Origin: Klebsormidium nitens
Taxonomy: Eukaryota > Plantae > Klebsormidiophyceae
Assembly: GCA_000708835.1 (NCBI GenBank)
Contig: DF237165.1
Coordinates: forward strand, 1-64,000
DNA length: 64,000 bases
Reading direction: 5' to 3'
The notes below the pieces were generated by a model. The model did not search any database and had not been told where the DNA came from. It worked only from the letters and a program-made list of their open reading frames with translations. Positions 1-64,000 of this stretch are shown in pieces (positions within the stretch are counted from its first letter, which is position 1; every line of letters begins with the position of its first letter). A program made the position numbers and the translations under genes.

Positions 1-827
1 AGAATTAGGGTCGTTGTCACGGGCAAGTAACCCGTGTCTGATGCACCGCTTCTGGGTTTTAGCTTATCCATTACCATTCAGCATCTAGAGCGGGTAGAAT
101 CGTCAAACAACCAGCTATCTGCAGCAAGCCAGGATCCGATTGCCACGTTCATCAAATTTGTTTCGCCTGCCAAAAGGTGTGTTTCGGCGCCGGCGGCGCT
201 TCAATCCTTCAACTTGAACTTCCTGTCGCACAGCTGGGTCCTCTTATGTATTTGAAGTGTTCCACATTGTGACATCGACACCTTCGCCGAACTGACGAAA
301 CATTGATGGAAAGAGAGCGCAGTGTTCTATCAAGCAAGGCGGCAGGTAGATCGGTGCTTCAACAGACTACATCTATGAAGGCGCTTCGCTGGGCACGTTG
401 ATGGTTTGTCACTTCTTGACAGCCTTGGACAACATGTGAGCTTTGTGTAAAACTTTGGAGATGTTGAAATCTGGCTTTGGATCCCCCCCGCTTTGGTGTG
501 TGATCTCCTGGCCGCTTGTGGATTCTTCCAGCAGCCCAGCAATGCCGTCCGTCTTGGCGTCTGCTCATTGGTTGCGCTGCTGAAGGCAATGGCTATGGCT
601 GTGTTGGGAGCCCCTGCAATGTGAATGTTATTGTGCGGCATACATCATGCTCAGAGGCGTGGATCACAAGAGAGCACCATGACAAGCCCTTTGGTGCATT
701 TTTGCAGTGGTGCAGACTGTGCGGCGGGGCGGCCATCTGAGAGACTTTGAAGCTCGGGCGTAGTGGTGGCAGTCGAAAGGTGCAACACTGCTCGAAAAGA
801 GAGAGTGAGGGAGGGGGGGGGGCGCCC

Positions 828-3800
828 ATGGCTGCCTCTCACGTGGTGGTGCACACTGGCGCATGCCCGGTCTCGGGCATCTGGGGCAGCGGGGGGGAGC
901 CCCATCAGCGAGGGAGGAGGAGGAGAGCTGGGGCCCAGGAACATAGTATCTTAGGAAGGGGGCCGCCTCAGGTGCTGGCTCATGAATCAGATAGGAGACA
1001 CCCGGGATGGCCGTCTAGCTCCAGCGTGGGCTTCTCTGCGAGCGGACCCGAGAGGCGTGGGTGTCACAAAGTAGGCGGGCAAGGCTGCTGTTCGCATCGT
1101 GTTGCAGGGTTGGGGAGGAGGACAGTAGCTGTAGGAAGGGGACGAGGGGGGCCACCGCGCGCATCTGCAGCTGCGGACGCCGATGCACCTAATGTGGCAT
1201 CCCAAGGGTCGGAGGTGGGGCCGGTGGAGAGCGCCTCCAAGTTTGTGGCAGCGTTTTGGAAGTTTGTGAGGCCGCACACCATCCGGGGGACGCTGCTGGG
1301 GACCACGTGAGTTGCCGACACCACATGAGGATCGCAACATGGCTGGCCATCGTGTGATGACTTGCCCCCCGCTCTAGTGAAAAACACCGGGGGAAAGGGC
1401 TGCCTCACGGGGCCTGCTGGCAGCGCTCCGGAACACCCAGAGCCCCTTGTTTGCTCACTGACATCCCGAATGCAAGAGGGACTTGAGACTGCCCCGTTAG
1501 TAATGCACAGTCTCCCCTTGACGCAAGAGCGGCAGCTCTCTGGAGAAGGTATGCCGTTTGTCATGGGCATCCCTTGGCAAGCACCTGCCAGAGGAGGTTT
1601 GTCCCTGCGCGCTTCCCAAACGTGCTTGCGCAGGGACAGCGCGGACATTCAAACGTCAAATCCCTCGGAGTCCGCAGTGCACACGCTGTCAAGGCGTATG
1701 CGCCACGCCAGAGAGTTGGTGCCGCCTTGCTGACATGTGTCGTGTGTGCAGGGCGCTGACGGCAAAGGCGCTGCTGGAGAATCGGCACTTGATCGACTGG
1801 GCACTTCTGCCGCGGGCGCTGCGTGGCCTCCTCGCGCTGCTGTGTGGGAACGGCTACATCGTGGGGATCAACCAGATCTACGACGTCAGCATAGACAAGT
1901 CAGCACCCCGCCCCTCACCGCTCATTCCAATCGTCGCTCCATTCTGCCATCATCCCTCAAAGCAGCTCGAGTAGTCTTCCGGGAACGTATCCTGCTGGTA
2001 CTTGGACTCTCTTGTGCTCTCAGCAATCTCCCCGCCTCTTTGGACATCCCGAGATACTGCTCCCAAACCTCGCCTCCGTTGCATTCCCCCAGGATCACCA
2101 AGCCGTACCTGCCCATTGCTGCGGGGGAGCTGTCCGTGCCGGCTGCATGGCTGCTGTGCGCGGCGCTGGCCGCTGCGGGCGTGTCCATCGTGGCCACCAA
2201 CTTCGGCCCCCTCATCACCAAGCTCTACTCGCTGGGCCTCTCCCTCGGCACGCTCTACTCGGTGCCGCCCTTCCGCCTGCGCCGCTTCCCCATCCCCGCC
2301 TTCCTCATCATCGCCACCGTGAGTCACCGGAACCAATCTCCTGTTACTTTTCTTGACCCCCTGCGTTGGGTTTTTCCCCGCACCGTACGTGTCATCCTTT
2401 CTGAACGAGCTGCGCACAAGTTTTATGGTATGCTGGGCAAAGGCGAGCATTCCAAAACCGCATCCGATTCTTGCCGTGGCTTACATTCCCATTTCGCCTC
2501 GTGCCTTTGTCCGAGAGGACTGTTACAGTCAAGAGCAGATGTGGCCTGCAGGTGGTCATCGTGCTGTCAATGTTTCTCCACGGCAAGGCGGCCATAGAAA
2601 GTCTACCGTGTCGCAACGCGTCAAGCGAGCTTAGTGCGACGGCATCGGTGTCTCGTCTCTCCCCAAGATGACACCCGTGCGTCCTGTGTAAGTTTCGTCC
2701 CCCTTGGCGCCAGCTCGTCATCCTGCCCCCCCCCCCCTCCTGCAGGTGCGCGGGTTCTTGCTCAACTTCGGCGTGTACTACGCGACGCGCGCCGCGCTGG
2801 GCCTGCCGTTTGTGTGGTCCCCCTCGGTGGTGTTCATCACGGCGTTCGTGACGCTGTTCGCCACCGTGATCGCCATCACCAAGGACCTCGCCGACATCGA
2901 GGGCGACCGCCAGCAGGGCATCACCACCTTCTCCACGCAGCTCGGCACGCGCGCCGTCGCCTGGCTCGGCATCGCGCTGCTCCTCCTCAACTACGTGGCA
3001 GCCATCGCGGCCGCCTTCGTCCTGCCCGGGGTGAGCGCCGGCCCGGCCCTCAAAACTGAAGTTCACCAAGAGAGGAATCGCCGACCAGCTTGTTCTAGTG
3101 AAGCACGTCATCACTGTCTGTGGCACGTTTGTAAAGCCCCATCGTTGTACCCGCACAGGGCTGGGGACAGTCCCTCGCAATGCCGGCTCTGGTCCGGCCA
3201 CTCGTTGGGCCCCGGCTTCGATCGGGCAAGTCCATGCAGCTCTACCCTTGTCTGAGAGCTGGCTGAGCCGACGGGGGCGTCAAGTAGTAAAAGGCACATG
3301 CGTCGTCACGCACTTCATCGTGGGGCATTGGGGCTGGGTTGCTCCCGCTGTCTACTGGCTTCATCTCTGAGGATCTGCCGGACTTGCCGCTGAGTGGGAG
3401 ATGAGCCGCCGCGGTTTTTCGAGTTGCCGGCGTGCCCGCCTGATTGACAGCTGGCCGCGTGTGGTGCGCAGGCGTTCCGGCTGCCGGTGATGGCGGGCGG
3501 CCACGCGGCGCTGGCAGCCAGCCTGGTGTACCAGGGCGTCAGGTTGGAGGGCACGCGCTTCTCGCAGGTCAGCCCCGCGCGCCGCACGGACCGCACCAGG
3601 GCCGCTCTGCAGAAAGCGAATGAGCGTGCAACTGTACCCTATTGTCTAGTGCGTTTTGGGCACCTGCGCGTTGGCAGTCTCTCCGCAGTAGTACTTCTGA
3701 TATGAGCAGAAAGTAACCGGCGACGTTGTGGCATGGTCACTTACTTCGAATCCATAAGACCAGGTGATTTCGCGTTCGGCTTTTAGCGTCAAGTCTGGGA

Positions 3801-4057
3801 GAGGATGCTTTGTACCTTCCTAGGCTGGCTCCGCAGATTGGGGTCAGGCGGTTTGGTCGATGCGTTCTCTTATGCGGCCACACGGCAGGAATGACGATCG
3901 GGCATTGCGTCATGCGCTGCTGTGGCTTCCCTACCCCTGTCATGCCTGACGGGCTGCCGCGCCGCGGGTGGGTGCTGTGCAGGAAGGCGTGGCCGGCTTC
4001 TACCGCTTCATCTGGAACCTCTTCTACTTGGAGTATGCGCTTCTACCGTTCATCTGA
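828..4057 (+). CDS. HST: Homogentisate solanesyltransferase (UbiA prenyltransferase family, plastoquinone-9 biosynthesis), 6 exons
   Basis: Spliced exons 828-1306, 1752-1898, 2093-2318, 2746-3030, 3472-3567 and 3983-4057 have GT-AG borders in consistent phase. Motifs: [47 protein letters not shown] and C-terminal [13 protein letters not shown]. The long S/G/R-rich N-terminus resembles a transit peptide. Confidence 0.93.
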
Positions 4058-5318
4058 GTTGCAGAGGGTGGCAGAGGTTTCGGGCGAGCATAGCGACGCA
4101 CGGCGGCCAGCACCTGGTCGCCATTTCTCTCGGACAAGCGCTCTGCCAGAAGAACAGACACGTGCGTTGCAGTGCTGCTGTCAAGCCCTGGTCGGTCAGA
4201 GGACCGCCAGTGCTGTTGGAAAACGGCGTTACCTCTGAGTTGGATGCAATATGCTACGGCCCGAGTTCAATTCTATGACGCATTGGCATGGCACCACGAG
4301 ATTCTTGTGTGCAATCGACGATTGCACTTTACTCGAAACAAAGCTTTCGTTCAATTTAGGGAGTGACGGACCCATGCAAGGATGTTGGCCCTTCAGTGAC
4401 TGGTCCAGCCTGCCTGCAACTGACGGTGTAAAGAGGCGGGCATGCAGGTATATGGTATACCACTGACTCTTAGCCCTATGTCACATTGGCTCCATTAACA
4501 CCATGCAATAAAGATTTGGGTTATGCCATGTCACTTCAGAGTCCTGCTTGCATTAAGTCTATCAATACCATGATGAAATGAAGACTTTGCGTTATGCCAT
4601 GTCACAAGTTGAAAGTTCACGGGCAGGCCCTCCTGACTCACATGCACAGTAGCTGATCGACATTGAAGCCTTTACGCCATGCTTTAAACGTTCAGGGACG
4701 GACTCCTAGACTTCACTAACTAGCAGGATTTGCCAGAGCTATAGAATTTACATGCATTTGAACAAAGTAGAAACATCTGTAACCTTGAAGAAAACACACA
4801 TCAGCTACAGGCCTATTGAAGGGGTTGCAAGGTGCAAGCTACTACACCCTTACTTTACTGAACAGTATGATGTCCACAAGCACTCACAACGATCACCACA
4901 GGAGTTGCTCATAAGTAATAGCCCTTGCGCCGACTTGATTCATATCATCGTCTTGATGTTTCCCCTCATAGGGCTGACCCTTAACAGCGCATGCTGTCCA
5001 TTTTTGGTGTTAAATGTTGCTCTTATGCTCCAATAAATGACGTAATCGTGTTTGTTTCGTATTCTCAAGCACAAGCTTGTCCTCGTCAATCTCAAAATCC
5101 TATTGAAACTTCTGCGTGCACATGCCTACAATGACTATATTGTCTGTGACTAGCTTGAATTTACATGTTGCCACTGGTTGGTATGGTTTACGTATGTTAC
5201 AAAGCGATGGGCTGTCGCACCTATTTCAACTTTTAACTTTTTGCTCCAAGCCAGATGCTGCTACCATCGCCAGTCCTATTGGTTAGTGGACAGGTTAGGT
5301 CCCCATCTCATTGTGGGT

Positions 5319-7079
5319 CTAATGCACACCTACAGGCTCTGGCCGGTGAGGCGAGGACAACAACCATTGGTCAGCTCGCCCGCAGAAGCGGCACATCAGT
5401 GGGGACTGGTTCCTCTCGACGCGCACGCACTGCAGATGGCAGAGCACGCCGCAGTCCGTCCTGTAGAGCGCGCGGTTCAGGTCCAAAAGATCGTTGCACA
5501 GAGCGCACTTCTCGCTGCACGAGACGCCTCTCGTCGCGATTCCAGGCGCGGATGGATGCGGTTGTCCCGGCTCCGAGAGGCGGGCTACATGGCGCCGGGC
5601 TCGGGGAGAGCGATAAGAGGGGACTGGAGAGACGACGTCACTGACGGGAGAGTGCGCAAGCGCCCCGGAGGAGAATCTCTTGTGCCTCCCGCTCAACGTG
5701 GCAGCCTGGTGCGGCGGACGAGGAGATTGCGCAGAGCAGCTAGGAGAGAGGGGGGGTTCAGGGGCCATGGCGGTGCGGCCGGCCAGGGAGGCGGCCTCGC
5801 GCGCCCACTGGGCCAGGCAGCCCAGGTCCCGCTGCCAGCCTGGCGCCAGCGCAGGGGGCTGCAGCAGGAGCAGGAGCAGGGAGCAGGTCAGGACAATCGT
5901 ACCAGCGGACTTGTTTACAATCAGGCTGGAGGAGGGGCAGGCTCGAAACATGCTGCGGCGCAGCGGTCATCGCCAGAGATTCCGCCTCAAGTTCTTTGTT
6001 CTACCCCAATAAGCTTCTGCTGAGTACTCTGGGCGCTATTCATATCGCTTGAACTTTTGGTAATCACAATGATCATACTGGCCTGAAGAATTCACAACAA
6101 GCTTCAAAGTGGACAAGCAGGTTTGCTTTCTTGCAGCTTCTGCGAGCTTTTATGCACAATTGTCAAAAGCAAGTAGAACGGCAGGCATACTGCAAAGACG
6201 CTGACGACGACAAGGATCTGTAGCCCTGAGAGCGTTGGTCTTTACTCGGCAACTGGCAACTCAGAAGCACGAAGGTATCGACGCCAACGTCCTCAATAAT
6301 ACCCCCCTCCTCATCTCCTACTCGAACTGCATCTGGCTAATCCAATTTGCATATTTGCTCTATTGTAGAATGCAGGGGACCTGCTTTACTCAGACGGACA
6401 GATCAGGGAAAGCACTCATCCAGCTCTGACGCTTTGTCGTTGCAGGTCCTTCGATCACAACAGCGAAGACAGCCTCAAAGCTGCTGGAAATGAATGAACC
6501 CAGTGCTGAATATCCTGGTGCCAATCACATTCCTGCACATTCCATGCTCCTCGGTGAAGCTAGTTCGTACTCTTGCTGGCGCCCTGCCCATATCTGACTG
6601 GTCGCAAAAGCCACCGCAATCCCGAGCATTCCAACAGCCCAACTACTGGCGCGAGTAGCCCCGTGCTCACCTCTGCAGGCTCTCTTGCTTGCTGCACCTC
6701 CCGTTTGCTCGCTAACCTATCCGCCAGCCCCTGCTGCGCACCTCCACTGCTGACACTCGGATCTGAGGGGGCCCACAGGGCATCCCAACTGTGCCGCATT
6801 TTGGCCCCTTGCCAGCCATCACTGTGCAGCCGCTTTGCTGTTATTTCCTCGCATGGGCAGGGGGGATCACCCTGCAAATCAGGGAAGGGACACGACCTTC
6901 GCGCAGCCCCATGAGGAGGCGCGGCGTGCAGCCTGGATGCCTCCCAGCGTGGGTGGCTGTAAGGGGGCCACTCAAAGGCTCCTGACGACGTTGCACTGGA
7001 GTCACTAGAGCTGGGCTCGCCTGCGTCAGAGCTGCCGCTGCGCCGGTCGCTGTCCTCCCATGCCTCCTCCCCCTTCCCC
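5319..7079 (-). CDS. Hypothetical multi-exon protein with a C-terminal RING-like Cys/His motif (boundaries uncertain)
   Basis: ORF 5319-5951 ends with CALC-x14-CGVLCHLQC-x11-CRFC. A candidate exon at 6671-7079 has AG/GT borders (GKGEEAWEDSD...AREPAE). The internal exons and start codon are unresolved. Confidence 0.35.
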
Positions 7080-8610
7080 TGAGAGCCACATGTGTGCACA
7101 ACAGGCGGCTGGGGGCTCAACTCCCCACAGGGATGCCATTGACACGTGTACTGAGGGAATGTGCGGTTGTAATCGACAGGCCAGAAAGCGAAAGTCGTGT
7201 CCATCCTAGCCAAGAAGCAGGGGCCTGCTTTCACCCTTTGTTCCTCCCTGTCATTAGCAGAGCATGCTTACCATGGCACTCTGGATGCCAGTGTATGCGG
7301 ACCTACTGTATACAGTATACAGAACCTATCTCCTGCATGAGTTCGTGTGAGCTCTTCCAAAGTGGCGGCCCAAGTTGAAGACGCGAGGGTGCTTTTCACT
7401 TTTCGACTCTCTAGAAGCTCGCACAAAGCCAAGAAAGTGCAAAAACTTGAAAAAGTGCTCTCTCAATGAAAAGTCGCCCAGGCAGCGCCCATGTAGGTAC
7501 TGGGTTATCCCTGCAACCATTATTTGGGCTTTCTGGTTTGCCCGGAACGGTTGGGCATCATCGACGGCCATAAGGTTTGTTGGCCCGATCGAACGGTTTG
7601 AAAAGCTAGGTTCTACTTGAGCCAGATGCGAAAGCACTTCGATGAACGGTTCAGATGACGGTCATGCCCGAATTAGGGCCCAGAAGGTCAGCACTTGGGT
7701 TGGCGCAAACCCAGCCAACCAGCGCGCCAAGGTCAACTTGTTGGAAGTTTGCGAGGGAGTTCGTTGTGGTCCACAAGAAAGATGTGGCGTTGAAGCTGGA
7801 CTTGGAATGAGCAGTTCCGAGCCGCAATCTGCGAAGCGCACTCCAATTCCTGGCTCAAAAATTGCTCACAAATTGGAGATTCTCGTGCCTTTGAACCCGT
7901 TTTTTTCGCGCGCGCGAGGAAGAAAAGTAGTGCGCTGCTGAAAGCCCAGGAAACTTGTCAAGATGGTCCTTTAGAGGACTGAGCCGGTTCTTGTTCGCCG
8001 GGTGAGGTCCTATAAGGAGAACCACCCGTTTGCAGCGGCCGGGGTTCCTGACATGGTGATGTATACTGTCAGGGTTTTATATTCGGTTGAGCACGAGGAG
8101 ATCCGGCGTGGCAGTTTCGCAGTTGTGGAGCAGATTCGCTGTGAAAGTTGATCACACTTATTATTACAATCGCGACGCGTGGCGAATCAAGGTGGTTCAA
8201 TTCGAGCTTAAAGGTTTACAACCGTAGGATGTATCGAACGGATAGAACCTTCCTCCGATACCTCGGAATATCAGTGACGTTCTGTCATCTTCTCTTATGA
8301 GTTATGACACATCACAATGTACGCCGTTCTAGTTCTAAAACAGGTTGCCCACGTCCCTCCACGTCACATGCCATTCTGCTCTGAGTCTGAGGTCTGCGGC
8401 CACCTGATGAATCACTGTGCCCGCGCAGCATTGAACGAGGAACGTTTTCATGATTTGGAATGGCGTGAATGAAGCCTAAGCCTATTAGGTACCTGGATCC
8501 GATTGCTGCTCAGAAGAAGTCGGTCTTGTTGGGGTCTTGTCTTGTCTGCCGCCCTGCTTTCCTTACCCTGCATGTTTGCCATCGTCTGCTGATTACTCAG
8601 ACAATCAGCG

Positions 8611-11600
8611 ATGAAAGCCGTGCACCGGCCCCCCAGCGCCGGGGTTTGCAGTTTGTGTAGCCAGGCGCTGCAAGCCCGGGATGGCCTGCAGCGCGGCTGG
8701 CAAGAGAGCAGATATGTAGCGCGGGGGTCGCAAGCGGGGGTCTCCACGAGCTACCCCTCAATCTCCAGCTCACCGCGAAAGCTCTCAAGGAATGCAGAGC
8801 AGTCGGGGCAGACGTGCCAGGGGGTGGGCGCGCCCGGGTCAGCATTCATGGGGGAAAAGGCAGATCTGCAGGTGGATTCGCAGGTGGGCAGGCGTAGGGG
8901 GCGTGGGTCTCGCAAGGGGGCATTTGCAGTGGCTGCCCCGGAGCGGCCAGGACTGTACAGCGACGGGCGAGGGCCGGGTCGAAAGGAGACTGTCGTGGTA
9001 GATCCCGAAAATGGCCGGCGCACGGTGCTGTCAGAAGGGCAGGACGGGACGGCGCGGGTCAAAGTGGGGGTAAGCTACTGCATGTGTTGACAGAGGTGGC
9101 ATTGACGTCTGAGTGTAGGGTGGAGGAGGCTTGAGGTCAAAGCGGGCATGAGTGATGAGCACGTCCCACCAGATACTTCTTTGTTACAGCTTGGTGCATT
9201 TCGAACTGTAGCTGACGATTTTGTAAGCTCAACCACCAAATGGAATCCCAGATTTGCTCGCACACAAACTCGGAAGTTGCTCAATTTGATGGGCTTCTTA
9301 CCATGGTTTATCATTTGTACTGCTGTTCAACATCAGTGTGTCGCCCTGCCCCCAGACAACCACCGTTTGCGCAATCCCTCAAGATATTGGGCTCGTCAGA
9401 TCTATGTTGTTCTGGGCGATCATCCTTCACACTCCCGTGCGTGACGGCGGCTTGGTGGAAGTCAAAGTTTACCATCAAGTTCTCCTCTCGAATTAGGTAA
9501 TTCTCATTGGGCGTCATCTGACAGTGGGCTTGAAAAGACGAGGTCCGTCAAGTCGTTGACTGGCCCTCCTGGTGGTTCTTTGAGCCGCACATTGAACCCG
9601 TAGTGTGCGGTATTTTACTCTCTTGCCTCGATGCATTCGGCTACTCACATACTACGTGAGACACAGTCAGGTATCATGTTATGATACTTTGCTGCGGAGA
9701 CCTTCCAAAGATCATTTGAATTCCGCTTGCCCGGCGATGCCGCCAAGGTAGGACCCGCCAAGGTAGGACCCGCTCGCATTTGGAGTTGGCGGTGCACTTT
9801 CCACATGGAAAAGGGCGGCCAGCTAAGCAACCAAGAAAGAGCGAAGGAAAGGAAGTAAGAAAAGCTTTTGATTATTCTCTCATTGCACTCCTGGCTTTTC
9901 GTGTGCAGAGATTATCCGACATGACGAAACAGTTCAAAGACGTGCGGCGTCAGATGGAAGAGGACGAGGACCTGGCGACGCTCATGCGGGGCTTGCGCGG
10001 CCAGAATCTCAATGACGAGCAGTTTGCATCAGGTCTGCTACGCCCCCCAGGGCATTCGCACAAGTGCCACAGGTTCCTAAGACCAACAGAAACATGTCTT
10101 GGCCGTGGTGCTAACAGGTCATGCTGGTTGGGTGGCCAAGGACTTTGATGATCAAGAAGTTCTAACGTCTCTCACGGGCTTTGGGCAAGAAAAATGGACC
10201 TATGAGCGCTAGAGTCGAATGGTACAGCAGTCCGGCACATTTTAGTCAGAGGGCGTGAGAAGGACAGCTCTTCTCAGTGCTCTGGTCCACGGTGCAGGCC
10301 AGGCTTATGGGCATACCCACTGGCGGCCATTGCATTGGCGCATCCGGGCTGGGCTGACTCTTGACAGGGTCAGTTGACCTTGGATACCAATGTAAACGAT
10401 TGCAACGAGGACGCTCTTTGTCCTTCTTCTCGTCGCGCACTGGCCAAGTGTCCCTGTGCGGCTCACTGTCCAGTACTTCACGCTCAGCCTCTTGTTGCGT
10501 GGTGCGGTGCAGCGGACGTGCAGATGCGGCTGATTGAGATTGGGCGCGAGGAGGTGGAGGGGCTGCCCCTCGAGTACGACCCCGAGCTGATTGCGCAATT
10601 CTGGGGGGCACGCCCGTGGGCCGTCGCCACGCGCGTGGCGCAGCTGACGTCCATTGCGGGGGGCTTCCTTTCCAGTATCGCAATGGACATCATTACAAAT
10701 AGGACAAAGGAGGTCAGCTGCGCCTCCAAAATTTTGATGTTGTTGGTGCACTGGATGAAGATGGGAACACTTGGACTTTTCTGAGACCGGAGTTGCCTAA
10801 GGCATTTGTAAGAAGCCCCGGGAAACTCTCAAAGCAGTTCTTTTCGACCTTGGACATCTCCTGCTTTTCCAATCAGTGCGGAGGCAATATTCAGGCCTTT
10901 CGAGTACCCGATTCCAACCATCTTACGGTCCAATTTTTACGATTCACCCAACTTGAATCAAGCTGCGGCAGCAAAGTTCGACCAAACTGGCATCCCCGAG
11001 GCCTTTTGTTGCTGGCATTTGGGCGCTGTACGATTTCGGGCCCCTCGTTGGCGTTAGTGGAGGGGCCGTGCACTTGCCGGCACGTTTAGCCCTGCAATTG
11101 GCGGATGTTCAATCATTTGTCAGAGTCGCCGAAGCCGTTGGAGGGATTGGAATGATGATTTTCCTGGCCCACATAGAGTTCTAGCAGATGCAAGTTCAGC
11201 TTGAAGTAGCGGGACTCTAGGCTTTATAACACGTCTGAATACCTCATCTCTGTCTGTCTGGGTTCTGATTACAACTCTCGTTTGTCAACCGTGTAATGGG
11301 TCCCTGACAAAAGGGCACGGTTGCTTGAAAGCGTAGGACAGGTAGCAATGTGTTATAGTCCAAGCCCCTGAAGCCTGTACGCTGCACCGCTGCAGAACGA
11401 GGTGAAGCGTGCGATCCAGCTGCGCGACATCGTGACGAGCCTGGGCCCCGCGTACATCAAGCTGGGGCAGGCGCTTTCCATCCGGCCCGACATCCTCTCC
11501 CCCGCCGCCATGAACGAGCTGCAAAAGCTCTGCGACAAGGTGCGCCATCCCTGCTGAGACGTGACATGTGGGTAGATAAGCTGGTGTAGAAGAGTTCGCG

Positions 11601-14600
11601 GTTTGACACAATTCTCATAACCACAATTGTGCCTGCTTCGCACCCAAACCTACAGGCTGGCCGTTCTCGGGGTGACAGGCCTATTATTGCTACATCTGAA
11701 GGCCTTATTCTTGTCGTACCAAACGGAACGTTGTAAGAACTCGAGTGCTTTTCTACCTTCAAACGTGTCTCGTGTCCTGTCCGGGCAGGTGCCGTCGTAC
11801 CCGAGCGAGATCGCGATGGCGTTCATCCAGGAGGAGCTGGGCCTGCCCTGGTACGAAATCTTTGAGGAGCTCAGCCCCGAGCCCATCGCAGCAGGTCAGC
11901 CCTCCAAGCGGCCCCCAGTCGGAAGTGCTCTTTCAGACCCGCTTGCAAGTGACCAAGACGTCCGACCGATTCCTCAAAGCTCCAATCCCTGTCTTCTTTG
12001 CAACTTCGAAGATCATTGCGCCTGAGGTCAGAGTAGCTCCAGACTGATGCACGTACCATGGCCAAGCATGGGACGCCCCGTCAATCTGCGAAGCTCACGG
12101 TCCAGTAGATAGAGGATTTCTGTGAGCGAATTTCCTGCGTCACTTTTGTGTGGCGGCGCTTTTGTGGGCGTTGTTGTAAATTCGCCCGTATGTTTGTGCA
12201 GCGTCGCTGGGCCAGGTGTACAAGGGTAAGCTGCGCAGCAACGGGGCGGCCGTGGCGGTCAAGGTGCAGCGGCCGTACGTCCTCGAAACGGTACGGGCCC
12301 CTTCTAAGGATGTTGTGCTTACTGGAGGCGTTGTGGGTCCTCGTTGCCTCCTTGCACCAAATCATGAAAGTGGGCCGTCAAAAGGGTCGAGCGTTGTACA
12401 GTCTCTGTAAGCGGCTGCCTCTTGCTGATTTCCTTTTCATGGTGCATCCGTAGATTAGTTGTTTCCAAATTATTGACCTTGTGAGACCTAAGCAGAAAGA
12501 ATAGTGACCCTTAATTCTGAACTTTACTTTCCGCTTCAGTTCCCGCTCTACCGGCCTTGGGCAGTTGAACACGTATCCAGGGCAGTCACTCGTAGCCCCA
12601 CCCCCCCTGACCTCGTTCCTGCTGGCGCGCAGGTGACGATCGACCTGTTCATCATCCGCAAGCTGGGGCTGGCGCTGCGCGGCGTGCCGCAGATCGCGAC
12701 GGACGTGGTGGGCCTCGTCGACGAGTGGGCCGCGCGCTTCTTCGAGGAGCTCGACTACCAGCGGGAGGGCCGCAACGGCACGCTCTTTGCGCAGCAAATG
12801 GCCGCAGACTTGCCGCAGGTGAGGCCGCGCCTGCGCGCTCGCACAGCGCACCATGGTTGCCAGCCGAACAACTGCATTGTGACTTTCCCGTCTCTTGATC
12901 TGCTGACTATCCCACCGTCTTTTGATATCTTCTCTGCATGCTCTCTCTCAACGCCAAAAAGATGGCGAATGCCTCTGTTCATCAGTTGCGCGAGGTCATT
13001 TTGACAGGATCCTGTGCTCGCATGCTTGAGGTTATTGCACTAAGGGGAGTGCGAGCTGCTCCCACATACCCGTTCAAGGTTGTCAGCGACGAGCAGACCC
13101 TGCGATAGCAACGCTAGCATGAAGAGAGACGCACTCGGGCACTCTGATATTCTATCCAGTTCTCCGCTCAGCGTATCGTAGACCATAAGGGGCCCCTGGG
13201 TGGAGAGTCATGTCAGCTTCGTCCGGCTGTTACCAGCAGTCATGTGAGGCTGCGCCGGGCTTCTGAAGCTGACTCCGAGCACGTGCCGCAGGTGGTCGTC
13301 CCGACGACGTACCCCGAGTACACGTCGCGCAAGGTGCTGGTGACGAGCTGGCTGGAGGGCGAGAAGCTGAGCCAGAGCACGGCGGACGACGTGGGCGACC
13401 TGGTGAACATCGGCGTCATCTGCTACCTCAAGCAGCTGCTCGACACCGGCTTCTTCCACGCCGACCCGCACCCGGGGAACCTCATCCGCACGCCCGACGG
13501 CAGGCTCGCCATCCTAGACTTCGGTGAGGCGCCGCTCGATGGCAATGAGCCGGTAATTCATGGGGTGGGCTTCAGCGCGCACAGCGTTGGATTTTTTGCA
13601 GACAACTGGGCTGGTCTACCAAACGTGACCCGTGAAGTCCTCCTGAAGTCCCCTTTTTGTCCTTGTGCTCGGCCGTTTTCCCACTAGTACCATCGGCCAA
13701 GCGGACGCTCCCGGTCTTTGTAGGAGAGGTATTTGCGTGTCTTTACTTGTACTCCTGCTGTGGCGCGCTGCCGGCCTGACGTTGGTGGCGGGGTGCGTGC
13801 AGGGCTGATGACCCAGATCACGGAGGACCAGAAGTACGGCATGATCGAGGCCATCTCGCACCTGATCCACCGCGACTACGAGGCCATCGTCGAGGACTTT
13901 GTCCTCCTCGACTTCATCCCGCCAGGGGTGAGCCGCCACCCCGCCCTGCACACTTGCGCACTGAGCGCAAGTGTCTCCGACTGCCGCCTTTCTCGTTTTG
14001 CGCTTTCGCGCTTGCTCGGGCCTGACTTAACCGCAAGAGCAACTTTGTGGATCTCTCATTGCTAAACTGCATCGGGTCTCTGCCAGTCCATCATTCTCAG
14101 GCCGCTTGACCTGTGAGCAGTCTGCCTCCACCATGAGGAATCAGCACTGATAATGCCCTCTTGATGATGCTGATTGAGCTTGATCCTGAAGAGCAAGCTT
14201 ACTCGTGAGCGGACCCGTCGTCAACGAAACAAGAGTTAGAAGCGCCCCGAGGCTGACCCTCCCGCCGCATTGTTTCCCCTAGGTGGACCTGCGCCCAATC
14301 TTGCCGGTGCTGGCCAAGGTGTTCGACCAGGCTCTCGAGGGCGGCGGCGCGAAGAACATCAACTTCCAGGAGCTGGCGGCGGACCTGGCGCAGATTACGT
14401 TCGACTACCCGTTCCGCATCCCGCCCTACTTCGCGCTCATCATCCGCGCCATCGGCGTGCTGGAGGGCATCGCGCTCACCGGCAACTCAGACTTCGCCAT
14501 TGTCGACGAGGCCTACCCCTACATCGCGCAGGTGGGGCGGCTGGGGGAGGATGGAGGCTTGCAACTATCTGGCCTTGAAAGTGCGGCCCGATATCAAATC

Positions 14601-17233
14601 AGAGAGGGTCTCAGAAGCAGAAAGCAGAGCGCACTCCCCAATCACCCTCGTAAGGGAGAGGCTCGCAGACCTGGAGGGAAGTTTTTGCGGTCGGCGAACA
14701 ACGCTTTCGGCTGCGTGTCTTATGTTCTCCAGCCTCGCAGAGAATGTGCTGGCCTTTCTTTGCCTGCCTCTCGAAACCTACTATCAGGTCATTCAGTCGG
14801 TCCCTTCATTGGTTCACTAGGCCTTGTACTTGGACCCGGAACAATCGTCTTTGCGAGGCCGAATTATCGCCACCGCCACAGAACAAGATGAGATTGTAAC
14901 ACATCAGCGTCATTTCGGCCTCCGCCCGTCTCTGTCCTTACTCCGTTTCAAAAGACGCTGTTGTTCAATTGCAGTCTTGCTGACGTATCATATTTGGGAT
15001 TTGGTGCAGCGGCTGCTGACGGACCCGTCCCCGCGGTTGCGCGCTGCTCTGCGGTACACGGTGTACGGCAAGAGCGGCGTCTTCGACGTGGACCGCTTCA
15101 TCGACATCATGGAGGCCTTCGAGACCTTCACCGACCAGGCCAAAACCGGGGTGAGCCGCTCCCCGCATCGATCACCGCCTTCACAGCTGCGGGGGTTTCC
15201 CATCGTACTCTGAGGGTTTCCCGGTCTTCCTGTGTGGCACCCTCGCACTGTCAAAACATAATCTACTTCTGCGTTCCTGCTGTTTCCGTGGTTTTGTCGT
15301 TCCATTGTTTCCATACGCTTCTCGGGTCACCGCTGCTTGCGGTGCTGTGGTCGTTCCTGCCTCATTGCATCAACGCTGAGTTTCAACACCCCTCCCAACC
15401 TAAATTTCGGCCCACTTGTGACACGTGTCCGTTGTTCCGTTCTTGAATTACAGGGCGGCCAGCTGAGCGGCAGCGGCATGGCGTCGTTGGGCCAGCTGCT
15501 GCCCCCGGCGTCCACGGCGCGCGCGGTGGCGGATGCGCAGGGCCCGCCCGGGGTACAGACGCGCGCGGCGCTCAACTTCATGCTGTCCAAGGACGGCGAG
15601 TTCTTCCGCGAGTTCATCCTGGACGAGGTACGGCAATCATCACGGGTCGTCGACTTTGGTCCACGTGTTTCTTGTGACTGAATCCCCAACGGTCGATTGC
15701 CATGGAACCTTCTCGGTTTCTGGGAGGAACGTAGAAGTAGCCGCAATTCCGCTGGGCCCTTGCATACTCATAAACGGCCGGATGCATATTGTGCGTGCGC
15801 TGCCGTGGCGACTCTTACACGTAACATGAGAAAATTGGAATTCCAGTATTCAAACAATTCCCGCCACCCCCCTATCTGCGTTCTGCCCCCGTTCCTTCAC
15901 CACCTGTGCTCCTCAGAAGCTCCGATCCGCTCTCGGCCATGTATAGTCTGCCGGCTGTCTCTGATCCTTCTGCCGCGCCGTGTCTCTGTGGCCAGGTGGT
16001 GAAGGGCATCGACGCGGTGTCGCGCGAGCGCATCGCTGGCCTGGTGGCACAGCAGGGCCTGCAGGCGGCGCGCATCCCGCTGCTGCTGCCGGGGGCCGTC
16101 GTGCCCATCCCGCTCTCGCCGCCCATCACCCGCGAGGACCGCGCGGTGAGGCCACGGACGCGCATTGGCAGGCTTTGCACAACTTGCCTTACAACTGATT
16201 CTTAGCCCTGGGCATTTGCGGGTATTCTTCGGGGTTTCCTGGAATGCGGGAAGGGGCGCCACGGATTTCGGCGCTTCCATCCGCTCGATTAAATTCGTCA
16301 GAGGCTGGAGTGGAGGCCGGGCAGCCAGTCGCGTCAATTGCTCGTGACTAAGAGACGAGCTTTGACTGAATGCTCTCGTACTCTCATAAGCTGGCATCGA
16401 TTCGTATATCGCACTCCCTTGTTGCCCAAGCTCTTTGAGTGTTTGGATCCCCTCCCCAAACGCCCCCTTGCTGACCTGTGCGCTGTGCGGGGTGCTGCCA
16501 GGTGGCGGACAACGTGAACAAGGTGCTGGCCTTCTTCTTTGCGGGGACGCCCCTCGCGGAGTCGTTCGAGAACTCGCGGCGCAACCAGAGCGCGCTCGCG
16601 CCGCTGGCCAACCCCGCCAAGCTGCTGGAGAGCGTGCAGGACATCCTGCCCGTCCTGCCGTCCCTCGCCACGCAGGTGCGGCACCTGCCCTACCACCTGC
16701 GCCGCTCGGCTTGTACTCGACCGTGTCCCTGAGCTGCCTTTCTTCTGTTATGTTTGCACTTTGCATAGGCCAGCGCTTAGCACACTTGGCGTTTGCCGGT
16801 TGTTCCCGTCGTTCCTGCTTGCGGGTTTAGTCCTTGACCAATTCAATGAAGTGTTAAGATAGTCAGCGGCTGCTTCTTGGTGCTCTTTCTGTTGCTGAAT
16901 TTTTCTTTGAAGGGACGGCTCTCGTCTCCGCTCTGGAAGTTGGCCCCAAGATGTGTATCGGACCTGGAAGGTGCTGCTTGAAACCGCCGCCTGAGTAGGT
17001 CGGGGTTTGGCTCCGCGGGTACCCGACCATCTTCTGTTCTCGGTGTGCTCTTGGTTCGGCGATTGGAAACGCCCCTTGCAACCTGTCAGCCGTTTATAGT
17101 TGGGAATCGTTGCGGCCGCTCACCGTTGTTGCTTTTCTGGGTACAGGTTCTGCCGGAGATTGTCAACCGGCTGACGAGCCGAGTCATTGCTCGGTTCATC
17201 CGTGAGAATCTCTTGGGTGGCCCCAGCCGGTAG
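8611..17233 (+). CDS. ABC1K6: ABC1 atypical kinase, plastoglobule type, most similar by recall to Arabidopsis ABC1K6
   Basis: Exons encode QMEEDEDLATLMRGLRGQNL, LPLEYDPELIAQFWGARP, LGPAYIKLGQALSIRPDIL, VAVKVQRP, QLLDTGFFHADPHPGNL, LAILDFG and FRIPPYFALIIRAIGVLEGIAL. Last exon ends TAG at 17233. The start ATG at 8611 is tentative. Confidence 0.9.
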
Positions 17234-18327
17234 CGCATGGTGCAGGCCCGGTCAGGCCCCATCTGGCCTGGCGCGGGTCAGCCGAATATCGATATCGATA
17301 CCATTGCCTGAGCAGCAGGTCCACGATAAAGCCCAGTAAAGCAGAATAAAGGGCCCGCTTAGGTAGCGTTGTCTTGTCGGCCGTGGTTACTATCGGGGAG
17401 GCCACCGCTCACACATACTAACAGTAGGTACGGGTATGCGAGGCGTGGATTGCCTGCACGCCATGCATGACGGTGTACATGTCTAAATGAAGGATTGTTA
17501 AAAGGGTTGTCTAATTAACTCAACACATTGATTTCTTTTCATTTTGAGTCAACTGGTAAAATGAGCCTAGAATTGAGAAACTGGGAGCATCTTTTTAACG
17601 AATGGCGTGCACTGGCAAACGCTTGCAATGCAGAATCGTAGGCTCATGCTGTAGCACTGCATCACCGGATCACGAATATTTACAAGGCTCGATATCATGC
17701 ACGATTAATCACGTACAATGAGTATGTTGAGTTCTTCGAGGCACTCAGATGCACCTCTCAATCGCACCACTCGCGGACATGATTGCCGTGCGCACGCTGA
17801 ATCAAGTTGGTGAATTTCTCCATCCGGTACACAGCTCCGAAATGACGCTAGCTGACCTGGGCCAGCACAACTAGCTGCATTTCACTTGACATGTGCCAGT
17901 GCATGCTGGCACACGCACTGGCAGCTACAAACAACTGTGGCGATAAGGTCATCACAGGGCGCATATGCACGTATAGGTGAAAAATAACGTGTTTGTGCAC
18001 ATGGCTGTAGACCGCCCGCCCATATACAACAGTTGCATGCATGGTTGTCATGCAATAAAATCCGGTGGCACCATAATAGCAGCATTTGGCAGCCACTGGC
18101 ATGCATGGACATACAACGACGTCAGTTTTTGTTAAACCTTTCCACACATGGACGCTCTGTAGAAGGACTTTCAGTTGAAAGGTGGAGCGCAACAACCCAT
18201 CACCCCTCGTCAACGCGTTTGCTCTATCACGGGACCGTTCTATTAAAATTTGTCGCAAAACTATGAACGTTCTATGTGTAAAATACATGTTGTTGACTCC
18301 AAACACAGAGAGCTTGCTATATCAGAC

Positions 18328-20313
18328 TCAAAACCACTTCAAGACGTCCATGAGCACTAGCAGGACGATGATGATACCAATCATCGTCAGGAACAAGCAG
18401 ACGTATGAGCAGCTGCGACCTGACTGCCTGCTCAACCTCGTGAGTTTGTCTCGCACGTTCTTCACACGTGACCTGGTCGAATCAAGATCGCGGTCGATGT
18501 CGTCCTGCAACAAAGAGTGTACAGGTGATTCTTTTTCAGCTATGGTAAGCGTGCTGACCAGATAGCGGAAAAGACAGAAGGTGCGAGCATGGGACAGCCA
18601 GAAGAATGCACAGGCATGGTTTAAATCATTTTGCTGCAACCAGCACAAGACTATGGCTGGCTGCTCCTCACCAGTAGTTGCGTGTGCAGGTCCAGCTCGT
18701 CGTTGACCGCCAGCGCAATGTGGTGCGTGCTGCTCACAGTCTGCGCCAGCTCGTCCAGCTGATCGTCTTGCTCTGCACACCACAAGCGACAAGGGGCATC
18801 CGACTGAACTACCGTCTTCACACTTGCGCCAAGCGGGACTACAAGGCAAGGACGTTGACACGTGATAGCTTTGCTGGCCCTTTGCACAGCCTCGCGGAGC
18901 AAAGTCCATGTGCACGTAGATAAGAAGATAGGGTCACAACGTAGCGTTCCTCGAACAAACAACATCTGACAGATCCATTATTCTGGTAGCTCTGGAAGAT
19001 GCATTGAACCTTGTAAGGCGCACGTTAATCAGGAGGATCAGCAGACAAGATGTCGAGTTTCTAGACATCGGAACAAGATGGACAGTGTCCCTCTCCCTAT
19101 GGAGGCCGTGGGACCGTGAAAGTGGCGGCCTGTCTAAGATTCTCCTTAGCAGAGCTTCTTTGGCTCCTCAAGGCAATGAACATCCAGCATCGATGCATTG
19201 GACTGCGGAGGTTGACCCAACGTACTCACCCTTCATAATCTGTTTCTGCAGGCCCACAATCCCCTGGTTCTCCAGACCGGCCGTTCGATCCGTCTCAGCA
19301 GGCTGAGAACTGCTGGGCAGCAGAGCCCCCCTGCACGTCAACCAAAGCACCTCAAAACAAAGCTGGCTGTAGTAGGTCACACCCTCGCCAAACAACCCTC
19401 GCCAAACAACCCTCGCCAAACACCCTCGCCAACAATTGGGGGGCAGATTGGTTCACCAGAGTTGCATTTGACAGCTAAACATCACTAGATGAACAGCATG
19501 GAGCAGCGCATGCGCAGGCCTTGTCTCGGCTCTGTCTTTCTCACCTGTCGGCTGAGTTCCCTATCTGCGTCAACGTGGCTGCCTGGCTCTTCGCCCGGTA
19601 CCTGGTCCACAAACAACGGTCAAAGTCAGACCAAAGAAGCAATAAGCGTGTGTCGGTCGGGGCCCGCTCATTGTTACACCCTCTGATCATCTCAGATGCG
19701 GGGCAAGTTTCCCCCCATCACGTTGACAAGGGCCTGTGCAAGTTCCAAGAATCATTCTCATTCACCAGGCCATTGCCTGCATTGGCCAGGTAAGGTTTGG
19801 ACTGTGCACCTGATGCCTACAACCATGTCTTGTCGCCGGTACAGCTCCCGCTCAGACCTGCGCAAGCACCAGCTCACTTTAAAGCCAGACTTGCATTGCT
19901 GTGACCTAGAATCAATGGTACGGGGCAGAGTTGCGACCAGATCACAAATATTACTCTTACAATGCTTTCAAGCTCTTGTCTTTTCCACAATTTAACTTAA
20001 AATGAACTGTGCGTTGAGCTGTCTACTCAAAAAAGTAGTCCCAGCTTGTACATGAATCCCTGTGCCATGCACCCATGTTGGTGTAGCCTTACACGCCCGC
20101 CTTCTCGGGCCCCTCCTTGAGCAGTGCGTCCAGCCGGTCCGCCTTGGCATTCAGGCGCGTGATGCTGCGCCGTGTGGACGACACGCTGCGTGACGCATCC
20201 TTCCCCGCACGCGCCAGGTCGCTGGCCTCCTGAATCTTGCTCATAATCTCGTCCGCCAGCCGCATCGCATCCTCAAACTCCCGCATCCAGGTGTCCCCCG
20301 CTGTGCTCCCCAT
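18328..20313 (-). CDS. SYP5: Qc-SNARE, syntaxin of plants 5 family (SYP51/52-like)
   Basis: N-terminal DTWMREFEDAMRLADEI, then GLENQGIVGLQKQIM, SNARE motif EQDDQLDELAQTVSSTHHIALAVNDELDLHTQLL and a C-terminal TM segment CSYVCLFLTMIGIIIVLLVLMDVLKWF. Confidence 0.9.
19381..19434. repeat. Intronic minisatellite, about 4 copies of ACCCTCGCCAAACA
   Basis: Directly visible 13-14 nt tandem unit inside a SYP5 intron. Confidence 0.9.
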
Positions 20314-21360
20314 GGTGATGGGCTGAGGCAGCAGTTTCTCCGCTGGCCGCAAAAAGGGCTACAATCAACGTTCCCCCAACTATGGTTGCAGCAAGTGAAG
20401 AATACTACCCAAACCCTAATCAGAGAGAAGAAGCACAAACCTCAGTGCCAAAGAAAGAGGTGTCACAATGCTGGAAGAAGAAGGCCCTGAGCCGCTCCGC
20501 AAAACCGGCTACATGCACCTAATCAAGTAGCCAGTGCAAGAAACCACCAGTTATTATCAGCAAGTGCGAAAACTCAAGACCGAAAGTGCTTGATGATCTT
20601 CGCAAGCCTTGCACTCTTTCTTCTTACCCAGAGAAGACTGCAATTGCTTGGCCTTGTGACACAACGAGGCAGGACGTGCAAGGACCCTTTGTTTCCTTTC
20701 AGAAAGGATTTAACTGCCTCAAGTCCGCAGCAATTTTCTTCTTTCTTACGCACGGCCACGGAAGTCTCAGAACGACCAAGTGACACCTTTGGCAACTCGC
20801 TATGCCTCGAGCCTGATCAATTTTCTGCTACTGGAACACCCTCAACCTTGCAGGGCCAGAGCTTGGGCGCCCAAACCACCAATTTGCGTCGATCCTTCAC
20901 AAAATGTTAGTAAGTCTACGCTTATACCAACTCGGACTGCCAGTGTTCCTCGATGCCCTCCAGCGCCCGTATTCAGAGAATAGTGTCAAGCGTATCGGCG
21001 GCGCCTCTCAGTGAGAGTCCTTGACGCCAAGGGCATCGCTAAATTTTAGGGTTCAGTTGTCATGGAGGAAGGCCCCTACGTGGCTGCAGCTTTTGAACAG
21101 TGCATGCAGCTCATGCTGAAGCCGAAGCTGTTTTCTGGAATTAGTTAAACTTAGAAGAGGACGAGAGGCGCTCTCGTACCACCCTCGAATTACCCTTTTG
21201 TCCCTAACGGACACACTTGCTCACAGCAGCTTGGGCATATCATGCTGGCGACTCTTCTTTGTGTCAAAGCCTGAAAAGGTCAAATGCAGGTAGTGCCGCC
21301 GTCCTTCTTAGTCAGAGGGCTTCCCGCAAGGGCTCTGCGCCAGCGGGCTGACGTGTCCTC

Positions 21361-24300
21361 ATGGAGCAAGCGACTGGCTCTGAGGCGTTCCCTGCACAAC
21401 CAGGGGGCGCAGATTGCCCAGATCTTGAGAGCTTGTTGAGGGTCCGTCCTGATGGGGCGGAGAAGCTGCCAGCAGGGCAGGTGGCCCTGCTTGGCAGCCC
21501 ATGTGGGACGCCTATCCCAAAGAAGAATGTGTTCCTGTATGGCTTTGGGCATGTCCTCAATGACCTGTGCTCCGCCGCGTGGTTCACGTACCTGCTGCTG
21601 TTCCTCACACACATAGGGCTGTCGCCAAGGTGAGTGGTCGAATGTCTCAAAAGTTTACTCATACTCACGCCCAATTCGAATGAGACATTGGGCTCGAGGA
21701 CCCACATCAATGTAATGCTGGTCAGCACTTTGTATCTTGAGGTGATTTCCAAGTAAGCGCTACATTCTGCTTGTTGGGCATCCACCTGGGCAGCCAGAGT
21801 CCACAAGCAGTCCGCATCACCGACGCTGACGCTATTGCAAGCTGAGTGACTGTGAATCGACCTGCGTGGTGATTCGCAGTCAATAACCGTCTTGGAGTAA
21901 CAAACACGTCATCACACAATGAGGCACCTGAGGTCCCTGTTTGCAAACTCTCCGTCTTCCTTCTTATAGTTTCTTTGATCAAAAAACAGCAGACCCACTA
22001 GTGTGACATTGTAGCACAGTTTATCTCTCACAAGTTCCACAGAAATGCAGGATGCACAGTCTGCCCAGTGCCCATTCATCCGCCGCCTCGCTTGTTTCTG
22101 ACCTTCTTCCCCGCCTTTCTCCAGCCAAGCTGCACTGGTGCTCATGTGCGGCCAGGTCGCGGACGGGCTGGCCACGCTGGTGGCGGGGCGCATGATGGAC
22201 GCGTTCGGTCACTTAAAGCTGTGGCACGCGGGGGGCTCTGCGCTGGTGGCCCTCTCGTTCAGTTCCATCTTTGGGGGCTGCCTGCCGTGCTTTATCTTCG
22301 GCACCTCGTCGTCTGCGTTCATGACGGCCAGCTACGCCGTGTTCGCGAGCGTGTTCAACGTCGGGTGGGCGTGCGTGCAAGTGTCGCACATGGCGCTTGT
22401 GGCCTGCCTCACGGCGCACCCCTCCAGCAGGGTCGCGCTCAACAGCTGCCGCAACGCATTCACCATGGTGGGCGCATACGCATCAGTGTCTATCTTTTTT
22501 GATCAGTGTTGGGGTCTCTCCATGTTGCAAGCTAAATTGCTTCTGAGAGCTTGGCAGGTGGTTGTGCTCTCAAATAGACATGCCTATCAATCTTAAAAAT
22601 ACAGATTGATCGGCCCTGCCTCCGGTTTGTCCCACTGGACTCGCCAGCAAAAGACTGATACTACGCAAGCTATGGTCACTCGTTTTGCTTATCTACAATC
22701 GTCCTTGTCACACATTTGTCGCAACAATATTGCATTTCGAGAAGAGCCAGGCAGAACATGCCTTGAGCAGTTCTCTTGCAATCCTAATTCGACGACTCTT
22801 GTCGTTGATAAACTGAAAGCCTGGGACGAGATCTCACAAGGATTTGCGCTTCGCTAAGGCAAGCGGTAGCTGCCTTGAGATATAAGGAGGGTGTATATTA
22901 GTGGCACACCACTCAGTTGGCCGTCTCCTTGGTGCAGATATCCAACCTGGGCCTGTATGGGCTCGCATATCTGGCCTTCACCAACATGCCAGGAAATAAT
23001 CCGGAGGAAGTCCAACGCCAGGTGAGCTTTGCCAGCGCATTATCGAGTTCTGTCACTTGAACCTTCATCACGGACATGGCAAAGTTGCAACTGATGCGGG
23101 TCTGAACGTCTTCCATGTCAGCAGCAGTTGCGAGTAAAACCTCGGTCACGGTGCTTCTAGGAAGTGACACACGTGCAAGTCAGCCAGTTTACGCGCAGAC
23201 AAAGGGCTTAAACGTTGCTATCGTCTCTCGTTTGATCTAAACCCTTCAATCTGGACGAAGGCTTGGTAGAGGGCTTGATAAAAACGCGAATCGAACAGAT
23301 TGGCGTCATCATTTGGCAGCATTTGTGAGAATCAGAACTGTTCTGCCCAATGATGGGCAGGCGTTAGTAAATGTGAAGGGCTGATTTGCTGTACGACCAA
23401 GAGTCTCTTCTCAAAGTTTTGTTCGGCTCTGCAGTTCACGGCAGTGGCACTTCCGGCAGTGGCCATCGGTTCGGCCTTCGTCCTCGTGTTTCTATTCACC
23501 ATTCGTGAGCCCAGGTAAGATAAATGGACGTCCCGTTAGGCTGTCCGTTGGATTCCAGTGAAAGGAAGTTCTTCTGATTTGGATCCTAGCCGCTGCTTTT
23601 CCGACGCCTCTTGCTGCATCGAATTTTCAGAGCATCACCACGACTTCGCAAACTTGCACAAAGTGGAGCTTTCTTTGAAGCCGGTCGCTCCACTGAGAAA
23701 TGCACCCGCTGGCTGTCTCGTTCCGAGCCTTGTTACAATCCCCTGCGGTTGCCCTCTGTTGCAGCGTCGCACGCACACAGCACGAGCGCGGCTGCGCGCG
23801 CGGGTGGAAGTCGTGGTTTGGGCAGGCGCTCTACTACCAGGTGGCGGCCGCGTGCACGCTCACCCGCCTCATCGCCAACGTGTCGCAGGTGGGCACCCCA
23901 CCCCGGCCACACTCGTTTGTTCACTAGGGGCCTCGCATGATTAGGGGCCGCGCATAGATGTTTTCGTTACCTCAGCGAGCCCAGGAACAGCAGGCGGGAT
24001 TACGCCTTCGGTATTGAGACGAGGTTGTCAAATCTTGTTTTAATTAAAGGAGACTGTGGGCTGCATCGGATGGTCCGAGTACTGAAGGTGCACTACGCGT
24101 GAATCAGATCATGAAACGTGCGAGACTGCTTACTGCTTATCTAATGATGGCTGGATCACATTTGGCCCCGCCTGCCTCGCGCTCGCATTTCGACAGCACC
24201 GTCGCGGCATGGTAGGTTGCATTTCAGTGTACGCGAAAGGGCTAGTCAGGCCCTCTCTGGCAGCACAGAAGTTCCGAGTACTGCCTGCGGAAGAAACTGC

Positions 24301-26304
24301 TAACGGTAGCTGCAACCCTTTCTTGTGTGCAGGCCATGATTCCCTTCTTCCTGGTACGAGATCTGTTGATGGGCCAGTCAGCACAAGCGGTGGTAAGCGC
24401 CGCCCCGTTACGTCGTGGTTGGGTACCCCATCCCTGAACAGCGGCTTTCGCGCTGGACTTGTCAAGTGCGAAGCTCCGCCGCTTCGCCTCGCCGTTCAGT
24501 CGTAGCCAGAAGTCTCGCATACACAGTAGCTCGTACGTCGTTTGCCTGATCAGGTTTCGGCCCCAATCGAATTGAGTCTTAACCTCGTTACTTTTTTGCC
24601 CGCTTCTTGACCTTCGTGTTGCGGGTCGTTGTCAGTCTATTTCGAACTCTGCGCCGTTGCGTGGGGCGGCCCTTGACTCTCCGGTCCTTAGCCTACTGAC
24701 TGGGTGGTGCGCGCGCGTGCAGGTCCCTGCGCTCATCTTCCTGTGTAGCTTCCTAGCGTCCATCATTCTTCAGGTAGGACCCTTGCTCCCCCGGGGGGTC
24801 TGCCGTTTCCTTTGTTCACGAACTGGTCAATCTGCCCCTGCACCTGGTACGAAGGCCGACCAGGGACGTCGGATTGGGTTTTCTGTGCGGCGCACCCTCG
24901 CCGTGTTGGGCTCAGCTTTGAGCCCGCTTCAGACACATCCAGCCTGTCGCTCACTCCGTGAGTCCACGTTGTCATCGGGGTCTTCGGGCGCCTGGATGAT
25001 TTTGGAATTGTACATCAAGCAGACACGAAAGCGGTTGCCTGCGCGCCACAATGGTCTCGGCCAAAGTACTTAGTTGCAACCAATCGCTAACGTTTGCATG
25101 CTTGCTCGTCGTACTAGGAGTTGCATTGGAACGGCGGCCGGCTGCGCGCGTGCTTCCTGGGGGGATGCGCGCTGTGGCTGCTGTCCTCCGCGGGCTTCTT
25201 CTGGCTGCGCCCCGGCTGGTGCCCCGCCATCTACGGCCTCGCAGCGCTGGTTGGCACCGCCAACGCCCTCATGCTGGTCAGCGGCCCCCCGCTTTGCTCT
25301 CTTGCCAACGATGGTTCATTAGTGCCCTCCATTGCATGGTTCCAAAAAAATACAAATGTCCCACGTTCTCTGCTAAGATGGCTAAAAACCTGTCTTAAGT
25401 ACGAGAAGCCATCTGAGGCTTGCTGGTACGATTGTGTGTCTGCGACCTTGTTTGTTCTGCTGTCACGAAAGACCACGCAGCGGCCTCTGCTCGACACGCA
25501 ATTCAACGGCTGAACTTTCAAATCAACGCCTCTCTTACGAGGCTGTGGCGGTTTGATACTTCCTTGACCGTTTGCTTTTTTGCGCTGAGTCCTTGGCCCG
25601 TTTGTGCGGCAGGTGCCTGCGGTGAGCCTGCAGGCGGTGCTGGTGGGGTCGGACGCGGACGGGTGCGCTTTCGTGTACGGCTCGCTCGGCTTCCTGGACA
25701 AGATGGCCTGCGGCGCGGCGCTGTACGCGATCGAGATGTTCAACGGTGAGGCCACACCGTTCCCAGTCAGCGGGGAGCGAGAGCAAATGGAAATGAAAGA
25801 ATTCTGTGAAGCCATTCGTCCAGAACTCGTGCAGCGAGCGAGGGACCTGGATCACAGTGTTTGTGTCCAGTGCACCTGACTGCCGTGACGCTTGTATGAA
25901 AAGTGGCCCAATCGTTCCTACTTCGAACCGCTGCCAATCATTTACTATGTTAAGCCTTATCTGTAAGAAGGTTCGGGGGCAGGCCAGCCATTAATTCGTT
26001 GTACTTTCCACTTCTCCAAGTTCCTCTCTTTGTGCTAGCGGTTCGATCGTAGCTCGTTTGCCTGTGCCGTGCAGTCCAACCGGTGTGCACGGTCGGTGAC
26101 GATTCTTGCCACGTGTCGTTAGAACGTTGGGTGCTGGGCCCGCTGGTGGGCGTGTGGGCGATCATGGCCGCGGCCGTCGTCTTGACCATGCGCTTGGACT
26201 GCGAAGAAGCGGACCCGGAACTGCCCACAAAACGGAAGGTTGATGAAGCGGGCATCCGGGAGCCGTTGTTGGGGGCGGAGACTGTGGGAGCCGGCTTGCA
26301 TTGA
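21361..26304 (+). CDS. Major facilitator superfamily transporter, MFS_2/MFSD12-like
   Basis: YGFGHVLNDLCSAAWFTYLLLFL, GQVADGLATLVAGRMMD, YAVFASVFNVGWACVQVSHMAL, RVALNSCRNAFT, FVYGSLGFLDKMACG and a C-terminal acidic di-leucine-like EAGIREPLL. Multi-exon. Confidence 0.85.
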
Positions 26305-27720
26305 AGAGCCCATATTAAGGGAGGGGCTATTGATCATTCTTTGTGCGGCCCTATAGTAGATTGATTGGAAGTAAAGGGTTTGTTAGCACATGTCCATACT
26401 ATGGCAAACCTGTACAAAACGTGTCTGGCGCAAGGCTCCATTGATTAGACATTAGCAAGTGCCCGCAACATTTGCTGGAAGTGTACAAAGAGAAAGGATG
26501 TATAATGCAGGAAAGGACAAGCGCTTCGAATACACAGGTTTGCAGACAACGGAACGGTATATGCAGTTAGCTTCCAGGTACATGAGCGTAGTCAAGCGAA
26601 ATCTAGTTGATCATCAGAGATTCTGGAGTCTATAGTTCTGTTGCTGTCGTATACAACTCTTTCCGATTGAAGATCGAATATGTTTCTCCACGAAACAAAA
26701 AGGCAAGGCCTGCACAACTTCGCGCAAGGAGTGATACATGCTTTTTTGCAACACGGACTGCACTCCGTCGTTAACTTGCAATTGACAACAACTATTGGTA
26801 TGGTCTGCCTGTCGGGGCGATTCCGCTTGTCATAGCAGAAGTCTGGTGAGAGGCTCGCGTGCGTACCGAGATACGGCAATACGTTATGCTGCATACGCAA
26901 CAATCATTGCCTCATACATGTCTGAACATGGACCTCGTGCACTAACGTTTTAGCCGGGGGCACATGATTGGTAGCAGTCACTGAGTGTCTTCCGAACCAG
27001 AGATGCTCGCCCGGCCACGGGGACGTCCGCTCGTTTGGCGATTCAGTGCACTGTACGTGACCATTCTCTTAGGCTTTGGTTGGGAGCTGTGGGCAGTCCT
27101 AAACTTGCCACACCATGGCTGATCGGCTTGACGAAGCTCCTTGCCAAAGCTCCAAGACACATGCAATTACCGTAAGCTTCACGTACTTGCAATCAGAGGA
27201 GTACTTTGTTCGTGGGCGCCTCCCCTTCGGAGGCAGACTTAGATCGAAGATCGAACTCAGTCACGACCAGGTCCGAGCGGACCGCAGAAGCGCTGCCGGG
27301 AGGCTGGCTGCTGCCCAGAGCTTGAAAGGCCCTAAGGTCACCCTAGTTCACGTTATCATCCACTCGTTCAGGATTGTTGTTTGGGCACTGCTGAAGGTCT
27401 CTCTTCGTTGGTATGCTTTTGTCTTAGAAACAGGACTTCGTACCCGACCCTTTGACAACTTGAAGACGGATGCGAGTGATCTAAAAGCGGGTCTGTTACA
27501 AACTCTACCGTGGTTGACTGATTGACGGCAGTGGTGCTCCCAAGCCGGAGGCTCATGTGCGCTGTTAGGAGGAACACTGCAGAGAGGCCACCTACGGGAA
27601 ACCGATCAATCTTCAACGTCTTGCTTACTCCCTGATTCTTTGCAACTCGGACGGGCTTCCTGAAGCGAGCCTTCATTCTCGTGCGGTTTCGGCGTCTTCG
27701 TACGAAAGCGTCCGATGCCC

Positions 27721-27907
27721 GCCACGTGGCATCACGTGGCCGAAGGTGTTTTTGAATCTTGCCTCTGCCCACAAGGACCTCGAACGAGCGGTGCATACAT
27801 AACCTAGCGTTCTGCCCTTCGTCTTTCAGCGGATCGATCCGGGGCGCCCCCCGGCCCAGGGGCAGGACCTCTGTCCAGGGGTGCTCCACGGAGCTCCCCC
27901 GGAACAA
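27721..27907 (+). repeat. Structured element family copy A: G-box 27721, GCCCAC 27767, TACATAA 27796, 66-nt core 27838-27903
   Basis: Core TCCGGGGCGCCCCCCGGCCCAGGGGCAGGACCTCTGTCCAGGGGTGCTCCACGGAGCTCCCCCGGA is identical to copy B and 65/66 identical to copy C. Confidence 0.9.
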
Positions 27908-28563
27908 TTCAGCACCGCCCTCAACCCTACTCCCTCCTCTAGCACCAACTTTTAACCCAACAACAGCACAATCCAAAACCAACCAAATTCTGAACAAACC
28001 CAATCGAACCAACAACCAACCAGCATCACTTCTTCCCCAGCCAGAGGGGTCTGCTTTTAATCATAACACATGAACCTATTCTGTGGTAACCGCAAAGCGG
28101 TTTTGTTCAGAACCAATGCAGATTACGAGCATACTCCTCACCTCGTTAGCAAAAATGACGGATTCGACAACCTTCACAGGTCAGGTAGAACAGCGCTTGT
28201 ACTCTAAGGTGCTGGAATCGATTGTTCCATGTTCGAGTTTGCCAGAGCATGCACATTCTGGTACGTCTTGAACAAAACCACATGCATGACGCCGAAAGCA
28301 GCTAACTTATTAGTTGTTCATCTCCAAATGACGGTTCGCCAGACATCTTGTTCAGCCAAACGCAGAATTGACTGGAAACATGCGCTTCTTTGAGAAGTTT
28401 GAGCAGGTTCAGTTGTATGGATGACAAGTGAGTGTGTGACGTTGGGGTTGAAGCATGAGAGGTTTGCGAAATGTGAGTTTGTTGTAATGAATGTAGGCGA
28501 GGTTTGGGAGGTGGGTGTTTGATTTAGTGATCTGTTTGGGGGGTAAGTTGTGTGATGGGTTGT

Positions 28564-28749
28564 TCCGGGGGAGCTCCGTGGAGCACCCCTGGACAGAGGT
28601 CCTGCCCCTGGGCCGGGGGGCGCCCCGGATCGATCCGCTGAAAGACGAGGGCAGGAACTCTGCCTTATATACACCCTGATTGTCTCCATTATCTGTGGGC
28701 CGGCCCAGAACGAACGGCCACTTCCTACCGCTCGATATTGCCACGTGGC
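28564..28749 (-). repeat. Structured element family copy B (core 28564-28629, TATATAA 28671-28665, GCCCAC 28700, G-box 28740-28749)
   Basis: Exact reverse complement of the copy A core, with the same GCCCAC-to-TATA spacing of 29 nt. Confidence 0.9.
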
Positions 28750-29645
28750 TTTCATCGGACGGTTCTGAGACAATTACGCGAAAGCGGACGCGCCTTGCGG
28801 CACATCGTCCGCTTCGCGCTGGAGGCAAGCTGTCCAAAGCAGGGAAGTGAAACCGGCCCTTCAGATATAGAACGCGGAATCAAGAAACTGTTCTCTTGCT
28901 CTAAGATTCCTCTTCGCCGGAGCCTCCTGTCAAAGTGCGCGGACGAATGGATCCGGGCTTGCTGCAACCCTTCTTGAGCCTCTTGTGGCGCCGATATTGG
29001 TAGAGCCCACATGGGCGACTGACTTGCTCGGAAGCGAATCGCTAAGGACCATCTTTTCGACGTATAATACAGTGAGCATAGGGGACTATACTTTTAATGA
29101 AAGCTCCTAACCAGTATCCTTGGTTCGACAGCTTGCATAGATAGATACGAGTCATGCGTGCACATGTAAGATTGCCCATGTCTCGAAATGATCTTGCATA
29201 GATCTTGCATAGCAGGAGTTCCAGCCTTTGGCGGAAAGAACAAGCTCAGAAGAAAGCGCACTTGCTTCTTCGATCTGATAACCTTTTTCTAGTGTCAGCG
29301 TGTGCGTTTTGGAACCAGGAATTTACTAAGGTACGAGAGCCGCTCACTGAGAGTCACTCAAAGTGAGAGCCGCTCACGATAGTCACTCGCCTCACGTGAG
29401 TCACTCTGGTCACGCGGCTCTCGTGAGCCGCTAGTGCGCAGTATTGCCCGAATCTTTGCTCTTTATGGCCAGTGAGCAGTACATGTTGGCTCACGGATTC
29501 AATTGGAGCCGGCTCTCGATTGATCATCGGTTCATGCAGGTTCAATCGACGGTCGAAATCTGATGTGACCACTGACCCACAGATACTGATTTCTTGGAAT
29601 AGGCGTAATATAATCAGAAACCACGTACGAAGGTTCACCTTACGT

Positions 29646-29898
29646 GGGGCTGTAGCTTAATCGGTAAAGCGCCAAACCGCCGGTTCAAGAAACCGGCCCG
29701 TGGTCACAATGACCTCGAGGGGCCGCTTTCCCTTCTAGGGGGGTGATCCCTTGGCGGCACGGAGCTTGTCAAGCTCCGCGCTGCCTGCCGGGCCCCAGTG
29801 GTCCGGAGCCCGCGCGAAGCTCAGGAGTCCTCAGGAGGTTCCTGAAAGGTTCCTCCTGAGGAAGTTGAGAGATGCGGGTTCGAGCCCCGCCAGCTCCA
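29646..29898 (+). ncRNA. 253-nt tRNA-framed structured RNA (Ala-type acceptor stem, D arm and T arm; large multi-helix insert replacing the anticodon/variable arms)
   Basis: Acceptor GGGGCTG/CAGCTCC-A with G3.U70 and A73. D arm GCTT-AATCGGTA-AAGC. T arm GCGGG-TTCGAGC-CCCGC (29874-29890). A box 29653-29664, B box 29877-29886, upstream TAATATAAT 29606-29614 and T5 run 6 nt downstream. Confidence 0.75.
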
Positions 29899-29903
29899 AG
29901 ATG

Positions 29904-29908
29904 TTTTT
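29904..29908 (+). terminator. Probable RNA polymerase III terminator (T5)
   Basis: TTTTT begins 6 nt after the discriminator base of the tRNA-framed RNA. Confidence 0.6.
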
Positions 29909-30007
29909 CTTGACCCCTGCTGTCCAGTGCAATTCACTTATCTCTGAAATTGTCATCAAACCTAGCGTCAACTCATCATCTGAGTGATTGTCCTGAATAT
30001 GCACCAA

Positions 30008-30047
30008 CTTGCATACGTACCTAGTTCGTCCTAGGTACGTATGCAAG
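30008..30047. repeat. Perfect 17-bp inverted repeat with a 6-nt loop
   Basis: CTTGCATACGTACCTAG-TTCGTC-CTAGGTACGTATGCAAG. Confidence 0.9.
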
Positions 30048-32251
30048 CTGGCAAGCTAACTATGCGCCGTCGGCCGTCTGCGCACACGCAAGAGGCACGT
30101 GGCCATTAGGTGAGTGCGCCGGAGGACCAATAAGCTGACAAGGTTCCGTCAGCCAGGAGTTTCAATGCCACCAGATTGAGATTGTTGTTTTTCTTTTCAT
30201 GAACTGACCCCTTTGATTGGAAAAGTCAAGACGAGGGAAAACATGTTCGCGAATTTTTATGGAATAACAGCTCAAAAGGGGCACGTATATAGATCCACAG
30301 AGCGAGAAGCAAAAGCAGAGCTCGTGCCGAACGGATCCCCCAGAAGGTCTCGCCAGAGGTCCAAAGGCCCCCATCAATGGAGGATCTTCATAAAGGAGAA
30401 ATGTTTGTCTGAAATAAAACTTGCTCAAATCTGTAGAATGGAAGCTCCCAATCTTCGCGCCCGCTCATCTCCCTGACCTGCAAATAATCTCCGGTAGAGG
30501 GGGTAAGCTTCCGCTCCTCCGATCAAACCTTCTCTAGATGCTTCAAACACGCATTGAAGACGCCTATCTGCATTTCTTCGTTGGACCTATCGCATAAAAC
30601 AGCCGTCAAGGAAGAATAGAACGAGCGGGCTCGGTAACTTCCTCTGTGCAGAGGCGCGGACTCCAGGGCTGTTGATGATCTTCCTCAAGAACCGGTCCAA
30701 TCTCATGGCCTCAAGGAAGAGCAAGCTCCTGCTCTATATCAAGACGCCCATATACAGAGGTTCAACCCCTCTGCACGAATAGGCTGGTCATGTGGTGGTT
30801 GAATGTGTTCAAAGCAAGCTGCATCTACAAACTTCGCATATGGGATCCGGAAAAGGCTCTCCGTGGCCGCAGTTGCCGAGCGCTGTTTCGACGAGCACAA
30901 CGACATGAACGTCGCAGCGGAGATTGGCGAGGCGAGCGCTCAGCAGGGGAAAGATGGGAGGCCGAGATAAAGCAGGCCGTCTTCATTGGGTCTTCCTGGT
31001 TGCAACGGGAAGGGGGTGCAAGGGACATGGAGTCAAATCGAATGGCGAGCGGAGTAAAGGCACCCTCTGAGAACAGGAAAGTGAGGCGGGCAGAAGAGAG
31101 CGAATGTCTTCGCTCTATTCTAGTTGTTGAGACGGTCTTTCATTTCAGCGGTCGCCGTTTCCGGATTTAGCATGCTGCCTGGATGTGTGACCACAGCGGG
31201 CAGCCTAGCTGCAACGGGCCGAGCAGGCAAGTCAGCCGCCTTATGTGCTGTGGATGATAAGAGAGAGTCCCGATAGAATCTTTAAGCGAGCTCCGACAGA
31301 AGAAACCTAGAGACGGCTTCAAAAGAAAGCCCAACTGCCAGCTCACGCAGTATCGAAGCTAACCGTCACCTGTTTCAAACACCACCCCGGGAACACCACA
31401 AGATGAAGTTCAAATCGAGCACTGACGCAGAAGTGTCTGTCCTCCTTCTTTGGGAGTGTCTTCTGCTGCATACTCTAGCCTGCCTATAATCTGGTCGGGA
31501 AGGACGGGCCAGAATAGAGTAAAAGCGGGCAAGATGGAGCGTCCAAATGAGGAGCGTGTTTGCGGCTTCGCATATTTTTGAACCGAAAGCGTCCTTCCTT
31601 GAAAAGCAGAGTCCTTTCGTGGGCAATCAGTTGGTGCGCAAGCTGACTTTGACCAGAGCTCTCGACGCGCAGCTTCTGGTGGCGCTCTATCGCGCCTCTC
31701 TAGCTACCAGAGCAACCGAATCGCAGACAAGGGGGGGTGAAAACCGGAAAATCATGCTTACAAGGAGCAAAGTTTTTCGAGATCGTGGAGAGTGTGGGCT
31801 CCGAGTCTCGCCTACCGCTTTTGATGCCCGCATTTAGTTACAGTGAGCACCTGCGACTTCGTCCAGTACTTCAAGCTTTTTCGAGATGAATAGGCTCATA
31901 AGTAACATCAGACTCTGAGGTTGAAACCTCTTTTATCGGTGCAAATGAAGACCGTATCAAACAGCAGTTCTCTTTCTCATATATCATAGACTTAGAGCCA
32001 GAGCTTGGCAGCGCTGAGTTACATCATTGAAGGTCATGCATTGCTACAAGTAGGTGCCTGAGACCCAACCAGATTCCGAGTGGCCGGCGAAGAGTCATGC
32101 GTGGAGACAGAGTCAGCCTGACAAAGTCTGTAGGTACACTGTTCCGATCAACCTTTCTCAGCTTCCAAGCGGCCGCAGCCGACTCGTGTCTTTGGTGGGC
32201 ACGCGGCACGTTGCCGCGGAAGTACGGCCTTCCATGGAAGCCGTCTGATGT

Positions 32252-32446
32252 GCCACGTGGAACCATCGGACGGGTCGCACTCGATTTGGGTTGCAGGCGG
32301 AGTCCGCCCACAAAGAAATTGGAAAGGCAGCGCATGCATAAGGCAGCTTTCTGCTCCTGGTTTATCAGTGGACCGATCCGGGGCGCCCCCCGGCCCAGGG
32401 GCAGGCCCTCTGTCCAGGGGTGCTCCACGGAGCTCCCCCGGAACAA
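32252..32446 (+). repeat. Structured element family copy C (G-box 32252, GCCCAC 32306, TGCATAA 32335, core 32377-32442)
   Basis: One substitution versus the A/B core, the same 29-nt GCCCAC-TATA spacing, and a G-poor C/A-rich tail. Confidence 0.9.
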
Positions 32447-33353
32447 CCCTTCCCCAAACCATTCAGCCACTTCCTACTTCACTCAACCGCCACCTCATCA
32501 ATTGCCACCACTCCTTCCCTTCTTCAATCGCCCCGTATCACCCGCTACCACAACAACCCAAACACCTCATGTATCCAAGAACCACCAATTAAATTTCTTC
32601 TCAAATTATCCCGTATGTGAATGATGCTTTTACGCAGATGGACAAGCCGCGTGCTCGCGTGACATGTGGGTTTGTTCAAAGCTGTTCCTTGCTTATGTCA
32701 ATGCGACATTCAATTAACGTGGAAGTTGTCAATGAGCAATCGTGACAAATCCTTTGGCAAGCAAACGTCTGGCATGCTTGCACTTCACCTCCGGTCCTGA
32801 TAAAATCACCACCGTCTATATAAACGTCTGATTAGGTCTGCTTCCAGCGGTCAATCGATGCACTTTCGGTTTGGAGCTACACAACGACCAAGGGATGGAC
32901 AGATCGATAACAAACAACCACGGCTAGCAGCCGCGACTTCTTTTGCGAGATTCCGCACACTTATATCGGATTTGTTCATGGACGACGTCAATTCTACAAA
33001 AACGGACCGATCCGTCATGAAGGGCTCAGATGACGAGCTTCGATAAGGCTGCACGAAATCGAGATTTTAGATACAGAATTGTCAGACACCTTTCTAAGGA
33101 CAAAGCACCATCTAATCGTACATACAAAGGACCTCGGCCTGATTGGGCGCTCGGCGCGTGCTTTGGCGGAAGTTTCTGCCTTTGATCAGCGGAGCTCTAA
33201 TCGTACCTTAGTGCAACGTTAATCAGGTCATGATCAAGGTTGGCAAGATCTTATGTGGCCAAGAATTCGATGGTGATTTGCAAAAGCTAACCCTTTGAGG
33301 GGTTGATTTGGGGGAGGGGGGAAATCTGGCGGGATTTGAATTGTACACACCTT

Positions 33354-33513
33354 TCCGGGGGAGCTCTCGAGCTCGTGGAAAAACTCCATACAGAGGTCGG
33401 CCTGCCTCTGGAGCGGGGGGCGCCCCGGATCGCTCCACTAAAAGATGAGGGCCAGAACGCTGCGACCGTGAATTTTCAGAAACCCCTTTTAGCCGCCCAT
33501 GCTGCCACGTGGC
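33354..33513 (-). repeat. Structured element family copy D (diverged; core 33354-33429, G-box near 33504)
   Basis: Retains the TCCGGGGCGCCCCCC 5' end, the GAGCTCCCCCGGA 3' end and the CAGAGG/CCTCTG helix. Confidence 0.75.
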
Positions 33514-34120
33514 GATCAGCGAGTGACTATTCTGAACGAGGGTGTCAGGAAGCAGACGGCCGCACCACTTCCCGGCATGAGTTCGTACACGCGACTCTCT
33601 GTCAGTATCACTTCTCAGCAGTTCCCCAAAATCATACTGTCTGGATAGAACAGCTTGCCGAACTCTGCATGACAAGCAGGTTAGCTGCAAATCACTCCAC
33701 CCGTTCTCCATGCATCCGCAGAGCATTTCCAGAAAAACGAGCGCCGGAAACCTCTTCTTTTAATCTACCTGCGCATGGTATGCATGAAATTTCAGTACGT
33801 TCATGCAGTACGGGACCGGATCAACTTGTCGTGACTTGCTCCACAGTCCCGCGCTCCCCCCGTGGCACTTTTCCCCTTCTTGGTTGCACTATTGGTCGGT
33901 CCTCGCGCGATAAGAGCTCCGCTTGGATTTTAGCTTTTGCCAGCCCTTTCTCTCTTTCGAATTGTTTCGTTATCTCGCTCGGCAGTGTGATCCAATTTGC
34001 ACCTTTAGACGACCGCGTGGCAGTGCCGACGGCCACATTAGTCCAGAAGTCAAATCAATCAGTTGAGCCCAAAATTTTCAAACTGAAACGTAAGCCTTCG
34101 GATACTGCTTTCCGCATCGA

Positions 34121-34183
34121 CTCTGGGTGCCCGTTCCTCTCAGAGGGAGAACCTCTGTCCAAGGGTGCTGATCTGCGAAGCTC
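34121..34183 (+). repeat. Structured element family copy E (degenerate, partial)
   Basis: CAGAGG-GAGAA-CCTCTG-TCCAAGGGTGCT...AGCTC aligns to the central core. Confidence 0.55.
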
Positions 34184-35401
34184 AACGCCCTAAGAATATA
34201 GGCATGTCCCCCTCTAGCGCGTGTCTTACAACAAGTTCTGTTGAAATTTTGCTTCATCAAGGCTCTTTGCTTTGCTTTGATGAATCAAAAGGGTTGCAAT
34301 CGTATCCGCGTCAGACAGACCATCATGTGACTGGTCACTCGAGCACTTGCCGATCGTGATTTGCTTGCAAAGTGCGACATCGAGGCGGTGAGGACGGTCT
34401 CTGGCTTACAGTGCAGACGCTCGAGTGGAGGTGCTTCTAAAGCCCGCACCTTGTGTATCTACGAAGGTCTGAAGTCTTTTTCAAGTACCGCTTGCAGAAT
34501 GCATTGGCGGCGGCAACATTGTATCCAGTTGAGCGAGCGCAGTCCTTCTTCAGTGCATGATGAAGCTTGTCTCGGAGTTGACCCAACACGTCAAATTCCC
34601 AGTGTTAGCCTTCCCCTTTCCAGTGCAGGACGAGATGACTATGTGTGCAACTCCCTTCACATTGTTTCGAAAACTCAAAGACGAACATGTGTGAATATTC
34701 AGAATTTCAAACCATGATTATAAAAAGATCGCGACTAGTCGAATAATTGAGAGGGAGGTTGATCAACATTCAAAGTAGGGGTGATTGATACGTTGTGAGA
34801 CAATTGATCGTGTTTGCGCGCGGTCTGCTCTTTGAAAGTGCAGTCCTTACTGTTCCATACTGATCAGTATTCGTTGTCGTTTGCCGACGAATGATTGATG
34901 AAACATAGTTGTAAATGGCCTTTCCGGCCACATTTGTTCATGTAGGTTGTAATATTATGGAATGGGCGTAAAAGCATTTATTGATGCAGACTTTTGCTAA
35001 GAGCGGCTCGAAACTGATCTCACAAGATTCCTCCTTGGGGACGAAGCATTTATTAGCGCCATTGAAGCAAGACATGGCGTTTACTGTCAGTATGTTTACA
35101 CTTGCGCGCAAGAGATTGTCCATTCCTAAACCTACTTCCAAACCTCACTACTCTACGACGCAGATTTTCAGGGAGTAAGGATGCAGTGTTCGATGGACAA
35201 AATTGCATCCCCGCTCAATCAATATTGGTAGTCAGTTATCTACCCCGTTATATACAATCTTCTGCTTTACTACTACTTTCCCGTCAATTTGACGAGGTCA
35301 AGACGCGAAGAATGCGAGAACCAGGAACCCATCTCCTCTCTCGAGAAGCGGCCTGGCAAGACCCTCTAGTTAACACCTAGCTGGGGCCGACCGTACTTTG
35401 C

Positions 35402-38400
35402 TCAGTTTGCCAGCATGGCAGGGGAGGGGAAATGGTCCATGTCGAAGAACGGGCTCAAGCCGTCAATCGCCTCTGGGCATTCCAGGCTCTGTGCGTAGTG
35501 CTGGAGCGCGGCCGCGGCCGCGAACACCTCGTCGTCGCTCAGGTTGTTGACGAAACGCGCCCCGCCGATACCGCTCATCAGCGGCACCCGCTGCAGGCCA
35601 TCGCGCGCGATAGTCATATCGCGGAGCCCCTGCATAAGAAGCAACATTTCTCCACGTTAGTCCAACTATTAGACTACAGCGCCTCCGTTCGGACAACCAA
35701 ACCGACGACGGACGGACACATAGTAGGAGCTCTGATACAAAACGATCGTGGTCCTAGCCGAAGAGCGCGTCAAAACACATCTTCACTCCGCACGTGAACG
35801 TGAAGCAGAAAGCCTGTCGAGACCTTCACTTCATAGTCACCAGCGGATTCAGTAATCGAAGGGCCACAAAAACAGTGTGCGCGCACCTTGATCAGCAGTT
35901 TCGGGGTGACGGAGGCGTGCCAGAAGGGCAGCCGAAGCGCGCGCATGATGGCGAACACGCGGCGCTTGTGGTCGGCCGTGATGTAGCCGCGCCGGTGGGC
36001 GATTTCGGTGGTGAGCGCCATGTCGATGTTGACCGCCTCGCCGTGCAGCAGTTCGTCGTTGGTCTCTAGCGCCGCCATCTCAATTTCGGGGGAGAACGTA
36101 TGGCCGTAGTCGACGACACGTGTCAGCACGTGCTCGTACAAGTTGCACTCGAGCTCCTCCAGCATACCCTGGATGGACCGCCGCAGCACAAGGCGCGCAG
36201 CGGGCGTCTGCACGGGAATACGATTGTGGTTAGATACAAGCCACTTGGTTGACACTTCACAAGCCGGGTTGTTGGTTATGGTGTTTGCACCGCACACAAA
36301 GATTTCGCCACATTATCACTCATCCTAAGCAACTCCGAGGACCTATCCTCGTCAAGCTTGAAAGGATCGTCGAAGTTCGCTGAGTGGATGCCGAAAAGGC
36401 GAGGCAGACCTACGCCATTAAATTCGAAATCTGCACCATGAAGGCAGCATTCGCCAGAACGTTATATGCGATAATCCAGCTTATCTGTCTTCGTCCCATA
36501 TTGCCTCACCTGGAATCTGGACGCAATGAGCTGCGCCGAGTGCTGCTCGAGCATGTGGAAGAGCGGCGCGTCCTTAATGGCGGCCATCTTCAGAATCTCC
36601 GCGGCGCCGTTGCTGAGGTGGCGGTCGTCCAGCGTTTTCAGGAACGCGCGGTCGTAAAACACACCGAGCGGCGGGCAGTATGTGCCCAGCTTGTTCTTCT
36701 TGTTGTGGAAGTTGACAGCAGTCTTCACGCCGATCGACGCGTCGACAACGGCCATCAGAGTGGTCGGGATCTGCCCAAATTGTGGAGTAACGTCAGCTAA
36801 CCGTCGAGGATCGGTGAATCCTAGTGTACCGTTCACACCGTTCCGGTGAATCCTAGTGTACCGTTCACACCGTTCCCGTTCAGTCGCAGATCTGGCGGCT
36901 TCTTGCTCGGCGACGGATACAAAGGAAATGATAATGAAGACAAGGATTTGGGTGACAGGGATCGAGTCCGCCTGCTCCCGAAGACACATGCAACTGTTAC
37001 GCCCAGACCTTTGTAGTAAGCGAAGGCCGAACTCTCATGAACCGAAGGCCAACAATTCCCAAAAAGGAGCAGACCATTGACATGCTTGCTTATGATCCCC
37101 ACCTTAATGACGGGTGTGTTTCGTCGGTACAGGTTCGCCGCCAGCCCCACGACGTCCAAACACACCCCACCTCCGATGGCAATCAGTGGCTCCCGTCGCC
37201 TGGGTCAAACGGAAGGGGCTCAGCCTCTGGCAAAGAGGGCGTTATCAGTCGAAAGGCCGTGACTTGCACAATCACAAACTTACGTACATAATCATCAATC
37301 GCCTCGAAACATGCTATGCAAGTACATCGCGATGTTAGTAACACTCGTCAAGCAGACTACATCTCGTAGATATCCTCATACCTGTGCAGTTTGAAGTCCT
37401 CAATCTGCTGAGCAACCTCGAACACGAGGTCGAAGCTCTTGTTGGCCTCGCAGAACGGCAGCTGGATGATCTTGCTCTCTACCCGGTGGTGCTCCAAGTA
37501 CTGCACCATCACATATTTACGGTCAATCATAGGGTCATCAACAGTTGCCAACTTAAGACATAGTCATCCAGAAAGCACGAACTGAGAACCTGACTGAGAT
37601 CAAACAACTGATATTGATGAGTATAGTCTCTAACTCAGACCAATCTTATGAAGTTGGACAATTAACAACCAGCCAAAGTGCACTGTTGATGACCAGAGTG
37701 CACTGTTCATGACAACCCATCAGAATTGTGCGAGTCTGACTTCACAGCGAAGGGACTGATGCACAGGAAATACCAACTTCTGCGCACCTTGTCTAGCTTG
37801 GCACCGTGCAACCGGTACCAGTTCTCATCAACAACCAGCAGTCTTCTCAGCTGCTTGCCAGCACTCCTGGTGTAAGGGGCCACCTGGGGCGGGAACGTGT
37901 TGGGCACGATGCCTGACAGCAAGGCCTGGACAAAGAGGGGGTCAATTAGTGTGGCGACGCGAGGGTTGTCAGACCTGTTGTTGAACAATAATGTACCTCT
38001 CTGTATGTCTTGAACACAGGTCTGCCTTTCCTGTGTCTGTTCACAGTGCTAATCACAGGATTCACAGTGTTGATCACACTGGATTCACGGCGCTAGTCAC
38101 CGGATTGCAGCGGCAATGGTGACTTCCAAGCACATGAGTAAGCTGTGAACCAATCACTGAACATTGTGATGAGGACAGCAGAATGACAGGTTAGTGAACA
38201 TTGCTTACCATGTTGGAAGGGTTGAGGAGATCCTCGCACTCCTCTACGCTATACATGATGGGCTGGGTTGCCTGGACCGTAAATTTTCCCTGGAAACAAA
38301 AAAGATCTGTTGAGCACGTGTCTGCATGCACTAGCTGTTCATATGCAGAACTTGTGCCAACTCCCTTCCAGAGATGCTCTCAGCAACAAAATTACAATGT

Positions 38401-39407
38401 CTTAAGTACCTTCAGAGCCTCTGCACAGAAGAACAATGAACCAAGACCACTTACTGTGTGGAGACCCTTGAGGCCTGACCCCAGTTCACCAGTCAGCCCG
38501 CTGTCAAGAACAGAAGCCTCCCTAAGGTCAGGGAGTGGCTGCGCCTCAACAAAGGGGCGTGGAGGAGTTGCCACCGCACTAGGCTGCTGCACTTTAGGCG
38601 CCCTTGATAGGCTGGCAGATCTGAATGGACAAGAGCAGAAGACTGTCAGAAGGGTCTGCCATGTCACAACATTGCATCACAGTGCTACTGAAATGTGAGA
38701 CACACCACCTTCTTCGCGGCGCCCTGCTAAGGTAGGATCCTGGAGCTATGAGACACTGTAGTGGAAGCCCTGGATGGGTGATTGAAGTCTCAGATAATTC
38801 TGACAGGGACCACTGACAAACCAATGACATTTGAGAAGTCAAGGAGGTTGCGCGTCCTTAAGAATGATACTGACAACAATCAGTTGTGAAGTAATGCTGT
38901 CCGTTTCATCAGGATCACCAGACCGTAGTTGTTTGCCTCTTCAAAGAATTGCCTCTTCAAAGGATTGCCTGTACAAACAACATAACTCCTGCCCTGATAA
39001 CAGCAATGCTGAAGGTACTGTTAATGATGACACTTGACCACTTCATGGATGAAGGATCTGGCGCTTAGCATGCATGCAATGCCCCTCAAGGGAAACATCC
39101 TGACAGCCAGCCACTTTAGGATGATCTGGAAAGCGCCATGGCCTCAGAGCTCCCGTTCTACACAAACTAGCTGCAACGCCCCTCTTCTATGCCCATCAAC
39201 ATAAGTGAGAGGTTTGCAGACCCACCCTTGAGCGATAGCCCCCATTGGAAGTCCTACAAACGAGCTATTGGCAGCTCGCTCTAAGTTGACACCGCCCATG
39301 ATTGTCGGGGCCGCCAGAGCCCTCCCAGGCCGGGAGCCGCTCATCACGGTGTCAAATGGCTGGCGCACCACACCGCCAAATGTCTGCCTTGCGCAGACGG
39401 CGTCCAT
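35402..39407 (-). CDS. eevs: 2-epi-5-epi-valiolone synthase-type sedoheptulose 7-phosphate cyclase (DHQS-like; gadusol/mycosporine ring formation) with N-terminal extension
   Basis: Spliced product contains GKFTVQATQPIMYSVEECEDLLNPSN, RRLLVVDENWYRLHG, EANKS, RREPLIAIGGGVCLDVVGLAANLYRRNTP, IPTTLMAVVDASIGVKTAVN, KNKLGTY, NGAAEILKMA, GMLEELECNLYE, RVVDYGHTFSP, LLHGEAVNIDM and RDGLQRVPL. Exon 1 is 39407-39226 and its phase matches the next exon. Confidence 0.92.
36812..36875. repeat. Exact 32-bp tandem duplication in an EEVS intron
   Basis: CGGTGAATCCTAGTGTACCGTTCACACCGTTC x2. Confidence 0.95.
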
Positions 39408-39739
39408 CTTGCTGCCTGTCTAGTTGATTTCTCGTCTTTACTTTTTGACTCGGCTCCCAGAATGTGGGTTTGGAAGAACTTGCTGCACCGCTGTACTGCG
39501 GAAGGGTAGCCTGCTGGACCGGAGTAGACTACCTTTGCAGCGCCAATTCCTGGCGGCTCTGCTGTGCACGATGCTCGTGATGGTAAGCCCTGCTGGTGGA
39601 TCAGCTCAGGTGGCGAGCGGAGGAGCAGTGCTGAGCTGGATGCTAAGGGGCGGAAGAAGAGCTGGGAGCTTACTTGATCGAGCAACTTGCAGCAAGTGTG
39701 CTGGGGAGAATGCAGCAGGCAGATCCCCTATATCCTCCG

Positions 39740-41100
39740 ATTCGGCGAATCAAGGGAGGTGCTGGTACACAGAGCTCTACGGTACATTCAAGGAAGCTAG
39801 AGCGACATGTACAGCCCAGCTAGCTGCCAAGCAGTACCTGTCCACCTACCTTATACTGGTGGTGTACACTTGGAAACATGCCTTGGACGACATTGAGGCA
39901 TCCAAGGCATACGGGTACCTTGGAAACGATCAGCGTGTACAGGACAGGGCCCTGCCAGGGCCCTGACAGTGTCGTTCCCAGTATACCGGTAGTAGGTACA
40001 GCCCAGCCAGCTCCATGTTGTAGGCCAAAGCCCGCGCTTTTGTGTTGATGTGGCCGTTCTGTCATGGTGCCAACATGATCCATTTGATTCTTTGCCGGCT
40101 TCCTGTGCGGAGCTCCACGTCATCCAATGTCCCCTCGGGGCCTCGCAGCAGCCGTTGAACCCCTAAAACCTTATCTCTCCTAGCCTAGGAAAAGGGTGTG
40201 ATTCTCCAACGGCCAGCTAGCGACCTTCGGCACCTACCTACGGTAGTAGACCTTGCAGAGCTACCTCAGCCTACCGTACCTACCTACGTACCGTACGCCA
40301 ATGGTGTGGAGTATCGTGCAACCTGTCGACAGAGCATCGTACCATACGTGTACATGTGCGCCGGCTTCTGTGTGTGCTTTTTCCAAGAGTTTTGTACAGA
40401 TCCGGTACCTACCGCTTGTACACGGCTTCCGGCTAGGAAAGATGTGGGCAGTACCGTACTTGGAAGGGTACAGCTGCCGCCTGCGCATGGCAGAGCGGAA
40501 GCCCACGTACACCTCCGGCTGTGGTTGCGATTTCAGAATTTCAGAATCAGTGCATGGCGTCGAGAGAGAATCCCAAGATGCATGCAGGGGGCTTCGTTGC
40601 AACTTTAAGGCCGCCACGTTGCCTCAAAAAGATACTTTTGTAAAAAGTACGCTTCGTCATAACTGTAGCTTGACGTCATGCACATGATTGGGTCTGAAAA
40701 AGCGAACGCCGAAAAAGTGAATTGAAAAGCCTGTCGGGCTCTTCGTCCCGGTAGAAAAAGCGACTGGCTTCAAGCTTTTTTGCCTTGCCATATGGAGCCG
40801 GTAGAATACACCGACTGTCTGATCACAACGGCTACCACCCGGAAGCCCGCTAGTTTCGGGTCGTTGCCCGACATTGTCGTTGTCAAGTACAGGTGGCAGT
40901 CTTCTGCGAGGGAGATCCTAGGTAGGTACAAGCTGTCGTACCTACAAGGTCCCAAACCTGACTTGCTGCATTTGTACACACGCCCACAGGCTACCGCGAG
41001 AGACGGGGTAGGACCGTACAGGGAGGTTAAAATTGTAGTGCAGGTCATCCAAGATGGGGTCGCACGCTTTCTTTTGATACTGGTACTTCCAAGTTCCTTC
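39740..41100. promoter_or_regulatory. Bidirectional EEVS/MT-Ox promoter region dense in GTAC and GTAGGTAC/GTACCTAC motifs
   Basis: 8-mer hits at 39992, 40276, 40405, 40922 and 40938, plus many bare GTAC and CCTACC, between two divergent start codons. Confidence 0.6.
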
Positions 41101-41315
41101 CTTGTGGAAATCGGTTGAAACATCGACACCGACAATCCCCTCATCTCCTTCTCATTGATGGCCCTAATAGAATTCACAAACCTTACTTCACGGTCCTCGC
41201 AAGCAAAGTGGTGACTCGGGTAGTTTGACTTGAACTGATATCACTTTTGCCCTAAGAAGAAGCAAGATTTTTCCTGCAAACACCAACTACTACTTCCTAG
41301 CCCGCACAGAACATA

Positions 41316-44300
41316 ATGCCGGCCCCGGCGCCCCCATCCTCTCTGCCTCTGTCCGACCAAATGAATGGCAATGGGGCTGCCCAGCCTAAAGCCGGGACCC
41401 CGGAGGGTGTGCATGCAACGGGGCAGCCTGACACGCCCATCGAGGTGATCACCGATCTGCTGCAGAGAGCAATGACGGGCAACTCTGTTGAAGAGGTCAA
41501 AGGGGCAGTGCAGAAGGCGCTGGCAGTAGCTGGGGGGCTGGATCCCTACTTGGAAAAAGTATCTAGCAAGCCAAGCGAGGTAAGCGAGCAGGCTCTCTGC
41601 AGGGGGCCCGCTGAACAGAAATGTGGATTCTCAGCCGTAATGCCACCACCTCTCTGGAGCACAGTCATGGTCTGATGGTACAGATGCTGATGAGTGGCAC
41701 TTCTAGATCTCTAGGAGGGCCAGGTAAGTGGCAGGTGGAGCTCAAGCCTTTCAATGAGGAAAACACACAAGATGCTGTTTGAGCAATTGTCTTGTTCAGC
41801 AGGAGGCAATGAGGAACTGTGAGTGTGAGGGTTCAAGGGTTGCAATGGGCAGCTTCTAGGGTTGGCCGTCATATCGTTCGCACAGGATCAAGCTCACGAT
41901 GAGCTTGGCAACTGCTTGAGTTCTGAATGATCCTGACAGTCGCTGTTTTGTGGGTATGAATTGCAGTTAATCAACGAGCTAATTACAGCTTCAATGAACG
42001 CCCCGTGGAGCGACTTCCATGCCCAGGTTCGCAACACACCCTGGTTGACAGCTGTCTCTTTATCAGTAGATCCCAAGAGTAGCAGCATGCTCTGCCAGTA
42101 TCCTGATCCTTCGCACACCATCCTGGAACCCTAATTTGACTGTGAGGAGTCTGACACTGGTTGCTCACCTCTTCCATGAATACCTCTGGCTGCGCCGATG
42201 CTGAAGTTTTTAGGTCAATCTGTCGGTCCTAAAAGATCTCCAATGCTGGCGGCTGGTACAGGGCAAGACCATCTTCAAGCAGAAGAAGGAGTGCTGCGCG
42301 GGCTCCCTGGAGGGCCAGTTTCTGAGATCTTTGGTCCAGCTGACACATGCCACGTCCGTATTGGAAGTGGGCATGTTCACGGGGACCAGCACGCTCGCCA
42401 TGGCCCAAGCACTGCCCGATTTTGGCAAGGTAGGAGAATTGAGCTTGGACTGTCACGGTATCTTCTCTCAAGATTTCTAGACTGTGCTGGCTTGTGATCT
42501 TCCACATGCTCTTGACAGAGCTTGAGCTCTAGACTTACCAGATAATCCAGGGGAACGATTCAGCTAGGGTTATGAGACCTAAGCCAAACAGACGCTAGCT
42601 TGGGCATCTTCTATCCGCCAGCCAATGTCAACAATGTGACCATTTATTATTCTCGAGAGATTGTCTTTTACATAAACCTTGTTTTCTTGGAGTCTCTATC
42701 TATAGCATGGGCAATTAGGGTTTTGGGGTGACATACTTCCAGAATGGGCAATTAGGGTTCTGAGTGGTAGAGCACTTTCCTGACCCACTTGATTCGTTGT
42801 CCAGGTTTATGCACTTGACATCGAGCCCTTCCTCAAAGAGTTCACTGCCCCCTACTTCGAAAAGTCTGGCCTACAGAACCGCATTGAAGTGGTGGTAGGC
42901 CCTGCCAATGAGTCCATTGAGAAGCTGGCCCAGCGGGGGGTGCGCTTCGACATTGCTTTCCTGGATGCGGATAAGAGCGGCTACCTGGGCTACTACAAGC
43001 AGCTCATGGACAATGACCTTATTGTGCCCGGGGGCATTGTGGTCGTTGACAATTCCCTTATGAAGGTAGTTACCCACTCTAATTTCAGGACTTTGCAGCT
43101 TTTGGTTTTGAATGCGTTTCCCACTCATCAAAGTGAAGCAATGACGATTCAGAAGCTGCGGGTTAAAGTTAGATTCAGTGGCTTAAGGCGGCCCAATCTC
43201 TGAAGTATTGCCTGAGGGACCATGGATTGTCTGAAACTCGTGCTCAGAACGGTAATTTTTTTGTGTGCCAAGCTGAATCACGCTTTTTTGTGTTAGCCTG
43301 TTTCCTCGACCTCACACATTAGGGTTTTAGGGGCTCAAAGCGGAGTCTCAGTTGGCAGTTCTTTGATTGATATCGTCCTGACTGTCAACGGTACGCTTTT
43401 CCGCTCCTTCGATGGTCCGTTTACCACTCCCGTTCTTGTCCGCGAGCAGGGCCGGGTGTACGCCCCGTCCGAAGAGGACGAAATGGCGGACGCGATTCGG
43501 GAGTTCAATGAGTACGTCAGCAACGACCCTCGAGTGGAGGTGGTGGCCATCCCGCTCAGGGACGGCATCAACATCGTCACACGCCGGTGAGGCAGCTATC
43601 TTACCGGTAGCTTTTGCGTGAGCGCCGGTGAGGCGGCTATCTTTACGTGAGGACCGCTTTATTACAGGATTCACGTCTGCTGCTGGCCCTAATTGTATGT
43701 CTGAAGCCTGAATTACAGAAAGTGCCATTTTCTTCAATTTTGGCAGGCACCATGAGTTGGGGTGCTGTTTTGCAACACGAAAGTTTCGGCGCTAAGATGC
43801 CGGACTTCGGATGAATTTGGAACTCTCAGCTCTATTGGTCTGATTCGGAAGAACGACATTGCCTCAGTGATCGGTTCTGGTTTGAGGACCACGCTTACAA
43901 ATTATTCTTGATTGTACAGGCCCGTGAAGGGGGACGAAATCGTGACGGGGGTGGGAAGCTCCAACATCTTGCAGCGGTTCAAGCTGGTCAGCAAGGTCGC
44001 GCTTATCACAGGTGAGTTTTGCCAGACACAGTGAAGGACTCTCTATCTCTACGCTGTTGTCTTCGTGCGGGGGCTGTTTTCCGTTTCCACGATTGCGCTT
44101 TCCTGTCGCTTTCCGTCTTGACAGCGAGTGCTCGGTCACACCGTGTTCGTGAACTACACCTGCCAGGGCGTTCAGACCCGCTCTGACGCCACAAGTTCAG
44201 TATGAGATGATGAAGCAAGACAAGCGAGCGGTTTCCTGTTGTTAAGAGGCCCCTTTCAGTGCCAACGATGATCTACTCGCTTCTCAAGCCATCAAGACAA

Positions 44301-46092
44301 AGTCCTTCCCTTGCTGGGCTCTTCCGATTGCCCATTCGTCGCGCCTGCTGTTTGCAGGGGCTGGGCAGGGTATAGGCCGCGCGTTTGCGCACGCTCTCGG
44401 GGAGGCCGGCGCGGCGGTGGCTGTGGTGGACATCAATAAAGGCAAAGCCGAGGAGGTGGTTGCGGAGCTGCGGGGCAAGGGCATCCGCTCGATCGCCATC
44501 CAGGCGGACGTAACGCAGAAGAAGGACTGCAAACGGTGAGGGGGCTGGGGTGTTTTTGAAACTGTGGCTGGAAGATTTCAATTTGGATCACGCTCAGTCT
44601 CTTGTGAGCTTGGTCGGTAAGCAACTAAACCCAACCCAATTGGGACTTGGCTTACAGTCGAAAGTGCTGAGTCGAGACAGTCTGGTAGAGCGAAAGCAAG
44701 TGTCGTAAAAGACTTCATGACCCGAGGAACGGCAACAAAATGCAAACAGACTTTTCAGAAGAAGTCAACAGGACCTTCGGGTTTGAGCACATCTAAGGCT
44801 TGCTACATCCCTCGGTGGGTGCAGGATGGTCGACGAGACGGTGGCGGCCCTGGGCGGGCTGCACATCGCCGTGAACAACGCGGGAATCAACCGGAACGCG
44901 TCGGCAGAGGAGACGTCCGAGGAGGACTGGGACGCCACCTTCTCGCTCAACACCAAAGGCGTTTTCATGTCCTGCCAGGTGCGCCAGTTTGTATTCATCT
45001 TTGGCCTCGTCAACTGGCCGTGGCACCTTTCGGCCAACCTCTCAGGATTTGCGAGACGCAGCGGCCGTTTTTATTCCGTAGGCAGGGCTTTCAGAATTTG
45101 ATCAGCCATACGGAAAGAAACGACGCGTTGTTCACGACAGGGAACATAGGTTGCGCCGTGAGTAAATCTGAGAATCTAATGCGGGTCAGCGCCTGTCTGA
45201 TTACATGATCAAGTTGGGTTTTTGGCAGTCTTGCTTTCTGCAGCTTCTAGCTTTATGGATTTCCGAGTGTCATCGCACCCTTCTCGCACCACATCCATCG
45301 CTACAAAGCGACGATAATGTATTTCATTCCTATATGGCTGTGGGTTGATTTTCACTTTCCCCACAGGCGGAGGGCGAGGTATTCCTGGCGCAGAAATACG
45401 GCAAGATCATCAACACGGCGAGTATGGCGACGCTGCTGGTGCCGCACCCGCAGAAGCAGATCGCGTACAACTCATCCAAAGCGGCGGTCGTGAAAATAAC
45501 GCAGACGCTCGCGTGCGAGTGGGCGGACCGGGGGGTCAACGTCAACTGCATCTCGCCGGGGATCGTGGAGACGGCGCTCATCATGGTGAGGAACACGTGA
45601 AATCTAACTTCGCCCGCCGGCAGGTGCACAAATCGCGAAGTAGTTAGAGCGTTTCTTCTCTGCAGCAGATCCACAGAATGGAGACACGGTCTCGTCTCGA
45701 CTGAAGTTCCGTTGGCAAGACTCTGCCCAACGAGACACGTGCAAAAACCTTATGGGGTTGCGCACGTCACTTTTGCCTGCGAGCGTGCGATCTTGTCTGA
45801 AATATTGTAGTGCTCCCCCGTTTTCCAAACACGCTACACCTCAGGCTCAAGGGTACTGGAGAGAACTTCCGCAGATTCGACCGCAAAGGATCTTGACGCG
45901 CGCCTCTGCTTCGTTCTGCAGGAGTCCCCAACTCTGAAGCCCCTGGTGTCGGAGTGGCTGTCCCAAATCCCCAAGGGCCGCCTCGCATCAGTCGCAGACC
46001 TCCAAACAGCCATTGTGTACCTTGCTTCGGATGCTAGTAACTACATGGTCGGGCACAACCTCGTCATCGAGGGCGGTCAAAGCTTGTGGTAG
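41316..46092 (+). CDS. mt-ox: Bifunctional methyltransferase-oxidoreductase (MT-Ox): N-terminal CCoAOMT/MysB-like O-methyltransferase fused to a C-terminal SDR
   Basis: MT motifs: [71 protein letters not shown]. The phase-2 intron 43587-43919 joins in frame to [63 protein letters not shown] and [13 protein letters not shown]. Confidence 0.88.
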
Positions 46093-46859
46093 TCGTAGGG
46101 AGTGTGAATAGAAATACGGAGGCAATACAGTTAGGACAGTCAGATATAATGAGCTTTCATTGACTCTCAGGAACTGGGAACGAACCGAGTTTTCATTTTG
46201 GCCTGCGCGTCGCGCCTTTTTTTAGGCCGGCTTTGAAGGAAGCACCTTTTTCTTTTGCTGCAAAGCCATTCGTTGTCCATATTATACCAATAAAATGCTT
46301 GGATCCTCCAGGAAATTGGCCAGAGGAACATCGCTCGAACAGTCTTACACCCAGGCACTTTCTTTTCCCGATGGCTGTATCCGCCAATTGGTGTGGAGTG
46401 TCGTTTGAAGACGTAGGCAGACGATTGTAGCCATGGAGTAAAAATAACAGGGCGCCTTCGAAAAGATATACCATCGGCGACCACTTTAGTAGTATCATGA
46501 TTATGGTGTGTCGCAAGTGTGGCAAGGCTCATGATAGCTCAGCTCCGTTAGCCATAAAGATGTATGCTCTGATAGCAATAGGTATCCCCAGAAGGACGTA
46601 AATATCAGTATAGACCTCGGTCTGGATTTCCAAGGGGAATTGAAGTAGGATATAGTATACTCGTATCGCCACCTGAACGCCTGATCCCTTTCGAACGCTG
46701 ACGACCTCATTCACTGAATCATTCCCCTTCGTCTCCCATCCTGCACTCATTTGGAGTCAGCCGCAATAAAAAGCTTGACAGCATGCCATAATGGACGCTG
46801 GCAACCATAAACGTGGCTGCGCGGCCGCGACACGCGGCCGGCCGCCGCCAGATACACAT

Positions 46860-47460
46860 TTGGGTACATGTTGTATTATACGATGACGGTACCTACCCTA
46901 CTTTTAGTACCTGGCTTCGGTACACATCCCCTGTACACACAGAGTAGCTGCGAGTACATGTATCCGGTACTCGCGGACTGGTAGGTGTTCGCATGACTGC
47001 GGTATCCAAGTTGTACGGACCTGCCCACGTCGTCGAAAAGTAAATGCGCCCGGGATTCTGTAGCCTCCAACACCGTGGTCTTTTCAAAGCTCGCCACGTT
47101 GAGACCTTCGGTACCAAGATTCCATGCAGTGGCCATGATTGAAAAGCGCAGATTCAAAAAGTGCACAAGGCTCTACCGGTACCCTAGCACTTTTGCACCA
47201 TGCACAATCAGCTCACTAGGGTAGGTACGGTACATCATCTATAGACCTGCATAGGTAGACCTGTCACCTACCCTACCTACGGTACCTCCGCTGCCAACGA
47301 GGGCTCTCTACGACAAAACATCAACACCTCCAGATTCTTGCACAAAAGTGGCACTGCCATGAGGAGGTAGGTAGGTAATGCAAAGCCCAAAGTTCGGTGC
47401 ATGCCAGCTGGCAGGAATGCTGCAATCCAGCTAATAAGTGGTAGCCTGTAGGTACTAGGG
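46860..47460. promoter_or_regulatory. GTAC/GTAGGTAC-rich region upstream of the ATP-grasp gene
   Basis: 8-mer hits at 46889, 47221 and 47448, plus numerous GTAC and CCTACC/GGTAGG. Confidence 0.55.
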
Positions 47461-48334
47461 ACATGTCCTGTAGCTAGGACGACCTCCTCTTCTTTCAGCT
47501 GCTGTGCATGGGCGTCAACGGACTAGGTTTGTTTTCTCAATGACCACAGGCACTCTCACTAGTGGCAGAGAGCGTTGTGAATAGCACGCGTGCGCCGTGG
47601 TCCTTATCAGCGCCATTGTTCGCTCCTTGGGCATTTGCATCTAGTCAAGGGAGCGCTGACCCTCATTAACAGCTGTTTGTGGGCGTCTTGGGCTGGTGAG
47701 CACACACATGCCAGCTGCCTAGACCGATGACGGGATTTTGTATCTAAGAGCACTCTCGTAAGCCAGAGTGCATTGTCAAGCACCCTACTGGTGCCCAGTC
47801 GTTCCGGTCCAGGTTTGCAATGATCACTGGTGCTATGTTTCTAAATCTTCGTGTCTTCGGTGACAAAGGTTCGTATGCGACTGTGAAGCTCTAGGAACCT
47901 TTGGCTGACGCTGCCTCTTGGTGACCTCGTACCTGGGTCCTGTGATCCATGCAGCGTGAATTGTGCAATGCAGCATCCTGAAGAGATGGCTGCCTCTGGT
48001 TCATGATGTCGCGAGGTCAAATTGCACAATGTGGTAGTTTAAACAGTCTAGATATCAAAAGTTGTATCAGCAACCGTGGCCAGCTGTTCCAGTGGGCCCG
48101 GTGATATTCTTGCAGTAGCTCACTGCTCACTATAGATGTGCTGAACTTCTCACTTCCCTTTGCCATTGACAAGGTTGATCGTCTGCTAACACCAAAAAAG
48201 TAAGCCCAGCTTCAGGAGCCAGCGATCATCTGGCGGTGTAGCCCAATCGATGGGTCATGGGCTCCAAGAGCACCAAGAGCGTGAGGCTTTGGCGGTGGTT
48301 TAACATTTTGTTTTTTCTTCGCAGACATTGCATC

Positions 48335-51300
48335 ATGGGGTCTTTGGCAGACGGAGTGGAGCAGCCTCAGTGGATCAAGGAGCTGCTGGAGATAGCGCCG
48401 TCAGCAAGGAATAAGGTACGCCTCGGTTGTCACACCGCTGGTTCTTCTCCTCATGCAGTGGCAGTCTGCTGATTGTGGCAGTCTGCTAATTGTAACATGG
48501 ATTAGGGTTTGTGGCTACCCTGCCTTGTGTTGTCCTTCCGCTGTCATTGACGGAGCACAAAGTTTTCTCTGCACCTTATGCTGTGCAGACTCTTCTTCCA
48601 ACTGACATACTCCTAGACAACACTCACTGGGCTTCTGAAAACAGGATTGCCAGTCATTTCAACAGGATGTGATTTTCATATGCGCAAGGCTGTGCTGCTT
48701 TGTTTGAGGAGGCACGTTTTCACTGGACATGACTCTCTGGTTGCAGGAGGTCCTTGAGGTGATTACCGGCAACGCTGCCGCCCGCGCCCGCCGCAACGTC
48801 TTTTTGGCGCGCATCACACCAATGCAGAAGCTCCAGGCCAGAATCAGGAGTCTCATTGCGCTGTGCCTGTTTGCATGGTCGTTCCCTGCCACAGCAGCCG
48901 TCGTGTTCGTCCGCTGGCTCCTGCATAAGCTTGTGGGCAAGCCGGAGCCAAGGGTCCGCCCAAACGGCCCCAGGAAAACTCTCGTGCTTACAGGTGAGCC
49001 ACTGGGCGGTCAGCATTGACAACATACACGAATCTGCAGCTTGGGCGCTATTCGCATTCGATACACTAAACATGGAAGGTGGATCATGGACTTTCCAAGT
49101 ACATCTCCTGGTTGTGATTCAATTGGAGCAAGCCAAGCCATCAGCAAGTCGCTTACATCCCGCTCCTTGGACCCCTTCTAATGTTCAGTTCTTCAGTGAG
49201 TTCCTACAATCAGTGAGGCCCTTGCTCTTGGTCTGCAGTCCATCTCCCAGTGAAACCCTAAAACCCGAACAAGGTTGAACTTTTGCTCCAGGTGCCAAAA
49301 TGAGCAAGTCGATGCACACTGCCCGCCACTTTTCACGCATTGGGTGGCGCGTGGTGGCAATTGAGCACCACAAGTACTGGATGTCGGGGACGCGCTTCTC
49401 CAACTGCGTCGATGCATTTCACACGGTGCCCCCGCCTGATGTGGATCTAGTAGGCTATCTTAAGGCAATGCGGCGGATCCTGGCCAAGGAGAAAGCGGAC
49501 ATCTACATGCCCACCTCTACCGCTTTGCTTGAGGTAAGAGGCGGCATCTTTGATCAGAGCCGTGGATTCAAGAAAGCCTTGTCCGCTCTAATGGTTGATG
49601 TTCAGTTTCGCATCTTCGAGTCCAAGACAAAGTCCGTTGTAACAGATTTTCCAAGTTTGCCATAAGCCTCCGCTTCTGCTTTACCTCCGCCCCTTTGTCT
49701 TCGGATTCATCGTTGAAACTCCCAGAAGATGTCGTTGAATAGCGAATTGACACTTCAGGCCGCCCCCCATCCGGAGATTCTGAGCTTCAGCATTACCAGT
49801 GTGTCTGCGACGCTTCAACCCTCTGAAGCCGGATTTGGATAAGCCCACGCGTTCACCAGGGCTTCGTTTTCATCAGCTCGCCGTTATGTTGGACTGCTCA
49901 ACGAAACAAGCACACGACTCGGTCCAGATTTTCAATTGGTTTTCCTCGCTCCTTCCAAGCCACGGTCTTCCAAGAATTCATCCCGCACCTTTAATCAAAG
50001 CTTTAAAGCTTTGCACGCAACTGGTGGGAAAGATATTTAGTCGAAGCATAACCTTGGCGACGTTGGCGGTTGCAGGTGTACGACGCTCTAGTTCTCGACG
50101 TACTTCCCCCCGGGTGTGTCCCCTGGACGCTCGACGCGGCCACAACGGCACAGCTGAACAACAAGGCCCGCTTCAGCGCGCTCTGCCGTGACGTCGGCGT
50201 GCGCTCACCTGCCTACTTCCACATCGCCACTAAGCAGCAGCTGCTTGACTTCAACAAGAAGCCCGAGATCTTCAAAGGGAAAAGGTAAGGCTCGGGGCCC
50301 ATTTAGGATTTCCTTTGCCGAATCTGCACTGCCGAGAAGATTATTCAAAGTTAAGCCTCTCATTCGATGGTGCAGTAGAGCCTCACGATGGAGTTTCAAA
50401 ATTGGGAAACCATCGGATGTCTTCTTCGTTACAGCAGGAGGTGAATAGGGACCAGGGGCAGCCGAAGATGCCGTGAAGCTGCCAGTTACTCTAGCATGGC
50501 AATCTCGGATGCCGTTCTTCGACCACTCGAAGCAGCATCCATGATTGGCTCCTTAGCGACTGATGGTCAGGAGCTTACCTCCCGCGCCACAACCTTCTCC
50601 CTTAATCCTGCCTTTTCAACGAATCTTCTTTAACCTTCCGCGAAGCTACGTACTTCTTTGAGCTGCTTGGGCTCGTCCTGAAACCAGTAATTCCGTTTGC
50701 TCCAGGTTCCTGCTCAAGAGCATCGCGTACGACTGCATCAGCCGGTCGGAGCTGTTCACACTCCCGTGCGACCAGGCCCGCCTAGAGCGCCACGTGGAGA
50801 GCATTGATTTGGACCCGACGCACCCGTGGATGCTGCAGCAGTTCCTGGAGGGCGTCGAGTACTCGTCGTACAGCATCGTGCACCGCGGCCGCGTCGTCGC
50901 GCACGCCGACACCAAGGCCGAGCTCAACAACTTCAGATACGGACAGGTGAGCGCGCGGGCCGCTCACGTGGCGGCTGTGAGAGGAGAAAGGCGGACTAGA
51001 TATTGCGCAACGTCTTGGGATCTGAAAGCTCATAAGCATGCTTAATGCACTCGTGGGCCTTGGAAGTGTCGCAAGTTGAGGCCCTTCAGAAAACGCGACG
51101 TCTAAATCCGATGTGTCTTCATGTGCGAGCAACAATGTGGCTTGGAGGGTCGGGTCTCCAATTTCCTCACCTCATCTGCAGGCTGAACTCGGTGGCGGCC
51201 TGGCGCCATTCAAAGTTTTGTCGTTCATCGGATCTGTCTTCCCGACCCGAACTTTGTTTTCAGCTGCCACTGGTTGTTCTGATTACTATCTTGCCTATGA

Positions 51301-52363
51301 GTTCGCAATTGCGCATACCTACTCGAGACCTCCCTTCCGGATCATTTCGTCAAACTGACCCGGAGCAGCTGAACGCTGGAAGCTCAATTGGTTGCCCACT
51401 CGATCCCCTCAGCCCATCTCCCGCCTTCGCCGCAGGTGGACTCCACGCAGATGTGGGAGTGGGTGACCGCTTTTTGCGCGGCGGGTAAATACACGGGCAA
51501 CCTGTGCTTCGACTTCATCCAGGACACGCACGACGGTTTGCTGTACCCCACCGAGTGCAACCCGCGCATCAGCAGCATCAATACGCAGTTCCACGACCAC
51601 CCCGCGCTTGCCACCGCCTTCACCGACCCGGAGGTGAGGGCTACTATCTGATCGGGATCGTCCGGAAAGTCGCAAGGCGCAAGAGCGTGTCTGGAGGTCA
51701 TGAGCATTGGAACGTGGCTGTTACGTCTCAGACATCTGTTTCGCTCCCAAAACCAGCGAAAAGGATGCCCCGAAACCTTATTTCTGATGTTCTTCGTCCT
51801 TTTTATGCACTTGCACCAGCGTTGACTTCCTGGCAGAGAGCAGCTGCCCGGAAGTCCCGAACATTCAGCAAGACTGCTCTCACTCTTCTTCCGGAAGTCC
51901 AGCTCAACTGTTCGCTCGCTGGCAAGATCCCTGAAGATCGTCATTCCACCTTATCTGAGACTTTGTCGTCGTTCCCATGACCCTCGTGTTTAACAAAACT
52001 TTCTTCGAAGCTCCCAAGTATCTGGACGGAGTGAATCCCATTTGCGCCTCACTGACTCTCCGCGTGTCCCTGTTCTGCGCGCAGTCGATCGGCAAGTGCC
52101 TGAAGCCCATGCCCGGCAGCGCCCACATCTACTGGTGGTGGGGAGAGTTCTGGACGGCCGTGACAGGCGGAGATTATGCTACGTGGTGGCACCTGGTGAC
52201 GGCCGGCAAGGACGGCGTGTTCGATCTAGACGACCCGCTTCCGTTCCTCTTCTACAACTACCTTCAGATTCCGGTCCTACTGATGCGGAACGTGTTGGGC
52301 GGAAACCCCTGGAAAAAGATCGACTTCTGCATCGGCAAGCTGATTGAGATGTACGGAGACTAA
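48335..52363 (+). CDS. mysC: MysC-type ATP-grasp ligase (mycosporine amino-acid ligase)
   Basis: KTLVLTGAKMSKS, HKYWMSGTRFSN, LLKSIAYD, PWMLQQFLEG, LCFDFIQ, TECNPR, DDPLPFL and terminal WKKIDFCIGKLIEMYGD match the cyanobacterial MysC pattern by recall. Seven coding exons have GT-AG borders. Confidence 0.92.
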
Positions 52364-52721
52364 GGGTATTTTGAGGAGAGAGCCTGCTTCTAAGAACATC
52401 TTTTGGAGGTTATTAAGTGGCAGAGTTCGCACAAAGACGGCAGAGAGGTAGGAGTACATCGAGGAATCGCAAGACAGATTCATACCCAATCGTCGGGGGA
52501 CTGCACAATAGATAAGAGCTCGATATCGGTCTCGGTATCGTGGAGACTCAGTTTTTCCTTGAGTAGACGTGGTGCAGAAATGCATTTGCAACTGATTGCG
52601 GAACTATCGATCATGCAGGACTTGATTAACTCGGTCGCAGAATAATCAATCCGTCTCCTATGAAGTCATGTTCCAAAGCAGAAGTGCTTCGTCGTTGTTC
52701 ACACAGTACCACTTCACGCGT

Positions 52722-52925
52722 ATGCCCAAGTTCTGGACGAACATGCATGGTCACGAACATTTCACACAACTGAGCTCAAAATATATTCGTGGCTGGGCTT
52801 TCATACGTGCGGGTGTAACACATACACTACGTCTTCATGTAAATGCCCAAGTTCTTGACAAACATGTCACGAACTTGTCACACATCAGCTGAAACACATC
52901 CGTGGCTGGGCTTGCACATGTGCGT
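52722..52925. repeat. Imperfect ~121-bp-period duplication between convergent genes
   Basis: ATGCCCAAGTTCT(G/T)GAC(G/A)AACATG at 52722 and 52843; CGTGGCTGGGCTT at 52788 and 52901. Confidence 0.8.
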
Positions 52926-53130
52926 GAGAATTCTTGGATTGTTAAAAGTAGCCGTCGTTCAATGGAGTCTTCTCTTTAGAGAAAATAGCAGCGAAGTAAA
53001 TTTCACATCGGATGTACGCATCTCCGCTTACAGCGTTTACCCCGTCATGTCAGAGGGCTAAACCTTTCGAGCCCAGGGCAAAAAGTGAGTTTATCGGCGC
53101 CTTAATACCTGCTCCCCACTGCTTTGTAAT

Positions 53131-55595
53131 CTACTTCGTTTGCTTGCGCACTCCTAAAGCGACTGCGCTCCAGTCGAGCCCCTCTTTGCCCTCTTCCTTC
53201 AGCCCTTGCAAATGGCGCAGCATAGTCTCCGCTGTCGCCAGGGGCACGCCAGAGTTCTGCCCTAGCCGTACGATGTGGCTCACGTCCTTGATGCCGTTGA
53301 TGACGGGCGTCCCGGGCCTGTCCGCAGTGCACTCAAAAGCGTCCGTCGTGATGCGGTCGAAGTTGCGCTGCAGGAAGGAGCGAGACGGCGTGTGGGTCGC
53401 GACTGTCTGGCGTGCTTGTGCAGCAATCTTGGGGTCGTTTATTCTACTGTATCGCGACTCCAGAAAAGGCAAACACAAGAACAGGAGAGAAGAGTTTCGA
53501 GCGTCGGGTTTCGCTACTACGCAGGCTTTAGAATCCCGTGTAACCTTTCCCCTTGTCCTTATCATAAAGTAAGGCGCAGCGTTTAGAGAGGGCCTGTTTT
53601 CATGCATGATCGGGAAGAATTTGGGGAGACAGCCCAAAAGTCGCTTCTGGCGAGATCAGCCTGAACGAGGCAACCGCGTTTTCGAGAGGGACGCAAAAAT
53701 CTCCCTAAGCGGCACGGACAATCAAAGAATGGCTAACTGGTGCGGGTGCTCTCGAACGAACCTCGACGATAGGAGAGGGGTACAGCAGGTTGAGCACTTC
53801 CAGGACAGCGGACTGCGGGATGTTGTTCCGGTCGGCAAGCGCGGTGCCTTCCGCGATGAGTTCGATCATGCTCGAGACGAAGAAGTTGCCGATCAGCTTG
53901 AGGGCGCCCGACGAGCGCGCTTGATCGCCCACGTCGAGCACGCCCTTTCCGATGGCCTCCAAATACGGCTTGGCCTGCAGTCATTATAGAATGGTGTCGA
54001 AGTTGGCTACAGGCTCGGATCAGAAGTAAGCTTCGGAATGCAACGGAGGGGAACGGTTGACGGACGGCTGAGCTAGTCAATCGTGCGGGCGATTTTCTCA
54101 ACACGTTGGGGGCTCGAGAAAGGTCTAGCAGATTGGCTGCAGCTCCCATCCGAAGGATATGCCTGTCCCTTATCTTGAGCAACTCATAGCTTGGGGATTG
54201 AGAGTTTCACGTTCAAAACCTTCCCCTTGGAGCTTGTGCTGAAAAGACATCACTATATATCGATGTAAACAGCAATAGAATTGAGACCCACTAGTTGTTC
54301 GTCGCTTTTTCATCTCGTACCTGCGCTCTCGACTCTGCGTCCCCAGCTGAGACCACCAGCAGCTTTTTGTCGGCAGCGGCGCCCGGGCCTCCAAACACTG
54401 GGCAGTGGATGAAGTGTACTTCGGCTAGCTGGCCCTTCTCAGTCAGCTCCTCTGCAGGAAACAATTGCACATTCACGAGATGATATCTCCACATAAAACA
54501 TCAGGATGCTGCCAGCCTCAGGTCACTCTCGACCCGCTTTGACCAATTGTGCCCATCAACTATTGGCGGGGTGACGACTGAAGGATACGATTTTGAATGT
54601 GGGTCAAAAAATGGAGTAGCCGCATTCTTCTCCACTTTCGACAAGCATTAAAGACTGGTTAAAGATTCGTTGCTCAGCCTCTGCTATCGTCTTCTTCAAT
54701 TGTCGCCCAGAGATGTGGTATGAAGTGTATTGCTCACCTGCGGTGGTGGGGTAGATAGTGCTGCAGTCGATGTAGAGGCTCCCCCTGCTGGGCTTCCCCT
54801 GGAGGTACTCCCCGAAGACCTCCTGCACCGCCGCGTCATTTGCCAGGCACGACATCACCACCGAGCATTTTGCAGGCAAGTCGCTCGGAGAATTGACGAG
54901 AGTGGCACCCTTGTCAACCAGGAAGGAAGCCTTGTCCTTTGTCCGGTTGCTTACAAAGAAGGGTCGGCCCTCTTGTTGAGTGTAGGCGAGGAGGTTGGCA
55001 GCAATCCCTGGAAGATTGCAAGGACGGCGGATTTTCGTTGATGGAGTGGTGGTACGTAAAAACTTTTGACTAATAAGACCGCTTGGCCCGCTCTGCATTG
55101 GAGATTGAGAAGCGAAACCCGATTTGACTGTGCCCATTTCATAGTAGAACATCAAACTTTCACAAGGGATGTCCGGGGTGTACGTAACTTCATGACTGTA
55201 GGAAGGATGGTTCCCAATGAAAGCTGTGTCAGCCTTATGAATTTTGAAACAGCATTGTCATTGGTGTGCACCATCAAGAAGGCCAGCTATGCTGCTAGAT
55301 AACTCAGGAAGACTGGTTCCAGTTTTGACCCTCATGCTTTTCTCAGAAAGCCTAATGATCGTACAATTCGGACCTGGTCACAAGGGCAACAATGCGCGAC
55401 GCGCCTGCATAACGCCAAACCCTAAGGTCTCGTTTCTTTTGCCCACCACACCACCCCCGCTGCTCAGCATCGATTCAAATGACAGCTCCAGAGCGTTGTC
55501 ATGATCTAGGCACCGCTACAAATGACCTCACCTTTGCCCATGGCCCCAATCCCAACATAGCCCACCCCGTTGTTTTCGTGCGAGGTCTCAGCCAT
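53131..55595 (-). CDS. NAD(P)-dependent beta-hydroxyacid dehydrogenase family oxidoreductase (6PGDH/3-hydroxyisobutyrate dehydrogenase-like)
   Basis: MAETSHENNGVGYVGIGAMGK-GIAANL (Rossmann GxGxMG), VSNRT, VVMSCLAND, YIDCSTIYP, HCPVFGG, GALKLIGN (catalytic Lys) and KDVSHI. Five exons. Confidence 0.88.
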
Positions 55596-56149
55596 TGTGC
55601 TCGATGCTACAACAACGCGCCTAAAACCTTGAGACGAGACCCTACCGAATCTTTGGACGTAAACAAATATCAGTTTATGGTAAGAAGCGCCAGCAGCACA
55701 CTAGCTAGTGGCTGTCAGTTCCCTAACTTAGCTGGACTTGGCTATAATGTGGGCTGCCTGACTTTCTAACACTTGATTGCAGGACTGGCCTGACACAGCG
55801 TTCTCCAATGATAGTGACAGCTTATCTAGGCAAGTTATATTTCAGTATAGAAAAGCAGTAATGCAGCTAGTGAGGCCTGTAATTATACTTTGTTCAGGCT
55901 GGAAAGCCTGTCTCAGAAGAAACGGATCCTTCCAACAAAGATCTTACTGACTCAGTGATTGATCGCAGGAAGCTCCGAACCTGAAGCTGCAGCTGAGGTT
56001 GGCGCTAGTCTCAGGCAGTCGCCCTGAATAAGACGGACTTTCTTTTGGATCTGTGGTCAGGATTTCCTGTGCTGCACCTATGAAATAGAAGGTAGGTCGA
56101 ACTCTTGTGCAACATGTTCATGCTGGCATTGTTGTGCCGTTGCCAGATG

Positions 56150-56910
56150 GTCTTTTTCACCTCAAGTAAGTTGCATGCTGAAAATGCGAACACGTAAGCG
56201 CTCTCCTCCTCCATTCAAATACCTACACAGGTGCGGAGGCTGGAGCCGTACTTTTCCTTCATGTACGAATCTGTACCAAGCCCTCCCACACTTTTCTGTA
56301 CGGATACCCGGTACGTACCGGAGATGTGCTGAGATTGGGTACAACGCAGGTACAAAGCTTCTCTAGAGAATTAGGTAGGTACATAGGTAGGAAGGTACAT
56401 CAAACCATATGTACAAGGAAACCCTAACACGTTGAAACAACTTGAAAGTATCTTCTTTACACCTGCCTGGGTACAGTCCGAGTGCGCGCACCTACCTATT
56501 TCACCCCAATGATCCGGTCATCATTACGCAGTTGACCAGCACCCGGTCAGGGGCGCAAATTGCAATGTCACATGTGCATTGTGCATGCGTTCACCCCGGG
56601 TGTCGTGCTACCTAGCAGGATTCCAGGAATCCGGGGGAATCTCCCTTCCATGATGAGGGAGCCATACAGACACGTCCACCTGGCATACCAGTACCTTGTC
56701 GGCCCTTTTCTCTGCATGCATTGGGGATACGTCACACGGAAAGCAATAAAGCCCGCCATGCAAGGTCAAATACAGGTAAAACCGTGATTTAACCGACATT
56801 GAGTACTCTCTACCATGTACAGCCCGGGCACTCAGCCCTGATGATGCAGATTGTGCATTGGTTCCAAAGAGAGAAGCTCTGCGCGTTCATGTACGGTAGG
56901 TACCTACCTA
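56150..56910. promoter_or_regulatory. Bidirectional promoter region (dehydrogenase / second methyltransferase) rich in GTAC/GTAGGTAC
   Basis: 8-mer hits at 56375, 56896 and 56900, plus many GTAC. Confidence 0.55.
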
Positions 56911-57810
56911 GGCATTGCGGGAAGCTGAGCTAAAGCACGGAGTTTTAGAAGCCAGACGTCATCGCAAGCTGTCAAACAAGTTCCCGAGACAAGAGACTGA
57001 TCAGAGAAGCCGGCGTTTTGTAGCACATTGCTTTCTGCAATCTACTTGCATCGAGCCTTCCAGCTCTACTTCAACACAATCCCGCTGGTTCCTTCGATTC
57101 AGTGTGGTGGTTGGCTCTTGTGCAATAGCAAGTATTCAAAGCTCTGAAGTACGTGCATTCCTTGTTCTTGCAACCCTTTGTGTTCGTGACTTCAGTGTTC
57201 AGCATGGCTCCAACTACGCCTTTCGGGGATTCTGCAACAGCGCAGCCAGCAGGTGAGCTGGAAGAGAAGCAAAACCAATGTCGATGAAGACCGTGACGTA
57301 AGCTGAATGCAGGATTGCGCATGATCGCAAGCAGCCTTCTGCTTGGTCCTCTCGTAAGTTTACTTCGTGATGGTGGTGCCAAATCCAGAGGAAGGCCAGT
57401 GCAAAGCGGAAGGAGATCTTTGATGCCATCGATATTGAGCAGAAATGAGTCTCGTTGAGCTCAGAGCTGATGCCAGTATGCCATATCTGCAAAGTGTTGT
57501 GCTTCGTGCTCACACTCCGGGCTATTACTAGATCTGGCCGCTGCGCATCTGGTCGAAATAATGTGTTTACCCAGCATCTAGCAAGAGTTTTTTGCTCATC
57601 TGCAAACAAATTCTCAAAAGCAATGTGGAATTTCAGCAGAGGCTTTACTCCTCTCCGTCTGGAACACAGCCAACTGAGCTCACTGTCCTCCAAGCAGATG
57701 ACGCGCGGTGACTTTGATAACAGATGAGCCTCTCGCAGGAATGTATGGTACATGATGAGCAACTTCAGGCGCCTTGATCTTTGGATTGTAACACAGTGTA
57801 TGAAGCGAGC

Positions 57811-60800
57811 ATGATTCCTGCCTCAGGTGCAGCCAATGGGGCCAAGCGCACCACCGAGATCTCTGGCTATGAAAGCGCATATGCGAAATCATCATCTAGT
57901 GGCAGTGTGGCCATTGGTAAGTGCGGACTTTGTGTACACCTTTGACACAGCACTGCTTTCTTTGTGAAAGTACTGGCAGAACTCTTTTGAGCAGTGTCAG
58001 GGGGGCCCGATGACCCATCTGCTTCTAAAGGTATAGAGTATGAGCCCTTCGAGTGAGCTATGTTCTCCAGATCTGTTGCTGTTTCTACTTGAGCTGTGGT
58101 GAGTGCGCACTACCCGAGCTTCCAACAAGTTGCTTGCTGGAAATGGTTGCTCGCTATGTCGAGAATGTGTATCCCTGTCCAGAGCTCAAGGAATTCTTAA
58201 GTGATGCCAGTGTGACTCTTTTTGGTGCAGCCCGCGTGTACGAGGCGATTCAGGGGCACTGGTACAGTGCCTGCCTCGGCGTTCTGCTGGAGCTGAACAT
58301 TGCGGACATCCTTGAAAAGGAGACCCAGCCCATCTCTGTTGAGGATGTGAGTTGCATTCTCAGCTGTCTAACCTGGCAGAAGACAGGGTCAATGATTCCA
58401 ACGAAGCCAGGTTTGCAGCACTTCAACGATATGAGCCGCTTCCTTTGATTCCAGTGGGGCAGTTGACATGTTGTAACACTCGAGTGCTCAAGCCAGTGCA
58501 CCAGCCTGCTCTCAAAGAATGCAGTTCAGCGCTCCACAGGTCTTTTTCGCACCGTCGGATTCTGAAGAATTTGTATGCCCCCAACAGATGCTTGGTCCCA
58601 TAGCGGTTCATCATTTGCAATTGCACGGATGGGCACAATGCATCCAGCCAGCTCTGAACTGACGGTTCTTTGTGGTCATCACAGCTGGCCAAGAAGTCGG
58701 ACGTGTCTGCACCTGGAGTAGAGTACTTGTATAAAGTGCTGAGGGCGCTAGCGCAATGGGGGATCCTGGACGAGGAGGCAGGTCAGAACCCTAATTTTTC
58801 AATGATGGCCCCTGAAAGCATGATGCCCTGCAGCTAGGAAATTGTTTCACAGATCTCCGAAGTTGTACACCTTTTGGGAGACTTCTGTGGTGCACTGAGC
58901 AGATTACCTTCACCTAACATAGATTCTGCCTTTCTTCTGCCTTTCTAATTTGTGCGCAAAATCTTCCCTTTTTCGTCAGTGAGCATCTTGTGATTGTTGC
59001 CTCAAGTCCTTGGTATAACGAACCTGATATGGCCAGGTATAACGAACCTATAATAACGAGAACGGAAGGAAAAACAAATTAGCAAGACATTGTGCATTTA
59101 AGAGGTTCGATGCCGTTTGCAGACTTAGCATGGGTCACCTCGCGGTTTGACTTTCTCAAGGACGGTTGTTGCAGGCAAGAAGTTCTCGGCCAATGACTCC
59201 ACCCGGCAACTGGTGCGTCCCCCCGGCCAGCCGACGCTGGGCCACTTTGCACACCACCAGATCAACCAGCCCAAGTGGGACGCCTGGAAGGTCCTGCCCG
59301 AGGCAGTGCGGCTCGGCAAGACGCCCTTCGCGGTGGCGCACGGCACCGACATGTACGGGGTAAGGTGCCGCTGACAATACATGATCACGCTTCCAAATGG
59401 TCGTGAGAAGCTGCTTCGAGATGTCCGATTTGCGAAAGATAAGCAAGCAACGAAAGGAAAAGGTCTCTTTTGTCGCTGAGAGGGAACGTAAATTGGATCT
59501 TGTTGCTACTTAGATCTGGCTTGAAATATGGTGGGCCGCTTATCTCCGTGTCGATCAGCCGAAAAGATGATTGACTTCCAAAAACTTCGTGGTCAAGATT
59601 CCTCGTTTACAGGCCTTCTTCCTCCGTTGTACTAACGTGTGGAAACAGCGAAAGCAGAAAACTAATTCAGGAGCCGATGTGGGCACTCCGAGCTGTTATA
59701 CGACTTTGCTCTTGGCAGGTCAACGCTCCGGGGACCGGGCCTCCTTGTGAACGCAGTTGGGCTTGTGTCTATTCCAAAAACGTGAAACCCCCACGAACAA
59801 AGTTTTGTGGTGTTCTACGCCAGACAGTTGCCTCGAATATTGGCATCGCTCAAGGACCCGCTCTGTCTCCTTACCCCCAACAGCATCCTGCCCTTCCACG
59901 TTTCCCCCCTGGTTTTCTCTCAAGCTTGAAACTTTACACCTTTCCTTCCAATTCTTGAAGCCCCCGCTTCTCCTTTCCCCAGTATGACAACAAGCCCGAG
60001 AACGCGGCGTTCCACGAGGAGTTCATGCAGTCAATGACCTACTTCACCAAGCACAGTCTCGACGAGGGGGGCCAGGTCACGCTTAAGGATGTGTACGACT
60101 GGAGTCAGGTCGGTACGGTGATGGACGTGGGTGGCGCGCGTGGCGAGCTGCTGAGCCGGTGCATGCTGTACGCGGGGGAGAAGGCGCGGGGGGTGCTGCT
60201 TGATCGGCCCTTCGTGGTCGCCAGGTAAGAAAGAAAGAAAAATGGGGGTGCTTGAGCAGTATTGTTGGCGCAGGATGGTGCTCTGTTCAGAGCTTGCACG
60301 GGAGATTCTCGGGCCGTCGGCTTTCGACCTTTTTGGAGTGGACCCTTATGAGCTTGCGATTGTGGGGACGGAGAGCCAAATCAATCAATGTGAGCAACCT
60401 GCGGTCGCTTGGTGCGTGGCAACAGTTTCGCAATCTGCTGAAACCTAGAATGAGGAAGTTGGACGTCCTCTCCTTCGTGCGCTCAAGCTCTCAGAATCCG
60501 TCATTCAGTGCCACTGCCCAAAAAACATTTCTGACTGAAGCAGAGACGAAGGGATCTGAGTACAGCTACGTTCCGTCCTGATCATCCTGACCAATGCGCT
60601 CAACGGATGGGTCTGGTCTTCAACATGCCGAGGGCATCTTTCTTTTTGCAGCGTCGACGTAGACGCCACGTTCGAAGCGAAGGGCGTAAAGTCCGCGCGC
60701 GAGCGGCTGTCCCTGGTGGGCACGGAGGATGTGCGGACGCCCTTCCCGGACGCCGTCAAGGCCGCCCACGTGGACACGATCATCATGAAGCATTTCTTGT

Positions 60801-61903
60801 CCGGATTCACGGACGACGACGCCCGGATCGTGCTCAAGCATTGCGGGGAGGTGCTGGAGCCCAACGGGAAGGTGCTGCTGCTGCAGGTGGGCTTTTGAGG
60901 ACGGGACATCTACTGTCTGAACTTTTGGACCTTGAGAGCCCTTGACTGATGAAGGGCAGCAAAGGGTCTCCGTACAGCAGAAAGGTGTTTCAGATGAGAA
61001 GACGTTCCGCAGTTTGTGAGTCAGGGTTGAGGAATCAGTTTAGAACGAGACGTAGTCGCCTTTGATTCTGAACAATTGGTCGTTGTGGACCTGCGCCGTA
61101 TTGGGTTTCTTGGCGGTCCTTATCCTTCTCGCTTATTTGATCAGGGGCTTGTTGCAGTGACCTTTGCTGCCAAGTCAGTCATTCTGAGCCCTACTGCGTA
61201 TTTTGTACGGGAAACTTCGTTTCATGTCATCAAACTGGTTCATTTGTATCATCTCATGCTCAACCGGTTGCCCAGCCAATCAGGCTCTCAAAGGTGAAAT
61301 TGAGTCTCAACCCCTTCTTTTCGCCTCGCGCAGACCCTCGTACCGGAGGCCGGCGATAGGACCAACAATGTCTGTGAAGACGGAGTGGCCCCGGGTAAGT
61401 AGATTGACACGTCATTACCCGTCTTTATCCTCTTTCGTTCGCCCTCTCTATCACGAGGCTGTACATTCTTAGCTTTGCTGATCAAGTTTGCTGGGAGAGC
61501 TCTGATTTTAATCTCCTTTCTCCCAATCAGATAGCTGCCAGCTTGGAATCTGTTTCTTACCGGTTTTGCTTTATTTTGGGCGGCTTTCTGGCCTTTGACT
61601 TCTCTTTGTCGGTCACCAGAACGGATTGCAGCCACCATATTGTCCTACCGAAATTCCACTCCTTCCATTAAGTCCGCTCCATAATTCTTTCTGCCGTGGC
61701 ACGAAGGTCGAAAACCTGAGCTTCTTACTGTGTCTTCTCGTTTCCCAGGTCTGTTCGCGATCGAGATCCTGGCCATGTGCCCGGGCGGCTCATGGAGGAC
61801 GCGCAGCGAGTGGGAGGAGATCTTCGGGTCGCAGAGCTTCAAGCTGGACAGCAGCAAGCCGGTGGGGCCCAACATGCACCTCATGGTGTGGAGCAAGCAG
61901 TAA
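57811..61903 (+). CDS. Class II SAM-dependent methyltransferase with dimerisation domain (COMT/ASMT/PhzM fold; O- or N-methyltransferase)
   Basis: LELNIADIL and LYKVLRALAQWGIL (winged-helix dimerisation part), GKTPFAVAHG, VMDVGGARG, LLDRPFVV, IMKHFLSGFTDDDARIVLKHC, PNGKVLL and GGSWRTRSEWEEIF. Stop TAA at 61901-61903. Confidence 0.88.
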
Positions 61904-63623
61904 CTGCGAACAACTGCGTGACGGTACGGTCGAAAGTTTTGAGGGCTGTTGGAGCGGGGACGGTTCGATTGCTTGGAATCGAGGGGTTAAGCGAACGCGG
62001 TTGAGGGTAGACTAGGGGGGCCTGACTGTGACTCTTGTGTGATGGATAGTGAACGAAGATCCAGGACGTCAACTGTAGGGGAGTCGAACAAGCCAGGTGT
62101 CCGTTAGGCGATTGATTCGTCGGAGGGAGAGCGCCGAAAAGAACTTTTACTTGTGAAGAATTTTATTCAGGCACGTGTTGATGGAAGTCAAAAGTAAGAC
62201 GAGGACCGACAGCCTGCCAATTCCTGGGTCCCCGCTGAGGTCATTAGCCTGCGGACATGTGCCTTATTTTTGCCGTGACATCTAGTGAACGACGGGCCCT
62301 CCTTGAGTGCGTCACCGACATCGGATATCGCGTTATTGCTTTTCTTTCTATTTGATGCACGTTCTCATGACATGAAGCATCGACTTGGTGCTGCTACATA
62401 TCTTGAACCGTAGTTAGAGCGGTCAAGTAGGACGGAACCGTACTGGAAAAATGTGTCACTTGTACCATACGAAACGTACTGAAACTTAAAGCGGCAGCTT
62501 TTTTTCATGACGCTGCCGCTCTGAAATGGGTACATCCCTTTGCCATGGCCATTATGCCCTGATGCCCTAGTTGACGCGCTTTTTTCCTTATGTCTGCGTG
62601 AATGCCTGAATGAAATGCATAATCGCCACAAGTGACGGGCTAGTAACCTGCAACGACCTGCTTTACTGCTGAACAGAAGCTTGTTTTTTACATGTTGTAT
62701 ATCTCTGTGATCGATGTGACTTCAAAAACACAAATTCTAGATGGCCGGAAGGAGCAGCTCCAAACTGAGCTGTCTGCGCCAGGTGGTTCCAAAACTTGCC
62801 TCGATCCTTTATCAATTGTGTGAATGGAAATCAAACTCGACGTCGTTGTTTTGAAGACGGCCCAGAAAGCCTACGACACACTTAAGCAACAATGTGCTGC
62901 TAGATAGAGTTGATTATCAATTTGTTCAACATATATATTCTACGACTCATGTGTACAATTTTCTGGGCTCCCTCAAGTGCTCCTTTGATTGCTTCACAAG
63001 CTAGCCATCCCAGGAGAGCCGGCTCCTGAGACTCCGAGGCGCCTGTTCAGGAAGCGGGCCTACTTCTGGCGATCATCAGCATGTGCGCATCCGGCAGTGC
63101 TGTGATCACAGCCATGGTATGTGCGAGGGCGCAAGACATGAGGATGCCCTCGTGATTGCACCGACTTCTTTGAGGATGACCGGCCTGCTAATTACGGCTT
63201 TGATTCAAACAATTCAGAGCTTGCATACGTTCTGTCCAATCGTGAGGGTCATGACTGAGTTGAACGGGAGACTAAAATTCTGGACACATAGAGGGCGCTG
63301 ATGGAAGTCGCACAGTGCTACACTTCCGACTCCGAAGTCGCGGAATCTGAGCACGAAGGTGCAGGCCTTTACGGCCTGCTAGACTCATTCGCTGCAGGAA
63401 CTAAATTTGGACCCTCACTCAATACGTGAAGAAAACGCTGCGGGCTCAGACTTGTGCGTTTCGTATCCGCCTTATACCTCCCTGCAATCAAGATCTTTGC
63501 CCTCACGCCTTCGCTTTTCGCATCCTCGCTCTCCGCCAACGGGGTTGACAACTTCTGATCGGAGACGCCGTGGCGAGCTGCTTCCGGTCCTCCAACTCGA
63601 GCGTAATCCTGAGCCGTCGATCT

Positions 63624-63890
63624 GCCACGTGGCATCATCGAAACGGCAGGACTCTTCTTTAGCAAGCTGGCCCACAAGAAACCCCCAGACTTTGAGGGTA
63701 TAAATGCAGACGCGGTTCCTCCGAGAGGCGCCGACGCCAGAGGCGTTTAAGGGACGGAGTCCCGAGTTCAGGGCTGAGCCCAGGGGGAAACCCGGCCGCC
63801 AGGGCAGAGCCCTGTTCAATGAGTGCCTCCTTCCCCAGGGCAGAGCCCTGTTCACACCAAATCTTCCCAAACGCACCAAACCACCACTGC
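63624..63890 (+). repeat. Distant member (F) of the structured element family
   Basis: G-box 63624, GCCCAC 63670 (46 nt after the G-box, as in copy A), TATAAAT 63699 (29 nt after GCCCAC), two CAGGGC-AGA-GCCCTG-TTCA hairpins and a C/A-rich tail. Confidence 0.65.
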
Positions 63891-64000
63891 CCTTCGACTC
63901 ATCCCTTATTCATGTGTACACGGCCCGCCTCACTACGTACAGGCAGCCCCCTGCACCATCCATGTCTTAAACTCGATGCGGAATTGAGAGTCTGTTCAAA

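Follow-up and report, generated by a model that had tools for sequence, protein, structure and literature searches.

Within a gene-free 6.5-kb stretch of the Klebsormidium nitens genome we identified five copies of a short unit, three of them intact (A, B and C) and two decayed (D and E); a sensitive HMM scan found no others in the window, by which we mean the whole 64-kb stretch of DNA analysed here. An EEVS-like exon neighbours the cluster; its best protein match, in Logan, is 84% identical. Units A (+), B (-) and C (+) share one order of elements: a G-box, the heptamer GCCCACA, a TATA-like box, a 69-nt GC-rich core and a G-poor tail. The G-box of unit A is perfect (GCCACGTGGC, 27721-27730), with a second box, ACGTGGC, behind it, so that the whole element spans 27721-27743; downstream lie the USE-like box GCCCACAAG (27767-27775), the TATA-like box TACATAAC (27796-27803, at +29 from the first nucleotide of GCCCACA), a predicted start site at the A of TCAGCGG near 27828, the core (27836-27904) and a G-depleted, C/A-rich tail (27905-28045), all on the forward strand. 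Unit B, on the reverse strand, comprises a G-box at 28740-28749, the USE-like box GCCCACAGA (28692-28700) and, at the TATA-like position, TATATAAG (28664-28671), these two together occupying 28664-28700, then the core (28563-28631) and a G-depleted tail at 28405-28562, which appears as a C-poor tract on the forward strand. In unit C, on the forward strand, the G-box (32252-32261) is set inside a palindrome, CCGTCTGATG...CATCGGACGG (32239-32271), and is followed by GCCCACAAA as the USE-like box (32306-32314) and TGCATAAG at the TATA-like position (32335-32342), both within 32306-32342, by the core (32375-32443) and by the G-depleted tail (32444-32616).

Units A and B form a convergent inverted pair, 636 nt apart, with arms of 104 nt at 96% identity. 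Units C and D form another, 991 nt apart, D being 74% identical to C, and the interiors of the two pairs are unrelated. Unit D (33341-33513, -) retains an intact G-box (33504-33513) and has lost both GCCCACA and the TATA box; its core (33353-33431) is about 76% identical and carries two insertions. The presence of unit E (34012-34204, +; decayed copy at 34085-34204) had been noted before, where it was taken for a fragment. It is instead a strongly decayed full-length copy, with remnants of the G-box (ACCGCGTGG, 34012) and of the USE (GCCCAAA, 34067), and the apical hairpin CAGAGG/CCTCTG (34141-34158) is its sole intact part. Traces of all the promoter motifs persist in E, so the promoter was part of the duplicated unit.

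Two further loci in the window bear on the cluster. Unit F (63612-63912, +) has the same promoter geometry and a different core: its G-box (63624-63633) lies in a palindrome, GCCCACAAG recurs at 63670 and TATAAATG stands at 63699, followed by a GC-rich hairpin domain at about 63725-63855 (fold z = -3.9) and a G-poor tail of about 60 nt. The domain contains two CAGGGC-AGA-GCCCTG-TTCA hairpins, similar to the apical hairpin of units A-E. The other locus, at 29576-29907 (+), is a tRNA-like gene that serves as a comparator and does not belong to the family. Its body (29646-29898) matches the Rfam tRNA model with 35.3 bits, while ARAGORN called no tRNA; it is preceded by CCCACAGAT at 29576, the same box as at the units, and by TATAA at 29609, and a T5 terminator (29903-29907) follows five nt past the gene end.

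Promoter motifs and their spacing

The perfect G-box GCCACGTGG is found at 6 loci in the 64-kb window (10 strand-wise matches, 0.75 expected), five of which are units A, B, C, D and F. In A-C it precedes GCCCACA by 46-54 nt. All 21 GCCCACA sites in the window were checked, and a TATA-like box at +29 was present at four of them only, namely those of A, B, C and F, each with a G-box upstream (4/4), exactly the arrangement that the preliminary description had proposed. F keeps the fixed +29 spacing too, with a spacer and a core that bear no relation to those of the other three. Of the palindromic arms said to flank the G-box, C has a clear pair, B and F a partial one, and A an arm on one side.

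Measured between elements, the USE-like and TATA boxes are separated by about 19-20 bp (29 nt start-to-start). In A, B, C and F alike, the extended box GCCCACA(A/G)(G/A) is positioned near -61 relative to the predicted start, and its CCCACA core alone matches the plant USE. Pairs of CCCAC(A/G) and TATA are confined in the window to these four units and the tRNA-like gene (5 observed, about 1 expected), the distance from CCCACA to TATA being 28 nt at the units and 33 at the Pol III-type tRNA-like gene, thus if anything shorter at the units, which leaves Pol III a possible polymerase. An independent tRNA-like gene, backed by Rfam and ending in a T5 terminator, has the GCCCACA-TATA geometry as well, which makes that geometry a plausible hallmark of small-RNA-type promoters in this alga.

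Uneven conservation, core fold and tails

Conservation within the units is strikingly uneven. A 31-mer of the core is matched exactly in A, B and C and with 3 mismatches in D (33401-33431, -), where chance predicts no match at all. Over 69 nt, the cores of A and B are identical (69/69) and C differs from either at one position (68/69), where 65-66/66 had been reported at the outset. By contrast, and again as anticipated, the spacers are unrelated: identity is 35-55% between USE and TATA and about 48% (gapped alignment) between G-box and USE, both near random. The stretch from TATA to core is 66-78% identical, the conserved block beginning about 30 nt 5' of the core, past the TATA box but ahead of the predicted start site, and the tails are about 35% identical, the level predicted by their composition. 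In the copies without GCCCACA and TATA boxes the cores have decayed, to 76% identity in D and less in E. Because motifs and core are kept, spacers are saturated and the promoter-less copies have decayed cores, this pattern fits a gene family under selection rather than the ends of transposons or LTRs. RNA-level selection alone does not usually keep 69 nt perfectly identical, however, which means that gene conversion or a role at the DNA level has to be assumed.

The fold proposed for the core, closed by TCCGGGG/CCCCGGA, is thermodynamically feasible, at -37.2 kcal/mol where the MFE is -38.4, but it is no more stable than folds of shuffled sequence (z = -0.4 to -0.6, about -0.5), and no diagnostic feature appeared when the full putative transcripts were folded. 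All 5 copies preserve the apical hairpin, with the G.U pair converted to A-U in D and E as previously noticed. The covariation expected of the fold did not emerge: no compensatory double change was seen in either fold model and the G.U to A-U change was the only one of its kind, in a test whose power is very low with five sequences of which three are near-identical. Extra matches to the hairpin motif at 30754 and 39944 have no family context and were taken as chance.

The tails are 130-150 nt long, shorter than the 150-200 nt initially estimated, and are indeed nearly G-free, C/A-rich and non-alignable. Across the whole 64 kb, on either strand, tracts with at most 6% G per 100 nt comprise these three tails only, and they invariably lie downstream, on the promoter's own strand. 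No 3'-end signal is shared downstream of the units: neither a T-run nor a 3' box, TGTAA or AATAAA occurs at a consistent distance, and a common 3' box resembling CA(N)3-10AGTNNAA was not found after the core. Counted from the predicted start, the first T4 run lies at +123 in A, +363 in B and +262 in C, and F has none within 270 nt. With Rfam 15, the tRNA-like gene was the only match over the window at gathering thresholds, and at E-values up to 10 the units returned noise only (E >= 0.55). The suggestion of a small-RNA gene family thus stands as regards the type of conservation, a conserved core beside saturated spacers; a discrete snRNA-like product of about 66 nt is not supported by fold, covariation, 3' end or Rfam. 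Neither the G-box nor a strand-specific G-depleted tail is a feature of snRNA genes, and together they therefore suggest a longer Pol II transcript, putatively of about 210-230 nt or more.

A putative family of non-coding RNA genes and its alternatives

To one reading we give about even chances: that putative ncRNA genes, paralogous and each with its own promoter, are clustered locally here, of which A-C would be intact and D-E pseudogene-like, with F as a divergent paralogue. The composite promoter of such a gene would consist of a G-box/ABRE-type palindrome, the USE-like GCCCACA and a TATA-like box fixed 29 nt after GCCCACA, and the G-box would place it under bZIP/bHLH-type control (light, ABA or stress). 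As the conserved stretch runs to an initiator-like TCA about 32 nt past the TATA box, Pol II would probably start there and produce a putative transcript of at least about 210-230 nt. Its first ~77 nt would form a GC-rich hairpin domain, kept identical across copies by selection and probably by gene conversion as well, in which the best-kept hairpin, CAGRGG-loop-CCTCTG followed by TCCA, would be the likeliest protein- or RNA-recognition element. The next 130-150 nt would be G-depleted, C/A-rich and essentially unstructured, their composition being conserved and their sequence not. No ORF or protein similarity is common to the regions downstream of the units, and no Pfam domain was detected in the flanking ORFs.

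The convergent inverted arrangement of A/B and C/D, at 636 and 991 nt and with unrelated interiors, recalls non-autonomous DNA transposons of Pack-MULE-like or foldback-like type, whose long terminal inverted repeats would enclose captured interiors, or else promoter-bearing solo LTRs; the family is multicopy and includes decayed members, and both LTRs and MULE TIRs are able to carry promoters. We nonetheless consider mobile-element remnants unlikely, and the transposon terminus or LTR that the preliminary description had kept as its alternative fits poorly. Sequence agreement is greatest at the inner end and declines towards the outside until only motifs remain, the opposite of what TIRs display; there is no sharp outer edge and no target-site duplication, the homology of A and B simply fading about 40 nt upstream of the G-box; and divergence is grossly non-uniform, F combining the same promoter geometry with a different core. 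Neither a transposase/RT ORF nor a Pfam match was found in the 8-kb region, and no gag ORF lies nearby. The five copies sit together within 6.5 kb, the rest of the 64 kb containing no other, and LTRs should stand in direct orientation, whereas the pairs seen here are inverted. The same topology could also mark inverted-repeat or natural-antisense loci, in which read-through from A into B would produce a 104-bp stem matched at 96%, or convergent transcripts would overlap, yielding dsRNA and siRNAs; the A/B arms and the like topology of C/D speak for it. This is very improbable in our view, since D is decayed and at 74% identity to C would make a poor C/D stem, E and F have no partner in reach inside the window, a complete selected promoter on each arm would be superfluous for a hairpin locus, and an inverted local duplication explains the topology without any function.

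Two other readings start from the promoter and the tail. The units could be the promoter and conserved 5' leader of an unannotated protein or peptide gene, the C/A tract being a plant-type 5'UTR and the hairpins a translational control element: G-box and TATA make an mRNA-type promoter, plant 5'UTRs are typically richer in C than in G, and in F an ATG at 63821 opens a frame that reaches the window end. Past the tails of A, B and C, however, the frame opened by the first ATG has only 45, 15 and 7 codons, respectively, and the three are mutually unrelated; tblastx between the downstream regions gave nothing below E = 0.02, the gap of about 340-690 nt between the tails of convergent partners is too small for two genes, and neither Pfam nor protein word searches on two core frames returned anything, which renders a coding leader improbable. 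Of similarly low probability are Pol III type-3 (USE+TATA) small-RNA genes, each yielding a discrete, structured RNA whose 3' end would come from termination at the first T-run or from processing at the junction of core and tail. In favour, the window's Pol III-type tRNA-like gene has the CCCACA-TATA geometry in front of it, the short spacing recalls that of Pol III-class snRNA genes of plants (PMC8287931), and the 3' end of the core (...CCCCGGA-ACA-A) would, as a slight hint, permit an H/ACA-like end. Against this, termination at the T4 runs would give products wildly unequal in length, in contrast to the tRNA-like gene with its adjacent T5, and G-boxes with a compositionally constrained tail of 140 nt are foreign to type-3 genes, to which may be added the failure to match Rfam even at E up to 10.

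Several specific identities were also considered and rejected. A hammerhead ribozyme around CTGATG and the G-box palindrome lacks the core motifs and an Rfam match. A spliced-leader RNA would need an Sm site, which is absent, and trans-splicing is not known from green plants. A telomerase RNA was rejected because the tail contains no permutation of CCCTAAAA. The resemblance to the A/B boxes of a tRNA-derived SINE is weak and comes with no Rfam tRNA signal, nothing beyond an ACA after the closing stem recalls an H/ACA RNA, and the likeness to a 7SK-like GAUC hairpin is a resemblance only.

Searches for relatives returned no matches outside the window in exact and gapped pattern scans of metagenome contigs, viral contigs and prokaryotic genomes, nor did protein word searches with sense and antisense frames through the core, and searches of the Klebsormidium literature on small RNA, snRNA, lncRNA and the G-box did not turn up such units. 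Taking the ncRNA-gene reading further, we tentatively entertain, at distinctly less than even likelihood, that they represent an undescribed class of independently transcribed, G-box-regulated ncRNA built in two parts, a 5' hairpin domain that does not vary, with CAGRGG-loop-CCTCTG-TCCA as its key hairpin, and a G-free, unstructured C/A-rich tail, and driven by a hybrid promoter that combines an mRNA-type stress/light element with the USE-like/TATA geometry of small-RNA genes; in this class A-C and F would be two subfamilies. The combination of an invariant 5' hairpin domain with a G-free tail would be a design without counterpart among catalogued RNA families. If transcribed, the units would constitute a lineage-specific regulatory RNA family in a streptophyte alga near land-plant ancestry, and their mixture of G-box and USE-like/TATA elements would bear on the evolution of plant snRNA-type promoters and of polymerase choice. 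If they are not transcribed, it would still have to be explained, for instance by gene conversion or a DNA-level function, why 69 nt are perfectly identical between flanks saturated with changes.

Comparison with known promoters and RNAs

The plant USE has the consensus RTCCCACATCG and is located some 60-70 nt 5' of the site where transcription starts. USE+TATA genes of plants include U1, U2, U4 and U5, transcribed by Pol II, and U6, U3, 7SL, MRP and telomerase RNA, transcribed by Pol III. The units resemble plant U-snRNA-type genes in having a CCCACA-containing box at a fixed distance from TATA, in being multicopy with a conserved (here, predicted) transcribed 5' part and diverged flanks, and in being accompanied by decayed, pseudogene-like copies. 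They differ in that the box reads GCCCACARR rather than RTCCCACATCG, and neither a T-run nor a 3' box follows the core, which has no matching Rfam family. In Arabidopsis, USE and TATA are 23-24 bp apart in Pol III genes and 32-34 bp apart in Pol II genes (PMC8287931); the 19-20 bp of the units falls outside both ranges, and the charophyte rule may differ. The units moreover add a perfect G-box and a G-depleted tail of 130-150 nt to the snRNA-type plan.

Monocot snRNA promoters possess extra MSP elements (RGCCCR) upstream of the canonical USE. The likeness to the units is that of a three-part promoter with a GCCC-containing element besides TATA, and GGCCCA is found in units B and F; in monocots, however, the MSP is separate from the USE, whereas the units have GCCCACA alone together with an upstream G-box. 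Among longer RNAs, Arabidopsis HID1 is a stem-loop-rich Pol II lncRNA of about 236 nt that acts in light signalling, is single-copy and is conserved among land plants. The units are multicopy, clustered and without known orthologues, and bear no sequence or structural relation to it. By analogy, the putative transcripts would nonetheless be like HID1 in expected size (about 200-250 nt), in being non-coding and hairpin-bearing, and in a plausible regulation by light or stress through the G-box.

Copies of the unit, their conservation and decay

The window consists of eukaryotic DNA with a G+C content of ~52%. No ORFs with Pfam domains were detected across ~24 to 35.7 kb, and the next recognisable gene beyond this stretch is a DHQS/EEVS-like gene on the minus strand (35.8-37 kb), whose EEVS-like exon reaches at most 84% identity with outside protein sequences. 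In or beside the region of this gene, a 32-nt unit, CGGTGAATCCTAGTGTACCGTTCACACCGTTC, is duplicated in perfect tandem (36812-36875). Two families of short direct repeats (46 nt and 33 nt; 78-82% identical) with a spacing of 113-121 nt at 52700-52924 suggest a local tandem duplication of ~120 nt.

Scanning of the window with a 31-mer from the GC-rich core returned exact matches at 27836, 28631 (minus strand) and 32375 and a match with three mismatches at 33431 (minus strand); chance alone would give none. The exact matches lie in the cores of the intact units A (27836-27904), B (28563-28631, minus strand) and C (32375-32443), the inexact one in the decayed copy D. An HMM derived from the copy alignment, searched over the 64 kb with filters off, recovered five copies only, namely A (+), B (-), C (+), D (-) and the likewise decayed E (+), all of them within 27.8-34.2 kb. 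The alignable block between copies spans only ~105-145 nt, and the interiors of the convergent inverted pairs A/B and C/D, as well as all flanks, are unrelated (BLASTN, short words). Taken together, these searches bear out the multi-copy element with a conserved core put forward in the preliminary description. Within the C/D interior (32818-32870, plus strand), TATATAAA precedes CAGCGGTCAATCGAT by 27 nt; the pair is similar to the stretch that leads from TATA box to start in the units, TTTCAGCGGATCGATCC, and may be a further, very decayed copy or a chance occurrence. Just outside unit B, a 13-bp inverted repeat (CGCGAAAGCGGACG...CGTCCGCTTCGCG; 28786-28826) is partly homologous to the sequence 5' of the G-box of unit A.

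Among A, B and C, the core is identical at 68-69 of 69 positions and the 32 nt from TATA box to core at 66-78%, whereas the 20-nt spacer between the USE-like (GCCCACA-containing) box and the TATA box is only 35-55% identical, in keeping with the unrelated spacers noted earlier. Identity is ~48% between G-box and USE-like box (gapped alignment) and ~35% in the tails, the chance level for their A/C-rich composition. Since spacers and tails have diverged to this extent, the duplicates must have been separate for long enough to saturate any unconstrained sequence with changes; despite this, A, B and C retain the core and, at conserved spacing, all three promoter boxes. Gene conversion was probably also needed for perfect identity over 69 nt.

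In unit D the G-box is intact, the GCCCACA and TATA boxes are gone (7-nt deletion), and the core is only ~76% identical, with two insertions. In unit E, both the G-box (ACCGCGTGG, 34012) and the USE-like box (GCCCAAA, 34067) are still recognisable in vestigial form, and decay of the core has spared only the apical hairpin. From these remnants it follows that the duplicated unit ran from G-box to core, and that loss of the promoter accompanies loss of the core, a pattern characteristic of gene families under selection that include pseudogenes.

The predicted RNA and the G-depleted tail

The predicted start is the A of TCAGCGG, ~32 nt 3' of the TATA box, giving an RNA that begins AGCGGAUCGAUCCGGGG. 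Transcripts initiating ~30 nt past each TATA box would begin near 27828, 28639, 32367 and 63731. Its minimum free energy (MFE) fold comprises three tandem hairpins (-38.4 kcal/mol). The closing-stem fold proposed earlier lies just 1.2 kcal/mol above the MFE, with a closing-stem probability of ~0.5; neither fold, however, is more stable than dinucleotide shuffles (z -0.4 to -0.6). The single observation in favour of the structure is that the apical hairpin is paired in 100% of cells of the five-copy alignment, which also confirms its G.U to A-U change in D and E. The covariation check by pair counts on this alignment found no compensatory double changes for either fold model, but with three of the five sequences near-identical the test has almost no power, and the structure is therefore neither backed nor refuted. 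In the divergent paralogue F (63612-63912, plus strand), the downstream domain differs from the A-C core and is packed with hairpins (z = -3.9), two of which, CAGGGC-AGA-GCCCTG-TTCA, resemble the A-C apical hairpin, CAGGGG-CAGGA-CCTCTG-TCCA.

3' of each intact core, the promoter strand is G-depleted for 130-150 nt (0-2 G per 30 nt), and apart from the tails of A, B and C, no 100-nt stretch on either strand of the window has <=6% G. The G-poor tail is ~60 nt long in F and almost absent in D. The three long tails have their composition in common, along with scraps of homology broken by indels (e.g. TTCAGC(A/C)C and TCAACC in A and C), and are not alignable. Because this compositional constraint is strand-specific and tied to promoter orientation, it argues that the tail belongs to the transcript, in which case the product would be ~210-230 nt or longer rather than the ~66 nt originally envisaged. 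No terminator or 3' box was found after the cores; the first T4 run lies at +123 (A), +363 (B) and +262 (C) from the predicted start, and F has none within 270 nt.

Alternative explanations and classification

In their inverted pairing around unrelated interiors, the units are reminiscent of Pack-MULE or foldback elements, and the preliminary description had offered a transposon terminus or LTR as its alternative. Yet the repeats are most alike at their inner ends and progressively less so towards the outside, homology between A and B is lost ~40 nt beyond the G-box with no target-site duplication, and neither a transposase nor an RT is encoded in the vicinity. The degree of divergence varies widely along the units, F has kept the promoter while its core is different, and the copies are clustered within the window rather than dispersed, all of which speaks against such an origin. 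Against the units being leaders of coding genes, the first ORFs past the tails (45, 15 and 7 codons) are unrelated, tblastx detects nothing common downstream, and the space between convergent partners is too small for two genes. The pairs might also be read as dsRNA or hairpin loci, as A/B would form a 104-bp stem of 96% identity; against this stand the decay of unit D and a selected promoter on each arm.

We file the units as a candidate family of independently promoted ncRNA genes with a USE-like/TATA promoter. No Rfam family matches them, no description of such units was found in the literature on Klebsormidium small RNAs, snRNA, lncRNA or G-box, and no relatives outside the window were detected among metagenome, viral contigs and prokaryotic genomes or by protein word searches. 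This putative family is unusual in its G-box, in a bipartite layout in which a G-free tail follows invariant hairpins, and in the convergent pairing.

Promoter geometry compared with plant snRNA genes

The sequence GCCACGTGG is strongly over-represented in the window (10 strand-wise matches against 0.75 expected) and marks units A, B, C, D and F. GCCCACA is present at 21 sites, but only those of A, B, C and F are accompanied by a TATA-like box at +29, and in these four units a G-box lies 46-54 nt upstream of GCCCACA. Unit F thus has the promoter geometry of A-C, its G-box lying within a palindrome, and a shared GTTCCTSC motif is located directly 3' of its TATA box. A relaxed scan of the whole window for CCCAC(A/G) followed 16-30 nt downstream by a TATA-like box yielded five sites against about one expected: those of A, B, C and F, and one upstream of a tRNA-like gene.

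This gene (29646-29898, plus strand; Rfam tRNA, 35.3 bits) is split by a ~180-nt insert of GC-rich hairpins and was not called by ARAGORN. It contains a B-box, is preceded by CCCACAGAT at 29576 and TATAA at 29609, and ends five nt before a T5 run (29903-29907); on these features it resembles a Pol III unit whose USE-like/TATA promoter is external. Short repeated motifs are densely clustered ~200 nt 5' of this gene (29320-29440: GAGCCGCTCAC twice plus one inverted copy, AGTCACTC three times, one CACGTG). A near-perfect palindrome with 14-bp arms (GCATACGTACCTAG...CTAGGTACGTATGC; 30005-30050) gave only weak miRNA-family noise in Rfam, and another G-box-like site, GGCACGTGGCC, lies at ~30094-30104.

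Since the CCCACA-TATA geometry also precedes this Pol III-type gene, it is plausibly a small-RNA-gene promoter of Klebsormidium nitens, which lends support to the earlier lead. The likeness to snRNA genes is partial: the box of the units has just CCCACA in common with the plant USE (RTCCCACATCG), and the USE-TATA gap is ~19-20 bp as compared to 23-24 or 32-34 bp in Arabidopsis (PMC8287931). Unlike plant snRNA genes, moreover, the units lack a downstream terminator or 3' box and carry an extra perfect G-box/ABRE palindrome upstream. In view of these differences from plant snRNA genes, we favour Pol II, with Pol III as a less likely candidate, for transcription of the units into a longer RNA.

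Follow-up and report, generated by a model that had tools for sequence, protein, structure and literature searches.

The window, a 64-kb stretch (64,000 nt) of a Klebsormidium nitens nuclear contig, holds a single gathering-level Rfam match, a tRNA at 29646-29898 on the forward strand (+). The match to RF00005 scores 35.3 bits against a gathering score of 29 and places 71 of the 71 model positions, with a 196-nt insertion in place of 15 anticodon-arm positions. A rescan of 29550-30000 at E-values up to 10 added only chance-level extras to the tRNA model. The 5' shell (29646-29671, +), aligned with posterior probability near 1 and read directly, comprises the acceptor 5' strand (29646-29652, with G3 at 29648), U8 and A9, the D arm (29655-29670) and G26. 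The 3' shell (29874-29898, +), placed by the Rfam alignment and a B-box scan, comprises the T arm (29874-29890), the acceptor 3' strand (29891-29897, with U70 at 29895) and the discriminator A73 (29898), after which CCA is not encoded. It is preceded by a 4-nt variable region, AGAU (29870-29873, +). The acceptor stem reads GGGGCUG/CAGCUCC, and the tRNA-Ala identity set is complete by direct reading, consisting of the G3.U70 wobble (29648/29895) and A73. The D stem (GCUU/AAGC) encloses a loop, AAUCGGUA, with G18, G19 and A21, and the T stem (GCGGG/CCCGC) encloses UUCGAGC with U54, U55, C56 and A58. U8 and A14 are present, A15 can make a Levitt pair with U48 of the variable region, and the bases for tertiary contacts are all retained. 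The earlier note on this DNA had described an acceptor stem with G3.U70 and A73, a D arm and a T arm, and the Rfam alignment bears this out. Neither shell half has a second copy in the window with 3 mismatches allowed, and self-BLAST detected no other copy of the insert or of the body in these 64 kb; because neither insert nor shell recurs in the window, a local repeat or transposon was rejected.

Pol III-type signals lie within and around the shell. The A box (TAGCTTAATCGG) is intact inside the D arm, the B box (GGTTCGAGCCC) is intact inside the T arm at 29877-29887 (B-box scan), and a TTTTT run read directly as a Pol III terminator (29905-29909, +) lies 7 nt past A73. A TATA-like box, TAATATAATC (29606-29615, +), with an AT-rich core TAATATAAT at 29606-29614, is located about 31-40 nt before G1. 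All four signals had been listed in the earlier note and can be read at the locus. In addition, a USE-like motif, ACCCACAGAT (29575-29584, +), lies about 70 nt before the RNA 5' end. In plant snRNA-type Pol III promoters a USE (RTCCCACATCG-like) stands at a fixed distance upstream of a TATA box, which in turn precedes the start by about 30 nt. The USE-like/TATA pair here resembles such a promoter in sequence: the CCCACA of ACCCACAGAT is followed by 25 nt, AATATAAT, about 38 nt and then G1. Pairs of CCCACA, 22-25 nt and a TATA-like box occur four times in the window compared with a mean of 1.07 in shuffles. The remaining three pairs have a 22-nt gap, and two of these three precede copies of a neighbouring multi-copy small-RNA-like element; the word CCCACAGATA is common to the USE-like motif and the region upstream of the small-RNA element at 28699(-). 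The surroundings comprise about 10 kb without recognisable coding sequence, and the nearest Pfam match is a dehydroquinate synthase at 35.8-37.0 kb.

The anticodon arm is the one part of the cloverleaf that is not retained. Standard-mode ARAGORN detected no tRNA or tmRNA in the window, and the arm of a decoding tRNA, with five stem pairs and a 7-nt loop that includes U33, an anticodon and R37, is absent from the element. After G26 the sequence continues CCAAA CC GCC G, and the candidate 3' strand is GUUGA or UUGAG. The best rebuilt stem, CCAAA/GUUGA, has 3 Watson-Crick pairs at most, and its loop (CCGCCGA) has C33 rather than U33 and would present a Gly-type GCC triplet on an Ala-identity body. 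None of the single excisions tried by hand yields U33-NGC-R37. The sole intron-allowed ARAGORN parse, a tRNA-Arg(CCU), was rejected as implausible (intron at 32/33, two anticodon-stem mismatches, C37 and a 12-nt variable region). The absence of a valid anticodon arm, proposed from the sequence in the earlier note, is thus supported, as is the statement that this is not a tRNA with a canonical intron, the exons rebuilding no cloverleaf. Lacking a usable anticodon arm, the RNA cannot decode. Rfam recognises no family here besides tRNA, whose model fits the shell alone: over 29550-30000 at E-values up to 10, no covariance model matched for a group I intron, and SRP, RNase P/MRP and snoRNA families were likewise without a match.

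The insert has a predicted structure of its own. With the tRNA shell constrained, it folds into an unpaired linker followed by six consecutive GC-rich hairpins, and 71% of the positions of the insert are paired. The linker CCAAACC (29672-29678, +) follows G26, its CCAAA standing where the 5' strand of an anticodon stem would be expected to start. The six hairpins, all on the forward strand, are hairpin 1 (29679-29697, +; GCCGGUU/AACCGGC, loop CAAGA; mean pair probability 0.98), hairpin 2 (29699-29717, +; CG+GGUCA/UGACC+CG, loop CAA; 0.80-0.93), hairpin 3 (29718-29751, +; AGGGG.CGCUUUCC/GGGGGGUG.UCCCU; 0.65-0.90), hairpin 4 (29753-29785, +; GGCGGC.CGGAGCUU/AAGCUCCG.GCUGCC, loop GUC; 0.96-0.99), hairpin 5 (29786-29816, +; UGC+CGGGC.CC/GG.GCCCG+GCG; 0.86-0.98) and hairpin 6 (29820-29869, +; 0.83-0.99). 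Hairpin 6 adjoins the variable region and consists of a 5-bp base (CUCAG/UUGAG), an 11-bp helix, a UU/UU internal loop, CCU/AGG and a GAA loop. Hairpins 4 and 6 are DNA palindromes by self-BLAST. Most helices picked out by eye in the earlier note recur in the constrained fold, with mean pair probabilities of 0.97 for CCGGTT/AACCGG, 0.93 for GGTCA/TGACC, 0.96 for CGGAGCTT/AAGCTCCG, 0.98 for CGGGC/GCCCG, 1.00 for the 10-bp CCTCAGGAGG/CCTCCTGAGG and 0.88 for the closing CTCA/TGAG. The GCCAA/TTGGC helix that was thought to close a domain has a mean pair probability of 0.00 and is unsupported; the GCCGC/GCGGC pseudoknot also scored 0.00, in a fold model that cannot represent pseudoknots.

Folding of the whole 253-nt RNA is more stable than that of shuffles (z = -5.5), and the same holds for the insert by itself (z = -5.6). 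For 68 random 194-nt segments drawn from the window, the mean z is -0.09 with sd 1.26, and only one segment is equally low. The insert therefore lies far outside the window background, and its structure is not a by-product of base composition. Since the base of hairpin 6 adjoins the variable region, it occupies the place of the anticodon-stem 3' strand, and in the modelled fold hairpin 6 probably stands in for the anticodon arm. Hairpins 1-5 would then loop out at the 26/27 junction, a geometry that we infer.

The locus is conserved in a related organism (run X8, 80-99% likeness). Contigs spanning 29649-29887 are about 81-83% identical, differing by 21-28 substitutions and 18-20 gap positions, and the flanks on both sides align at about 80-84% identity, so the locus is orthologous. 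The insert is about 76-79% identical and diverges as fast as the flanks, so its sequence may be nearly neutral. Substitutions were assigned to structure for the best-supported ten among 40 of the 115 differences; seven of these ten lie at unpaired positions, in loops and one bulge (binomial P = 0.009, with 71% of the insert paired). Of the three changes in stems, two preserve pairing: G.U becomes A-U at 29725 (G>A, hairpin 3) and A-U becomes G.U at 29823 (A>G, hairpin 6). The third, 29832 C>G in hairpin 6, has no compensation visible among the differences listed. By hairpin, the three differences in hairpin 1 (29688-29690) are all in the loop, those in hairpin 2 are unpaired (29701 in the bulge and 29707 in the loop), and 29844/29845 of hairpin 6 are in its loop; hairpin 4 carries small deletions at 29765 and 29769 in one X8 contig. 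An extra C follows 29676, within the would-be anticodon loop. Upstream, the TATA-like box differs by 29608 A>T, 29610 A>T, 29611 T>A and a T inserted after 29613 and remains AT-rich, and none of the well-supported X8 differences listed falls in the USE-like motif. The avoidance of stems by these sequence differences is suggestive of structure conservation. Beyond X8, the exact 26-nt word of the 5' shell had no match in metagenome contigs, a 23-nt variable-loop/T-arm word matched unrelated prokaryotic tRNA-like loci only, and a 23-nt T-arm/acceptor word searched against genome contigs matched bacterial tRNAs and tmRNAs only.

Read depth and assembly joints in X8 indicate that the element has relatives. 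From a level of about 164, depth climbs to about 830 in the 5' shell; in the 3' shell it reaches about 2,400, a 10- to 20-fold rise that points to many paralogues. Joints at 29675>29855, 29676>29864 and 29768>29863 connect the same shell through other or shorter inserts, and paralogue contigs align to the linker up to about 29676-29678. X8 contigs break at 29649 and 29887; given a 31-mer assembly, the next 30 nt at each site (29649-29678 and 29858-29887) would be exact repeats among paralogues, so the shell halves are apparently identical across paralogues and the inserts differ. Ala-type shell halves around other inserts are thus indicated by X8 depth and joints and also by shell-only contigs in a second run, X5. 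The earlier note had proposed an undescribed Pol III tRNA-mimic noncoding RNA. The tRNA(Ala) shape, the Pol III-type signals and the lack of any other Rfam family agree with that proposal, but the element does not stand alone: it probably belongs to a hitherto undescribed family of RNAs derived from tRNA.

Run X5 yields about 41 Mb of contigs compared with roughly 104 Mb for DNA runs under the same species label, and its status as RNA is a guess. It covers one third of a 701-nt query around the locus. A 261-nt contig (depth about 2) is identical to 29654-29887, unspliced, with both flanks uncovered, and this exact unspliced coverage without flanks fits RNA and not DNA. This single, probable RNA contig indicates transcription as a discrete unit with the insert retained. 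The contig runs on into 27 non-genomic A/G-rich letters (AAAGAAAAAGAAAAAGAAAAAAAAGAG) that start inside the T-stem 3' strand. We read this tail as a decay intermediate caught by a poly(A)-type library; alternatively, it could come from a paralogue sharing the last 30-mer, and contigs cannot define true RNA ends. No splice joints were seen in X5, in an assembly and library type (poly(A)) that would miss a 73-nt RNA. Two more X5 contigs, one at a depth of about 130, match only 29866-29905 and then continue into other sequence, which indicates expressed paralogues.

Together, these observations are best explained by a stand-alone Pol III-type gene with its own promoter, encoding a tRNA-Ala-derived RNA that does not decode and that belongs to a multi-copy family, a reading to which we assign a probability of roughly 60%. 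The family would have originated from a nuclear tRNA-Ala gene and would occur in K. nitens and its relatives. Transcription by Pol III would most likely proceed from the internal A and B boxes, aided by the USE-like/TATA pair, and would stop at the T5 run to give a product of roughly 253 nt. As all elements of the tRNA L-shaped core are kept, trimming by RNase P and RNase Z followed by CCA addition would be expected. Hairpin 6 (29820-29869) would probably stack in the position of the anticodon stem and hairpins 1-5 would loop out, and the RNA would accumulate with its insert retained, unable to decode. The conserved shell could serve as a functional handle for processing, stability, tRNA-binding proteins and possibly alanyl-tRNA synthetase (AlaRS), and the insert could be a rapidly evolving structured segment that serves as cargo or spacer. 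AlaRS needs only G3.U70 and A73 and leaves the anticodon unread; with this identity set intact, alanylation of the element is plausible, judging solely from those sequence features.

Two other readings are unlikely and account for part of the same evidence. The first is a precursor tRNA with one or more giant introns, from which the tRNA splicing endonuclease would remove the insert, the intron perhaps persisting in linear or circular form. Of the nuclear tRNA genes of K. nitens, about one in three has a canonical intron (PMC13578239), and the similarity between paralogues ends near position 31-33 (29676-29678) and resumes at about 29855-29866, beside 38/39, much as exon boundaries would. C32 (29677) could pair with G29860, 3 nt before the putative 3' splice site, and the insert's rate of change, close to that of the flanks, is what an intron would show. 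The element also shares with intron-containing pre-tRNAs (the 37/38 introns, the archaeal tRNA-Trp box C/D intron and the disrupted tRNA genes of Cyanidioschyzon merolae; PMC3728597) the arrangement of tRNA halves around a long, fast-evolving internal segment. In contrast to these systems, its exons rebuild no anticodon arm: the stem has only three Watson-Crick pairs, the loop places C33 and a Gly-type GCC on an Ala body, and no cut gives U33, NGC and a purine at 37. Furthermore, the constrained fold shows no evident bulge-helix-bulge motif, X8 has its extra C inside the would-be anticodon loop, and the sole RNA contig is unspliced, contigs being of a kind that would miss a 73-nt product. For streptophyte algae, a 2026 review of tRNA genes in photosynthetic organisms lists only canonical introns, and it regards a length of about 64 nt as exceptional in green algae (PMC13578239), a length that the insert exceeds several times.

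The second, likewise unlikely, is a tRNA-Ala pseudogene: palindromic or hairpin DNA would have broken its anticodon region, its surviving boxes would still drive transcription of a functionless RNA, and the similarity of shells among paralogues would reflect recent origin or gene conversion. Divergence of the insert at the flank rate, the gain or loss of segments (for example, the 94-nt difference at 29768>29863), the palindromic character of hairpins 4 and 6, and a transcript whose A/G-rich tail begins inside the T arm like that of a decay intermediate would all suit such a relic. It accounts less well for shell halves that appear identical across X8 paralogues whose inserts differ, for insert differences that avoid stems (P = 0.009), for a fold z-score far beyond the window background and for the retention of the upstream USE/TATA pair.

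Very unlikely is a tRNA-scaffolded precursor, in which the shell's sole contributions would be processing sites and a Pol III promoter, with the hairpins released as Dicer-type or snoRNA-like small RNAs. The tRNA-miRNA genes of murine gammaherpesvirus 68 and plant tRNA-snoRNA genes are such tRNA-linked small-RNA precursors, and a series of separate stable hairpins, with one shell carrying differing inserts across the family, is compatible with the idea. The longest perfect helix, however, is 11 bp, less than a typical Dicer substrate requires; box C/D and H/ACA families give no match at E-values up to 10; the RNA contig crosses all hairpins uncut; and the 3' acceptor strand closes the shell, a feature not required for releasing downstream hairpins. 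Highly improbable is a eukaryotic analogue of tmRNA, with an Ala-charged domain and an internal frame rescuing stalled ribosomes, perhaps after import into an organelle: the G3.U70 and A73, the large internal domain between tRNA halves, the 23-nt T-arm/acceptor word identical in several bacterial tmRNAs and a 48-codon open frame (29713-29856) recall tmRNA, but ARAGORN in tmRNA mode (also at a relaxed threshold) and the Rfam tmRNA models (E up to 10) are negative, the D arm is full as the earlier note had remarked in setting the element apart from tmRNA, no resume codon or pseudoknot layout is evident, a frame of this length is expected at 65% GC and shares no words with any predicted protein, and paralogues carry different inserts.

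Comparison with known systems places the favoured reading, a self-promoted gene for a non-decoding tRNA-Ala-derived RNA, between several established classes. With ordinary nuclear tRNA-Ala (RF00005) the element shares the acceptor with G3.U70 and A73, the arms, the tertiary bases, the boxes, the T-run and the un-encoded CCA; it differs in having about 198 nt of hairpins for the 17-nt anticodon arm and in lacking U33, an anticodon and R37. Bacterial and organellar tmRNAs likewise assemble an Ala acceptor and T arm from two RNA ends around a large internal domain, but the element is encoded in the nucleus, has a complete D arm and shows no tag frame or pseudoknot pattern, and the analogy is topological only. 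In SINEs only the head is tRNA-like; behind it come a body and a tail that is A-rich or of LINE type. BC1/ID RNA derives from tRNA-Ala. The element shares tRNA-Ala ancestry, an internal Pol III promoter and multiple copies with tRNA-derived SINEs and BC1/ID RNA. A tRNA-derived SINE was nevertheless rejected because the cloverleaf is closed by its own 3' strand, T5 follows, no A-rich DNA tail is present and paralogues share the shell and not the body; flanking direct repeats were not obvious by eye at the locus.

Use of a tRNA body as a processing or stability handle is common to engineered tRNA scaffolds and mascRNA/MALAT1. Ponchon and Dardel (2007) reportedly built tRNA scaffold RNAs with a foreign structured RNA in place of the anticodon stem or as an extension of it. 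Those scaffolds are man-made, and mascRNA is a small RNA of Pol II origin, whereas the element is natural, multi-copy and self-promoted. The nearest published case found, also from a streptophyte, is the GUT15/CR20 tRNA-like RNA of Arabidopsis, which has normal acceptor, D and T arms, lacks a canonical anticodon stem-loop and receives CCA (PMC6152437). It was found in the deacylated tRNA fraction only and may be charged (PMC6152437). The GUT15/CR20 RNA is tRNA-sized and cut from a Pol II lncRNA, whereas the element is about 253 nt long with its own promoter signals and terminator; in addition, the GUT15/CR20 acceptor stem differs and is without G3.U70, judged from published primers (PMC6152437). 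No description of a family with a tRNA-Ala shell around such inserts was found in the searched literature.

Non-decoding tRNA-shaped RNAs are known as isolated cases, namely tmRNA, mascRNA, the GUT15 tRNA-like RNA and viral tRNA-like ends. What is distinct here is a self-promoted nuclear gene family in which a chargeable-looking tRNA-Ala body surrounds differing structured RNA. Standard tRNA annotation silently misses genes of such design. If the inserts were giant introns after all, they would exceed the roughly 64-nt green-algal introns several times and might be a natural source of circular RNA. A bolder proposal, which we consider quite unlikely, is that the alga keeps a natural tRNA-scaffold family of Pol III-made, CCA-tailed, alanine-charged bodies with interchangeable cargo that would have roles other than normal decoding, such as donating alanine, diverting tRNA-binding proteins as decoys or taking part in a reaction akin to ribosome rescue. 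If the RNAs prove stable and charged, they would provide a test system for how AlaRS, EF1A, exportins and quality control deal with an anticodon-less tRNA, and would reveal a natural cellular use of the tRNA body as a carrier module.

The tRNA-like gene (window 29646-29898(+)), a tRNA(Ala) shell with a hairpin insert in place of the anticodon arm, is flanked in the window by four copies, one of them partial, of a GC-rich element of ~100-150 nt, at 27764-27907(+), 28547-28700(-), 32303-32459(+) and 33399-33463(-). This element matched no Rfam family. All three full copies are preceded by GCCCACA(A/G), followed 22 nt later by a TATA-like box in two of the three; the 32303 copy carries TGCATAA in place of that box. 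A further pair, GGCCCACAAG and TATAAAT separated by 22 nt, lies close to the window end (63671-63745(+)), and may be the promoter of an additional small-RNA gene whose product extends towards or past the window edge. The closest recognisable protein-coding sequence to the tRNA-like gene is a set of 3-dehydroquinate synthase exons (35770-36989(-); Pfam DHQ_synthase and DHQS_C). Among 68 random 194-nt pieces of the window, only 13871-14064 had a folding z-score approximately as low as that of the insert: about -5.6 over 20 shuffles, and -3.3 over 200 shuffles of the + strand. This piece includes a perfect 10-bp hairpin, ACUUGCGCAC/GCGCAAGUGU.

Three prokaryote-like metagenome contigs have Rfam tRNA matches (L019 976-1083, L022 1126-1240 and L024 713-800) that are 88-115 nt long. 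The anticodon regions of these loci hold 15-45 additional bases, and none of the three was called by ARAGORN. They have in common with the tRNA-like gene a 23-nt variable-loop/T-arm word, whereas their acceptor stems are unrelated to its own. On two other metagenome contigs (L016 7196-7419 and L026), a gene for YrlA, a bacterial Y RNA-like RNA, lies ~65 nt 3' of a separate tRNA-like 3' half bearing the same T-arm word, and the two are probably a pair of Y-like RNAs.

In run X5, which has the same species label as the DNA runs and is only presumed to be RNA, the contig matching the tRNA-like gene has a loose end behind window 29887, where AAAGAAAAAGAAAAAGAAAAAAAAGAG, a heteropolymeric tail of A and G that is absent from the genome, is attached within the T stem. 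This tail may be a sign that RNAs of the tRNA-like family are tailed in the alga by an exosome- or TRAMP-type pathway.

Follow-up and report, generated by a model that had tools for sequence, protein, structure and literature searches.

The zebrafish pathway to gadusol uses an EEVS and an MT-Ox (Osborn et al. 2015, as summarised in PMC7826186 and PMC10666671). In green algae, Foflonker & Blaby-Haas (2020; PMC7826186) described genes for an EEVS, an MT-Ox, an ATP-grasp protein and an O-methyltransferase clustered in Klebsormidium nitens, Chromochloris and Coccomyxa, and interpreted them as a vertebrate/cyanobacterial hybrid of natural origin and as a candidate pathway to klebsormidin A; the supplement of that study lists kfl00216_0060 as EEVS and kfl00216_0080 as ATP-grasp. 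No biochemical test of this proposal was found in the literature. Klebsormidin B is N-(4,5-dihydroxy-5-(hydroxymethyl)-2-methoxy-3-oxocyclohex-1-en-1-yl)-N-methylserine, a gadusol core joined to N-methylserine, klebsormidin A carries a hexose in addition, and gadusol was found in extracts as a klebsormidin breakdown product (PMC7118736). The gadusol-type ring and N-methylated serine named in the original prediction for this DNA are correct according to the same source.

The window analyzed here, a stretch of 64 kb, contains five adjacent spliced enzyme genes between 35.4 and 61.9 kb, every one interrupted by GT..AG introns. Their order is EEVS-type cyclase (minus strand), MT-Ox (plus), MysC-family ATP-grasp ligase (plus), beta-hydroxyacid dehydrogenase (minus) and Methyltransf_2 (plus). 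Domain profiles, splice-site models and RNA contigs placed all five contiguous intron-bearing genes where they had been predicted. Positions 35402 and 61903 are the final bases of the cyclase and methyltransferase stop codons, respectively, and the transcripts run on past these coordinates. The features are as follows:

35402-38379, minus strand: EEVS-type sedoheptulose-7-phosphate cyclase gene (Pfam, PDB comparison, splice-site enumeration, congener blocks)
35402-35629 (with stop), 35887-36207, 36510-36770, 37103-37199, 37382-37500, 37788-37925, 38209-38379, minus strand: cyclase exons, listed from the 3' to the 5' end of the gene
38395-38676 and/or 39147-39419, minus strand: candidate location of further 5' cyclase exon(s)
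41316-46092, plus strand: MT-Ox fusion gene (Methyltransf_3 O-methyltransferase joined to an SDR oxidoreductase), 547-aa model (Pfam, splice model, colinear homologue)
41316-41579, 42262-42429, 42805-43065, 43450-43586, 43920-44011, plus strand: MT-Ox exons 1-5
44358-44535, 44825-44978, 45367-45585, 45922-46092, plus strand: MT-Ox exons 6-9
48332-52363, plus strand: MysC-family ATP-grasp ligase gene (NCBIfam, tblastn with full-length homologues, family HMM)
48332-48457 (approximate), plus strand: possible first ATP-grasp exon with ATG
48709 or 48747-49008, 49292-49533, 50076-50284, 50688-50946, 51436-51633, 52085-52363 (stop), plus strand: ATP-grasp core exons
53000-56220, minus strand: beta-hydroxyacid dehydrogenase gene, HIBADH/6PGDH-NAD-binding family (spliced RNA contigs, Pfam, PDB)
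56220-55531, 55006-54738, 54451-54320, 53973-53762, 53367 to 53000 or below, minus strand: RNA-defined dehydrogenase exons, 5' to 3'
55595 to 53131, minus strand: dehydrogenase CDS, 304 aa (RNA-derived ORF)
56221-56863, no strand: gap of some 640 bp separating the divergent dehydrogenase and Methyltransf_2 RNA contigs at their 5' ends (contig ends, 4 runs)
56864-61903, plus strand: MysF-like Methyltransf_2 gene (COMT-type, dimerisation domain), 409-aa model (RNA contigs, splice-site and HMM scoring)
56864-57252 (ATG 57204), 57827-57916, 58231-58346, 58685-58782, 59176-59359, plus strand: methyltransferase exons 1-5
59983-60224, 60652-60886, 61334-61394, 61749-61903 (stop), plus strand: methyltransferase exons 6-9

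The locus is almost certainly the K. nitens kfl00216 neighbourhood, and the numbering of the EEVS and ATP-grasp entries (_0060 and _0080) agrees with the gene order of the window. The presence and family membership of the genes were directly observed, as were splicing and expression for two of them and synteny with a congener, in which a contig carries the EEVS (reverse), MT-Ox (forward) and ATP-grasp (forward) genes in the same order and orientation; conserved exon blocks of the MT-Ox and ATP-grasp genes were found in L009. The original prediction knew of no description of this architecture, an assertion that fails for four of the genes, which were published in 2020, the dehydrogenase alone lying outside the published set. 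Since both the cluster and its interpretation had been published, the value of the present analysis is confirmatory. New here are the RNA-supported models of the dehydrogenase and of the first methyltransferase exons, together with the link between this methyltransferase and MysF, a name that the 2020 study predates, and the observations on the dehydrogenase set out below (its expression, its divergent start near the methyltransferase, the retention of this pair in a congener and the scarcity of close homologues).

Cyclase exon pieces matched a DHQS-like two-domain fold (Pfam DHQ_synthase 4.7e-18, DHQS_C 2.4e-18). Two exons scored 1.7e-29 and 5.2e-27 against the EEVS ValA (4p53), compared with 9.6e-15 and 8.4e-16 against DDGS (5tpr) and about 1e-16 or weaker against DHQS, and its sequence places the predicted protein closer to a proven EEVS than to either DDGS or DHQS. 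The active-site residues that distinguish EEVS are Leu267, Asp281 and His360 in ValA, with Glu, Ala and Thr as their DDGS counterparts (PMC10666671). In the alignment, the first two of these positions hold the EEVS residues Leu and Asp (MLEELECNL, VVDYGH) instead of the Glu and Ala of DDGS, while the position of His360 is occupied by Ala (TIARDG), the residue of neither enzyme, giving two of three EEVS-type and none of three DDGS-type positions. Each exon matches an 89-90% identical block in the congener contig, the model is colinear with an EEVS-type cyclase on a bacterial contig (L007), and the 5' end of the gene lies at 38.4 kb or beyond.

In the MT-Ox gene, exon pieces matching Methyltransf_3 (42.2-43.6 kb) are followed by pieces matching adh_short (44.3-46.1 kb). 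The apparent stop TGA at 43588-43590 sits within a splice donor (G|GTGAGG), the linker exon lacks a Met or start codon, and the 547-aa model is colinear, linker and 16-residue join included, with a single-ORF MT-Ox on a marine eukaryote contig (L005). These observations point to a single predicted polypeptide in which a Methyltransf_3 domain at the N terminus is followed by a C-terminal SDR domain. A small additional exon is possible between exons 1 and 2.

Five successive exon pieces of the ATP-grasp gene were matched in order by NCBIfam NF005315, although Pfam ATP-grasp models gave no match on single exons. The assembled protein, which has a hydrophobic segment N-terminal to the core, scored 469 bits against a MysC-family HMM and shares, along its full length, 34% identity with the characterised MysC Ava_3856 (E 4e-88, residues 34-488 vs 21-458) and 47% with Cz11g05110 of C. 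zofingiensis. By homology, it belongs to the same family as Ava_3856, and it is predicted to attach an amino acid to the enol of (deoxy)gadusol in an ATP-dependent reaction.

Exons 1-4 and the start of exon 5 of the second methyltransferase were taken from RNA contigs beginning near 56864, and the remaining exons were obtained by GT-AG and frame enumeration, scored on an HMM of 120 MysF-clade proteins, against which the 409-aa model reached 262 bits. Pfam Dimerisation and Methyltransf_2 matched weakly because each exon piece is short; in the congener contig L008, the exon blocks of the gene are retained. BLASTP scores were 185-232 bits to the MysF clade (31-38% identity) vs 85-106 bits to other Methyltransf_2 proteins (24-29%). 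Phylogenetic analysis separated the window protein plus 20 MysF-clade proteins from six other Methyltransf_2 with support 100/100, in a tree in which the window branch is long and the small outgroup is bacterial, without plant COMTs. The enzyme groups with MysF, itself a predicted MAA N-methyltransferase (PMC10510106), over other Methyltransf_2 enzymes, and N-methylation is predicted, a placement that fits the N-methyl group of klebsormidin.

Taken with these assignments, the locus is probably a green-algal cluster for a gadusol-core mycosporine, by an inferred route to klebsormidin, and we hold this reading with good confidence. We infer each catalytic step, as well as the order of condensation and N-methylation. 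The EEVS-type cyclase would convert sedoheptulose 7-phosphate to 2-epi-5-epi-valiolone, which the fused MT-Ox would oxidise and O-methylate to gadusol. The MysC-family ligase would then activate the gadusol enol and add serine or N-methylserine, yielding a 6-hydroxy-mycosporine. The N-methyl group would come from the MysF-like Methyltransf_2, most simply by methylation of the vinylogous-amide nitrogen after condensation, giving klebsormidin B. A hexose would be added by a glycosyltransferase encoded elsewhere, giving klebsormidin A; none of the ORF pieces examined looked like a glycosyltransferase.

Were N-methylserine incorporated directly, free serine or some other compound would be the substrate of the methyltransferase. 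Such an order, in which Methyltransf_2 N-methylates free serine (and glycine) and the ligase couples the N-methyl amino acid to gadusol, is possible but rather unlikely in our judgement. A preprint that prefers direct incorporation (10.64898/2026.08.25.746913) detected free N-methylserine in K. crenulatum and, together with sarcosine, in the producing algae; on chemical reasoning, an N-methyl amino acid, through its secondary amine, is also a better nucleophile than a vinylogous-amide nitrogen. However, free N-methylserine could equally derive from the breakdown of unstable klebsormidin, as gadusol does (PMC7118736), the enzyme falls in the clade of MysF, predicted to methylate the ring-bound nitrogen of a finished MAA (PMC10510106), and dimerisation-domain COMT-type enzymes usually act, as far as the family is known, on larger, ring-bearing small molecules.

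Alternatively, the cluster might stop at gadusol or at another product, with the ATP-grasp and methyltransferase genes serving an unrelated pathway and adjacent by coincidence. The catalytic roles of all the genes are read from sequence and the third EEVS-diagnostic residue is atypical, yet these four families turn up together in three distant green algae (PMC7826186), an ATP-grasp gene stands together with MT-Ox on the marine eukaryote contig, and the bacterial contig carries the equivalent families (EEVS-type cyclase, MysB-like gene, MysC and MysF-like gene) in one operon-like row. Moreover, the known MAAs of the organism have exactly the features expected from these four enzymes (PMC7118736), and we regard a cluster ending at gadusol as highly improbable. 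Of the pathway originally proposed, the gadusol route, the MysC-type ligase and a tailoring methyltransferase are the best supported parts. Clustering in separate lineages holds for the four published genes, in the literature, on the bacterial contig and, for ATP-grasp and MT-Ox, on the marine eukaryote contig; it was not seen there for the dehydrogenase.

Spliced RNA contigs identical to the window define the dehydrogenase gene in 4 runs. The protein matches Pfam NAD_binding_2 (2.1e-11), aligns with the beta-HAD structures 4gbj, 3pef and 3doj, and contains a GIGAMG dinucleotide-binding motif, NRT and the catalytic-Lys motif ALKLIGN. An imine-reductase-type variant was ruled out, since the catalytic Lys is kept. 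Among 5.8 billion proteins, 2 of the 10 word-sharing candidates scored passed as homologues, a fragment from a congener at 79% identity and a protein from a fungus at 30%, in a search of low sensitivity because it was word-based and used a 107-aa region.

The dehydrogenase may serve the serine-derived side chain as a dedicated tailoring or supply enzyme in a five-enzyme pathway, an arrangement that we consider unlikely. Its substrate might be the beta-hydroxyl on the serine or N-methylserine moiety, which it would oxidise, or it might supply a 3-hydroxy-acid precursor, and serine and glycerate-type 3-hydroxy acids are, from knowledge of the family, beta-HAD substrates. Oxidation of the beta-hydroxyl would link klebsormidin-type products (N-methylserine) to algasporine-glycine-type ones (N-methylglycine, 275 Da), and an N-methylglycine analogue also occurs in Klebsormidium (PMC13312787). 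The gene sits between two cluster genes, divergent from the MysF-like gene with starts about 640 bp apart, and the interval between them is a candidate shared bidirectional promoter. MT-Ox and dehydrogenase sequences were both present in RNA runs of the same studies, in contigs whose depths are non-quantitative and from runs whose conditions are given as codes. The divergent dehydrogenase/methyltransferase pair is kept in the congener, although at 79-87% nucleotide identity synteny would be expected even for an unrelated neighbour. The near absence of close homologues, unlike the case of housekeeping plant beta-HADs, is likewise to be read against the low sensitivity of the search. On the other hand, the gene is not one of those that the 2020 study lists as conserved (PMC7826186), neither the bacterial locus L007 nor the marine eukaryote locus L005 yielded a homologue, the closest homologue outside the genus (fungal) is surrounded by unrelated genes, and no known klebsormidin feature needs such an enzyme. 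In a narrower form, the divergent pair would constitute a dedicated side-chain module of this pathway, the methyltransferase N-methylating the gadusol-serine conjugate and the dehydrogenase acting on the serine beta-hydroxyl, for example to convert N-methylserine-type into N-methylglycine-type products; we think this doubtful, and if true, klebsormidin would be made by five enzymes with a step so far undescribed for any mycosporine. We treat the dehydrogenase as an expressed neighbour, for whose membership of the pathway only adjacency, expression and its retention in a close relative speak.

Terrestrial green algae near the land-plant lineage have gadusol-core mycosporines (klebsormidins, prasiolin, algasporine-glycine) as their UV screens, and klebsormidin itself is UV-induced. 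[quoted passage not shown] The locus is an obvious template for reconstitution, and the transcript-based models and the MysF link ease the design of such experiments.

Compared with the vertebrate gadusol pathway of zebrafish, the window has the same pair of EEVS-type cyclase and two-domain MT-Ox, here adjacent and divergent, with gadusol as the expected product; the phylogenetic link to the fish proteins is taken from PMC7826186. Unlike the fish locus, which ends at gadusol, it adds an amino-acid ligase and a second methyltransferase. A MysC-homologous ATP-grasp ligase is shared with the cyanobacterial mysABC(D/E) clusters (Anabaena variabilis Ava_3858-3855), and the second methyltransferase groups with MysF from the mysFIE module in Nostoc sp. 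UHCC 0926, located beside TauD and NRPS genes, although the predicted substrate of MysF is a palythine-type imine nitrogen and that of the window enzyme an N-aryl serine. In contrast to the cyanobacterial clusters, the cyclase is EEVS-type rather than DDGS-type, the first methyltransferase forms a fusion with an oxidoreductase, spliceosomal introns are present, and the locus contains neither MysD nor MysE, so that a single amino acid would be attached. In the synthetic gadusporines, made with fish gadusol genes and bacterial mysC/mysD (Osborn & Mahmud 2019, as described in PMC7826186), a MysC-type ligase likewise takes gadusol to 6-hydroxylated mycosporines, in a pathway that, on that description, is engineered and without N-methylation. 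The green-algal neighbourhood of PMC7826186 (kfl00216_0060/_0080; Cz11g05100/05110; C. subellipsoidea) agrees with the window in the four families, their order, the hybrid gadusol-plus-MysC chemistry and the klebsormidin product proposed for both. The window differs from that four-gene set in the dehydrogenase lying between the ATP-grasp and methyltransferase genes, and the present account differs in giving transcript-level models and connecting the methyltransferase to MysF.

The DNA of the window is eukaryotic, with approximately 52% G+C and rich in short exon-like ORF pieces, and contains five enzyme genes within 35.4-61.9 kb. Pfam and NCBIfam searches on exon pieces recovered every member of the five-gene cluster claimed in the original prediction; upstream neighbours are listed as well.

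Genes recognized in the window
1200-3300: UbiA-family prenyltransferase with homogentisate prenyltransferase-like motifs (upstream neighbour)
9700-15700: ABC1 atypical kinase (upstream neighbour)
18331-18933, minus strand: SNARE-domain gene (upstream neighbour)
22100-25500: MFS_2 sugar-type transporter (upstream neighbour)
35.4 kb end of the cluster, minus strand: cyclase (Pfam DHQ_synthase and DHQS_C on exon pieces)
42.2-43.6 kb, then 44.2-46.1 kb, plus strand: MT-Ox (Pfam Methyltransf_3 pieces followed by adh_short pieces)
49.3-52.4 kb, plus strand: ATP-grasp gene (five successive pieces matching NCBIfam NF005315, PRK06849, at consecutive model positions)
54.6-55.3 kb, minus strand: dehydrogenase piece (NAD_binding_2)
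58.0-61.9 kb, plus strand: second methyltransferase pieces (O-methyltransferase Dimerisation and Methyltransf_2 domains)

Gene presence, family membership and synteny were established for the cluster, as were splicing and expression for two of its genes; the feature is real and its functional reading is sound. The order and orientation of the EEVS (reverse), MT-Ox (forward) and ATP-grasp (forward) genes were kept in one congener contig (L009/L018, 74-91% nucleotide identity), and the divergent dehydrogenase/methyltransferase pair was kept in a further congener contig, L008 (79-87% identity). On a marine eukaryote contig (L005), an ATP-grasp gene lies approximately 9 kb from an MT-Ox gene. Upstream of the cluster, the sole Rfam gathering-level match in the window was to the tRNA model (29646-29898, 253 nt, 35.3 bits), a tRNA-like frame carrying a long insert. 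The peptide motif GRGAPRI(A/D/G)PL(K/I)(D/N)(E/Q)(G/E)Q(N/K)A recurs on both strands in several ORF pieces at 27400-34200, therefore indicating a multi-copy element.

Two exons of the cyclase matched the solved EEVS ValA (4p53) with E-values of 1.7e-29 and 5.2e-27, whereas the same exons reached only 9.6e-15 and 8.4e-16 against the solved DDGS/MysA (5tpr), and about 1e-16 or weaker against DHQS enzymes. Three active-site positions separate the two types, being Leu267, Asp281 and His360 in ValA versus Glu, Ala and Thr in DDGS (PMC10666671); in the alignment the window cyclase carries Leu, Asp and Ala, i.e. the EEVS-type residue at two of the three and the DDGS-type residue at none. The core model, which leaves out the 5' end of the gene, comprises seven exons derived from frame-constrained GT-AG sites, all of which coincide with blocks of 89-90% identity in a congener contig. 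The stretch at 39214-40221, approximately 1 kb long and lying between the divergently oriented EEVS and MT-Ox genes, was 81% identical to L018, above the level of introns, and could represent a shared promoter, cyclase 5' exons or another feature.

Past the methyltransferase domain of MT-Ox, an apparent stop (TGA at 43588-43590) sits inside a consensus donor, G|GTGAGG, and the next coding piece (43920-44011) lacks methionine and supplies the first strand of the SDR domain, KVALITG. The resulting model (nine exons, 547 aa) aligned end to end, linker included, with the single-ORF MT-Ox of the marine eukaryote contig. With the junction modelled from sequence, MT-Ox would thus be one methyltransferase/SDR fusion, in agreement with that homologue. 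Between MT-Ox and the ATP-grasp gene, a segment of approximately 185 nt (46985-47170) was roughly 89-92% identical to L009, equalling exons and exceeding introns (72-78%) in conservation, and had no Pfam or Rfam match; a 10-nt indel makes a plain coding sequence unlikely here.

Since Pfam gave no match on single ATP-grasp exons, detection of this gene relied on NCBIfam and a home-built family HMM, against which the assembled protein scored 469 bits. Full-length relatives were returned by an exhaustive one-exon search, and a second search, begun with one of these, put both Cz11g05110 (Chromochloris zofingiensis) and Ava_3856, the MysC characterised in Anabaena variabilis, into that family. For the window protein, which bears a hydrophobic extension at its N-terminus, identity was 47% with Cz11g05110 and, over full length, 34% with Ava_3856; no solved MysC structure was found by PDB sequence search. 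Among the database homologues, P0003 and P0010 are transcript-derived and have no genomic context. Another, P0030 (492 aa, from another organism), matched the window Methyltransf_3 exons at residues 20-153 and the ATP-grasp exons at residues 219-467; its MT and ATP-grasp parts are joined either in nature or by the gene calling.

Spliced transcripts of the dehydrogenase and the second methyltransferase were recovered as Logan contigs from the RNA data of four runs and matched the window with full identity; their exons are as follows.

Exons supported by RNA contigs
56220-55531, 55006-54738, 54451-54320, 53973-53762 and 53367 downwards, minus strand: dehydrogenase
56864-57252, 57827-57916, 58231-58346 and 58685-58782, the next beginning at 59176, plus strand: second methyltransferase

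The plus-strand methyltransferase transcript starts near 56864, and the 5' ends of the two divergent transcripts are approximately 640 bp apart. For the rest of the methyltransferase, splice combinations were ranked by their scores on an HMM built from 120 cyanobacterial relatives; the top-scoring model (262 bits) had nine exons and 409 aa, one of the exons being 61 nt long and, once translated, bringing back the family motif LLLQTLVP.

A connection for this enzyme emerged from a bacterial contig (L007:1304-5880) on which an EEVS-type cyclase, a MysB-like methyltransferase, MysC and a Methyltransf_2 gene stand in a row. The product of the last and that of an ORF on plasmid pn1 (Nostoc sp. UHCC 0926) share 67% identity. 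Genes for a TauD dioxygenase and an NRPS immediately follow this ORF, which is MysF of the mysFIE module. For MysF, the predicted reaction is N-methylation of a palythine at its C3 amino group (Arsin et al. 2023, PMC10510106). The window methyltransferase was 31-38% identical to MysF-clade proteins (185-232 bits) versus 24-29% to six other bacterial Methyltransf_2 proteins (85-106 bits). A maximum-likelihood tree split it, together with 20 MysF-clade proteins, from these six with support of 100/100, on a long window branch and with a small bacterial outgroup (n = 6) free of plant enzymes. The best 120 matches of the MysF-based protein search were all cyanobacterial, and the tree accordingly holds no other algal methyltransferases. 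With these caveats, the placement fits a predicted role in forming the N-methyl group of klebsormidin, and the link between MysF and the window enzyme is new. The bacterial contig may deserve a look in its own right: its cyclase, with Leu, Asp and His, is EEVS-type at all three diagnostic positions and stands, rather than a DDGS-type enzyme, in a mysBC context. Its MysB-like methyltransferase lacks an oxidoreductase domain, and two genes of glycoside hydrolase family 32 come after the MysF-like gene.

The dehydrogenase transcript encodes a 304-aa beta-hydroxyacid dehydrogenase with the motifs GIGAMG, NRT and the catalytic-lysine ALKLIGN. Its 5' leader (55596-56220, minus strand) is unusually long, with approximately 625 nt and five upstream ATGs. 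Membership in the klebsormidin pathway, as a fifth gene, appears rather doubtful. It would agree with the gene's location within the cluster, the short interval between it and the divergent methyltransferase gene, its expression in studies that also show MT-Ox (RNA runs, among the matches listed; conditions coded) and the near absence of close homologues, only two of the ten word-sharing candidates scored having passed: a congener fragment and a fungal protein (30% identical). However, the neighbours of the fungal homologue are unrelated genes, neither L005 nor L007 holds a counterpart, synteny between congeners so close is uninformative, the gene is missing from the published conserved set, and klebsormidin has no feature demanding a dehydrogenase. 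The ESM Atlas returned generic NAD-binding clusters only. An imine reductase/reductive aminase, forming N-methylserine from hydroxypyruvate and methylamine, was considered and set aside, as the retained catalytic lysine argues against a function of this type.

Klebsormidin B is N-(4,5-dihydroxy-5-(hydroxymethyl)-2-methoxy-3-oxocyclohex-1-en-1-yl)-N-methylserine and klebsormidin A its serine-O-hexoside, gadusol being a degradation product seen with them (Hartmann et al. 2020, PMC7118736); the gadusol-type ring and N-methylated serine named in the original prediction match this structure. In the proposed pathway, the cyclase would convert sedoheptulose 7-phosphate to 2-epi-5-epi-valiolone and MT-Ox would convert the latter to gadusol, which the ATP-grasp ligase would conjugate with serine. 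The MysF-like enzyme would then N-methylate the conjugate to klebsormidin B, and a glycosyltransferase encoded elsewhere would yield klebsormidin A; upstream of 35 kb, no glycosyltransferase was found among ORF pieces of at least 110 aa inspected by eye, nor by Pfam on ten chosen pieces. Alternatively, free serine may be methylated first and ligated afterwards. Free N-methylserine was detected in K. crenulatum, and the timing of N-methylation is listed as unresolved (2026 preprint, 10.64898/2026.08.25.746913).

The supposition that this five-gene architecture was undescribed did not hold for four of the five genes: EEVS, MT-Ox, ATP-grasp and O-methyltransferase genes have been reported as a cluster in K. 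nitens, Chromochloris and Coccomyxa and termed a naturally evolved hybrid of vertebrate and cyanobacterial pathways, with klebsormidin A as proposed product (Foflonker & Blaby-Haas 2020, PMC7826186). As both locus and idea are already in the literature, novelty is low; a full-text search found no later paper testing the pathway, and what keeps the locus of interest is its predicted biochemistry, its link to MysF and a dehydrogenase still to be explained. The published supplement gives kfl00216_0060 as EEVS and kfl00216_0080 as ATP-grasp, and this numbering fits the order cyclase, MT-Ox, ATP-grasp in the window. This order, along with many RNA runs identical to the window, makes K. nitens the very probable source. 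The window differs from the published conserved neighbourhood in the presence of the dehydrogenase.

Follow-up and report, generated by a model that had tools for sequence, protein, structure and literature searches.

One spliced gene across an apparent stop codon encodes a fused MT-Ox-type methyltransferase and dehydrogenase beside EEVS in Klebsormidium nitens

In vertebrates, the second step of gadusol synthesis is carried out by MT-Ox, the product in zebrafish of zgc:113054 (LOC541322), which was characterised by Osborn et al. 2015 (PMC4426668). The same study reported bifunctional MT-Ox with an adjacent EEVS in Aureococcus and Coccomyxa, and put forward an algal origin for the genes of vertebrates. 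In the streptophyte alga Klebsormidium nitens, Foflonker & Blaby-Haas 2020 (PMC7826186) described a cluster of EEVS, MT-Ox, MysC and O-methyltransferase genes, tabulated as kfl00216_0060, _0070, _0080 and _0100. They described kfl00216_0070 as a double-domain MT-Ox next to EEVS, presented a tree for each of the two MT-Ox domains and connected the cluster with klebsormidin A. The EEVS/MT-Ox pair in algae, including the streptophyte K. nitens, is already known and is not new. A more distant point of reference in the literature is cyanobacterial MysB, which belongs to the same methyltransferase superfamily and carries out an analogous methylation step; however, MysB is a stand-alone protein with no fused dehydrogenase and has DDGS as its partner, whereas the MT-Ox described here is fused and its partner is EEVS.

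The window, by which we mean the whole 64-kb stretch of DNA analysed, is intron-rich eukaryotic DNA with a G+C content of about 53%. All four cluster genes are present in it, in the order EEVS, MT-Ox, MysC-like, one other gene and O-methyltransferase. This is also the order of the published kfl00216 cluster (PMC7826186), and the locus is probably that cluster; short peptides searched for in the gapped and truncated alignment of that paper gave no match. The initial annotation had suggested that automated annotation could split the MT-Ox gene in two, but kfl00216_0070 was published as one double-domain gene (PMC7826186).

Upstream of MT-Ox, and divergent from it, lies a gene for an EEVS-type sugar-phosphate cyclase on the minus strand (35522..37988), of which exon pieces were mapped at 35522-35629, 35905-36186, 36513-36773, 37103-37201 and 37381-37500. 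The pieces match the Pfam families DHQ_synthase and DHQS_C, and are 45-85% identical to Pycnococcus EEVS in tblastn alignments. Among solved structures, two clean exons match 4P53 best, at 97 and 90 bits where 5TPR scores 58-59 bits, and the cyclase appears EEVS-like because its best match is the EEVS structure 4P53 and not the DDGS structure 5TPR. The locus accordingly has the same EEVS/MT-Ox pair as fish, as first proposed, with the cyclase at 35.5-38.0 kb in the same layout; zebrafish MT-Ox also has the same order of a Methyltransf_3 domain followed by a short-chain dehydrogenase, and the same head-to-head EEVS. The head-to-head EEVS(-)/MT-Ox(+) arrangement is found as well in a related organism (contig L001, below), Channa, Pycnococcus, Trebouxia and Fimicolochytrium; in Rhizophlyctis, no EEVS was found within 8 kb of MT-Ox. 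A search of the intergenic block at 37.9-41.4 kb gave no match in Rfam; within it, a conserved block at 39214-40221 is a candidate control region for both divergent genes.

Downstream of MT-Ox, four pieces at 49.3-52.4 kb match positions 11-387 of NF005315 (PRK06849), in order, which we take to be the ATP-grasp family that includes MysC. These ATP-grasp pieces have no match in Pfam, and a tblastn search of the window with the D-Ala-D-Ala-ligase-type ATP-grasp of Pycnococcus gave nothing at E 1e-3; assignment of the window ATP-grasp to the D-Ala-D-Ala-ligase type was rejected in favour of the PRK06849 type. The second O-methyltransferase is represented by pieces matching Pfam Methyltransf_2 at 59.96-60.9 kb. 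Fish are without downstream MysC-like and second O-methyltransferase genes, whereas the window has both.

We interpret the gene next to the cyclase as encoding one bifunctional MT-Ox enzyme on ten plus-strand exons (ATG 41316, TAG 46092, 567 codons), and put the probability of this reading at roughly 90%. The exon lengths sum to a single frame of 567 codons plus the stop (1,704 nt of coding sequence), all exon boundaries were checked site by site for AG/GT, and introns 1 to 9 have phases 0, 0, 0, 0, 2, 1, 2, 0 and 0. Exon 1 (41316..41579) begins at the ATG, encodes the N-terminal region preceding the methyltransferase core and aligns to residues 7-62 of fish MT-Ox; its transcript joint is 41577>41965 (cut +2), and transcript contigs reach into a 5' UTR upstream of 41300. 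Exon 2 (41967..42026) adds 20 codons, and is delimited by transcript joints with checked AG/GT sites. Pfam Methyltransf_3 is matched from profile position 24 to 203 of 204 on exons 3 to 5: exon 3 (42262..42429) carries the SAM-binding motif LEVGMFTG (positions 24-71, E 1.9e-11), exon 4 (42805..43065) carries the methyltransferase core with its DADK ... DN metal-site motifs (positions 73-156, E 7.9e-17), both being bounded by transcript joints, and exon 5 (43450..43586) closes the domain (positions 159-203). Exon 6 (43920..44011), which contains no Met, encodes the linker and the first beta-strand of the dehydrogenase (…KVALIT). Matches to adh_short and adh_short_C2 occupy exons 7 to 10. Exon 7 (44358..44535) has the dehydrogenase cofactor-binding motif (G)AGQGIG (adh_short 8-65, E 1.4e-11), exon 8 (44825..44978) has the NNAG motif (adh_short 67-117), both again bounded by transcript joints, and exon 9 (45367..45585) has the catalytic Ser and YxxxK (NTASMA … YNSSK; adh_short 123-186, E 1.8e-17). 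Exon 10 (45922..46092) encodes the C-terminus and ends with the stop TAG at 46090-46092, and the 3' UTR continues to at least 46299.

The two enzyme halves are separated by intron 5 (43587..43919, plus strand, 333 nt, GT..AG), and it is at its 5' end that the methyltransferase frame seems to close. Positions 43576-43590 read GTC ACA CGC CGG TGA, in which the GT at 43587-43588 opens a consensus donor, GTGAGG; the acceptor, TACAG, closes at 43919. The apparent stop, TGA at 43588-43590, is part of the intron 5 donor and is removed by splicing. Exon 5 contributes the first two bases of an Arg codon (phase 2), which is made up of CG (43585-86) and G (43920), and the methyltransferase frame continues into the dehydrogenase, with the translation PVKGDEIV…KVALIT after the junction and then AGQGIGRAF… across the next intron. 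The initial annotation had placed the TGA inside a splice donor and had the two leftover nucleotides join a G after TACAG to restore one frame. On the first point the sequence and the spliced contigs of four studies agree, and the Arg codon and the frame arithmetic bear out the second.

Transcript evidence was sought among public sequencing runs, twenty of which contain words from the 5-kb stretch of this locus. Nine of these, from four studies, contain about one third of the words, which equals the exon share of the stretch. Four runs, one per study, were aligned to the stretch, and the joint 43585>43919 (cut +1, equivalent to 43586|43920), with GT..AG ends and 333 nt skipped, is present in all of them; the splice that had been predicted across 43586/43920 is in this way found in contigs of four independent studies. 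In three of the four runs, a single contig of 2.0-2.2 kb contains all ten exons, with nine GT..AG introns skipped and zero mismatches. In the remaining run, X10, exons 1-7 are on one contig, and the same joints are spread over more than one contig. The runs are stored as contigs, in which transcript starts, ends and rare isoforms are not visible, and their RNA label is guessed; nonetheless, contigs that are without all nine introns at canonical sites are what mRNA yields. The fusion is expressed as one mRNA.

The same locus is found on a 19-kb contig of a related organism, taken from a Logan assembly (L001). All ten exons are equal in length between L001 and the window, every AG/GT site is preserved, and codon differences are mainly silent (155 synonymous, 15 non-synonymous). 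The body of intron 5 has diverged with indels (310 nt in L001 versus 333 nt in the window), and its donor CGCCG|GTGAG and acceptor CAG|GCC are identical in the two.

The contigs, the frame and the Pfam matches agree on a single polypeptide with an N-terminal O-methyltransferase and a C-terminal short-chain dehydrogenase, which by its sequence belongs to the MT-Ox family. With exon 4 as query, a profile-free search among 1.84 billion representatives returned fusions of 520-600 residues from Channa striata (fish), Rhizophlyctis rosea (chytrid), Pycnococcus provasolii (prasinophyte) and Vitrella (chromerid), all of which are collinear with both halves of the window gene in tblastn alignments. Identity between the Channa protein and many other fish sequences that bear the name zgc:113054 is 84-93%. 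Word searches located MT-Ox fusions also in other chytrids, Taphrinomycotina yeasts and Artemia; the 567-residue product of the window gene was not among the proteins that fish, chytrid and P0309 queries (P0309 being a close relative, below) retrieved. In an alignment of nine MT-Ox proteins to which the window exons were added as separate fragments, identity to zebrafish LOC541322 is 55.7% across 531 columns; 130 columns have the same residue in all nine proteins, and the exons match 128 of them. The SAM motif, the DADK/DN metal site, TGAGQGIG, NNAG, the catalytic Ser and YNSSK are all intact in the exon translations as aligned to zebrafish. The fusion groups with MT-Ox proteins on the strength of the zebrafish identity, the invariant columns and the collinear alignments, and the closeness of its dehydrogenase half to vertebrate MT-Ox, noted at the outset, can now be given figures (74% identity to zebrafish for exon 9 and 76% for exon 10).

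The reading of the locus as one fused gene has to be weighed against one in which there are two genes, namely an O-methyltransferase ending at the TGA at 43590 and a dehydrogenase with its own promoter and a first exon in the 333-nt gap. Without removal of intron 5, the methyltransferase frame does run into the TGA, and prokaryote-type gene callers break the L001 locus into pieces; however, the spliced contigs of four runs cross the gap. The frame of exon 6 contains several stops within intron 5, the last of them three codons ahead of the acceptor, and from that stop to the end of exon 7 it contains no Met, the first in-frame Met of the dehydrogenase half being found where exon 8 begins, past the GxxxGxG cofactor motif. 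Given these stops and the lack of a Met through exon 7, the dehydrogenase half is without a start of its own before the cofactor motif, and a stand-alone product would be without its cofactor site. The closed frame agrees with the observation, made at the outset, that no phase-compatible independent first exon was to be found in the 330-bp gap. Exon 6 differs from L001 by synonymous changes only (five synonymous and zero non-synonymous codon differences), and in many lineages the homologue is one fused reading frame, as it is in Pycnococcus and Saitoella, whose genes have no introns. A two-gene arrangement is already contradicted by these observations, and is exceedingly improbable; the single fusion gene of the initial annotation is upheld by transcripts, frame, conservation and full-length alignment to MT-Ox. 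It is a different matter whether a minor isoform accompanies the fusion, in which intron 5 is retained or a duplicate donor at about 43628 is used, giving a methyltransferase-only protein. There is a 21-nt near-copy of the donor region inside intron 5 (CGCCGGTGAGGCGGCTATCTT, 43623..43643, plus strand), 41 nt downstream of the true donor, and a low-depth contig of run X10 (record 2) that keeps part of intron 8 indicates that some unspliced RNA is present. Against this, the near-copy is specific to the window, being missing from L001, and the four runs contain neither a joint at the second donor nor a contig over intron 5, an absence that is weak evidence because contigs drop rare variants. We consider such an isoform quite unlikely.

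With the fused gene as the preferred structure, its proposed chemistry follows the example of zebrafish MT-Ox. The neighbouring EEVS would make 2-epi-5-epi-valiolone, which MT-Ox would oxidise and methylate to gadusol, the N-terminal half acting as a SAM-dependent O-methyltransferase of the cation-dependent type and the C-terminal half as an NAD(P)-dependent short-chain dehydrogenase. A short linker joins the two halves, and is where the phase-2 intron interrupts the gene. In line with a published proposal, the MysC-like ATP-grasp and the second O-methyltransferase may then convert gadusol to klebsormidin or another mycosporine with a gadusol core. By analogy with the zebrafish enzyme, we infer that the product of the window gene converts 2-epi-5-epi-valiolone to gadusol. 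Conceivably, the fused enzyme could use another cyclitol or carry out a pair of steps other than that of zebrafish MT-Ox, so that its product is not gadusol: its identity to the zebrafish enzyme is only about 56%, two enzymes of the algal cluster are absent from fish, and the algal and fungal group stands apart from the vertebrate group in the gene tree. However, almost all of the invariant columns are preserved, the EEVS partner and head-to-head layout are kept across lineages, and gadusol-core mycosporines (klebsormidins) have been reported from Klebsormidium in the literature, making a different product rather unlikely.

Intron positions offer a second view of the relationships of the fused gene. 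Exact introns were obtained for eight further MT-Ox genes by comparing every protein with the locus that encodes it, and their positions were placed on one alignment together with the window exon fragments. The nine introns of Trebouxia are all common to the window, in the same column and phase. Tetradesmus has 11 introns, eight of them common to the window and three its own, while in the chytrids all introns are shared (seven of seven in Fimicolochytrium and six of six in Rhizophlyctis). Channa and zebrafish have 10 introns each and share just one with the window (after exon 8, phase 0), none of the 12 introns of Vitrella is shared, and Pycnococcus and Saitoella have no introns to compare. 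With about 1,700 possible sites, the six of six or seven of seven shared introns of the chytrids are not due to chance; the single shared intron of the ten in fish is close to chance level (about 0.05 matches expected). At the position and phase of intron 5, Trebouxia and Tetradesmus also carry an intron; in the two chytrids, the junction intron is likewise in phase 2 and is offset by one residue, within a run of RRR that can be aligned only arbitrarily.

Among the closest of these genes is that of Trebouxia sp. C0006 (P0285, locus L006), which is 68.6% identical to the window exons, with identical intron positions and its EEVS head-to-head. Trebouxia is a chlorophyte whereas the window gene is from a streptophyte, and their grouping in the gene tree conflicts with the species tree. 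Identity to the chytrid proteins (Rhizophlyctis rosea P0022 and Fimicolochytrium jonesii P0279) is 50-53%; these are also fused, and the introns of their genes are short (58-121 nt). A search of the literature available to the analysis found no paper on MT-Ox intron positions, fungal MT-Ox, or gadusol in these fungi.

In a tree of 23 named sequences, the lineage of the window gene was represented by P0309, a protein of 422 residues that is 88% identical to the window exons. Fungal MT-Ox forms one clade (support 100/99), as do the vertebrates and Artemia together (100/99), with Vitrella adjoining (98/98), and P0309 falls inside the Trebouxiophyceae (99/99). Forcing the chlorophytes together without P0309 makes the tree 33 log-likelihood units worse (AU p = 0.005), in a test for which the grouping was chosen after the first tree. 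A quick tree had nested the fungi inside the green algae; this placement was dropped, since a single green-algal clade without fungi is not rejected (AU p = 0.24).

The pattern of intron sharing and the position away from the vertebrate clade argue that this lineage was not the donor of the vertebrate gene. As its members are found with trebouxiophytes, near fungi and not vertebrates, the lineage adds little on the question of the vertebrate donor. The initial annotation had held that the gene pair bears on an algal origin of vertebrate gadusol synthesis by horizontal transfer; the pair itself is confirmed, and its relevance to the donor is not, given where the tree places the lineage. In the same way, the phylogeny and the intron comparison support grouping with MT-Ox proteins, the trees joining the lineage to trebouxiophytes, and speak against a particular kinship with vertebrates, fish sharing one intron only. 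We would tentatively suggest, at somewhat less than even odds, that MT-Ox has moved between eukaryotes together with its introns. On this view, the fusion is ancient, as is the intron at its junction; one intron-bearing lineage is present in terrestrial green algae and fungi, and vertebrates did not acquire their gene from this green-algal lineage in recent times. What may be new here is that introns are common to the window gene, trebouxiophytes and chytrids, and that the gene stands apart from the vertebrate clade.

Confirmation at the level of the junction is routine, and establishes in splice-junction detail that the fused enzyme used by fish for the second step of gadusol synthesis is also expressed by a terrestrial green alga, beside the same first enzyme. 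It underpins the published proposal that the cluster makes gadusol-core sunscreens (klebsormidins), and the exact exon coordinates are usable for cloning. The intron map and the tree are of modest added value, in that the green-algal and fungal genes appear to share an ancestral structure that vertebrates largely lack.

The window lineage was represented in the MT-Ox protein tree by P0309, a 422-residue relative that is 88% identical to the window exons, and the tree also took in P0285 (from Trebouxia), P0295, P0290, P0298 and others. P0309 falls inside the trebouxiophyte green algae, with support of 99/99, and a topology in which chlorophytes are monophyletic to the exclusion of P0309 was rejected in a tree test (AU p = 0.005). 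If the window comes from a streptophyte, the nesting of this sequence among trebouxiophytes would contradict the species tree; gene transfer among terrestrial algae may be the cause.

Intron positions were compared between the window MT-Ox gene (41316-46092) and the MT-Ox loci L005, L006 (Trebouxia), L007, L008, L002, L010 and L004. Trebouxia and the window have all introns in common (9/9), and Tetradesmus has eight in common with the window. Every intron of the chytrid fungi Fimicolochytrium (7/7) and Rhizophlyctis (6/6) lies at a window intron position; in fish one of ten does so, and in Vitrella none. The genes of Pycnococcus and Saitoella are without introns. The fungal and Artemia fusion set comprises P0022 (Rhizophlyctis), P0279 (Fimicolochytrium), P0278, P0280, P0281, P0293, P0305 and P0322. 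Full-length MT-Ox fusions are carried by the chytrids Rhizophlyctis, Fimicolochytrium and Thoreauomyces, by Saitoella, Savitreella and Protomyces of Taphrinomycotina, and by the brine shrimp Artemia; in the literature searched, no report tying gadusol to these fungi was found. P0074, a predicted protein of 756 aa from a 2.4-kb Logan contig, looks by its alignments like an EEVS-methyltransferase fusion: residues 178-410 align to the window EEVS exons, and residues 496-709 to the methyltransferase exons of the window MT-Ox.

Within the window gene, a 21-nt near-copy (20/21 identical) of the intron 5 donor region is found at 43623-43643, 41 nt 3' of the real donor. It is missing from L001, the locus of a related species, and transcript contigs of four runs show no joint at this site. 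One contig of the run X10 (44999-45393) extends from within intron 8 into exon 9. Its depth is 3.8, whereas the spliced form reaches about 250, and it represents traces of either unspliced RNA or DNA.

The region that separates the divergently transcribed EEVS and MT-Ox genes contains a conserved block of about 1 kb (39214-40221), which is 81% identical to L001, almost the level of the exons. It carries many indels relative to L001, has stops in all six frames, shows no synonymous-change excess in that comparison, and gave no matches in an Rfam search. The block may be a control region common to both genes, or a non-coding transcript.

Downstream, four exon-like pieces on the forward strand (49279-52360) match, in consecutive order, positions 11-387 of NCBIfam NF005315 (PRK06849), and suggest a MysC-type ATP-grasp gene. 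Beyond them are forward-strand Methyltransf_2 pieces (59959-60895), and together with EEVS and MT-Ox the two sets correspond to the published four-gene mycosporine cluster. In Pycnococcus, the EEVS/MT-Ox pair is adjoined by a gene (L003, 1926-4538) whose protein product has 870 residues and ends in a domain of the D-Ala-D-Ala-ligase C-terminal type. This protein has no tblastn match in the window at E 1e-3, and the Pycnococcus ATP-grasp is therefore of a different type from the PRK06849 type of the window, which suggests that the tailoring steps are specific to each lineage.
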